This document shows, piece by piece, positions 1-64,000 of a DNA stretch of 64,000 nucleotides. The DNA comes from Candidatus Binatia bacterium (GTDB lineage: Bacteria; Desulfobacterota; Binatia; UBA9968; JAJDTQ01). Made by a program: the position numbers and the translations under genes. The DNA is taken from assembly GCA_963666515.2 (NCBI GenBank), contig OY762897.2:544001-608000 (forward strand). Reading direction: 5' to 3'. Position 1 is the stretch's first letter, and the number at the start of each line of letters is the position of its first letter. The notes under the pieces were generated by a model that searched no databases, was not told the DNA's origin, and saw only the letters and a list, made by a program, of their open reading frames with translations.

Positions 1-438
1 GGGGTCGCCGATGGCCCGCACCAGCCCGCGTCGCAGGTCTTCCCGGCCGTTCACGAGGTCGATCACCCGGTCGTCAGCCGGGTCGTACATCATCGCGTTG
101 ATGGTGAAGTCGCGGCGCCGGACGTCCTCCTCCAGGGTGCCGTAGCGGACCTGGACCGGGCGGCGGCCGTCGCCGTAAGGGCCGTCGAAGCGGAAGGTCG
201 TGACCTCGAACGGATCGCCGTCCACCAGCACCACCACCGAGCCGAACTTCGATCCGACGGGGACCGTGTCGGGAAAGATGCGTTGAGTGTCTCGCGGCGT
301 GGCGTCGGTGGCGATGTCGTAGTCCTTGGGCGGCCTGCCCAGGAGCCGGTCGCGCACGCAGCCGCCGGCGAGGTAGGCCTCATGCCCGGCCTCGCGGAGA
401 CGTTTGACGATCTGGATGGCCTTTTCCTGTTGTGACAC
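1..438 (-). CDS. CCA tRNA nucleotidyltransferase / poly(A) polymerase family, N-terminal part (runs off the window)
   Basis: Read manually because it is absent from the ORF track. GTG at 438 gives MSQQEKAIQIVKRLREAGHEAYLAGGCVRDRLLGRPPKDYDIATDATP, the class II nucleotidyltransferase motif GGxVRD...DxD. Confidence 0.9.
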   Translation of the reverse strand, partial: MSQQEKAIQIVKRLREAGHEAYLAGGCVRDRLLGRPPKDYDIATDATPRDTQRIFPDTVPVGSKFGSVVVLVDGDPFEVTTFRFDGPYGDGRRPVQVRYGTLEEDVRRRDFTINAMMYDPADDRVIDLVNGREDLRRGLVRAIGDP

Positions 439-467
439 GGCACCGGTCCTGCGAGGCGGGCCAGGGA

Positions 468-535
468 GGGGCGACCGCGGGTCGCCCCTGCACATACCCA
501 GCGATGAACCCCGTAGGGGCGACCCGCGGTCGCCC
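468..535. repeat. Pair of oppositely oriented GTAG-family REP-like palindromes
   Basis: GTAG-GGGCGACC-CGC-GGTCGCCC at 513-535 (+), and a GCAG variant of the same hairpin on the - strand at 468-491. A third copy lies at 57312-57335. Confidence 0.75.
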
Positions 536-1854
536 TAGTTGCCGAGGCGCGCCTTCTCGAGGTCTCCGACCACCACGACGATGAGCTTCTCCGGTTGCAG
601 GTGGGTTCGGGCGGCCCGGAGAACGTCCTCCGCGGTGACCGCGCGGATCAGGTCGGGGTAACGATCGGCGTAGTCCAGCCCGAGCCCGAGATATTCGACC
701 TGTCCCAGGAAGTCGGCGACGTCGTCGTTGGTTTCGAGCCCCAGGGGGAAACTCCCGATGAGGTAGCTCTTGGCGTCCCGGAGTTCCTCTTCGGTGACGC
801 CGTCCCGCCGAATCCGCTCGATCTCGGCCCTGGCCACCGACATGGCCTCGCGGGCGCTCTCGTTGCGGGTCTGCATGGCCATCTGGAACCGTCCGGCGTT
901 CCGGCCCGCGACGAAGTAGCTGTAGACGGAGTAGGCGAGGCCCCGCTCGTTCCGGATGCTGTCTCCCAGGCGCGATGAGAGACTGCCGCCGCCGAGGATC
1001 TGGTTCATCACCCGGATGGCGTAGTGGTCGGGGTCCGTACGGAGCGGACCCTCATGACCCATGACGATGGTGGACTGGGCGAGGTTGCGGTCCACCTTGA
1101 CGGGCGCGCGCTTCGGGGGCCGCAGCGTCACCGCCGCGTCCGGCTTGCCGCCGGCCGGCTTCCAGGCCGCCAGAGCCTCGGTGAGTTTTTCGCGGATCTC
1201 CTCGTGGGTGATGTCGCCCACCGCCACCAGGATGGTCCGGTCGGGCCGGTAGTGGCGCCGGTGGAAGTCCACGACGCTGCTCCGGTCAAGTCCCTGGACC
1301 GTATCCTCCGACCCGTCCACCGGGCGTCCATAGAAGCTGTCGGGGTAGAGCGCCCCCCTGAACGCCTCCCGGGCCACCGCGTTGGGACGGTCCTGCCTGG
1401 CCCGGATCGAGGCTGCCAGGGACTGCTTCGTGCGGGACACCTCCTTCTCCGGGAACGACGCGGCCGTAAGCACCTCGCCCATGAGGGCCAGGCCGGTGTC
1501 CAGGTCCTTCTTCAGGATGTTCAGGTTCAGCGTGGCCAGCTCCCGGCCGCAGTCGGCCCAGAAGTGGGCGCCTATGCCCTCGACGAGGCCGCTGATGCCC
1601 ATGGCGTCCCGGCCGGGCGTGCCCCGGGTCAGCAGCCGCGAGGTGAGGTTGGCTAGGCCGTGCCGGCTGCCGGGATCGTAGCGGGAGCCGGCGCGGATCA
1701 GCAGCCGCACCGAGACGATGGGGAGCGCGGGCTGCTCCGAGGTCACCAGCACCATCCCGTTGGGCAGCGTCTCTCGTTGGGCGTTCATGGCGGCGGAGGC
1801 GGCGGCGCAGGGCCCCAGGAGCAGGCACAGCAACAGGGGCAGCCAGCGTCTCAT
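535..1854 (-). CDS. M16 (insulinase/pitrilysin) family protein, non-catalytic subunit, exported
   Basis: Signal-like N-terminus MRRWLPLLLCLLL, TLPNG motif and IRNERGLAYSV. HXXEH is replaced by NLTSR. ATGA overlap with the upstream M16 gene. Confidence 0.85.
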   Translation of the reverse strand: MRRWLPLLLCLLLGPCAAASAAMNAQRETLPNGMVLVTSEQPALPIVSVRLLIRAGSRYDPGSRHGLANLTSRLLTRGTPGRDAMGISGLVEGIGAHFWADCGRELATLNLNILKKDLDTGLALMGEVLTAASFPEKEVSRTKQSLAASIRARQDRPNAVAREAFRGALYPDSFYGRPVDGSEDTVQGLDRSSVVDFHRRHYRPDRTILVAVGDITHEEIREKLTEALAAWKPAGGKPDAAVTLRPPKRAPVKVDRNLAQSTIVMGHEGPLRTDPDHYAIRVMNQILGGGSLSSRLGDSIRNERGLAYSVYSYFVAGRNAGRFQMAMQTRNESAREAMSVARAEIERIRRDGVTEEELRDAKSYLIGSFPLGLETNDDVADFLGQVEYLGLGLDYADRYPDLIRAVTAEDVLRAARTHLQPEKLIVVVVGDLEKARLGN

Positions 1855-3185
1855 GAGCGTTTCCTCGCCTGTGGAACCAGTATTCCCACGGTGCGCCGGT
1901 CGCGGTCGAGGTACTGCCGCGCCACCCGCCGGACATCCTCCGCGGTCACGCCCTGGATACCCTGGAGATACTCGTTCATTCGGCGCCATCCTCCGGTGAT
2001 CTCATAGAACCCGATCCTCATGGCCTGTCCCCGGTTGGATTCCTGGGCGAAGATGAAGGCGGCCGCCACTTGGTTCTTGGCCTTGTCGAGTTCCGCCTGC
2101 GTGACCCCCTTGTCCCGTACCCCGGCGATGACCTCGTCGATGGCGGCCTCCACTTGGGCGATGTCCTTGTCCGGCATGGCCTGGGCGCCGATGCTGAAGG
2201 TGGTGGGATCGACGGAGACCCGGTGGTAGCCGGCCCAGGCCGAGCGGGCGATGCGCCGGTCGTAGACCAGGTCCCGGTAGAGCCGCGAGGTGCGCCCTCT
2301 CGACAGGATCATCTCCAGCACGTCCAGCGCGTAGCTGTCCTCGTGGCCCACGTTGGGCACGTGGTAGTTCATCACCAGCGAGGGGAGCTGGGCCTCCCGC
2401 TTGAGCAGCACCCGCCGCTCACCGCGCTGCGGCGGCTCGGTGAGTCCCACCTCGGGGGGCTCGGCTCCACGGGGGATCGCGCCGAAGGTTTCGCGGATCT
2501 TCTTCAGGATCTCTTCGCTGTCGAAGTCACCGGCCACCACGATGAAGGCGTTGTTGGGCGAGTAGTAGGTCCGGTAGAAAGCCTTCATGTCCTCCAGGGT
2601 CATCCGGCGAATGTCCTCGGGCCAGCCGATGATGGGGCGGCGGTACGGGTGCACGGCGTAGGTCACCGCGTTGGTGATCTCCGCCAGCGCCGCCCTGGGC
2701 CGGTCCACCCGCATGCGCCTTTCTTCCTGCACCACTTTCTTCTCGGGCCGGAAGTGCTTCTCCTCGAAGCGGGTGTTCACCATGCGGTCGGCTTCGAGGC
2801 CGATGGCGATGCCGATGGTCTCCCGGCTCATGGTGGCGTGGTAGACGGTGGCGTCGTGGGAGGTGAACGCGTTGGATCGGCCGCCGTGCTTGCGGATGAT
2901 GCGGGCGTATTCTTCGGGCGCCACCTTGTCGGTGCCCTTGAACAGCATGTGCTCCAGGAAGTGCGCCATGCCGGACTTGCCGTCCACCTCGTTCCGGGAG
3001 CCCACCCGGTACCACACCTGGAACGTGACCGCGGGGCTCCGGTGGGTCTCCAGCAGCAGCACCTTGAGGCCGTTGTCCAGCACCTCCTCCCGGACTTCCA
3101 CCATGCCCTTGGGGGCCGAGGCTCCGGCAACCGCGGGAAGCAGGGTGGCAAGAGCCAGACCGGCGAGTGTGTGTGTCCAGTCCAT
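1851..3185 (-). CDS. M16 family zinc peptidase, catalytic subunit
   Basis: HFLEHMLFKGT (HXXEH), VLDNGLKV, NAFTSHD and a signal-like N-terminus from ATG 3185. Confidence 0.9.
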   Translation of the reverse strand: MDWTHTLAGLALATLLPAVAGASAPKGMVEVREEVLDNGLKVLLLETHRSPAVTFQVWYRVGSRNEVDGKSGMAHFLEHMLFKGTDKVAPEEYARIIRKHGGRSNAFTSHDATVYHATMSRETIGIAIGLEADRMVNTRFEEKHFRPEKKVVQEERRMRVDRPRAALAEITNAVTYAVHPYRRPIIGWPEDIRRMTLEDMKAFYRTYYSPNNAFIVVAGDFDSEEILKKIRETFGAIPRGAEPPEVGLTEPPQRGERRVLLKREAQLPSLVMNYHVPNVGHEDSYALDVLEMILSRGRTSRLYRDLVYDRRIARSAWAGYHRVSVDPTTFSIGAQAMPDKDIAQVEAAIDEVIAGVRDKGVTQAELDKAKNQVAAAFIFAQESNRGQAMRIGFYEITGGWRRMNEYLQGIQGVTAEDVRRVARQYLDRDRRTVGILVPQARKRS

Positions 3186-3276
3186 GAGGTTGAAGATATC
3201 GGCCCGGAAGGGCTTGCGCAACAGGGTCCCCGGAAGGATCGTCCGCACCGTCCGCAACCGCTTTCGGCAGCCCAAC

Positions 3277-4317
3277 TCAGGGTTCCCTGGGCGCCGTCCG
3301 CCGGCGCGGTATGAGCGAGCCGAGGTCGTGGCGCCGCATCCTTTCGATGAACGTGGTGCGGTTCAGACCCAGCAGACCGGCGGCCGCGGTCTTGTTCCCG
3401 TGGGTGCGCTTCAGCGCTTGGGTCATCATGCCGCGCTGGAAGCGCTGGATGCACAGGTCGATGTCGATGCCCTCGCTCGGCAGCGTGAACTCGTTCAGCG
3501 GGGTGTCGCGAAGGCATGGCTTCATGGAGCCTGCCAGCTTCGACAGGTCGTCCAGGCAAATCTCGTCGTTATCGGTGAGCGTCACCAGACGCTCGATCAG
3601 GTTCTCCATCTCCCTGACGTTGCCGGGCCAGTCGTAGGTCTGCAGCCTTTCCATGGCCGCATCGTCGATGGTGCGCCGGCGGTCTCCGCTCATGGTTTCC
3701 AGGAAATGCGTGACCAGGGGCGGGATGTCTTCCCGGCGCGCCCTCAGCGGGGGCACTTCCAGGGAAAGGATGGCGAGACGGTAGTAGAGGTCTTCACGGA
3801 ACAGCCCCGCGGGTATCGCCTCGCGCAGGTCCCGGTTGGTGGCCGCAACGAAACGGGCATTGGTGCGCGTGGCGACATCGCTTCCCAACGGATTGAATTC
3901 GCGTTCCTGCAGCACCCGCAGCAGCTTGGCCTGGAGCCTGGGCGTCGTCTCGCCGATTTCATCCAGAAAGATGGTTCCATCCCTGGCGGTCATGAACCGT
4001 CCCTGGCGGGAGTGTTGCGCGCCGGTGAACGCTCCTCTGACGTGCCCGAACAACTCGTTCTCCAGCAGGTCCTCGGGTATCGCTCCACAGTTGACCGCAA
4101 CGAACGGCTGCTCTGCGCGTCTGCTTCGGTCGTGGAGGGTCCGCGCGATGAGTTCCTTGCCTGTGCCGCTCTCGCCGGTTATCAGGACGGTCGAATCGCT
4201 TTCGGCGATCCTGAGGGTGAGCGCGAAGACGTTCCGCATGGCCTTGCTCTTCCCGATCATGGAACCCAACGTTTCGCAACACGGGCCGCCCGGCGGACTA
4301 CTGTTCATATGACCCAT
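3277..4317 (-). CDS. sigma54-dependent enhancer-binding protein (AAA+ plus Fis HTH), no receiver domain
   Basis: Walker A GESGTGKE, GAFTGA loop, Walker B IFLDEIGE, FREDLYYRL, WPGNVRE and a C-terminal HTH (GNKTAAAGLLGLNRTT). Confidence 0.9.
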   Translation of the reverse strand: MGHMNSSPPGGPCCETLGSMIGKSKAMRNVFALTLRIAESDSTVLITGESGTGKELIARTLHDRSRRAEQPFVAVNCGAIPEDLLENELFGHVRGAFTGAQHSRQGRFMTARDGTIFLDEIGETTPRLQAKLLRVLQEREFNPLGSDVATRTNARFVAATNRDLREAIPAGLFREDLYYRLAILSLEVPPLRARREDIPPLVTHFLETMSGDRRRTIDDAAMERLQTYDWPGNVREMENLIERLVTLTDNDEICLDDLSKLAGSMKPCLRDTPLNEFTLPSEGIDIDLCIQRFQRGMMTQALKRTHGNKTAAAGLLGLNRTTFIERMRRHDLGSLIPRRRTAPREP

Positions 4318-4470
4318 TCGGTTACCTCCTTCGTCAATTCTTTATCGTTCAGGCTATAATCCTTTTGACGCAAGAGTAGGGCCATCGCCGTCTGGTCATG
4401 AAGTCGCGTGCAATTTTGACGCGGTATATGAATAAATTCCCAAGGGTGACGGACACCCCGCGCGCTGGCC

Positions 4471-4583
4471 GTCAGGGAAATGACCATCGGAGTTGGAGGA
4501 GCAGGCATCGTCGAGGACCAACGCGCCTTTTTCCGCCATGTTAGGAGCGTCGCTTCCATGACACGTCGTGTCAGCATTCTGGC
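4471..4583. promoter_or_regulatory. FleQ-box-like palindromes (GTCA-N6-TGAC)
   Basis: GTCAGGGAAATGAC at 4471-4484, GTCAGCATTCTGGC at 4570-4583, and palindrome TGACAC-GTC-GTGTCA at 4559-4573. Confidence 0.35.
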
Positions 4584-4665
4584 ATGTACGGTTCACGACC
4601 GGGCCGTTGCGGGAACAGCGTCTCAACTTGAAAATGGCCGGCGAAGGAAGTTAACTGAAAAGGTC

Positions 4666-5541
4666 GTGTCAGACGGTGAACCCAGGAACGACGGAGTCTC
4701 TGCCGGCGACGGCCGTTTTCCCCCCGCCCCCTTGACCCTTGAGGGCTGGAACGTCCTGCACCAGATGTTCCGCGTCCGCTGGCCGGAGTGGAACGCGCTG
4801 GGCTCGGGGCCGCGTCAGAGAGCCGTTGGCGAAGCGGTAGAGGCGCTGAAGGCGATGGAGCATACCGCCGGCGGCCGCACCGCCCTCACGTCACTGCTCG
4901 GCCACAAGGGCGACCTGATGCTCATCCATTTCCGCGACTCGTTCGACGCCCTGAACGAGGCCGAGCTGGCGCTGGCCCAGCTCAGGCTGGCGCCCTTCCT
5001 GGAGCAGACCACCTCCTACCTCTCGGTGGTCGAACTGGGGCTCTACAGCGCCTCGGGCCAGCTCTACGGCTCCCTGAACGAGAAGGGTATCGCCCCCGGC
5101 ACGCCCGAGTGGAAGGAGCAGGTGGAGACCTACCTGGCCCAGGCCCGGAAGACCATGGAAAGCCGCCTCAGGCCCGACATCCCCGCTCGACGCTACGTCT
5201 GCTTCTATCCCATGGACAAGAAGCGCGGCGAGGAGAAGAACTGGTACGAAGCGCCCTTCGCCGAGCGCCAGCGCATGATGGCGGACCACGGCTTCATCGG
5301 CCGCGGCTACGCCGGCCAGGTGACCCAGATCATCTCGGGCTCCATCGGCTTCGACGACTGGGAGTGGGGCGTGGACCTCTTCGCCGACGACCCCGTGGTG
5401 TTCAAGAAGCTGGTCTACGAGATGCGCTTCGACGAGGCCAGCGCCCTCTACGGCCTGTTCGGGCCCTTCTACATGGGGTTGCAGTTCCGGGCAGGGGAGT
5501 TGGGGGAGTTGCTGGAGGGGCGGACGCCGGGGTTCGAGTGA
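4666..5541 (+). CDS. hemQ: Coproheme decarboxylase (heme-dependent peroxidase, chlorite dismutase superfamily)
   Basis: PLTLEGW, GHKGDLM, CFYPMDKKR..NWY, HGFIGRGY, GFDDWEWGVDLFADDP and EMRFDEASALYG. The GTG 4666 start is inferred. Confidence 0.85.
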   Translation: MSDGEPRNDGVSAGDGRFPPAPLTLEGWNVLHQMFRVRWPEWNALGSGPRQRAVGEAVEALKAMEHTAGGRTALTSLLGHKGDLMLIHFRDSFDALNEAELALAQLRLAPFLEQTTSYLSVVELGLYSASGQLYGSLNEKGIAPGTPEWKEQVETYLAQARKTMESRLRPDIPARRYVCFYPMDKKRGEEKNWYEAPFAERQRMMADHGFIGRGYAGQVTQIISGSIGFDDWEWGVDLFADDPVVFKKLVYEMRFDEASALYGLFGPFYMGLQFRAGELGELLEGRTPGFE

Positions 5542-5568
5542 GGCGGGCGTTAGTCTCTGGCGGCGTTC

Positions 5569-5599
5569 TTGACAAAATAGACAGAATAGACGATAGATG
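5569..5599 (+). promoter_or_regulatory. Probable promoter/operator of the toxin-antitoxin operon
   Basis: TTGACA at 5569-5574, followed by direct repeats ATAGAC/ATAGAC/ATAGAT in an AT-rich patch just before ATG 5606. Confidence 0.45.
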
Positions 5600-5605
5600 T
5601 AAGCC

Positions 5606-6220
5606 ATGAGGCAAACGAGGGATCAGAATCTCCAGGAATTGGAAGGCGTCCTGCACGCTGCCACCGGCGACCTGAGCGCAGCCCATATTGCGGCGCTGGT
5701 GGAACACCCGGAGGCCGTTCGCTCTGCGTTGGCGGCGGCGGCGGAGGTGCTGTCATCGGAACGCGAGAGCACGCTTTTTCGCGAACAGTCGGATGTCGAA
5801 ACGATCTCCGGCGCAGAGCCAGAGCGGGTAAATGCTCGGGAATCGGACAGGCAGATGTCGAGTCGATCACGACTCGGGGGAACGGAGGAAGTGCTCACTT
5901 CAGACGAGTTGGCGGTACGGGTCGGGCTCAAGACCCGCCAGTCCGTCCACGACTGGCGGAGAAAGGGCAGGATCGTTGGCTGGCAGGGCGTTAAACGGGG
6001 TTACGTCTTCCCGGCGGGTCAGTTCGATCAACGCGGCAGGCCGTTGGATGGACTCGACCGGATCATTCCACATTTCAGCGACGGGTACTCGGCCTGGATC
6101 TGGTTGACCACGCCGCGTCCGTCCCTCAACGGGGCGAAACCGATCGCTCTCCTCGGTCAGGGAGAGCGTGACCGCGTGGCGGCTGCCGCCAAAGGAGATG
6201 CCCAAGGCGACTTTGCGTGA
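5606..6220 (+). CDS. Xre/MbcA/ParS-type antitoxin (HTH plus toxin-binding C-terminus)
   Basis: HTH-like LTSDELAVRVGLKTRQSVHDWRRKG, YVFPAGQF and C-terminal WIWLTTPRPSLNGAKPIALL. GTGA overlap with a RES gene. Confidence 0.7.
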   Translation: MRQTRDQNLQELEGVLHAATGDLSAAHIAALVEHPEAVRSALAAAAEVLSSERESTLFREQSDVETISGAEPERVNARESDRQMSSRSRLGGTEEVLTSDELAVRVGLKTRQSVHDWRRKGRIVGWQGVKRGYVFPAGQFDQRGRPLDGLDRIIPHFSDGYSAWIWLTTPRPSLNGAKPIALLGQGERDRVAAAAKGDAQGDFA

Positions 6221-6810
6221 CCACCAGATACGATCCCGATCTCATTCGCGGGTCCCTTCGCACGGTACGGCTTGGTCGGGTCTATCGCCTGATCCATCGC
6301 AGCCACCTCTCCCGTCCGCTCAACGCTGTCCCCACGCCGAGCCGGTTCAGCGATCCGGCAGGACAATATGCTGTTCTCTATGTGACCGAATCTGTTCGTT
6401 GTGGATTTTGGGAGGCCCTCGCGCGTAACCGTTTCACACGGCGCAGGCGTCGCCAGATGCCACGCTCGGATGTTGAATCCAGGCTGGTCGTAGAGATTCG
6501 CTCGACCGGGACTCTCGATTTTGTTGACTTACGAGGGGACGGGCCGATTCGCATTGGCGCTCCAACGGCGGTAGCTCACGATGCCAACCACACGGCGGGG
6601 CGTTCGCTGTCGGCTGCTACCTACGCGGAGGTTCCAGAGGCTGACGGTTTCCTGTACCAGTCGAGGTTCACGGGGCATGCCTGCGCAGTTGTATTCGACA
6701 GGGCGTTCGGCAAGCTGGAGGTGCTGAGGCTTTCTCCGCTCGTCGAACACGTAGACTTGCTGCAGGCGCTGAGCGACTACGACATAACGCTGACGACTCC
6801 TCCAGACTAG
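6217..6810 (+). CDS. RES-domain toxin (NAD+ phosphorylase-like)
   Basis: R (SRFSDP), VLY...E and S (DGFLYQSRF) motif residues. Translationally coupled to the antitoxin. Confidence 0.8.
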   Translation: MTTRYDPDLIRGSLRTVRLGRVYRLIHRSHLSRPLNAVPTPSRFSDPAGQYAVLYVTESVRCGFWEALARNRFTRRRRRQMPRSDVESRLVVEIRSTGTLDFVDLRGDGPIRIGAPTAVAHDANHTAGRSLSAATYAEVPEADGFLYQSRFTGHACAVVFDRAFGKLEVLRLSPLVEHVDLLQALSDYDITLTTPPD

Positions 6811-6883
6811 TATCGTATCCCGTAAATTCCTGCAGTCTCGTTCAACGGCCAAGGCAGAGGACAGCCTCTTCGCAGCTTACAGC

Positions 6884-7927
6884 TCAGAACTCGATGCCGA
6901 TCTCCCTTGAACTGGCCAAGTCGAAGATGCGGCTGGCGATGGCGATGTCGGCGACGCCCTGTCCGGCGTTGTTCTTGAACAGGGTGATCTGCTCCGGGGA
7001 AGTCCGGCCGGGGATGTCACCGGTCAGCAGGTCGCACAGGTCGCCGACCTGGTCCCACTGGAGAATACCCTTCTCAACGGGCTCGTAGAAGTCGCCCTGC
7101 TGATCCTGGATGGCCTGCTCGCGGGAGTTGGCGACGATGACGTCGGCGCGCTGGACGGTGTCGTCGTCGATCTCGCGGCGCCTTTGCTTGATGAGGCCGG
7201 CGTTCATGAGGCCGACGTTGCCGCCGACGATGGAGGTGACGTGCACGCCGGGCTCCAGCCAGGAGCCGTCGAACACCGGCACGTTGGAGTTGGTGGCGGT
7301 GAGGACCACGTCGGCGCCCTCCACTGCCTCACGGGCGCTGTCTACCGGGACCAACTCGCATGGCACCAGCGGCTGCATCTCTTCGCAGAAGGCCGCTCGG
7401 CTCTCGGGGGTGCGGCAGAAGAGCTTCACCTGCTTGAACGGGCGGACGGCGGCGAAGGCCAGCAGGTGGTACTGGGCTTCGGCGCCGGCGCCGAGGAGCC
7501 CCAGGACGTCGGCGTCCTCACGCGCCAGGTGGCGCGTGCCCACCGCGCTGGTGGCGGAGGTGCGCAGTTGGGTGGCGCGGGTGGCGGGCACGCCCTTGAC
7601 GCCGAACCGGCCCACCAGCACTCCCTTGAGGGAAGAGTCCCGGGTGTCGAACAGCACCACGCACGGGCGTCCCGCGTGGTCGTAGGTCTGGTTCTCCGTG
7701 GACGTGGCCACGAACTCGGAGTGGGCCAGCACGCCGATGCCGCCCAGGCTGGGCACCCCGCCCGGATGCACGCTGACCCGGGCTCCCTCCCGGGTCATGA
7801 CCCGGCGGCGCGGGGCGTTGAGTTCCGCGTTGCCGCCGAGTTCCCGGAACCCCGTTTCCACCGCGTCGATGGCCTCCTCCATGGTGATGATGTCGGCTGC
7901 GTCTTCCGCTCGAATCAGTAGCGCCAC
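6884..7927 (-). CDS. Ornithine cyclodeaminase / mu-crystallin family protein
   Basis: TQLRTSATSA, LGLLGAGAEA, ADVVLTATNS, PGVHVTSI and GRTSPEQITLFKN. GTG 7927 has an AAGGA RBS. Confidence 0.85.
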   Translation of the reverse strand: MALLIRAEDAADIITMEEAIDAVETGFRELGGNAELNAPRRRVMTREGARVSVHPGGVPSLGGIGVLAHSEFVATSTENQTYDHAGRPCVVLFDTRDSSLKGVLVGRFGVKGVPATRATQLRTSATSAVGTRHLAREDADVLGLLGAGAEAQYHLLAFAAVRPFKQVKLFCRTPESRAAFCEEMQPLVPCELVPVDSAREAVEGADVVLTATNSNVPVFDGSWLEPGVHVTSIVGGNVGLMNAGLIKQRRREIDDDTVQRADVIVANSREQAIQDQQGDFYEPVEKGILQWDQVGDLCDLLTGDIPGRTSPEQITLFKNNAGQGVADIAIASRIFDLASSREIGIEF

Positions 7928-7971
7928 TGGTTGCCGTCCTTTCGCTGATTGTTCCGCCCGAGCGTGCGTGG

Positions 7972-9207
7972 TCACCCGGACGAGGCGCCGGCTGCCGCGG
8001 CCGGGACCGCTCTGGAGATTGCCCGTTCGTCGATGGGCCAATGGATGATCGCGGCCGCCACGCCCAGGCCGACGGCGGTCCACCAGATCAGGTCATAGGA
8101 GCCGGTGTAGTCGAACAGCACGCCGCCCAGCCAGATGCCGATGAAGCTGCCGATCTGGTGGTCCAGGAACACGATGCCGTAGAGCATGGCCATGTAGCGG
8201 GTGCCGAACACCTGCGCCACGATGCCGCTGGTGAGGGGGATGGTGCTCAGGAACAGCAGGCCGATGAGCGACGAGAACGCCACGACCGTGAAATGGGTCA
8301 TGGGAAACAGGAAGAAGCCCGCCATGACCACCGCCCGCCCGAAGTAGATCAGGCTCAGCAGGTTCTTCTTGCTGTAGCGGTTGCCGAGCACGCCCGCGCC
8401 CAGGCAGCCGATGACGTTGAACAGGCCTATCAACGAGATGGCGGTGGCGCCCACGGCGGGAGACAGTCCGTTGTCCAGCAGCAGCGGGGGCAGGTGCTGG
8501 GCGATGAACAGGGTCTGGAAGCCGCAGACGAAGAACCCGGCGGTGAGCAGAAGGTATCCCTTGTGGCGCCGGGCCTCCGCCAGGGCCTGCCAGGGCGTCT
8601 GGTCCGCCTGCGCCGCGCCCGCCGCCGGCCGCTTCTCGGCCAGTGCCGCGGAAAGCGGGACGATGAGCCCGGCGGTGGCCGCCAGCAGCACCAGGGCGTC
8701 CACCCAGCCGTAGGTCGAGATGAGGATCTGACCGAAGGGCACCACCAGGGTCTGTCCCAAGGAGCCGCCGGCGCTGCCGATGCCGAGGTAGAGACCGCGC
8801 CGGTGGGGCGGCGCGGCGCGGCCGATGACCGCAAGGACCATGGAGAAGCTCGTGCCGCTCATGGCCACGCCGGTGAGGAACGCCGTGCTGAAGGTCATGC
8901 TCCACGGGTCCGTGGACACCGACATGAGGTAGAGGCCGACGACGTAGGACACCGCGCTCAGGGCCACCACCCGGCCGGAGCCGTAGCGGTCGGCCAACCC
9001 CCCCAGGAGGGGCTGCGCCAGCCCCCAGATGAGACTCTGAAGCGCCACGGCGAACGAGAAGACGCCGCGGGGCCAGTCCAGGGTTTCGCTGATGGGAGTG
9101 AGGAACAGGCCGTAGGTCTGGCGGATGCCGAAGGCCAGCATCATCACCAGGGTGCCGCAGATGAGAACCACGACGGGGGTGCGCCAGGAGCGTTGCATGG
9201 GTCTCAT
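7972..9207 (-). CDS. MFS transporter
   Basis: About 12 hydrophobic segments and motif A GGLADRYGSGRV. Confidence 0.9.
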   Translation of the reverse strand: MRPMQRSWRTPVVVLICGTLVMMLAFGIRQTYGLFLTPISETLDWPRGVFSFAVALQSLIWGLAQPLLGGLADRYGSGRVVALSAVSYVVGLYLMSVSTDPWSMTFSTAFLTGVAMSGTSFSMVLAVIGRAAPPHRRGLYLGIGSAGGSLGQTLVVPFGQILISTYGWVDALVLLAATAGLIVPLSAALAEKRPAAGAAQADQTPWQALAEARRHKGYLLLTAGFFVCGFQTLFIAQHLPPLLLDNGLSPAVGATAISLIGLFNVIGCLGAGVLGNRYSKKNLLSLIYFGRAVVMAGFFLFPMTHFTVVAFSSLIGLLFLSTIPLTSGIVAQVFGTRYMAMLYGIVFLDHQIGSFIGIWLGGVLFDYTGSYDLIWWTAVGLGVAAAIIHWPIDERAISRAVPAAAAGASSG

Positions 9208-9339
9208 GAGTCATAGAGGCAGGAGGGAAGGGAGTCAAGGCGCGGGCGGGCCGGGGATGACAAGGGTCCCCGCATGGTGCATATAGTGCTCGAAACGCTA
9301 CGGGCGGAAACGGCGGAACCAACCGCCGGAGGGTATGCG

Positions 9340-10236
9340 ATGGTTTTCAGACTCGGCACCGCTGACACGGGCGGCACTTTCGACACCCAGGGGGCGGCGA
9401 TAGCAGAGGTCTTCAATGCGTCCCGCCCGCCGGAGGAACGTTGCGAGCTTACCCGAAGCTCTGCGAGCATCGACAACGCCAACCGGCTGGACCGGGGCGA
9501 GATCGAGTTCGGCTTCATGGCCTCCAACTGGGCGCCCCGGGCCGGGCGGGGGACGGAGCCGTTCGATCACCCCATCGGCCTGCGCATGGTGTCGCCGGCC
9601 AACGCCGGCCCCATCTTCTTCGTCACGCTGGCCGACACGCCGGTGGAGAACGTCGCCGATCTCGCCGGCAAGCGGGTGGCGGTGGGCGCCAGGGACAGCG
9701 GCATGACCCAGCACGTCCACACCCTTTGCGACGCTCTGGGCATTCCTTTCTCGGAGTTCACTCCGGTCTACATGGGGTTTCCCGAGGGAGCGGACGCCCT
9801 GGTGGCGGGGGAGGTGGACGTCCAGTTCCAGTGCCCGATTCCCAATGCCGTAATGACCGACCTGAGCCAACGGGCGCGGGTCACGGTGGTCCCGTACCGC
9901 GAGGAGCAGATCGAGCACGTGTTGTCGCAGGTTTCCTTCTACAGGCGGGTGATCATGCGCCGGGGCGTCTTCCGGGGCGTGGACGAAGACACTCCCCAGC
10001 TCGCGGTGCTCAACGTTCTGGTGACGCACGAGCGAGTGGACGAGGATCTCGTCTACGCGTTCGTCTCCACGCTGGTGCAGAACACCGGACGGCTGGCGCG
10101 GATCAATCCGTTGTTCGAGGGTTTGGATGAACTCTACGAACCGCTACGCACACAAGGGTCCCGGGCGCTGGAGTTGGAGGACGTGCCGCTGCACCCGGGC
10201 GCTCTCAGGGCCTACCGGGATGCGGGCTATCTTTGA
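9340..10236 (+). CDS. TAXI-family TRAP solute-binding protein (no signal peptide visible)
   Basis: LGTADTGGTF, ADLAGKRVAVGARDSG and C-terminal VPLHPGALRAYRDAG. Confidence 0.8.
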   Translation: MVFRLGTADTGGTFDTQGAAIAEVFNASRPPEERCELTRSSASIDNANRLDRGEIEFGFMASNWAPRAGRGTEPFDHPIGLRMVSPANAGPIFFVTLADTPVENVADLAGKRVAVGARDSGMTQHVHTLCDALGIPFSEFTPVYMGFPEGADALVAGEVDVQFQCPIPNAVMTDLSQRARVTVVPYREEQIEHVLSQVSFYRRVIMRRGVFRGVDEDTPQLAVLNVLVTHERVDEDLVYAFVSTLVQNTGRLARINPLFEGLDELYEPLRTQGSRALELEDVPLHPGALRAYRDAGYL

Positions 10237-10316
10237 TTGACGGGACGCGGCTGTTGGAGGCATCGTGGCTCGATTAGAGAAGCTCTCCGGCAGCCTTTGG
10301 GGAGGAGGACACGAAG

Positions 10317-12923
10317 ATGCGAACGGGAACATTGCTCAACCGGACATCGCTGATGTTTGTCGGCGGCCTGCTCGTGCTGGCCGGCGTCTTTTCCGATGGG
10401 CACCGCGCATCGGCGCAGACGCAGGAAGCGTGTCCGCTTCCTGCCGGCGGGACTCCTGTCACGCCCCCGCGGGTGACGGCGCAGCAGGTGGAAAACGGCA
10501 CCGGCAGCCTGAAGGACTATGCGCTGGACGCGAGGGAGCGGTCCAGAGAACATGCCCGGCAGGCCACGACCGTGGAACAAGGGCTGTATATCGCATGCCT
10601 CATAAGACAGGAGGGTGGGCCTTGGCGTTCCGGTTCCACCTACCTCGTGAGCCTGACGCCCGACGGCAGAGTGTTCCTTCACGCGAAGGACATGGCATTG
10701 TCCGGCAGGCTGCTCAACCCCTTGATTTATGCAGAGATACTTACTGCGCTGGGCGTCTCCCCAACCGACCTTGCCAACCTCGCGTCTGCCGATCCCGATA
10801 CGCGCCGCAGCGCCTTCGCTGCGGTCATGGCCACGTTGTCGCAGGAACCGGATGCTCCGTTCGATGCCACCGCCCCCATACCAGGCCTGCGGCCGGGCAT
10901 ACCCGGCGCTTCCGGCTACGCCGGCGTCTATGTCTCACCCGAACTACGGGCGCCGATCCTGCTGCTCGCCGGATTCGATCTCAACGCATCTCACCTGGCT
11001 CAGGAAGAGATCGATTACGGCGACCCTGCCATTACTGCCAGGGACGTCGTGGACCGGGAAACACTGAAGTCCTTCGTCACGCAAGCAGGGAATTACTTTC
11101 TTGATATCCAGAAGACCGGCGACGTAGGCACTGCCGCCAAGGCCAGGATCGCCTTGCGTGATCCGAACGGGCCCTGGAGACATGGATCCGTGTATCTCTA
11201 CGTCCTGGACCTCAACAGCAACATCATCACGTTTCACGCGGCGTTCCCGGACAGATTCGAGTATCGGCCTCTGACGCCTACCGTCCGCGACGCCGTGACC
11301 GGAGAGTTGATTCTGCCGCAAGTCATCGAGGCGGCGAAAAGCAGCCCGGAAGGCGGCTTCGTCCAGTACTACTTCGACGATCCCGGGGACGATACCGACA
11401 GTGCCGACATCCCCAAGCTGGGCTACGCCCGCGAGTTCGCCGGAAAAATCCAAAGGCCGGACGGAAGCACGATCCCGGTCGCCTTCATCGTCGGGTCGGG
11501 ATTCTACCTTAGCTCACCTTCGGTGGTCGCCGCGCGCCAGAACGCGGTCGTCAAGTCGGTGCTGCCCCAGGTCATGCGGGCCATGACCGCCGGCACGGTG
11601 GATGCGGTCTCGGGCCGCATCGAGCAGGCTACCTCCGGCACGCCGCCGGCCAAGGGGTTCAGCTTCGGCGGCGCCTCCACGTTCTCCGATGCCTTGCTGG
11701 CGCACGGGCGGGCGCTGGCGAACGGCTCGTTCGACGCCAGCCGGCTGCTCCAGGGCTCGTCCTTCACCCTGCCCCTCGACGCGGCGGCTAAGGGGCGGGG
11801 TGGCCGGCTCGGAAACCTGACGTTCTGGGGAAGCGGCGACTACCGCAATCTGGCAGGCGGCAACGCTCAGACCGTGGACTACGACGGCAACGTGGTGAGC
11901 GCCAACCTCGGAATCGATACCCGGGTGGGCGAGAACCTGCTGGCCGGGGTGTCGGCGGGGTGGGCGCGGGGGACGGTGGACTATACGGACCCCAACGCGG
12001 TGACGGGCGAGTTGGCGACCAACGTGACCAGCGTCAACCCTTACGTGGGCGTGCAGATGCAGGGTGGCATGAATCTCTGGGCCACGGGCGGCTATGGCTG
12101 GGGCGAGGTGGAGATCGACGATGCGTCGGCCGAAACGGAAGCGAGCGACCTGACGCAGAAGATGGTGGCGGCGGGCGTGAGAGGGCCGCTGATGTCCAGC
12201 GATGAGCTGTTGAAAGGCGGCACCACGAGCCTGAACCTCAAGGGCGAGACCGCTTTCACGTGGGCCGACGTCGATGGCTCGGGGACCCTGGAGAGCATGT
12301 CGCTGGCGGCCAGTCGGCACCGGCTGATGCTGGAAGGGAGCCATGTACGGAAACTCGCCTCGGGCGGGACGTTCACCCCGTCGATCGAGGTCGGCATGCG
12401 GTACGACGGCGGAGACGGCGAGACCGGCAGCAGTGTCGAGACCGGGGCCGGCCTGCGCTACATGGATTCGGCGAGCGGGCTGACCATGGAGGGCCGCGCC
12501 CGCACCGTGCTGGCCCATGGCGGCGACTACGAGGAATGGGGCGTAAGCGGGCTTTTGCGGCTCGATCCGGGTGCGGCGGGTCTGGGGTTTTCCCTCAGCG
12601 TGCAGCCGGCGTGGGGCCGGACGGCCAGCGGTGTGCAGCGGTTGTGGGAGACCGGGGCGCTGCCCGGCCCGGCGGCCAACGATCAGGCCGCGCGCGTCAA
12701 TGCGCGGGTCGGCTATGGCTTCGGCATCACGTGGGGCGGTCGGGGGGTGCTGACGCCCTATACCGACGTGTCGCTCTCCGGGAAGGGGTCCCGGCGGTTC
12801 AGCCTGGGCGGGCAATACAGGATGGGGTCGTCGGTCACGATGAGCCTGGAAGGCGTGCACAGCAATCCGGCGCACCGCGCCACCAGCCGGGGCGTCATGC
12901 TGCGCGCCGACCTCAACTGGTAG
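10317..12923 (+). CDS. Autotransporter with two Cache-like passenger repeats
   Basis: Signal peptide and an internal repeat (GGPWRSGSTYLV / NGPWRHGSVYLYV). GGFVQYYFDDP...KLGYA...IVGSGFY is sCache-like. The C-terminal beta-barrel (FWGSGDY, PSIEVGMRYDGGDGETG) ends in LNW. Confidence 0.75.
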   Translation: MRTGTLLNRTSLMFVGGLLVLAGVFSDGHRASAQTQEACPLPAGGTPVTPPRVTAQQVENGTGSLKDYALDARERSREHARQATTVEQGLYIACLIRQEGGPWRSGSTYLVSLTPDGRVFLHAKDMALSGRLLNPLIYAEILTALGVSPTDLANLASADPDTRRSAFAAVMATLSQEPDAPFDATAPIPGLRPGIPGASGYAGVYVSPELRAPILLLAGFDLNASHLAQEEIDYGDPAITARDVVDRETLKSFVTQAGNYFLDIQKTGDVGTAAKARIALRDPNGPWRHGSVYLYVLDLNSNIITFHAAFPDRFEYRPLTPTVRDAVTGELILPQVIEAAKSSPEGGFVQYYFDDPGDDTDSADIPKLGYAREFAGKIQRPDGSTIPVAFIVGSGFYLSSPSVVAARQNAVVKSVLPQVMRAMTAGTVDAVSGRIEQATSGTPPAKGFSFGGASTFSDALLAHGRALANGSFDASRLLQGSSFTLPLDAAAKGRGGRLGNLTFWGSGDYRNLAGGNAQTVDYDGNVVSANLGIDTRVGENLLAGVSAGWARGTVDYTDPNAVTGELATNVTSVNPYVGVQMQGGMNLWATGGYGWGEVEIDDASAETEASDLTQKMVAAGVRGPLMSSDELLKGGTTSLNLKGETAFTWADVDGSGTLESMSLAASRHRLMLEGSHVRKLASGGTFTPSIEVGMRYDGGDGETGSSVETGAGLRYMDSASGLTMEGRARTVLAHGGDYEEWGVSGLLRLDPGAAGLGFSLSVQPAWGRTASGVQRLWETGALPGPAANDQAARVNARVGYGFGITWGGRGVLTPYTDVSLSGKGSRRFSLGGQYRMGSSVTMSLEGVHSNPAHRATSRGVMLRADLNW

Positions 12924-12998
12924 TCGTACCCGTGCTCCCTCTGCCGGCAAGGGCCGGAACGAAGTCGGCGGAGGCACACGTGAGCCGTGGCAGGATCG

Positions 12999-14300
12999 AT
13001 GAAGAAACCCATTGACGCGGCAGAACTCCTCGTATCGAGAGCCGGCGAAGACGGCGACTTTCGCCAACGTCTTCTCGTGAAACCCAAAGAGACGATCGAA
13101 AAGGAATTCGGCGTGACGTTGGCCGAAGACCACGAGATTCACGTGCACGAGGAAACCTATGGCGCGACGCACGTGGTGCTTCCGCCGCGCAGCAAGTTCA
13201 GCAAGTCCGAACGGGAGGAGGCGAGAACCGGCGCCACCTCGCTAGAGTTTCTTCGCAAGACGCTCCACGACCCCGCGCCGCCCCTCCGTCCCCCCGCCAA
13301 CAAGCGGGCAAGAGCCCGAAAAAACGGTGCTAACTCCGAGGCGCTTGGGAGAGCGGCCAGAAAAAGCATCCGCCGCGGTCTCGTTTTCCTGGAATCCACC
13401 GTCGACGAGCAGTGGGCTTGGCACTGCATCCGGTTCAATGTAGCCAAACCGGACATTCCACGGCATTTCGAAAGACCTCCTTTCGTGTCGGCTCTCTGCG
13501 TGCTTGCGCTGCAAAGCAGCGATGAAGCGCGGGCCAAGGCCATGTGCGCCGCCACCAGGGCGTATCTCGTCAACACCATCGAGTATCCCGGATTGTGGCG
13601 TTACTATCGCCATCTGCCCCAGGATCTGGACAGCAGCTCACTCTGTTCGCTTGTCATTGGAACTCACCCGTGGATCCTGCTGGGAAGGAATGTTCCGCAG
13701 ATGTTGGCGAATCGCGACGAAGAAGGCCGTTTCATGACCTGGATGCTGGCGGAAGACCAACCCGATGTCGTGTCGCCCTTTCGAGTCGAAGCCGACCCGG
13801 TCGTCAATGCCAATGTCATCGCTTACCTGGGCGACCACGCCGAAACCAGGGATGCCCAACGATGGTTGGAAGCCCTGATCACCGAAGGCAGCCTCGAGGG
13901 CTCGTCGAAATGGTATCCCGACACGATCGCGATCTACTATGCGACCACACGCGCCATGATTTGCGCGCGGCCCGCTCTCGATTCACTACGCCCGATCCTT
14001 GCGGATCGTATCCTGGGCCTGCGCGACGGGAACGGAGCATTCGGCAACATCCTCCAGACCGCTCAGGCCGTGTCGGCGCTCTACAATATCGGAGGCCTTG
14101 AAAGCATCGACGCCAAACGCGAGGTGGAAAGGTTCATCGGTTCGCAACGTGAAGACGGTAGCTGGCCGGAGCTTCTCGCGTTCGGCGACCAAACGTTGAA
14201 GTGGGGCACGTTCGGGCAGATCGGGCATGGCTCCGAAGCCGTGACCTCCGCGTTTTGCATCGAAGCTCTGGAGCGTCTCGCCGAAGTCTTGAGGGCCTGA
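12999..14300 (+). CDS. NHLP-leader domain fused to a prenyltransferase/squalene-cyclase-repeat (class II terpene cyclase-like) domain
   Basis: The N-terminal ~80 aa align with the precursor leader (DGDFRQRLLVKPKETIEKEFGV...HVVLPP vs DPEFRQQLLADPKATISGELGI...HLALPP). The C-terminal part has PQDLDSS, DPVVNANVIAYLG and the QW-like motif SQREDGSW. Confidence 0.65.
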   Translation: MKKPIDAAELLVSRAGEDGDFRQRLLVKPKETIEKEFGVTLAEDHEIHVHEETYGATHVVLPPRSKFSKSEREEARTGATSLEFLRKTLHDPAPPLRPPANKRARARKNGANSEALGRAARKSIRRGLVFLESTVDEQWAWHCIRFNVAKPDIPRHFERPPFVSALCVLALQSSDEARAKAMCAATRAYLVNTIEYPGLWRYYRHLPQDLDSSSLCSLVIGTHPWILLGRNVPQMLANRDEEGRFMTWMLAEDQPDVVSPFRVEADPVVNANVIAYLGDHAETRDAQRWLEALITEGSLEGSSKWYPDTIAIYYATTRAMICARPALDSLRPILADRILGLRDGNGAFGNILQTAQAVSALYNIGGLESIDAKREVERFIGSQREDGSWPELLAFGDQTLKWGTFGQIGHGSEAVTSAFCIEALERLAEVLRA

Positions 14301-14378
14301 AGCCTTTGCGGGTTACTCTATGCGGTGGTAACATCGTACCTTGATGCCGGGGAGGAACAGTCCGTCAGGAAAGCTGCC

Positions 14379-16775
14379 ATGTCGCAAGATACAGCCGTAG
14401 GTGGCGGCTTGGGCCCAGACAACGCTGACGTCACCCAGCCCATTGAGCCGTCGATACGTAACGCCCTGCCGCATTACCTGCCACTGGGCATTTTTCCGCT
14501 GCTGCTTGCTGCCGTGATGTACGGCGGCTGGTGGTTGTTGCCGCCTTTTCTCTTCATGAGCGTCGTGGGTCCGCTTGATCGGGCGCTCGGTCCCGACGGC
14601 CGCAACATGGATCCGGAGAACACGCCGGAACGCCGGTTGCTCTGGCACAATCTGCCGGTCTGGACCTGGGCGTTTCTGTGGCCGGCGACGCTTGTTTTCG
14701 GCATGTGGCAGATCCTTGTCGCGAATCAGTTCGCGATCTGGGAAGCCGTGATCCTGGTGATCCTTCTCACCATGGAAGCACAGGCTGTCTTCGTGGTCGG
14801 TCACGAGTTGATTCACCGGCGCTCTACCTGGGAACGGCGGCTCGGAGAATTCCTGCTCGCCTCCGCTTCCTATCCGCAATATTCGACGGAACATGTCTAC
14901 ATCCACCATGCCAAGGTCGGCACGCCCCTTGATGTGGGATCCGCTCCAAAGGGGGAAAGTTTCTGGAGATATTTCCCCAGGGAGATCGTAAGCAACGTCA
15001 CCAACTCCTGGGACTTCGCCGGCGAACGCCTGGCGCGGCGCGGTCTGCCGCGGTGGCATTACAGCAATCAGTTCTGGCGCTACGGCATCGCCGTCCTGTT
15101 CTGGTACGGACTGGTGTGGTGGATGAGCGGGATCCTGGCGGTGCTGGTCTTTGCCTTCCTCGGTCTGAGCTGTGTCTTCTCGATGAAGATCAGCAACTAC
15201 TTCCAGCACTACGGTCTGCGGCGGGTGCGTCAGCCCAACGGCCGTTGGGAAAAGGTGATGCCGCGCCATTCCTGGGACGCCGACTGGAAGTTCAGCAACT
15301 GGATGTTCTTCAACATGCAACGCCATTCGGACCATCATGCCGCGGCGTCCCGCCACTATCCGCTGCTCCAGGTTCGGAGCGCCGACGACGCGCCGGTCTT
15401 GCCGGGAACCTACGCCGACATGATGAACATCGTGCTGCGGCCGAAGCGATGGTTCGAGAAGATGGATCCGTTGGTGGATCAATGGCGTGCGCATTTCTAT
15501 CCGGAGATCGATGACTGGAGCGCCTACGACAGCCCGATTTCCGCGGCGCGGCCGGAGGCCTTCGAGGCGATCGTCGAAATCTTCGGCACCGCCCCGCGGC
15601 TCGCCAAGTGGATCGAACGCAATCCCGAGCTCCTGGACTGTTTGCAGGAACGGGAATTCACCGACCTCGACCTGCCCAAGGGATTCGGGCCGGACCGGGA
15701 AACCGAGGCGATTGCGCGGCGCGGGCTTGCGAGGCTCTATTGGACGCTGGAAATGGGCGTGCAGGAGATGAAGGACCTGATCGCCGAAATCCCCACGGCG
15801 GATGCCAGGGAAACCGCCGAGATCGTGCGAAACTGGTCGAACGACAAGGCGTTTCAGATCGCCATGCACGTCTTGCGCGGAAACCTGTCGCCGGCCGAGG
15901 CGAAGACCGCCCTGTCTAATCTCGCGGAAGCGTCGATTTCGACCTTGCTCGGCGCGGTGGTGGCGGATGTGGTCGAACGGTCCGGACCGCTTGGCGCGGG
16001 TGGGGCCGCGGCGATATTCCTGGGCGATCTCGCCAGCCGGGAAGTTTATCCCGGCGTTGCCATCGACATGCTGTTCGTCCACGCCGGCGGCAGGATCGGC
16101 GACAATGAACGGCTTTGCCGGCAGTTCCGGGAGACCCTCGCCGACTTGGCCCGGGACAGTCTGTTGTTCTCGCCAATCGCGCCCGACCCGAATCCCCTTG
16201 CGGCGCTGCCCCTTTCCGAGCTGGCCGGGCATTGCGGGAGTCCTGCTTCCGGCACCATTCCCGTGCTCACCAGGGCGCGTTGCGTGTTCGAGTGCGGCGA
16301 CTCCGACATCGGCCGCCGCTTCGACGAGGCACGGCGCGACGCCTTGGCCGACTGCGGACGGAACGAGTCCCTGACTGGCGAGCCGCTCGAGCCACGGAAA
16401 GACGCCGCCGAAACCGGCGTGTCTGCATACGCCGATATGCGCGGCGGGCTGAATGACGTCGAGAGGGCCGCGCGGTTCCTGCAGTTGACGAATGGCGGGG
16501 CGGGCCTGGACGATCCGGCTCCGCCCGCGGTGGGGGTGCTTCATGGCGCGGGGGCGGAGCCCCTGGCGCAAGCCGCGTCCCTGTGGCGGGATTTGCAGGG
16601 CATCACGCGCCTCATCGGTGAGGAGGGGTTTGACGTGACCGCGGCGGGGCCGAAGGTCCACTCCCTCGTCGCGAGCGCATGCGGACACGCGGATTTCGAA
16701 GCGCTCAAGGCGGCGGTCGCCGAAACCGCGTCCCGCGCCGCCGCCGAGATCGATACGCTTCTTTCCCGCGCATGA
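14379..16775 (+). CDS. AlkB-like membrane di-iron monooxygenase/desaturase fused to a degenerate GlnE-like nucleotidyltransferase domain
   Basis: His boxes HELIH, EHVYIHH, NYFQHYG and MQRHSDHH. The C-terminal LGDLASREVYPGVAIDMLFV and RGGLNDVERAARFLQL resemble GlnE motifs. Confidence 0.75.
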   Translation: MSQDTAVGGGLGPDNADVTQPIEPSIRNALPHYLPLGIFPLLLAAVMYGGWWLLPPFLFMSVVGPLDRALGPDGRNMDPENTPERRLLWHNLPVWTWAFLWPATLVFGMWQILVANQFAIWEAVILVILLTMEAQAVFVVGHELIHRRSTWERRLGEFLLASASYPQYSTEHVYIHHAKVGTPLDVGSAPKGESFWRYFPREIVSNVTNSWDFAGERLARRGLPRWHYSNQFWRYGIAVLFWYGLVWWMSGILAVLVFAFLGLSCVFSMKISNYFQHYGLRRVRQPNGRWEKVMPRHSWDADWKFSNWMFFNMQRHSDHHAAASRHYPLLQVRSADDAPVLPGTYADMMNIVLRPKRWFEKMDPLVDQWRAHFYPEIDDWSAYDSPISAARPEAFEAIVEIFGTAPRLAKWIERNPELLDCLQEREFTDLDLPKGFGPDRETEAIARRGLARLYWTLEMGVQEMKDLIAEIPTADARETAEIVRNWSNDKAFQIAMHVLRGNLSPAEAKTALSNLAEASISTLLGAVVADVVERSGPLGAGGAAAIFLGDLASREVYPGVAIDMLFVHAGGRIGDNERLCRQFRETLADLARDSLLFSPIAPDPNPLAALPLSELAGHCGSPASGTIPVLTRARCVFECGDSDIGRRFDEARRDALADCGRNESLTGEPLEPRKDAAETGVSAYADMRGGLNDVERAARFLQLTNGGAGLDDPAPPAVGVLHGAGAEPLAQAASLWRDLQGITRLIGEEGFDVTAAGPKVHSLVASACGHADFEALKAAVAETASRAAAEIDTLLSRA

Positions 16776-16842
16776 CGCCTCCGCATCTTGCCATGCGAAT
16801 GAACCGGACGGGACACTAGCCGATCCGGCGCGGAAAACCCAG

Positions 16843-19158
16843 ATGCCAGCGCAAACGGACGCGAATCCCCGGCGCGGAATCCTGATCAGGACGACTCCCG
16901 CGGACCAGGGCCTTGTCGAGCTTCCCGCGCTTGCGCCGCACCTGCAATTCCACGATATCGGCGAAAAGCAGACGCTGCTGGTTTCCGAGTCGTTCAATAC
17001 CCTGCTGCACGGCAAGCTGTATTGCGATCTTCTGCCGCTGCTCGACGGCCGGCGCCCGCCGGACGAGATTGTCGCCGCCCTCGATGGCGCCCATGCCGCC
17101 GCCGACGTTCTTGCGGCCATGGTTTCGCTCTCCGCCAAGGGCTATGTCGTCTCCGCCGATCACGGCATGGACCGACCACGGGCAGCCTACTGGTCGTCGC
17201 TTGGCGCATCGCCGCGCTGGGTCGAGCGACGGCTGGCGGAATCGCGCGTCGCGGTTGAAGGTGACGAGGGCCGGTTCATCCGGCATCTGGAAGAGGGCGG
17301 TGCCGGCGTGGGGACCGGCGGTCCCAAACTTACGGTCGTCGTCTGCGACGATTATCTTGAAGCACACCTTGCGGAAGTGAATCGGCGCCGGCTTGAGGCG
17401 GGAGCGCCGTGGACGCTGGTGCGGCCGCGCGGCATGGAGGCGCTGTTCGGCCCCGTCTTTCGCGCGGACAAGCGAGGACCCTGCTGGGACTGCCTGGCTT
17501 ACCGCCTGCGCAGCCACCGGGAAGTCCACGGTTTTCTGCGCAACGTTGCCGGCGAGGAGGCTGCCTTCAAGCCGTTCGCGGCCCAGCCCGCGGTGCTGGA
17601 AGCGCTGTACGGGCTGATCGCCGCGGAGATGGTCAAATGGCTGGTGCTGGAGGAGGCCGCACCGATTCACGAGCACGCGATCACCATGAACGTCGGCGCC
17701 TTCGCAAGTTCGCAGCATCGGGTCATGCGCCGGCCGCAGTGCCCGGCCTGCGGCGACGAAGCGTTGCATCGGCCGGATCGACCGCCGGTCCCGCTGTGTC
17801 TGAAGGCGAGTCCCAAAGCCCATCTCAACAGCGGCGGCGCCCGCGCCGTGGCGCCGGAAGTGACCCTGGCGAAGTACCGCCACCTAGTGAGCCCTATCAG
17901 TGGTGTCGTGACCTGGCTTTCGCGCACCACCGATGAGGCCGATCCCTGGCTGCATGTCTACTGGGCCGGAAGCAATCTCGGCATGAGAAGCCGGAGCCTG
18001 AGTTCGCTCCGGCGCAGCCTGCGCAGCAAGAGCGCCGGCAAGGGCAGCACGCGAGAGCAGTCCGAGGCCAGCGCGCTGTGCGAGGCCGTCGAGCGCTATT
18101 CGGGCGCCTTTCATGGCGACGAGATCCGCGTCCGCAAGCGATTCGTCGAATTCGCCGGAGAGGAGGCGATCCATCCCAACGATGCGCAGTTGTTCAGCGA
18201 CCGTCAGCTCGACAACGCGAAGAGCATCAACGCGAAGGGCCACCCCTACAACATCGTCCCGCCGCGTCTCGACCCCGACGCCGAAATCGACTGGACGCCG
18301 GTGTGGTCACTCACGCAGGAGCGGCCTCGCTACCTGCCGACGTCCATGCTCTACAGCATGCCGGCCGAGCAGCGCGGCTCCTCGGACCTGATCGCCGATT
18401 CCAACGGCTGCGCCGCCGGCAATACCCTGGAAGAGGCCATCCTGCAGGGCTTCTATGAACTGGCCGAGCGCGATGCGTTCGCCATCTGGTGGTATAATTG
18501 TCTGCGCGTGCCCGCGGTCGATCTTTCGAGCTTCGACGACGAGTACCTGGCCTCGGCCTCGGACCATTACGCCCGCTACGAGCGGGACCTTTGGATGCTG
18601 GACGTCACCTCCGATATCGGCGTTCCCGCGTTCGTTGCGCTCTCACGCCGGCCGGACGCCCAGACCGAGGACATCATTTACGGCGCCGGAGCCCACGCCG
18701 ACCCGCGCATAGCGGCCCTGCGCGCGGTTTGCGAGTTGAACCAGTGCCTTACCTGGCTGCCGCGTCCCGGAAGCGGGGACGGCCGGCCCATGATCGATGA
18801 TCCGCTGGCGCTTTGGTGGTGGAAGACGGCAAGACTCGCGGACTGCTCCTGGCTGGCGCCCGCGGCGGACGTTTCTCCGCGCAAGGCCGGGAGCTATCCG
18901 GTGATCGAATCGACGGACGCGCGCGAAGACGTGGAGCACTGCCGCGCGCTTGTCGAAGCCGGGGGGATGGAGTTCCTGGTGCTGGACCAGACCCGGCCCG
19001 ACATCGGCATGCCCGTGGTACGGGTCATCGTGCCGGGCCTGCGCCACTTCTGGGCAAGATTCGCGCCCGGGCGCCTGTACGACGCGCCGGTCAGCATGGG
19101 CCGCCGCGAGCGCCCCCTCGCCGAGGCCGATTTGAATCCCGCGCCTGTCATCGCGTGA
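16843..19158 (+). CDS. srpC: Fused leader-binding (E1-like)/YcaO cyclodehydratase
   Basis: GPCWDCL and PQCPACG; SAGKG...ALCEAVERYS, DSNGCAAGNTLEEA and ELAERDA; Pro-rich C-terminus LNPAPVIA. The symbol is by analogy to the srp clusters. Confidence 0.93.
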   Translation: MPAQTDANPRRGILIRTTPADQGLVELPALAPHLQFHDIGEKQTLLVSESFNTLLHGKLYCDLLPLLDGRRPPDEIVAALDGAHAAADVLAAMVSLSAKGYVVSADHGMDRPRAAYWSSLGASPRWVERRLAESRVAVEGDEGRFIRHLEEGGAGVGTGGPKLTVVVCDDYLEAHLAEVNRRRLEAGAPWTLVRPRGMEALFGPVFRADKRGPCWDCLAYRLRSHREVHGFLRNVAGEEAAFKPFAAQPAVLEALYGLIAAEMVKWLVLEEAAPIHEHAITMNVGAFASSQHRVMRRPQCPACGDEALHRPDRPPVPLCLKASPKAHLNSGGARAVAPEVTLAKYRHLVSPISGVVTWLSRTTDEADPWLHVYWAGSNLGMRSRSLSSLRRSLRSKSAGKGSTREQSEASALCEAVERYSGAFHGDEIRVRKRFVEFAGEEAIHPNDAQLFSDRQLDNAKSINAKGHPYNIVPPRLDPDAEIDWTPVWSLTQERPRYLPTSMLYSMPAEQRGSSDLIADSNGCAAGNTLEEAILQGFYELAERDAFAIWWYNCLRVPAVDLSSFDDEYLASASDHYARYERDLWMLDVTSDIGVPAFVALSRRPDAQTEDIIYGAGAHADPRIAALRAVCELNQCLTWLPRPGSGDGRPMIDDPLALWWWKTARLADCSWLAPAADVSPRKAGSYPVIESTDAREDVEHCRALVEAGGMEFLVLDQTRPDIGMPVVRVIVPGLRHFWARFAPGRLYDAPVSMGRRERPLAEADLNPAPVIA

Positions 19159-19167
19159 GGAGACGAC

Positions 19168-20286
19168 ATGGAAATTGACGAGGCGGTCACGCTGACCCAG
19201 GGGCGGCTCGCCCAGGAGGGCGCCACTATGGCGGACTTGCTTGGGCACTTCCGCAAAAAGGTTTCGCCGGTGCTTGTGGGCGATCCGCAATGGCAGCGCA
19301 TACTCCAATGCGCCGGGCAACTCCCGATCACCATGGGCGCTCTTCCGTTCGGCTTCGAGCTGCCGCTGCATGAACCCGGGCCGGAGGCCGATTTCGGCGC
19401 CTCCCTCGCGAGCGGCACCAGAACCGCGGCGTTCTTCCGGGAGCGCGCGCGGACTGATGAAACGGATGAGACCGCGAGAGCCATCACGCGGTTGTTCGGA
19501 CAAATGGATGCCGAAAATTCACCTTTGCAGGAAATCGTCGGCCGCAAGTTGATGCTGGAATATGACATCGGCTCGGCGCGGGACAGGGAGCGTTCGCATC
19601 CGGGAATGTTCCTGCGGCCCGGCGAGCGCCCGATTGTCGGAGCCCGTGGTCAGGTGGACGATGTCGCTACGGTGGTTGACGCGCTCGTTTCCTGCGTAGG
19701 TTGGGAGGGGAGTGACGCCGAGCGCGAGAACGTCGAAAGGGTTTACCTGGCGCAGCCGGGAGATACCCGCCTGGATTCGTTCGGTGTGTTCCCGTCCCGC
19801 TCACGGTCCATCCGCCTGGCGATCATGGGCTTCAAGGCGCAGCAGGAACTGCGTGCCTATCTTGAAAACACGGGTTGGCCCGGTCGGGTCTCGGCCGTGG
19901 AGGCCGTGATTTCACGCTTCAGGGAACGTGCGAACGTCGTCAGGACCGGGGTGAACGTGGACGTGCGGGAAGAGGGTCTCGGTCCGACGCTCGGCCTGAC
20001 GCTCATCGTCAAGCAGAGGTATACAAAGGATTCACGTTACTGGCTTGACGGCCTGACCGACTGGGATCCGTTCCTGGAAGCCCTGGGCCAGGAGGATGTG
20101 GTCGTTCCGGAGAAGCTTGCGGCGCTGGCCGGCTGGGTTTCGAAAGCGACGCCGCTATTCGGGAAGTCCGGGCGTTTTGTGCTGATGCGCGGCATTCACC
20201 ACATCAAGCTGGTCATTTCCGGCGATCAGCTTCGCCAGGCCAAGGCCTACGTGTTCATGGTGCTCTCGGCCGCGGTCTCCCCTTGA
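19168..20286 (+). CDS. Uncharacterised cluster protein (possible aromatic prenyltransferase-like fold)
   Basis: GGAG RBS, 9 nt after ycaO, normal coding pattern. Motifs FGFELPL, MLEYDIG and HHIKLV...AKAYVF. The function is speculative. Confidence 0.55.
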   Translation: MEIDEAVTLTQGRLAQEGATMADLLGHFRKKVSPVLVGDPQWQRILQCAGQLPITMGALPFGFELPLHEPGPEADFGASLASGTRTAAFFRERARTDETDETARAITRLFGQMDAENSPLQEIVGRKLMLEYDIGSARDRERSHPGMFLRPGERPIVGARGQVDDVATVVDALVSCVGWEGSDAERENVERVYLAQPGDTRLDSFGVFPSRSRSIRLAIMGFKAQQELRAYLENTGWPGRVSAVEAVISRFRERANVVRTGVNVDVREEGLGPTLGLTLIVKQRYTKDSRYWLDGLTDWDPFLEALGQEDVVVPEKLAALAGWVSKATPLFGKSGRFVLMRGIHHIKLVISGDQLRQAKAYVFMVLSAAVSP

Positions 20287-20303
20287 CACCGGCCTGGAAC
20301 GGG

Positions 20304-20351
20304 AAAAACAAACCCCCGCCACCCCGCGATGGCGGGTGACGGGGGCTGTTT
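20304..20351. terminator. Bidirectional rho-independent terminator between the convergent operons
   Basis: AAAAACAAA-CCCCCGCCACCCCGC-GATG-GCGGGTGACGGGGG-CTGTTT hairpin. Confidence 0.75.
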
Positions 20352-20417
20352 CAAGCTGTGTACGGATGCGGATTCGGATTGTTCCGGATCTTGACCGGCT
20401 ACACGCCGGTTATGGGC

Positions 20418-20669
20418 CTACCAGCAGCAGCAAAGGCCGGCCGAGATGGCCTCGAGCTGCTCCTCGGTGATGTTCGGATCCGGCGGCAACGCGAGATGCA
20501 CCGTCTGCATGTCGCTCTCATGGACCACGACGTTCATCGAGTCGGGAATCGTGATGCCCAATTCCCCACTGATGGTGGCCTTCGGATCCGCGAGAAGCTG
20601 TTGCCTGAACTCCGGGTCCAGGGCCGACTTCTCAACAATCTGGTTCAGCATTTCGTCACCACTTCTCAT
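20418..20669 (-). CDS. srpE: NHLP/proteusin RiPP precursor, core LCCCW
   Basis: Nitrile-hydratase-like leader (DPEFRQQLLADPKA), double-glycine-type motif ITEEQLEAISAG, then LCCCW-stop. AGGAGG RBS. Confidence 0.93.
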   Translation of the reverse strand: MRSGDEMLNQIVEKSALDPEFRQQLLADPKATISGELGITIPDSMNVVVHESDMQTVHLALPPDPNITEEQLEAISAGLCCCW

Positions 20670-20702
20670 GGCAGTCCTCCTTTATTCTCATCCATGTTCA
20701 AA

Positions 20703-20730
20703 ACGGTAGCACACAATTTCGCAATGTCAA
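20703..20730 (-). promoter_or_regulatory. Dedicated sigma70-type promoter for the precursor
   Basis: On the minus strand: TTGACA (20730-20725), 16 nt, then TACCGT preceded by an extended -10 TG. Confidence 0.5.
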
Positions 20731-20761
20731 GCCCTTTGATATCGCAACTGACATGGACCGT

Positions 20762-23050
20762 TCACCTGGCGTCAATTCGTTCCACTGCCGTCAACAGCGC
20801 CGGCAGGAGCGTCAGGTCGGCAATGAGCGCGGAGCCGATGATGATCGCGGTCAAGACGCCGACCTGCGCGGTTGGAACGAACGGAGAAAACAGCAATATC
20901 AGGAAACCGGCCACCAGCACGACCGTGGTCGTGAACATGGCTTCGCCGGCCGTGTCGAAGGCGTGACGCACCGCTTCTTCCGGGCCTTGGCCGTCTTCCC
21001 GCCGCGCACGGCGGTACTTGCTGAGGAAATGCACGGTATCGTCCACGACGATGCCTACGGTCATGGCCACCACGACGGATAGCGAGAGTCCCACCTGTCC
21101 GACCGTCAATCCCCAGACGCCGAAACCCAGCACCGCGGGAACCAGGTTGGGAACGATGCTTATCAGACCCAGCCGCAGTGACCGCAAGGCGAAGAGGAGG
21201 ATGGCGGAGATGGCCAGCAGCACCACCATTGTCCCGACCACCATGGCGCGGATGTTGCGCTGTCCGATGTAGGCGAACAGCGCCGCGGGCCCGGTGCTGT
21301 TGACGCCGCCCACATGCGGCGCGTTCTCCCTCAGCCAGGCCTCGGCACGCGCGTTCAGTTCGAGCAGCTCCCGCGAAGAAAGCGTCTCCGCCGATATGGT
21401 CACGCGCGTGGCCGATCTGGATCGGTCGATCTGATTATTCAGGTTCAGACCCTGCGGGAGCGACAGCTCGTAGAGCACCAGGTATTGCGCCGCCAGCTCC
21501 TTACTCTCCGGAATCCGGTAGGCGGCCGGGTCGTTGCCGTGCATGCTCTGGTTGAGTTGCCGAAAGGTATCGGTGATGACCGCCACGTGGCGTACGCGGG
21601 GCTGCTCGCGGTACCAGGCGGCGAAGTTCGCAACGTCGGCGAGGAAACGGGGGTCGGTGACACCGCCCTCGGCGGCCGCCTGCAGCGAGTATTCGAGCAC
21701 GGTGTTGCCGCTCAGGCGCTCGTCCATGAAATCCGTATCCTGCCGAAACTGAACGCTCTTGTCGAAGAAATGAACCAGGACGTCATTCAACTCGTTGCGC
21801 GGAATGGCCAGAATCATGGCGGCCACGATCACCACCCATCCCCAGGTGATCATCTTCCTGTAGCGCAGCACGGCATCCGCCAGGAGGTTCATCGCGGGTC
21901 CGCGAAGCCGGCGGTCCCTTGCGGCACGGACCGGGAGAAGCGAAAGCACGGCCGGCAGAAAGGTGACGGAGAGAAGGAAGGAGGCGACGACACCGAAAGC
22001 GACGAAGTTGCCGAGATGACGGTAGGGAGGCACTTCGGAAAAGTTCATGCTCAGGAATCCGAGCGCCGTCGTGAGGCTCGCCAGAAACACCGGATGCAGG
22101 TTGAGCCCGACGGATTCGACGATGGCGTCGTGCGTGGAATCCCCGGCGCGCAGACGCTGCTGCAAAGCCACCAGCAGGTGCACGCAGTTTGCCACGACGA
22201 TCATCAGCACGATGGTCGGCGCCGGGGAGATGGGTGGGGAAAAAGGCAGACCGGCCCATGCGCCCAGACCCATCGACGCGAGAACGGAAAAGACGATGAC
22301 CATCCCGGTCGCCGCCACCCCGGCCCAACCCCGGGTGAGGATGCCGAGGATCAAGGCCATGAGCAGAAGGCTTGCGGGCAGGAAGATCATCTGGCTTCTG
22401 ATCGAGGCTTCCACGAAGGTCTGGTTGACCATGACCGTGCCGACGACGCGAAGGTCCATGCCGGGAAACCGTTCTTCCGCCTGCGCGGCCACCGATCTCG
22501 CGTATTCCGCAACTTCGCCCACGGCCTCCAGCAGGCCTTCCTGCGGCAGTTCGATGGTGACGCTGACGACGCTGACGTCACCGTTGCGGGCCAGCATGCT
22601 GCCTGCGAGACGAGGGTCGGACAAGGCGATGGCGCGGATTCGTGAGCGCGCTTCGGCCCGGGTCAGCTCCTGCGGGTCCACAAGATCCCGCACATACAGA
22701 TCGTCGCCGTCGGCGGTGGTGTATTGAAAGTTGGCGAGGGAGTCGACGCGCCTCGTATAGGGTGTCCGCCAAGCGGCCTCCGTGAGCCAGACGGCGGCCG
22801 AGAGTGCGTCTTGCGACATTGCGTCGCCGTCGTCCGGAACGATCAGGAACGCGACGTTCTCGTTCTTCCCGTAGGTATTCTCCAGCGCTTCCAGCGCCAG
22901 AAGCTGCGGATTGTCCTCGTCGAAGAAGATGCGGTAGTTGGCGGAGAACTCGAGGCGGGCAATGCCGCTTGCCGCCACCGCCACCAGGAACAGCGTGGTC
23001 AGGATGACCGGCCAGCGGTGCGCGAGCACCCATTCGGCAAATCGGGTCAA
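20762..23050 (-). CDS. MMPL/RND-family transporter
   Basis: Two TM bundles with periplasmic loops, GIVVDDTVHFLSKYRR and ASLTTALGFLS. The TTG start overlaps the upstream ABC stop (TTGA). Confidence 0.88.
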   Translation of the reverse strand: MTRFAEWVLAHRWPVILTTLFLVAVAASGIARLEFSANYRIFFDEDNPQLLALEALENTYGKNENVAFLIVPDDGDAMSQDALSAAVWLTEAAWRTPYTRRVDSLANFQYTTADGDDLYVRDLVDPQELTRAEARSRIRAIALSDPRLAGSMLARNGDVSVVSVTIELPQEGLLEAVGEVAEYARSVAAQAEERFPGMDLRVVGTVMVNQTFVEASIRSQMIFLPASLLLMALILGILTRGWAGVAATGMVIVFSVLASMGLGAWAGLPFSPPISPAPTIVLMIVVANCVHLLVALQQRLRAGDSTHDAIVESVGLNLHPVFLASLTTALGFLSMNFSEVPPYRHLGNFVAFGVVASFLLSVTFLPAVLSLLPVRAARDRRLRGPAMNLLADAVLRYRKMITWGWVVIVAAMILAIPRNELNDVLVHFFDKSVQFRQDTDFMDERLSGNTVLEYSLQAAAEGGVTDPRFLADVANFAAWYREQPRVRHVAVITDTFRQLNQSMHGNDPAAYRIPESKELAAQYLVLYELSLPQGLNLNNQIDRSRSATRVTISAETLSSRELLELNARAEAWLRENAPHVGGVNSTGPAALFAYIGQRNIRAMVVGTMVVLLAISAILLFALRSLRLGLISIVPNLVPAVLGFGVWGLTVGQVGLSLSVVVAMTVGIVVDDTVHFLSKYRRARREDGQGPEEAVRHAFDTAGEAMFTTTVVLVAGFLILLFSPFVPTAQVGVLTAIIIGSALIADLTLLPALLTAVERIDAR

Positions 23051-25977
23051 GCGATCTGCCTTTTCACGAGGTCCCGGAATACCCCTTCGACCTCCATGAG
23101 TTCCTCGAAGGAGCCGCTCTGCACGACTTTTCCGGCCTGCAACACGTAGATGCGGTCGGCCTGTTCCAGCGTGGACAGGCGGTGGGCGATCACGATCCGG
23201 GTCGAGGTCAGGAGGCCCAGGTTCTGCATGACCTCGGCTTGGCTCTCGTTGTCGAGCCAGTTGGTGGCCTCGTCGAGCAGCATGATCCGCGGGCTGCCGA
23301 GCAGTGCCCGGGCGATGGTGACGCGCTGGCTCTCGCCGCCAGACAGGACACCTCCGATGGCTCCGACCATGGTCATCATGCCCATGGGCATGGCCTTGAC
23401 TTCGCTTTCGATTCCGGCGGCCCGGGCCGCTTGCCATACTTCCTCGACGCCCGGTCCCTCGTGGTGCGTGACGATATTGTCCCAGAGATCCTGGGGATGG
23501 AGTCGCACCGACTGGGGAACCGCGCCGATTTTCCGTCGCACCTGCTTCAGGTTCAGGTGCCGCAGATCGCGTCCGTCGTAGTACACCGCGCCCGCGGTCG
23601 GCCGGTCGATTCCGAGCGCCAGCCGGAACAGGGTGCTCTTGCCGGCGCCGGACTCGCCGGCAATTGCGACGAATTCGCCGGGACGGGCGCGAATCGTGAC
23701 ATCGTCGAGAATCAACGGCCCGTCGGGATCGTAGCGGAAGGAAATGCGGTCGAACAGGACTTCACCGCCCAGGCGTTCGACCGGCTCTCCTTCGACTTCG
23801 GATTCGGGAACCGCGGCGAGCAGCGGGCGCATCTGATCGAACGCGGGCAGCATGGCGGCGATGGCGCCGAAGGATTCGCCGAGCCGGGCGATGGCGGACT
23901 GGAAAGCGATGAAGACGATGTACACGACGAGAAAATCGCCGACCGGGACGTTCCGGTCGCCCACCGTGACCACCGCGAGAAGCAGTATTCCGCCGGCGAG
24001 GAAGGGAAGCGCGGCGCCGAATGCCCGCGAGTGTCCCTCTAGCGCGCCCAGTTCGAGCTCCGCGCGTTTCTGCTCGCGATAATCCCGCGCCCACATGGCG
24101 AAAGCCGACCCTTCCGCGTTTTCCACACGCAGCTTGGCGATACCGCCCATGATCTGGAAGAGCCGCCCGGCAACGCGGCGTACCGCGCTGATCATCCGCC
24201 CGTAAGGTGAGATCTGGCACAACCCGAGGGTTACGACGACCAGCAGTGAAGCCGCGCTGAAGACGAGGGTAATGACCCCGAGGGTGGCGTCGTAGAAGAA
24301 GATGACGCCAAAGACCGGGAGCAGGAAGATGATCGACAGCAGGCTGTCGGCGACGACTCCCTGCAAGCCGTCGCGAAGGTTCTGGAACGTCATTCCCGAC
24401 ATGGCCAGATCGCCCGCCGGATGGCGGTGCAGAATGGTTGGCGGGAGGCGCATGAGGCGGTCCCAGAAGGCGGCTTCGAGCCGCGATGCCGAGCGCCCCT
24501 CCAGCCGCATCATCGCCGAGCTTTGAAAAAGGTGCAGCAGGGCGCCGAGCAGGCCGAAGCCGGCAAGAGTCACGGCCGCGGCATAGAGCGCGCCGGCGCT
24601 CCCGCCTGCCACGATGTGATTCGCAACGAATCCAAGCGCCAGTGCCGGCAGCAGCTTGATCAGGCCGCCCGGGAGCCCGGCAATCACCAGCCGTGCCAAG
24701 TCCGCGGCTGATCCATGCAGGGCGATTCCCAGCAGGTCCGCGGGTTTCACGTCCCCCGGCGGCAACGGCGGATAGAAAACCCAGGCTTCGTTCTCGAGCG
24801 CCCCGGCGCGGTCCGCCGTAAGCCGGACACTGTGCTTGCTGACGGGGTCTATTTCCCGGTAGCGCCCGAACCTTCCCGGCAGCAACGCAACGGGCCGGCC
24901 GTCCTCGCTGCGGAACGCCAGCATCGCGTTGCTGTCGCCGCGCCACCAGTCGCCCTCGTCCTTGAATCGCACGCGCCGGGCGCGAACGCCTGACGCATCC
25001 AGCACGTCAACGAGGCCGACGGGAGAATCGGAAGATCCCGAGCGTGCCGGAATCCTGAAGTCGATTCCTTGATGGCGCCCGATGATTTCCAGGGCGTCCG
25101 CCAGAGCCGTGTCCTCGACACCGGCATCCCGGTCCACCGGCAGGTCGTAGATGTTGAAAAGCCGCTGTCGGGCCGCTCTTTCGGCCGTGCGGCGGCTGGC
25201 TGTCCGCTCGCGTTCGAGATTCGCATCATCGACCACGGCCAGCCGGCGGTTGAGGCGTTCCAGGGCGAAGGCAACCGTGTAGAACGAGGCGAGCGCCGGC
25301 CGCAGCAGGCCTTGCTGCGCCAGTGCTTCGGTGGATTGGCCCGAAAGGGTCGCCTCGTCGAACAGGTCGAGCCAGCCTGTCCGCGTCAGCGGTATCAAGG
25401 GTTCGTGCGCGCCGCTCGCCTGGGCAAGTTCCGCGGGGTCGATCATGTCCATGAACAGGCTCGCCCCGCGCGGCGGGGATACCCATACGACGCCGCGCCG
25501 CACGGACAGCGTGCAGGGGGTCAGGGTTTGCGTCCGACCGGGTTCGGCCAGCGCGGTCGCGCGCGGGAGGCGGCTTACAAGACGCGAAAGCGTGTCGGTA
25601 GTGGCGATCAGCGCGGCATCGGTCTGTTCCGCCAGTTCCGCTGGATGGACCTCGGCCAGCAACGATGCCGGAAGGCGTTTCAGAAGGGTGCCCGGCAGTC
25701 CTTTGGCGACCACCTTGAGCGTGGTGTGCTTGTCATGGCCGTCCTGTTCGTCCGGCGCGACACCCGGCAGCAGCCCTCCCTGTTCGAAGCGCAGCAGATG
25801 CTGGGGCGCCGCCTGCTGCACCCCGTCCTTGAATTCGACCAGGAACATATCGACGGTACCCTGATCAACGAACCAGACGCTATCCGCGTCGTCGAGGTCT
25901 ACCGGCAGGTTGCCGGCGCAGGGCACGGATGTGCCGGAGCGAGCGGCGAGTTGGCCTATGGATGTGTATTCCGGCAT
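23047..25977 (-). CDS. NHLP-system ABC transporter (peptidase-less partner, cNMP-like N-terminus)
   Basis: GESGAGKST, LSGGESQR, LLDEATN. The N-terminus has VWFVDQGTVDMFLVE and SGVRARRVRF. Confidence 0.88.
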   Translation of the reverse strand: MPEYTSIGQLAARSGTSVPCAGNLPVDLDDADSVWFVDQGTVDMFLVEFKDGVQQAAPQHLLRFEQGGLLPGVAPDEQDGHDKHTTLKVVAKGLPGTLLKRLPASLLAEVHPAELAEQTDAALIATTDTLSRLVSRLPRATALAEPGRTQTLTPCTLSVRRGVVWVSPPRGASLFMDMIDPAELAQASGAHEPLIPLTRTGWLDLFDEATLSGQSTEALAQQGLLRPALASFYTVAFALERLNRRLAVVDDANLERERTASRRTAERAARQRLFNIYDLPVDRDAGVEDTALADALEIIGRHQGIDFRIPARSGSSDSPVGLVDVLDASGVRARRVRFKDEGDWWRGDSNAMLAFRSEDGRPVALLPGRFGRYREIDPVSKHSVRLTADRAGALENEAWVFYPPLPPGDVKPADLLGIALHGSAADLARLVIAGLPGGLIKLLPALALGFVANHIVAGGSAGALYAAAVTLAGFGLLGALLHLFQSSAMMRLEGRSASRLEAAFWDRLMRLPPTILHRHPAGDLAMSGMTFQNLRDGLQGVVADSLLSIIFLLPVFGVIFFYDATLGVITLVFSAASLLVVVTLGLCQISPYGRMISAVRRVAGRLFQIMGGIAKLRVENAEGSAFAMWARDYREQKRAELELGALEGHSRAFGAALPFLAGGILLLAVVTVGDRNVPVGDFLVVYIVFIAFQSAIARLGESFGAIAAMLPAFDQMRPLLAAVPESEVEGEPVERLGGEVLFDRISFRYDPDGPLILDDVTIRARPGEFVAIAGESGAGKSTLFRLALGIDRPTAGAVYYDGRDLRHLNLKQVRRKIGAVPQSVRLHPQDLWDNIVTHHEGPGVEEVWQAARAAGIESEVKAMPMGMMTMVGAIGGVLSGGESQRVTIARALLGSPRIMLLDEATNWLDNESQAEVMQNLGLLTSTRIVIAHRLSTLEQADRIYVLQAGKVVQSGSFEELMEVEGVFRDLVKRQIA

Positions 25978-25988
25978 TGCGTCCTGTA

Positions 25989-28199
25989 TCAGCCTGACTT
26001 GACGAGCTTGAAATACGCGCCGTCCTCGTCCGCCATCAACTCGTCGTGGGTGCCGCGCTGCACTTCGACGCCCTTGTCGAGCACGATGATCTGGTCGCAG
26101 TCCCTCACGGTGCTCAGCCGGTGCGCCACGATCAGGCAGGTGACGCCGCGGCGCCGCAGGGCGTCATCGACGTATTCCTCCGTCGCGGCATCCAGAGAGC
26201 TGGTCGCCTCATCCAGGACGAGCACCGTCGGATGGCCCACCAGCGCACGGGCGATTTCCAGCCTTTGCCGCTGGCCGCCGCTGAAGTTGACGCCGCCTTC
26301 CTCGACGAGGGTCGCGTATCCGTGCGGCCTCAGGAGGATTTCCTCATGGATGGAGGCATCCCGCGTTGCGGCGATGATGACTTCATTCGGAACGGCCGGG
26401 TTCCACAAGGTGATGTTGTCGCGCACGGACGCGGAAAAGAGCATCGCCTCCTGATCCACCATGGAAACGGACCGCCGCAGCACTTCCTCGGGAATCTCGT
26501 CCCGCGGGTGGCCGTCGAACAGAATTTCGCCCGACCAGGGCTGGCAGATACCCGAAACCAGACGCGCCAGTGTCGACTTCCCGGAGCCGCTGGGACCGAC
26601 CACGGCAACCCGCTCCCCCGCCCTGATCACGAGGTTGAAGTCCTTGATCAGGGGCGGCCGGCTCTTGTTGTAACCGAAGGTGACGTCGCGCAGCTCGAGC
26701 CGGCCTGCAAGCTGAAGCCGGCCGTTGAACGTGGGGATGGACTCGGATTCGGGACTTCGGCGGCTGAAAGCGGAGTCCTCGGCGGTCTCGGAGACGTCTT
26801 CCAGTCGTTGCAAATCGGTTTCGAGCGCGTGGCGTTTGTCGGCGAACTCCAGAAAGCGTCCGACAGGCGCCAGGAACATCTCCGCCAGGATGTAGAACCC
26901 GACCAGCGTCCCCAGGGTCATGGCTCCGGTCATGACCAGACTTCCCCCGATGCCCACGACCGCGGCGCCGCGAAGCGCGGCGACCAGGCCCGGAAGCGCG
27001 GTATTGACGGAGGCCAGCTCGGAATAGAGCTGCCGCGCGCGCAGTTCGCGCGCCTGCTGACCGCTCCAGCGCGAAAAGAACTTGTCATCCGACCCCGTCA
27101 TGCGCAGGTTGTCCGCATGACTCAACATCTGCATGCCGGAGCTGATCAGCAATCCCTGCTCGCGCCTCATCGCGTGGCTTCGGACGTCCCGGAGCGCGTT
27201 GAGGAAGTGGGCCAGCATTCCGTGCAGGAGGGCCAGCAACAGCACGATTACCGTGAGCAGGACGTCGCAGGCCAACATGGCGACGAGCAGCACCGCGCTC
27301 ATCGCCATGTCGATGAGGAGCACAAGAAACTGCTCCGTCAGGTTCTTCGCGATCCTGTCGATGGATGAGACTCGGTCCGTCAGGTCGCCGACCAGCCGGT
27401 GTTCGAAGAACTCCACCGGCAAACGCAGCAGCCGCGACAGGCCCCGGTTGGAGCCGACCACCGAAATCCGCACTGCGAGCCGCTTGAGGAATCGGTGCTT
27501 GAGCAGGGACAGCACGTAGACCAGGACGCCGCCGCCAAGCAGGGCCGCCACCAATCCGCTCCAGGGCCCGTGGTTTTCCAGGACGTCGTCCACGAAAACA
27601 CCGAGGGACGCGGGAACGAGAAGCGCCAGCAACGTCAACATGAGCCCGCAGGCAAACACCCCGGCAAGCACGTTCCATGACCCGGCGAGCAAGGTGCGCA
27701 ATCGGCTGAACAAGCCGGGCCGCTCGCCGCCCGGCCTGAAGTCGGCGCCGCGCTTGAATTGCAGCGCAATGCCGCTGTAGCTCTTGGTGAACTCTTCCGC
27801 GGAAAGCGTGCGCCGCCCCGTGGCCGGGTCATTGAGATGGAAATTGCCGGCGTCGAACCCTTCGAGGACGACGAAATGGCTGAATTGCCAGAACAGGATC
27901 AGAGGCAGCGGCAGCTTTTTCAGTGATTCGGCGCGTACGCTGAGCCCTCGGCATTCGAGACCGTAGTGTCTGGAGGCGCGCGAGAGGCTCGCTGCGCTGC
28001 TGCCGTCCCGGCTCACCTCGCATCTTTCGCGCAGTTCGGTAAGCGGCACCCAGCGCCCGAAGTAGGCCAGGATGCTGCCGAGGCAGGCGGCGCCGCATTC
28101 CGTCGCGTGCATCTGCAACAGAAGCGGCGTGGTGACCCGTCGTTTCGACGGCTCCGACGCGGTCCTGTCGCTTGCCCCTGTAGAGGCGGCCGGCGGCAT
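25989..28199 (-). CDS. NHLP-system peptidase-containing ABC transporter (C39)
   Basis: QMHATECGAACL (catalytic Cys), HFVV, GPSGSGKST, FSGGQRQR and LDEATS. Confidence 0.92.
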   Translation of the reverse strand: MPPAASTGASDRTASEPSKRRVTTPLLLQMHATECGAACLGSILAYFGRWVPLTELRERCEVSRDGSSAASLSRASRHYGLECRGLSVRAESLKKLPLPLILFWQFSHFVVLEGFDAGNFHLNDPATGRRTLSAEEFTKSYSGIALQFKRGADFRPGGERPGLFSRLRTLLAGSWNVLAGVFACGLMLTLLALLVPASLGVFVDDVLENHGPWSGLVAALLGGGVLVYVLSLLKHRFLKRLAVRISVVGSNRGLSRLLRLPVEFFEHRLVGDLTDRVSSIDRIAKNLTEQFLVLLIDMAMSAVLLVAMLACDVLLTVIVLLLALLHGMLAHFLNALRDVRSHAMRREQGLLISSGMQMLSHADNLRMTGSDDKFFSRWSGQQARELRARQLYSELASVNTALPGLVAALRGAAVVGIGGSLVMTGAMTLGTLVGFYILAEMFLAPVGRFLEFADKRHALETDLQRLEDVSETAEDSAFSRRSPESESIPTFNGRLQLAGRLELRDVTFGYNKSRPPLIKDFNLVIRAGERVAVVGPSGSGKSTLARLVSGICQPWSGEILFDGHPRDEIPEEVLRRSVSMVDQEAMLFSASVRDNITLWNPAVPNEVIIAATRDASIHEEILLRPHGYATLVEEGGVNFSGGQRQRLEIARALVGHPTVLVLDEATSSLDAATEEYVDDALRRRGVTCLIVAHRLSTVRDCDQIIVLDKGVEVQRGTHDELMADEDGAYFKLVKSG

Positions 28200-28200
28200 C

Positions 28201-28752
28201 CTATGATCGCCTCATTCCGAAAAGCGCGGCCGGGGACTGCCTGCCGAGTTCGATGACGATCCGGCATTGCCGATCCGCGAGGGCACCAAAATCGATGCCT
28301 TTGTCGAGCGCGATATCAAGGCGGTACACGGACACCGGCGCCGCGGACTTCAACGCCGCCAACCCCTCGGACAGGGGTAACGCGGAAACGGTCGTGACCT
28401 CTCCGTCGAGCGTGTCTGCCTTGCCGGCCGCCCTGCCCAACTCTATCGCCGCCGGCATCCCGGCCTTGATGTGCGGTGCGAGGTCGTTTTCGATCCAGAC
28501 GAGCGCCTGGACGGACCGGTTGCCCTCGGGCAGGCTTTCGCCAGGCTTTACCAGTGCGCCCTCCACCGCAATGCTGCGAGGCACGTTGCCGAAGAAGAGC
28601 CATGCCGCGAGGATGAGCAACAACAGTCCGATGACGGCCACGAGCAGACGCTCCCGCGGCGTGGAGACCGTCAGCAGCCGGTCGAGTTGTTCGCGTTCTT
28701 CCTTTCCTTCGGCAACAGTATTGTGAAATGAGTCAAATGGATTGTTGAACAC
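28201..28752 (-). CDS. Shortened NHLP secretion (HlyD-like) accessory protein
   Basis: EQLDRLLTVSTPRERLL plus one TM segment, G.PAAI...GEVTTVS and C-terminal RQSPAALF. Only ~183 aa. Confidence 0.65.
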   Translation of the reverse strand: MFNNPFDSFHNTVAEGKEEREQLDRLLTVSTPRERLLVAVIGLLLLILAAWLFFGNVPRSIAVEGALVKPGESLPEGNRSVQALVWIENDLAPHIKAGMPAAIELGRAAGKADTLDGEVTTVSALPLSEGLAALKSAAPVSVYRLDIALDKGIDFGALADRQCRIVIELGRQSPAALFGMRRS

Positions 28753-28840
28753 GACCGTCTGCACCCTCCTCACAGAGATACAGCAACGGGAAGGAAAATC
28801 TCATGCGGCGTGAGTGGAAGTCTGGGGGATATCTGGAGGA

Positions 28841-28904
28841 TAATATGCAATCTCGACCCGGCAAGGTCAAGTCCTTTAACCTTGCAGGGGAATCGAGGTA
28901 CAAT
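28841..28904. promoter_or_regulatory. Divergent promoter region of the two transport operons
   Basis: TTGACC-N17-CATATT on the minus strand (from 28870) and TTAACC-N17-TACAAT on the plus strand (to 28904). Confidence 0.35.
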
Positions 28905-28931
28905 GCGGTATCTCCATCACGGGACCTGCGC

Positions 28932-29804
28932 ATGACCCCTCACAATCAAACCGGCAGGAGACGCTTCCTCGGCCAGGGCCGGACGAAGGGTTTCCCACGC
29001 CTCCAGGGTGCTTCGTTCGGTGTCTGGCTCCTGGCGCTGGCGGGCTTCTGCCTGCCACATGTGCAGGCCCTTGCTCAGGAAGAAACGCCGGAGGAAAAGG
29101 GTCTCAGGATTGCGCGTGAAGCAAGCGCCCGCGACGACGGCTTCGGGGATTTCACCGCCGGAATGACGATGGTGCTGCGCGACCGGCACGGTCGGGAAAG
29201 CGTCCGGCGGATGCGCTTCAAGGTGCTGGAGGTGCCGGGGGACGGCGACAAGAGCCTGTTCGTGTTCGATCAGCCGCGGGACGTGCGGGGAACCGCCCTC
29301 CTGACTCACGCTCACGTCAATACTCAGGACGACCAGTGGCTGTACCTCCCGGCCCTGAAAAGGGTGAAGCGCATCAACGCCGCGAAGCGTTCAGGGTCGT
29401 TCATGGGAAGCGAGTTTTCCTATGAAGACATGAGCGCCCAGGAGGTGGAGGAATACACCTACAAGTATCTTCGCGACGAGCCCTGCGGCGAACTCACTTG
29501 CACGGTGACCGAGCAGGTCCCCCTGGACAGGAAGTCCGGATACAGCCGCAAGGTCATCTGGCAGGATACAGGTGAGCTTCGGACCTGGAAAATGGAGCTT
29601 TACGACCGGAGGGGCTCGCACCTGAAGACCCTCACTTTCGTGAACTATCAGCAATATCTGGACCGGTACTGGCGGGCAGGAGAACAGACGATGGTGAATC
29701 ACCTGACCGGTGCGAGCACGGTGCTCAAGTGGACCGATTTCCGGTTTCGCGCCAATCTTGAAGAGAGCGAATTCAACCACTTGTCACTTCGACGCATCCG
29801 CTGA
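28932..29804 (+). CDS. Outer membrane lipoprotein-sorting (LolA-like) protein
   Basis: FDQPRDVRGTALL, DDQWLYLPALKRVKRI and SFMGSEFSYEDM, with a signal-like region. Confidence 0.85.
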   Translation: MTPHNQTGRRRFLGQGRTKGFPRLQGASFGVWLLALAGFCLPHVQALAQEETPEEKGLRIAREASARDDGFGDFTAGMTMVLRDRHGRESVRRMRFKVLEVPGDGDKSLFVFDQPRDVRGTALLTHAHVNTQDDQWLYLPALKRVKRINAAKRSGSFMGSEFSYEDMSAQEVEEYTYKYLRDEPCGELTCTVTEQVPLDRKSGYSRKVIWQDTGELRTWKMELYDRRGSHLKTLTFVNYQQYLDRYWRAGEQTMVNHLTGASTVLKWTDFRFRANLEESEFNHLSLRRIR

Positions 29805-31033
29805 TGCGATTCTGCGGCGCAATTGCGGCCCTCGTGCTCCTGGTTGCCGCGGGCGCCGGGGCGCAGCCTCTCGAGTTTTCGGGCGACCTGAGCCTGCAGG
29901 GGCGGTGGTATCCGGAATCGCCGGCCTTCGCGGGTCAGCGTTCAGGCACCGCTGGTCTGGTGGCGAAGCCGGCGCTTTACGGGGAGGTCGCAAGAAACGC
30001 CAGCTTCACCCTCACCGGGCTCTATCGATACGACAGCGCCGATTCGCAGCGCACCCATGCGGACCTGCGCGAGGCCTACCTGTTGGTGCACGGAGACTGG
30101 GATGGGAATTCCTGGGAGCTAAGGCTGGGACTCGATCAGGTTTTCTGGGGCGTGGCCGAAGCGCACAACCTCGTGGATATCGTCAACTCGGTGGACCTCG
30201 TCGAGCACCCGCGCAATCGACCCAAGCTGGGTCAGCCCATGGTGCGCCTGACGGTCTCGGGCGACTGGGGCCTCGCCGAGTCATTCCTGCTGCCGTATCA
30301 TCGCAAGCTCACATTTCCGGGGCGTTCCGGGCGCCACCGATCGGGCCATCCGATCGACGAGGACGCCTTGTACGAGAGTGACGCCGAAGAACGCCACGTG
30401 GATTTTGCATTTCGCTACGGCAACGCCGTGGGCTCGCTGGATTTCGGCCTGAGCACCTTTGTAGGAACAAGCCGTGAACCCTCGTTTCTTGCCGGCCGTC
30501 CATCCGGGCCGTTGCCGGTGACTGGCGCGCCGTTGATCCCGTACTACGGGCAGATTCGGCAGTTCGGCGTCGACGCGCAACTCACCACCGAGCCCTGGCT
30601 TTACAAGATGGAAGCCATTCGTCGTAGCGGAGCACGCAATCTCCTGGGTGAGGAGGAGGATTACAGCGCCGTCATCTTCGGCCTGGAGCGCACCCTCTAC
30701 GCGCTGTTCGGTTCCCGAGCGGACTTGACCTTTTTCGCCGAGTGGCTCTACGACGGTCGCGGACGCCGCGCGACAAGCGTCTGGGCGAACGACTTTTTCA
30801 TCGCGGGCCTGCTTGCGTTCAACGACGTTCAGGGCACCGAGCTGATGGCCAGCATCCTGGGCGACCTCCGCCATGATTCTCGTTCGTTGAACCTGGAACT
30901 GAAACGCCGCCTGTCGGATAGCTGGACGATGCGCCTGGAAGCGATCGCCAACCTGGGGGTGGACAGGCGGGACTTGACTTACGATGGAAGGCGCGACAGC
31001 TTTTTGGGCCTGGACTTCACGTTCAGCTTCTGA
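29804..31033 (+). CDS. Outer-membrane beta-barrel protein (partner of the LolA-like/MMPL module)
   Basis: Signal peptide, DLREAY...LRLGLDQVFWGV..HNLVDIVN and a C-terminal beta-signal ending FTFSF. TGATG coupling. Confidence 0.7.
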   Translation: MRFCGAIAALVLLVAAGAGAQPLEFSGDLSLQGRWYPESPAFAGQRSGTAGLVAKPALYGEVARNASFTLTGLYRYDSADSQRTHADLREAYLLVHGDWDGNSWELRLGLDQVFWGVAEAHNLVDIVNSVDLVEHPRNRPKLGQPMVRLTVSGDWGLAESFLLPYHRKLTFPGRSGRHRSGHPIDEDALYESDAEERHVDFAFRYGNAVGSLDFGLSTFVGTSREPSFLAGRPSGPLPVTGAPLIPYYGQIRQFGVDAQLTTEPWLYKMEAIRRSGARNLLGEEEDYSAVIFGLERTLYALFGSRADLTFFAEWLYDGRGRRATSVWANDFFIAGLLAFNDVQGTELMASILGDLRHDSRSLNLELKRRLSDSWTMRLEAIANLGVDRRDLTYDGRRDSFLGLDFTFSF

Positions 31034-31102
31034 TGGCGTCCGTGGCGGGTGCTTGACCCGTGGTGATTGGATACCCGTGGTGATTGGATTCAGGTCGGGG
31101 TG

Positions 31103-32374
31103 ATGCAGCCGGGCGGTAAATCCTTACGGAAGATCGCGGTTGTGGGGCGAGGAACCGCTGGGTCCCTGGCGGCCGCCAGCGTAACCCGTCTTCACCCCGA
31201 CGGCGACCACGAGCTGCACCACATCTATGACTCGCGCATCCCGGTCATCGGAGTGGGTGAAGGCAGTTGGCCGAGCCTGGTCCAGCAACTGCAGCAACTG
31301 ACCAATCTGCCCCATGAAACCGTCCAGCAGCGCTTGAACGGTACTCGCAAGTACGGTGTTGCATTCGAGGGATGGGGCCGGCGGAATCGGGACTTTACCC
31401 ACTACTTCACGCCGCAACAGGTGTCCTATGCCTATCACCTTTCCGCCGACTTGATGGCGGAGTTGCTGGAAGAAGGCACAAGCGCGCGCCACATCGACGC
31501 GAAAGTGCTCGATATCACCAGGGTGGAGGGCGGCGCGCAGGTGGATTTCGAGGACCGGGCGCCGGAACGTTACGACTTGGTTTTCGATGCCCGCGGGTTC
31601 CCCAAAGAACTCCATCCCGACCGGCACATCGACATTTCCTTCATCCCCACCAATACCGCCGTCATCCGCCGCTGCCCGGCGACCATCAAGGAAGAGGGGG
31701 ATGGCCCGGTTCTGCAACCTACCTATACCCGTGCGGTTGCGCGTCCGCACGGCTGGGTATTCGTCATTCCGCTAACGGTGCACACATCCTACGGGTACAT
31801 CTTCAACCGCGACGTCACCAGCCTTGCCGAAGTCGAATCGGATTTCGACGCGTTCCTCGAAACCGACGGCGTATCTGAATTCGAGCAACGCGCGGTCATT
31901 CCGTTTCCCAACTTCGTCCACCGTCAGATTTACGATGGCGCGGTGGCCCGCATCGGCAACGCCGCGGCCTTCATGGAGCCCCTGGAAGCGACGGCGATCG
32001 TATCCGCCCAGTTGCAGATCGGGATGGTCCTCCACATACGCCTCAACCGTTCGCCGGAGAATCTTGAGCGCGACGCCCCGGTGGTCAATCGATTCCTCAT
32101 CAACAACATGCTCTGCTACGGCCTGTTCGTCGGCTGGCACTATTCCTGCGGCTCCAGGTACGACAGCGAGTTCTGGCGTCACGCTCGCGACCACGTCTGG
32201 CCACAACGCCGCAAGGCGGCGGACCCCGCGGTGGTGGATTGCGCCGCGCTCGGCAAATTCGACGAGATGATCGAGGTGTTGAATCAGCCGGTGATCGACA
32301 AGGCGGACTGGGACCGGATGTGCGCGGTCCCCCTCACCAGCTACGCCCAGATGTCTCAGGGTCTTGGCTGTTAG
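31103..32374 (+). CDS. srpI: Flavin-dependent tryptophan halogenase family (peptidyl halogenase)
   Basis: GRGTAG, IGVGEGSW, catalytic K in GTRKYGVAFEGW, GWVFVIPL and FMEPLEATAI. The symbol is by analogy to the srp clusters. Confidence 0.88.
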   Translation: MQPGGKSLRKIAVVGRGTAGSLAAASVTRLHPDGDHELHHIYDSRIPVIGVGEGSWPSLVQQLQQLTNLPHETVQQRLNGTRKYGVAFEGWGRRNRDFTHYFTPQQVSYAYHLSADLMAELLEEGTSARHIDAKVLDITRVEGGAQVDFEDRAPERYDLVFDARGFPKELHPDRHIDISFIPTNTAVIRRCPATIKEEGDGPVLQPTYTRAVARPHGWVFVIPLTVHTSYGYIFNRDVTSLAEVESDFDAFLETDGVSEFEQRAVIPFPNFVHRQIYDGAVARIGNAAAFMEPLEATAIVSAQLQIGMVLHIRLNRSPENLERDAPVVNRFLINNMLCYGLFVGWHYSCGSRYDSEFWRHARDHVWPQRRKAADPAVVDCAALGKFDEMIEVLNQPVIDKADWDRMCAVPLTSYAQMSQGLGC

Positions 32375-33732
32375 GCGGTAGCGGTAGCCGGCTCCTGCCC
32401 CCGCCGCTCGAAGTAGTCCTTGGCGACGTCCGGGAACAGCGTGTAGGAGAGCACGTCTTCCTCGCTGGCGGCGAGGTCGCCGATCTCCTTGCGGGCATCT
32501 TCCATCCGGGGCTTCAGCAGGTCGGCGGGGCGGCAGGTGATGGGTTCCTTCTTGCCCAGGACCATGGCCTTCATCTCGTCGCTGACCGAGCCCGGCGGCT
32601 CGCCGTAGTGCCCCATGACGTAGTTGCGCACTTCCATGGTCACCACGCCGTAACGCTTGCCGGTGAGCACGTTCAGGGTGGCCTGGGAGCCGACGATCTG
32701 GCTGGTGGGGGTCACCAGCGGCGGATAACCCAGGTCCTTCCGCACCGCCTGGACTTCCTGGAGCACCTCGTCCAGGCGGTTCTCGGCGTTCTGCTGGCGC
32801 AACTGGGTCACCAGGTTCGAGAGCATCCCGCCCGGGATCTGCGACTCGACGATGTCGGCGTTGACCCGGTTGCTGATGGGACTCTCGAAGTCGCTGTACT
32901 TGCTGCGCACCTCGGTGAAGTAGTGCGCGATGCCGTTCAACTGCTGGAGGTCCAGGCCGGTGTCGTAGGGGGTTCCCTTGAGCGAGACCACCACCGCCTC
33001 CGTGGCGGGCTGGGAGGTGCCGTGGGACAGCGTGGAGATGGCCGTGTCGACGATGTCTACGCCCGCCTCCACCGCCATGATATAGGCCATCTGCGCCATG
33101 CCCGTGGTGCAGTGGGAGTGCAGGTGGACGGGGATGTCGAAACGCTCCTTCAACGCGCCGATGAGGTCGCGGGCCACGTAGGGCGACAGCAGGCCGGCCA
33201 TGTCCTTGACCGCCAGCACGTCGGTGCCGGCGTCCACGAGCTGGTCGGCGAAGTCCACGAAGTATTGCAGCGAGTGGACCGGACTGATGGTGTACGACAC
33301 CGCGGCCTCCAGGGTCTTGCCGGTGCGTTTCACCGCTTCCATGGAGGTCTTCATGTTGCGGACGTCGTTCATGGCGTCGAATATCCTGAACACGTCGATG
33401 CCGTTCTCAGCGGACTTCTCGACGAAGGACTCGACGGCGTCGTCCGGGTAGTTGCGGTATCCGACGATGTTCTGCCCCCGCAGCAGCATCTGGAGCCGGG
33501 TGTTGGGCATGGCCTCCCGGATCAGCCGGAGGCGTTCCCAGGGGTCCTCGTTCAGGTACCGCAGGCAGGCGTCGAACGTGGCCCCGCCCCACATCTCCAC
33601 CGACCAGAAGCCGATCTTGTCGAGATCCTGGGCGATGGGGAGCATGTCCTCGGTGCGCATGCGCGTGGCCAGTAGCGACTGGTGCGCGTCTCTGAGCACG
33701 GTTTCGGTGATCCCGACCTTCTTGCCTTCCAT
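32371..33732 (-). CDS. Pyruvate carboxylase subunit B / oxaloacetate decarboxylase alpha-like carboxyltransferase (no biotinyl domain)
   Basis: LRDAHQSLLATR, EMWGGATFD, KDMAG, HLHSH and GYPPLVTPTSQIVG. Confidence 0.9.
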   Translation of the reverse strand: MEGKKVGITETVLRDAHQSLLATRMRTEDMLPIAQDLDKIGFWSVEMWGGATFDACLRYLNEDPWERLRLIREAMPNTRLQMLLRGQNIVGYRNYPDDAVESFVEKSAENGIDVFRIFDAMNDVRNMKTSMEAVKRTGKTLEAAVSYTISPVHSLQYFVDFADQLVDAGTDVLAVKDMAGLLSPYVARDLIGALKERFDIPVHLHSHCTTGMAQMAYIMAVEAGVDIVDTAISTLSHGTSQPATEAVVVSLKGTPYDTGLDLQQLNGIAHYFTEVRSKYSDFESPISNRVNADIVESQIPGGMLSNLVTQLRQQNAENRLDEVLQEVQAVRKDLGYPPLVTPTSQIVGSQATLNVLTGKRYGVVTMEVRNYVMGHYGEPPGSVSDEMKAMVLGKKEPITCRPADLLKPRMEDARKEIGDLAASEEDVLSYTLFPDVAKDYFERRGQEPATATA

Positions 33733-33779
33733 CGTTGTCTCCTGGTGAGGTGGCCGATGGCAGCGTGCGCGGCTGCCTC

Positions 33780-33798
33780 GGGTTAACGGCGTTAACCC
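33780..33798. promoter_or_regulatory. Perfect inverted repeat, candidate operator
   Basis: GGGTTAAC-GGC-GTTAACCC, about 50 nt upstream of the carboxyltransferase start. Confidence 0.4.
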
Positions 33799-33876
33799 CT
33801 TACGTTATGGGAACTGGGGCGCATTTGCAAGCAAAATCGCACGTCTGCGCGTGTTCGGCAGCGATCCGGGGGCGTT

Positions 33877-35172
33877 TCAGGCGACCACGCGCGTCGCCGG
33901 AGCGTCCCGGGCCGGCAGCGCGGCGCTTTGCAGGTAGATCGAGACCCGGGTGCCTTTGCCCAACTGGCTCTCGATCTTCAGGTCGCCGCCGTGGGCCTGG
34001 GTGATGTGCTTGACGATGGCGAGGCCCAAGCCGGTGCCGCCAAGCTCCCGCGAACGAGCCTTGTCCACGCGGTAGAACCGTTCGGTGAGCCGGGGCAGGT
34101 CCTTTTCCGGGATGCCGCAGCCGGTGTCGGACACGGTCAGCGCCAGCCGTCGCCCGCCGTCGCCGTCGGGAGCCGGCTCCAGGCCCGCGCGGACCACCAC
34201 CGCGCCGCGGTCGGGGGTGTACTTGAGGGCGTTGTCGACCAGGTTGATGAGCAACTGCTGCAAGCGGTCTTCATCTCCCAGTATGTCCGGGATGTCGGCG
34301 TCGGCGTCGGCGCGGATGCGGATGTTTTTTTCGCCCGCCTGCTGGCGGAACAGCTCCAGCACGCGTTCCAGCAGGGGTCTCGCGGCCACGCGCTGCATCC
34401 TCACGTTGACGTTGCCCATCTCCAGGTCCGACAAAGCCAGCAGGTCGTCGATGAGGCGGCCGAGGCGCTCGGAGTGGCGCGTCACCACGTTCAGGAACTG
34501 CCTGGCCATCGCCGGGTCGCCGGGCGGGTTGTGCAGCAACGTCTCGGCGTAGCCCTGTATGGCCGTCAGGGGCGTGCGCATCTCGTGGGAGACGTTGGCG
34601 ACGAAATCGGCGCGGATCTGCTCCAGCCGCTTCAACTCGGTGACCTCGTGGAACACCAGCACGTAGCCGAGCAGTTCCTGCCGCGAGTGTTCCAGGCGCG
34701 CCGCGTTGACCGCGAACCAGCGGTCGTCCCCGAGGGTCAGCTCCCGGTGGAGCGAGCCGCGGCTGCCGTCTCCTTCCACGACGTCGTGGATCAGGGCCTG
34801 CATCTCCGGATGGCGTGAGACCTCGACGCTGGACAGGCGCCGCGCGCCGGTGTCCGCCGGCAGGTCGAACATGGTCCGGGCCTTCTCGTTCACCAGCATC
34901 ACCTTGCCGCCGGTGTCCAGCACGATAACCCCTTCCATCATGCAGCTCAGGATGGACTGGAGCTTCTCGCTTTCCGCGGTCATGTCCTGAAGGCGGCGGG
35001 TCAGCGTCTGGGCCAGCTCGTTGAGGCCCTCCTCCAACGCCCCCAGCTCATCCCGGCGTTGCACCGGAAGGGTCTCGCCGGAAGGCGTGTCGAGGACGGC
35101 CCGGCGGCAGAAAGCCACCATGTCGGCCACGCGGTTGCGTCCCCGCAGGGAGATGTAGCCAGGATACCACAT
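33877..35172 (-). CDS. phoR: Phosphate-regulon sensor histidine kinase
   Basis: PAS domain, FVANVSHEMRTPLT, NLVDNALKYT and ERFYRVDKARSRELGGTGLGL. Lies after phoU-phoB. Confidence 0.85.
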   Translation of the reverse strand: MWYPGYISLRGRNRVADMVAFCRRAVLDTPSGETLPVQRRDELGALEEGLNELAQTLTRRLQDMTAESEKLQSILSCMMEGVIVLDTGGKVMLVNEKARTMFDLPADTGARRLSSVEVSRHPEMQALIHDVVEGDGSRGSLHRELTLGDDRWFAVNAARLEHSRQELLGYVLVFHEVTELKRLEQIRADFVANVSHEMRTPLTAIQGYAETLLHNPPGDPAMARQFLNVVTRHSERLGRLIDDLLALSDLEMGNVNVRMQRVAARPLLERVLELFRQQAGEKNIRIRADADADIPDILGDEDRLQQLLINLVDNALKYTPDRGAVVVRAGLEPAPDGDGGRRLALTVSDTGCGIPEKDLPRLTERFYRVDKARSRELGGTGLGLAIVKHITQAHGGDLKIESQLGKGTRVSIYLQSAALPARDAPATRVVA

Positions 35173-35181
35173 GGCTAAGCG

Positions 35182-35892
35182 CTAAGTATCGAGGGCTCTC
35201 TCATCCAGCTTGTAGCCCACGCCGCGCACGGTGACGATCCACCCGGAACTACGGTCGTCGTGTTCCAGCGCCTCCCGGATCCGCCGGATGTGGACGTCCA
35301 CCGTGCGGGACGTCACATAGACGTCGGAGCGCCAGACGCCGTCCAGTATCTGGTCGCGGCTCAGCACCCGGTTGCGATTCTGGATCAGAAAGCGCAGAAC
35401 TTCAAACCCCTTGAGGGTGAGCTTGACCGGACTGCCGGCGACCTGCACCTCGTAGGTCGTGAAGTTGACCTTCAGGGGACCCTTCTCGTAGATGTCGGCC
35501 AGATCGGGCGAAGCCGGAGACTCGGTCCGCCGCAGCACGGCCTTGACCCGGGCCACCATCTCCCGGGGACTGAAGGGTTTCGTGATGTAGTCGTCCGCCC
35601 CCAGCTCCAGGCCCACCACCCGGTCGGCTTCCCCCGCTTTGGCGGTGAGCATGAGGATCGGCGTCTGGGAGGTTTCGGGAGTTTGCCGGATGATCTTGCA
35701 GAACTCCAGGCCGGAGAGGCTCGGCAGCATCAGGTCCAGCACGATGAGCCGCGGGGGCTCCTTCCGCACCAGTTCCAACGCGTTTTCGCCGTTCTCGGCC
35801 TCGACCACCGCAAAGCGCTCCTGCTGGAGGTGGTACGAGATCAGCTTGCGAATGTCCGCTTCGTCTTCGACGACGAGGATGTGGTCCGCCAT
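35182..35892 (-). CDS. phoB: OmpR/PhoB response regulator
   Basis: VVEDE, LDLMLP, GADDYITKPFS and RTVDVHIRR. Confidence 0.85.
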   Translation of the reverse strand: MADHILVVEDEADIRKLISYHLQQERFAVVEAENGENALELVRKEPPRLIVLDLMLPSLSGLEFCKIIRQTPETSQTPILMLTAKAGEADRVVGLELGADDYITKPFSPREMVARVKAVLRRTESPASPDLADIYEKGPLKVNFTTYEVQVAGSPVKLTLKGFEVLRFLIQNRNRVLSRDQILDGVWRSDVYVTSRTVDVHIRRIREALEHDDRSSGWIVTVRGVGYKLDERALDT

Positions 35893-35922
35893 GAGCTTCC
35901 CGCACAGACTCGCGCACGTCGC

Positions 35923-36609
35923 TCAGATGGACCGGGGCACTTCCTTGACGTGGCGAATGCTGGTCCCCTTGACCAGGAAGATGACCATTTCGGCGATGTT
36001 GGTGGCATGGTCCGCAATGCGTTCCAGGTACTTCGAGACGAACGTGATCTTCATGGCGCGGTTGATGGTCCTGGGGTCGGAGATCATGTACGAGACCGTT
36101 TCGCGGAAGATCTGCTCGTTCAGGTCGTCGATCTCCTGGTCGTCCTGGCACACCTTGAGGGCCAGCGAGGTGTCCTCGTGCACGAAGGCGTTCAGGCTCT
36201 CCGATATCATCCGCCGGGAGATTTCGGCCATGCGCGGTATGTCGATGTAGGGTTTGAGCGGGGCCTCGCGGATCAATTCGAGAGAGCGCTCGGAAATGTT
36301 CACCGAGATGTCGCCGATGCGTTCCAGGTCCGTGGTGATCTTGAGCGCCGTGGTCACGAACCGGAGGTCCTTTCCCGCCGGCTGGTGCAGGGCGATCAGG
36401 CGCACGCACAACTCGTCGATGTCGGCGTCCATCCGGTTGACCTCGGCGTCTCTCTCGATGACGCTCTCGGCGAGGGTCGCTTCGCGGTCCACCAGCGCCT
36501 TGATGGAGCGGTCGATCTGGTCCTCCACCAGGCCGCCCATCTTGATGATCCTGTCGCGGAGGGACTTCAGCTCTTCTTCGTATTTTCGATCGGTGTGCTC
36601 GGGACGCAT
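35923..36609 (-). CDS. phoU: Phosphate signalling complex protein PhoU
   Basis: QPAGKDLR, DLERIGD and YLERIADHATNIAE. Confidence 0.95.
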   Translation of the reverse strand: MRPEHTDRKYEEELKSLRDRIIKMGGLVEDQIDRSIKALVDREATLAESVIERDAEVNRMDADIDELCVRLIALHQPAGKDLRFVTTALKITTDLERIGDISVNISERSLELIREAPLKPYIDIPRMAEISRRMISESLNAFVHEDTSLALKVCQDDQEIDDLNEQIFRETVSYMISDPRTINRAMKITFVSKYLERIADHATNIAEMVIFLVKGTSIRHVKEVPRSI

Positions 36610-36646
36610 GGGCGACCTCGCAGGTACGGCAACGCCGGTGAATACG

Positions 36647-38143
36647 CTAGCCCACTTCGATCTCGTAGGCTTCCTGGTGCAGGCTGGAGTCGGCCTTGAT
36701 GACCACCTGACGGTCGATCTCGCGCTCCAGGGCCTCCAGGCCTTCGTTGGCGTCGTCGTACAGGAAGTTGGCGATACCGGGGTGGACGTGCACGGTGACG
36801 CGCCCGCCGTTGTCGAGTTGCGCGCTCTCGCGCTTGATGCCGCGGAGGATCTCGTAGGCGATGGTGGGTTGGGACTTGATGCGGCCGCGTCCGACGCAGT
36901 AGGGACACGGACTCAGCAGGACGTTGCCGAGGTTCTCCCGGGTGCGCTGCCGGGTCATTTCCACCAGCCCGAGCCGGGAGATGGGCAGTACGCGGGTCTT
37001 GGCCTTGTCCTGCTTCACCGCTTCCTTCAAGGCGTCGTAGACCTTCTTCCGGTTGGCGGCCTGCTCCATGTCGATGAAGTCGATGATGATGATGCCGCCG
37101 ACGTTGCGCAGGCGGAGTTGATGCACGACCTCGCGCGTCGCCTCCAGGTTGATCTTGAGAACGGTGGCTTCCAGGTCCTTCTTTCCGACGTAGCGGCCGG
37201 TGTTGACGTCCACCGCGGTCAGCGCCTCGGTCTGCTCGATGTTGATGTATCCGCCGGAGTTCAGCCATATCTTGGGCTCCAGCGCTTTACGGACCTTGCG
37301 CTCGATCTCGTAGCGGTCGAGCAGCGGCTCCGGCTCGTCGTACAGCGCCACCCGCCGCCTGAGGCGCGGCATGAACTGATCGACGAACTCCACGACGCGT
37401 CGGTACTCGCCGGCGTGATCCACCACCACCTCCTCGGTGTTGGCATTGAAGAAGTCGCGGATGGTGCGCGGCACGAGGTCCAGGTCCTGGTGGATCAGCT
37501 CGGGGGCCGCCGCCGACTCCCGCCGTTTTCGGATCCGCTCCCAGAGCTTCGTCAGAAACCGCACGTCGCTCTGAATGTCCCTCTTGTTGCGCCCCTCGCA
37601 CGCGGTGCGGATGATGAAGCCGTCATCCTCCCGTGCAAGCCCCTGCACGATCTCCTTCAGGCGCTGCCGTTCCTTGTCGTCCTCGATCTTGCGGGAGACG
37701 GCCACGTGGCCGGTGTTGGGCATGAATACGAGGAACCGGCCGGGCAGGGACACGTGGGTGGTGATGCGGGCGCCCTTCATTCCCAGCGGGTCCTTGGCGA
37801 CCTGCACCAGGATCTCCTGATCCGGGCTGAGTAGCTGCTCGATGCGGAGCCGGCCCTGCTCCGGAGCGGGTTCGAGCAGCACCTCGTCGCCGTTCCCGTT
37901 CACCGTCGCCGGCAAAGTCGCCGGGGTGCAGTCCGAGGCATGGAGGAACGCGGCCTTCTCCAGGCCGATGTCCACGAAGGCCGCCTGCATTCCGGGGAGC
38001 ACGCGTCCGACCCGCCCCTTGTAGACGTTGCCGACGCAGCCTCTTTCCTGGTTGCGCTCGATGAGGAACTCGGCCAAGCCGTTGTCCTCCATCACGGCGA
38101 TACGGGTTTCCTGGGGAGTGGTGTTGATGAGGATCCGTCTCAT
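36647..38143 (-). CDS. rng: Ribonuclease G/E family
   Basis: GNVYKGRV..VLPGMQAAFVDIG, DVNTG and RLRNVGGIIIIDFIDM. Confidence 0.93.
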   Translation of the reverse strand: MRRILINTTPQETRIAVMEDNGLAEFLIERNQERGCVGNVYKGRVGRVLPGMQAAFVDIGLEKAAFLHASDCTPATLPATVNGNGDEVLLEPAPEQGRLRIEQLLSPDQEILVQVAKDPLGMKGARITTHVSLPGRFLVFMPNTGHVAVSRKIEDDKERQRLKEIVQGLAREDDGFIIRTACEGRNKRDIQSDVRFLTKLWERIRKRRESAAAPELIHQDLDLVPRTIRDFFNANTEEVVVDHAGEYRRVVEFVDQFMPRLRRRVALYDEPEPLLDRYEIERKVRKALEPKIWLNSGGYINIEQTEALTAVDVNTGRYVGKKDLEATVLKINLEATREVVHQLRLRNVGGIIIIDFIDMEQAANRKKVYDALKEAVKQDKAKTRVLPISRLGLVEMTRQRTRENLGNVLLSPCPYCVGRGRIKSQPTIAYEILRGIKRESAQLDNGGRVTVHVHPGIANFLYDDANEGLEALEREIDRQVVIKADSSLHQEAYEIEVG

Positions 38144-38286
38144 GCGTCAGCGCCCCGGACCGGACGGCACGTGGAGCATGTGTGATACGTTGTCCGGGAG
38201 ACCAAGGTTCAGGATAGGCCAGTCCGGGTGAAATGGCAAGCTGCGCGCCGCCGGCGCGAGGGCTCGGCCCGCCTCCCCGGCCCGGT

Positions 38287-38315
38287 TTGACAAGGCGCGC
38301 AGGGGGCGATAGATT
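38287..38315 (+). promoter_or_regulatory. sigma70 promoter upstream of the HNH gene
   Basis: TTGACA-N17-TAGATT. Confidence 0.6.
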
Positions 38316-38320
38316 CCGTC

Positions 38321-63901: not shown

Positions 63902-64000
63902 GGCGTCCTGTCCTGGTATGCGAACGAGTGGGACAGGGCATTGACGGGAAGCACGCATGGCACGGGAGGCGACCGCGAGGGTCTTGAACAGCGACGGCGT

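What the first reader, a model, noticed from the sequence alone, without database searches (positions are those of the whole stretch)
12999..32374. Complete proteusin cluster (LCCCW core) with an unexplained terpene/lipid-tailoring arm
Seen: three operons. The first holds four enzymes. The second holds the secretion protein, two ABC transporters, MMPL and the precursor. The third holds a LolA-like protein, a beta-barrel and a halogenase. Known (from recollection): sponge-microbiome srp clusters encode an LCCCW precursor whose Cys residues are cyclised by a YcaO and whose terminal Trp is brominated by a peptidyl halogenase. To my knowledge the mature natural product and the accessory enzymes are not resolved. 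Inference: the cyclase-like, AlkB-like and prenyltransferase-like genes plus lipid-trafficking proteins point to a RiPP-terpenoid or lipid hybrid built on a five-residue core.
Basis: partly seen in the sequence, partly recalled or inferred. Interest (0 to 1): 0.85.

Follow-up and report, generated by a model that had tools for sequence, protein, structure and literature searches.

The report
Sponge-symbiont srp peptide cluster, terpenoid arm
This is a complete copy of the known sponge-symbiont "srp" gene cluster for a tiny brominated, thiazoline-rich peptide, and its uncharacterised genes look like a prenyltransferase, a terpene cyclase and an alkane-type hydroxylase, so the unknown final product is probably a peptide-terpenoid hybrid.

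Summary
Window 12999-32374 holds three operons with 12 genes. They encode an 83-aa NHLP precursor ending LCCCW, a fused E1-like/YcaO cyclodehydratase, a Trp halogenase, two NHLP-type ABC exporters and a mini-HlyD. The six other genes are accessory.

This is the published srp cluster: SrpE, SrpC and SrpI (passages of PMC10286304 and PMC10858898).

- **g4** has no Pfam hit but folds as an ABBA aromatic prenyltransferase (pLDDT 90; Z 16.6 to indole prenyltransferases).
[quoted passage not shown] Its D-L-D-S-T motif aligns with the AsDMS general acid and is kept in 55 of 55 orthologues.
- **g2** carries all four AlkB motifs.
- **Export genes** are an HpnN-like RND pump, a LolA-like protein and a putative barrel.
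- **Co-occurrence:** within ±10 kb of 56 LCCCW precursors, g1 occurs in 49 and g4 in 44, against 46 for YcaO.

A prenyltransferase plus MstE-like cyclase acting on Trp is already known for other RiPPs (NctPC, per review PMC13290415). This is therefore a new variant of a known kind, with no biochemical proof.

The parts
12999..14300 (+). g1: precursor-like NHLP domain (about residues 1-80) plus variable linker plus monodomain class II terpene cyclase (from about residue 108). 433 aa from ATG 12999; the ORF opens at GTG 12987.
   Evidence: TIGR03793 7.5e-12, below the cut-off. 32% identical to the precursor over 72 aa with no gaps, E 1e-15. Model pLDDT 77.9. VIA Z 28.4 to AsDMS, 27.3 to MstE, 24.5 to SHC, against about 18 for unrelated alpha/alpha barrels. 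Profile A4 hits AsDMS at 8.8e-6 and aligns D215 with the general acid D323 (PMC12232559). D-L-D-S-T/S in 55 of 55 orthologues.
14379..16775 (+). g2: AlkB-type membrane di-iron hydroxylase/desaturase (N-terminal half) fused to a GlnE-like nucleotidyltransferase-type domain that lacks a conserved DxD. The ORF opens at 14325; the likely start is the M of MSQDT.
   Evidence: FA_desaturase 2.4e-27, GlnE 1.1e-6. NF010706 1.5e-20 on the C-terminal half. Atlas hits to GlnE/GlnD_UR_UTase at 0.90. HELxH, EHxxxHH, NYxQHYGL and NMQRHxDHH invariant in 14 of 14 orthologues aligned.
16843..19158 (+). Fused winged-helix/E1-like/YcaO cyclodehydratase (SrpC-type).
   Evidence: YcaO 9.8e-96, winged HTH 1e-9. TIGR03604 1.5e-84, TIGR03882 1.6e-40.
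19168..20286 (+). g4: ABBA-fold (PT-barrel) aromatic prenyltransferase-like protein of a family without a Pfam model.
   Evidence: No Pfam, NCBIfam or PDB sequence hit, even with a 90-member profile. Model pLDDT 90.3, pTM 0.89, five alpha-alpha-beta-beta units. Foldseek EpzP 1e-7. VIA Z 16.6 MpnD, 15.5 CymD, 15.1 6-DMATS; all 50 listed rows are prenyltransferases. Within 600 nt of the precursor in 50 of 56 loci.
20315..20336 (-). Terminator-like hairpin downstream of the precursor gene.
   Evidence: 9-pair stem followed by a T-rich tail. 1 found against 0.6 expected, so weak on its own.
20418..20669 (-). Precursor (SrpE-type), 83 aa: NHLP leader, ITEEQL motif, SAG|LCCCW.
   Evidence: TIGR03793 66.8 bits, cut-off 50.9. 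87-94% identical in 80 loci, all ending LCCCW.
20762..23050 (-). RND/MMPL transporter of the HAE3/HpnN-like type with a sterol-sensing-like domain.
   Evidence: MMPL 1.5e-32, Sterol-sensing 2e-14. TIGR00921 3.6e-43, TIGR03480 HpnN 3.9e-34, both below their cut-offs. TTG start overlaps the ABC stop.
23047..25977 (-). NHLP bacteriocin export ABC permease/ATPase, second subunit.
   Evidence: TIGR03797 5.2e-201.
25989..28199 (-). NHLP export ABC transporter with a C39 leader peptidase domain.
   Evidence: Peptidase_C39 4.6e-34. TIGR03796 3.2e-246.
28201..28773 (-). Short (190 aa) HlyD-like secretion protein.
   Evidence: TIGR03794 3.3e-7, covering only positions 6-57 of 421. Same length in orthologues.
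28803..29804 (+). LolA-like periplasmic carrier. A Tat-like RRRFLG motif suggests a start near 28932 (inference).
   Evidence: LolA_like 6.5e-58. Sequence.
29804..31033 (+). Putative outer-membrane barrel.
   Evidence: DUF1302 1.5e-4, below the cut-off. Signal-like N-terminus and C-terminal F.
31067..32374 (+). Flavin-dependent Trp halogenase (SrpI-type).
   Evidence: Trp_halogenase 1.6e-44. Best solved relative is 5uao, a Trp-5-halogenase, at 4.2e-24.

Best explanation
The locus is a complete srp-type proteusin cluster. Its product is most likely a peptide-terpenoid hybrid, not just a brominated tri-thiazoline pentapeptide.

Steps shown for orthologous proteins in the literature:
- The YcaO enzyme turns the three Cys of the LCCCW core into thiazolines.
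- The halogenase brominates the C-terminal Trp at indole C6. It depends on the leader.

Steps inferred here:
- The ABBA-fold protein g4 transfers a prenyl chain onto the peptide. The donor is probably C15 or C20, taken from the cell's own pool. The most likely acceptor is the indole of the only aromatic residue, Trp.
- The class II cyclase domain of g1 protonates the terminal double bond, with D215 as the acid, and cyclises the chain.
- The AlkB-type g2 oxidises the lipid part.
- The C39-ABC/ABC/mini-HlyD system cuts after SAG and exports the product.
- The HpnN-like RND pump, the LolA-like carrier and the barrel carry the hydrophobic product across the periplasm to the outer membrane.

The cyclase carries its own copy of the leader's folded nucleus. 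That copy lacks the L(X)4L and cleavage-site hydrophobics. I read it as a docking or recognition domain and not as a substrate.
For: Cluster identity. Literature passages: PMC10286304, PMC10858898, bioRxiv 10.1101/2023.06.09.544420 section 10.

g4 as a prenyltransferase:
- The model has pLDDT 90.3 and five alpha-alpha-beta-beta units.
- All 50 listed VIA rows are ABBA prenyltransferases. Indole prenyltransferases lead: Z 16.6 for MpnD (307 aa aligned, 4.4 A) and 15.5 for CymD.
- Foldseek gives 103 matches at E<=0.001, with EpzP best at 1e-7.
- The Atlas gives leads to Trp_DMAT and PTase_Orf2.
- Across a 90-member family alignment, E64, D75, D133, R211, R216, H345, K347, K359 and Y361 are at least 90% conserved. 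Most of them lie on barrel strands.

g1 as an active class II cyclase:
- Z 28.4 to AsDMS (284 aa aligned, 2.8 A) and 27.3 to MstE, against about 18 for unrelated barrels.
- Profile A4 matches AsDMS at 8.8e-6. It places D-L-D-S-T on D-L-D-T-T. PMC12232559 names D323 there as the general acid.
- The motif is kept in 55 of 55 full-length orthologues.

g2: all four AlkB motifs are invariant in 14 of 14 sequences aligned.

Linkage, counted in 56 loci with full ±10 kb flanks: g1 in 49, g4 in 44, g2 in 37, YcaO in 46, halogenase in 29. g1 and g4 occur together in 42. No other gene family recurs in more than 12 of 80 loci.

[quoted passage not shown] It geranylgeranylates a Trp of a RiPP and then cyclises the chain.

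Export: the RND pump is HpnN/HAE3-like with a sterol-sensing-like domain.

g1-precursor contact, weak support only:
- ipSAE 0.40, best of 3 controls 0.00.
- The mark was reached by 58 of 80 solved complexes and 2 of 110 mismatched pairs.
- At 0.60 or under it was reached by only 7 of those 80, and by both mismatches that passed.
- The runs share at least 93% of their contacts, and the partner pLDDT is at least 70.

Contigs of one sponge metatranscriptome library lie on all 30 bins of the cluster at 90% identity or more. Contigs cannot prove transcription.
Against: - No chemistry exists. The published co-expressions I could read report only thiazolines and bromine.
- g4 has no sequence-level link to any known prenyltransferase family. 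Its assignment rests on a predicted fold, and I could not map the conserved residues in 3D.
- No polyprenyl diphosphate synthase is in the cluster or in the related loci. The genome's two lie far away.
- No rubredoxin, the usual AlkB partner, was found in this 98%-complete genome.
- The GlnE-like half of g2 lacks a conserved DxD and is unexplained.
- The role of the NHLP domain on g1 is a guess. An NHLP was monomeric by SAXS, and the complex score is weak.
- One distant g4 relative (G143) sits beside a flavin monooxygenase with no RiPP genes. The family is therefore not exclusively RiPP-linked.
- Two key papers were not readable: Nguyen 2021 (PMC8780398) and Hubrich 2024 (PMC11484575). All supplements were closed. 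They may already annotate these genes.
Confidence: 0.6

Rival explanations
1. The peptide is lipidated, but differently from my scheme. For example, prenyl goes onto the free N-terminus or another atom and not the indole. Or a short C5/C10 chain is added that g1 does not cyclise. Or g2 acts as the missing azoline-to-azole oxidase instead of oxidising a terpene.
For: The cluster has no SagB/nitroreductase-type azoline oxidase, whereas the related mpr system has MprD. [quoted passage not shown] The acceptor and chain length were not testable here.
Against: An intact, invariant class II acid motif (55 of 55) makes little sense without a chain of at least C10-C15 to cyclise. The nearest folds to g4 are indole prenyltransferases. 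The NctPC precedent uses Trp and C20. I know of no AlkB-type azoline oxidase (recalled, not searched).
Confidence: 0.15
2. The accessory arm makes a separate small terpenoid or lipid that is not attached to the peptide. An example would be a meroterpenoid or a membrane lipid handled by the RND/LolA-like/barrel proteins. It travels with the RiPP genes only because the two products act together.
For: MstE and AsDMS, the closest folds to g1, act on small molecules. HpnN-type pumps move hopanoids (family names). One distant g4 relative has a non-RiPP context.
Against: The cyclase is fused to a paralogue of the precursor's own leader in all 26 orthologues aligned. The 120 best of 1134 relatives are about 433 aa long and many carry PF02979. 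g4 is the precursor's nearest neighbour, within 600 nt, in 50 of 56 loci. No gene for a small aromatic acceptor or a prenyl donor recurs in the loci.
Confidence: 0.12
3. g1 and g4 are catalytically silent fold relatives. They would serve as binding, chaperone or immunity proteins for a very hydrophobic peptide. The final product would then be only the brominated tri-thiazoline pentapeptide.
For: g4 matches no curated prenyltransferase model. The only modifications on record are thiazolines and Br. The core alone is already hydrophobic enough to need lipid-type export.
Against: The D-x-D acid motif is invariant, and charged residues on the g4 barrel strands are conserved down to 26% identity. 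The AlkB di-iron histidines are intact. Three enzyme-like genes are kept at 65-90% identity across phyla.
Confidence: 0.08

Closest known systems
srp clusters (sponge-derived RiPP proteusins: SrpE, SrpC, SrpI; Nguyen et al. JACS 2021, known to me only through later papers)
   Same: NHLP precursor of 83 aa from a 252-bp gene, ITEEQL motif, LCCCW core, YcaO, Trp brominase-type halogenase, NHLP ABC exporters. Spread over many phyla at 87-94% precursor identity.
   Different: Nothing differs in gene content as far as I can tell; this is a member. What is added here is a functional reading of the genes that the papers I could read leave unnamed.
NctPC and ChrPC, prenyltransferase-cyclase maturases of RiPPs (Hubrich et al. 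2024, seen only through review PMC13290415)
   Same: [quoted passage not shown] Trp is the acceptor, and prenylation is followed by cyclisation.
   Different: Here the two activities are separate genes, not one fused protein. The cyclase is instead fused to a copy of the NHLP leader. The core also carries three thiazolines and a bromine. Sequence relatedness to NctPC could not be tested, because no sequence was available.
MstE and the cyclase domain of drimenol synthase AsDMS (monodomain class II terpene cyclases)
   Same: A single beta-domain fold (Z 27-28) and a D-x-D-(T/S) general acid motif in the aligned place.
   Different: 15-19% identity. Those enzymes cyclise small molecules (a prenylated benzoate; FPP). 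g1 has an N-terminal NHLP domain and no phosphatase domain.
DMATS-type/ABBA indole prenyltransferases (MpnD, CymD, 6-DMATS, FgaPT2)
   Same: PT-barrel fold with about 300 of 372 residues aligned.
   Different: 6-12% identity. No match to PF11991 or PF11468. g4 belongs to its own family of 559 representatives at E<=0.001.
AlkB alkane 1-monooxygenase
   Same: All four signature motifs. That these four motifs define AlkB is from my own knowledge.
   Different: Fused to a GlnE-like domain instead of, or without, rubredoxin. No rubredoxin gene was found in the genome.
HpnN hopanoid transporter and other lipid RND (HAE3/MMPL) systems
   Same: MMPL and sterol-sensing-like domains, with a periplasmic LolA-like carrier and a putative barrel beside it.
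   Different: Scores are far below the HpnN equivalog cut-off (117.8 against 751.85 bits). The cargo is unknown.

Membership tests
srp proteusin cluster | NHLP-leader precursor ending in the core LCCCW | tested here: met
   All 80 related loci also end in LCCCW.
srp proteusin cluster | YcaO cyclodehydratase and flavin-dependent Trp halogenase in the same locus | tested here: met
srp proteusin cluster | Thiazoline formation and Trp-6 bromination by these very proteins | not testable with these tools
   Shown for SrpC and SrpI in PMC10286304.
ABBA (PT-barrel) aromatic prenyltransferases | Ten-stranded antiparallel barrel made of five alpha-alpha-beta-beta units | tested here: met
   Secondary-structure string of the model. 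VIA Z 12.7-16.6 to 50 prenyltransferase entries.
ABBA (PT-barrel) aromatic prenyltransferases | Membership in a curated sequence family (PF11991 Trp_DMAT, PF11468 PTase_Orf2, PF19156) | tested here: not met
   0 of 90 family members hit any of them at E<=0.1. A profile search of PDB sequences found no prenyltransferase.
ABBA (PT-barrel) aromatic prenyltransferases | Basic and Tyr residues lining the barrel that bind diphosphate | tested here: inconclusive
   R211, R216, K347, K359 and Y361 are at least 90% conserved, and most lie on strands. I had no coordinates to check that they face the lumen.
Class II terpene cyclases (monodomain, MstE-like) | Beta-domain alpha/alpha barrel fold | tested here: met
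   Z 28.4, 27.3 and 26.1 to AsDMS, MstE and the small myxobacterial cyclases. Profile E 8.8e-6 to AsDMS.
Class II terpene cyclases (monodomain, MstE-like) | DXDD-type general acid motif with a strictly conserved middle Asp | tested here: met
   D213-L-D215-S-T aligns with the AsDMS D-L-D323-T-T (PMC12232559). 55 of 55 orthologues keep it.
AlkB alkane hydroxylase family | Four histidine-rich motifs, including NYxEHYG | tested here: met
   Invariant in 14 of 14. The motif definitions are recalled.
AlkB alkane hydroxylase family | Rubredoxin electron partner | tested here: not met
   PF00301 was not found in the 98.35%-complete genome. Another redox partner is possible.
NctPC-type RiPP prenyltransferase-cyclase | Prenyltransferase and cyclase fused in one polypeptide | tested here: not met
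   They are separate genes here and in the related loci. The 'longer' search for g4 found only one 851-aa protein, which carries a YcaO domain.
NctPC-type RiPP prenyltransferase-cyclase | Sequence homology to NctPC | not tested
   No NctPC sequence was at hand. Hubrich 2024 is not held.

The most novel reading that the evidence does not exclude
The srp product, made and transcribed by symbionts of many phyla in sponges, is a brominated tri-thiazoline pentapeptide carrying a cyclised sesqui- or diterpenoid on its Trp. This would be a hopanoid-like 'peptide lipid' placed in the outer membrane by an HpnN-like/LolA-like/barrel route. Its cyclase would recognise the substrate through a fused paralogue of the substrate's own leader. 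That would be a leader-on-the-enzyme logic not described for RiPPs in the papers I could search.
Probability: 0.25. Interest if true: 0.85.

Novelty: new variant of a known kind. Interest (0 to 1): 0.65.

Why it matters
The srp cluster is one of the most widespread biosynthetic loci in sponge microbiomes, and its precursor gene is among the most highly transcribed. None of the papers I could read reports the mature product, and its ecological role is called elusive.

If the accessory arm adds and cyclises an isoprenoid, earlier searches for the product looked for the wrong mass and polarity. The reading gives concrete targets. [M+H]+ for the 79Br form would be 855.2754 with C15 and 923.3380 with C20. 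One added oxygen gives 871.2703 and 939.3329.

The reading also supplies a defined gene set to co-express.

It would add two new sequence families to the toolbox for peptide lipidation: a Pfam-less ABBA prenyltransferase and a leader-fused monodomain cyclase. It would sit beside a brominase that is already used for bioconjugation.

Tried and rejected
1. g1 as a leader-bearing cargo cut and exported by the C39 transporter. Rejected. In register with the precursor, L72 of the L(X)4L motif is R and I75 is A. That motif is what C39 proteases, YcaO RREs and SrpI use (passages).

2. NHLP-NHLP dimerisation as an established mode. An NHLP precursor was monomeric by SAXS. Only a weak complex score remains.

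3. Sequence links of g4 to known families. phmmer, a 90-row profile against PDB sequences, and Pfam on all 90 members gave nothing relevant.

4. Fused prenyltransferase-cyclase relatives of g4. The 'longer' search gave 1 protein of 7999 candidates scored, carrying a YcaO domain. The tool itself calls such a blank weak evidence.

5. Context of distant g4 relatives.
   - The metagenome scan with alignment A7 was not run, because no stretch was conserved enough.
   - With single protein P0052 it gave one 65-residue match of no use.
   - A scan of 401 genomes of the window's phylum found g4 relatives in 2, including the window's own genome.
   - The other, G143, has a flavin monooxygenase neighbour and no RiPP genes.

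6. Distant relatives of the g1 cyclase. The 120 proteins listed of 1134 are all at least 79% identical, so no outgroup was obtained.

7. Expression. Only contigs were available. They cover the locus but cannot show transcripts, levels or strand.

8. Extra conserved genes such as a prenyl synthase, rubredoxin or azoline oxidase. Clustering the remaining ORFs of 80 loci gave no family in more than 12 loci.

9. Papers not held: PMC8780398, PMC9746716, PMC11484575.


Full report
**What is there.** The window is about 65% G+C. Between 12999 and 32374 it holds twelve genes in three operons.

- Operon 1 (+): g1, g2, YcaO, g4.
- Operon 2 (-): mini-HlyD, C39-ABC, second ABC, MMPL and the precursor. The MMPL TTG start overlaps the ABC stop codon.
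- Operon 3 (+): LolA-like protein, putative barrel, halogenase.

The precursor (20418-20669, 252 bp) reads MRSGDEML...NITEEQLEAISAGLCCCW. It scores 66.8 bits on TIGR03793 against a cut-off of 50.9. The flanking genes are an autotransporter-like protein, a carboxylase and a two-component system. None of them recurs in related loci.

**It is the known srp cluster.** Passages of PMC10286304 and PMC10858898 make three statements:
- The physiological substrate of the brominase SrpI is SrpE.
- The core LCCCW has been turned into three thiazolines by the YcaO enzyme SrpC.
- SrpI brominates the C-terminal Trp at indole-6 and needs the leader.

Section 10 of the Waterworth preprint describes a 252-bp, highly transcribed precursor gene with the consensus ITEEQL and the core LCCCW. 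It was found in bins of many phyla. Both features fit this gene exactly.

Of these, 296 were confirmed as relatives. The 80 loci kept are 87-94% identical and all 80 end in LCCCW. The record titles name Chloroflexota, Gemmatimonadota, Acidobacteriota, Binatia and Alpha-, Gamma- and Deltaproteobacteria, among others. The 80 loci are not 80 genomes: L017, L018 and L029 lie on one contig.

In the window's own phylum the g4 family was found in only 2 of 401 genomes sampled, the window's own included. That fits horizontal spread.

I used tblastn with the window's 12 proteins on the 80 loci. I counted presence in the 56 loci that have the full ±10 kb:

| Gene | Loci of 56 |
|---|---|
| second ABC | 52 |
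| g1 | 49 |
| YcaO | 46 |
| g4 | 44 |
| g2 | 37 |
| C39-ABC | 34 |
| halogenase | 29 |
| mini-HlyD | 29 |
| LolA-like | 27 |
| MMPL | 25 |
| barrel | 17 |

These are lower bounds, because the cluster (over 19 kb) is longer than either flank. Further points:
- g1 and g4 occur together in 42 of the 56.
- g4 lies within 600 nt of the precursor in 50 of the 56 loci that hold a full-length g4. It is on the opposite strand in 53 of them.
- No other gene family recurs in more than 12 of 80 loci.
- Two of the 56 loci hold a precursor with none of the other genes nearby.

The accessory genes are thus as much part of the cluster as YcaO.

**g4.** It has no Pfam, NCBIfam or PDB sequence match. An exhaustive HMMER search found 559 representatives at E<=0.001. 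Neither a profile of 90 of them nor each of the 90 on its own links to a known family.

The AlphaFold model, built on 26 orthologues, has pLDDT 90.3 and pTM 0.89. It shows five alpha-alpha-beta-beta units. Foldseek gives 103 PDB matches at E<=0.001. The listed matches are aromatic prenyltransferases, with EpzP best at 1e-7. VIA-align gives Z 16.6 for MpnD (307 aa aligned, 4.4 A), 15.5 for CymD and 15.1 for 6-DMATS, falling to 12.7. All 50 listed rows are ABBA prenyltransferases, with the indole-specific ones on top.

Across the family, down to 26% identity, E64, D75, D133, R211, R216, H345, K347, K359 and Y361 stay at least 90% conserved. I file g4 as ABBA-fold and prenyltransferase-like. It is not a member of any curated family.

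**g1.** The first 72 aligned residues are 32% identical to the precursor, without a gap and in the same register (E 1e-15). The alignment runs up to the position of the cleavage site. The second Leu of the L(X)4L motif is Arg, and the Ile four residues before the cut is Ala.

After a variable linker comes an alpha/alpha barrel. Its structural matches are:
- Z 28.4 to the cyclase domain of drimenol synthase AsDMS (284 aa aligned, 2.8 A).
- Z 27.3 to MstE.
- Z 26.1 to small myxobacterial cyclases.
- Z 24.5 to squalene-hopene cyclase.
- About Z 18 for glycosidase-type barrels.

A profile of the domain matches AsDMS by sequence at 8.8e-6. It lays D213-L-D215-S-T on D-L-D323-T-T. PMC12232559 names D323 as the catalytic general acid. 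It also says the middle Asp of the DXDD-type motif is strictly conserved. The motif is D-L-D-S-T in 53 and D-L-D-S-S in 2 of 55 full-length orthologues.

The fusion is the rule. The 120 best of 1134 relatives are all about 433 aa long. Sources name them 'hypothetical protein' or 'nitrile hydratase subunit alpha'.

**g2 and the export genes.** The N-terminal half of g2 keeps HELxH, EHxxxHH, NYxQHYGL and NMQRHxDHH in 14 of 14 sequences aligned. By my knowledge these are the AlkB signature motifs.

The C-terminal half is GlnE-like. The position of the nucleotidyltransferase DxD varies (D/E/K/N, then a hydrophobic residue). It is probably not a transferase, and its role is unexplained. No rubredoxin was found in the genome.

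The RND protein is HAE3/HpnN-like with a sterol-sensing-like domain. Together with a LolA-like carrier and a putative barrel, it looks like a route for a lipid-like cargo.

**How it most likely works.**

Shown in the literature for orthologues:
- Cyclodehydration of three Cys residues.
- Leader-dependent bromination of Trp at C6.

Inferred here:
- g4 prenylates the peptide, most likely on the Trp indole.
- g1 cyclises the chain by protonation from D215.
- g2 oxidises the lipid part.
- The C39 transporter cuts after SAG.
- The RND/LolA-like/barrel set moves the product outward.

The strongest outside support is a precedent. Review PMC13290415 reports that NctPC geranylgeranylates a Trp of a RiPP and then cyclises the chain. 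[quoted passage not shown] The srp genes look like a split version of this module, with the cyclase fused to a leader copy instead.

The cell's own pool must supply the prenyl donor. Two polyprenyl synthase genes lie far from the cluster.

A predicted g1-precursor complex gave only weak support:
- ipSAE 0.40, best of 3 controls 0.00.
- The mark was reached by 58 of 80 solved complexes and 2 of 110 mismatched pairs.
- At 0.60 or under it was reached by only 7 of those 80, and by both mismatches that passed.
- The runs share at least 93% of their contacts, and the partner pLDDT is at least 70.

**Against this reading.**
- There is no chemistry for any accessory gene.
- The g4 assignment is by fold only.
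- No donor synthase and no AlkB redox partner is linked to the cluster.
- One distant g4 relative sits in a non-RiPP context.
- The GlnE-like domain of g2 and the NHLP domain of g1 remain unexplained.
- Nguyen 2021, Nguyen 2022 and Hubrich 2024 were not held and supplements were closed. I cannot exclude that these genes were already annotated there.

**Novelty.** The cluster itself is already known. Prenylation plus class II cyclisation of a RiPP Trp is also known (NctPC, ChrPC).

Four searches of the held library and the passages I read turned up none of the following:
- This module inside the srp cluster.
- Its split form.
- A cyclase fused to a leader paralogue.
- The combination with thiazolines and bromine.

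PMC11832590 still speaks of 'several genes of unknown function'. I re-derived them independently here. I rate the finding a new variant of a known kind, with interest 0.65.

**Expression.** One RNA-labelled run of a sponge metatranscriptome holds contigs that lie on all 30 bins of the locus. There are 2076 pieces, 204 of them at 99% identity or more. These are contigs of a mixed community, so they show presence in that library and not transcription of this copy.

Noticed in passing
L003:1429-2358 (-), own genome C1 around 1,408,000: The third NHLP-like hit in the genome is an ordinary nitrile hydratase alpha subunit. It is a 309-aa ORF with a VCTLCSC metal-site motif, not a RiPP precursor.
   Followed up: partly
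L017, L018, L029 (one contig); L022, L024, L038 and others: Some genomes carry several LCCCW precursor loci. Some precursors stand alone: 2 of 56 full-flank loci have none of the other 11 genes within ±10 kb, and several more have only exporter and halogenase genes.
   Followed up: partly
L007, L015, L043, L065, L068, L073 (about positions 2000-4500): In gammaproteobacterial-type loci the AlkB-GlnE gene is only 47-49% identical to the window's copy. It lies apart from g1, beside a 61-64% identical YcaO. This is a second, divergent arrangement of the cluster.
   Followed up: no
P0271 (851 aa, from the protein collection): A single protein joins a YcaO domain with a g4-like part (42% identity over 64% of g4). 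It is either a natural fusion or a gene-calling artefact.
   Followed up: no
L091:9478-10473 (-), genome G143: A distant g4 relative (E 9.5e-25 to the family profile) in a 72% G+C genome of the same class. It lies next to an FAD-binding monooxygenase, with no RiPP genes within ±10 kb.
   Followed up: partly
window 10317-12923 (+): An 868-aa protein with a signal-like N-terminus, a weak dCache_2 match and an autotransporter beta-domain lies directly upstream of the cluster.
   Followed up: no
window 40000-52000: A stretch with strong positive GC skew (0.10-0.19) and G+C falling to 0.54 at 50-52 kb, unlike the rest of the window.
   Followed up: no
whole genome G000: No rubredoxin (PF00301) was found in a 98.35%-complete genome that encodes an AlkB-type enzyme.
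   Followed up: partly
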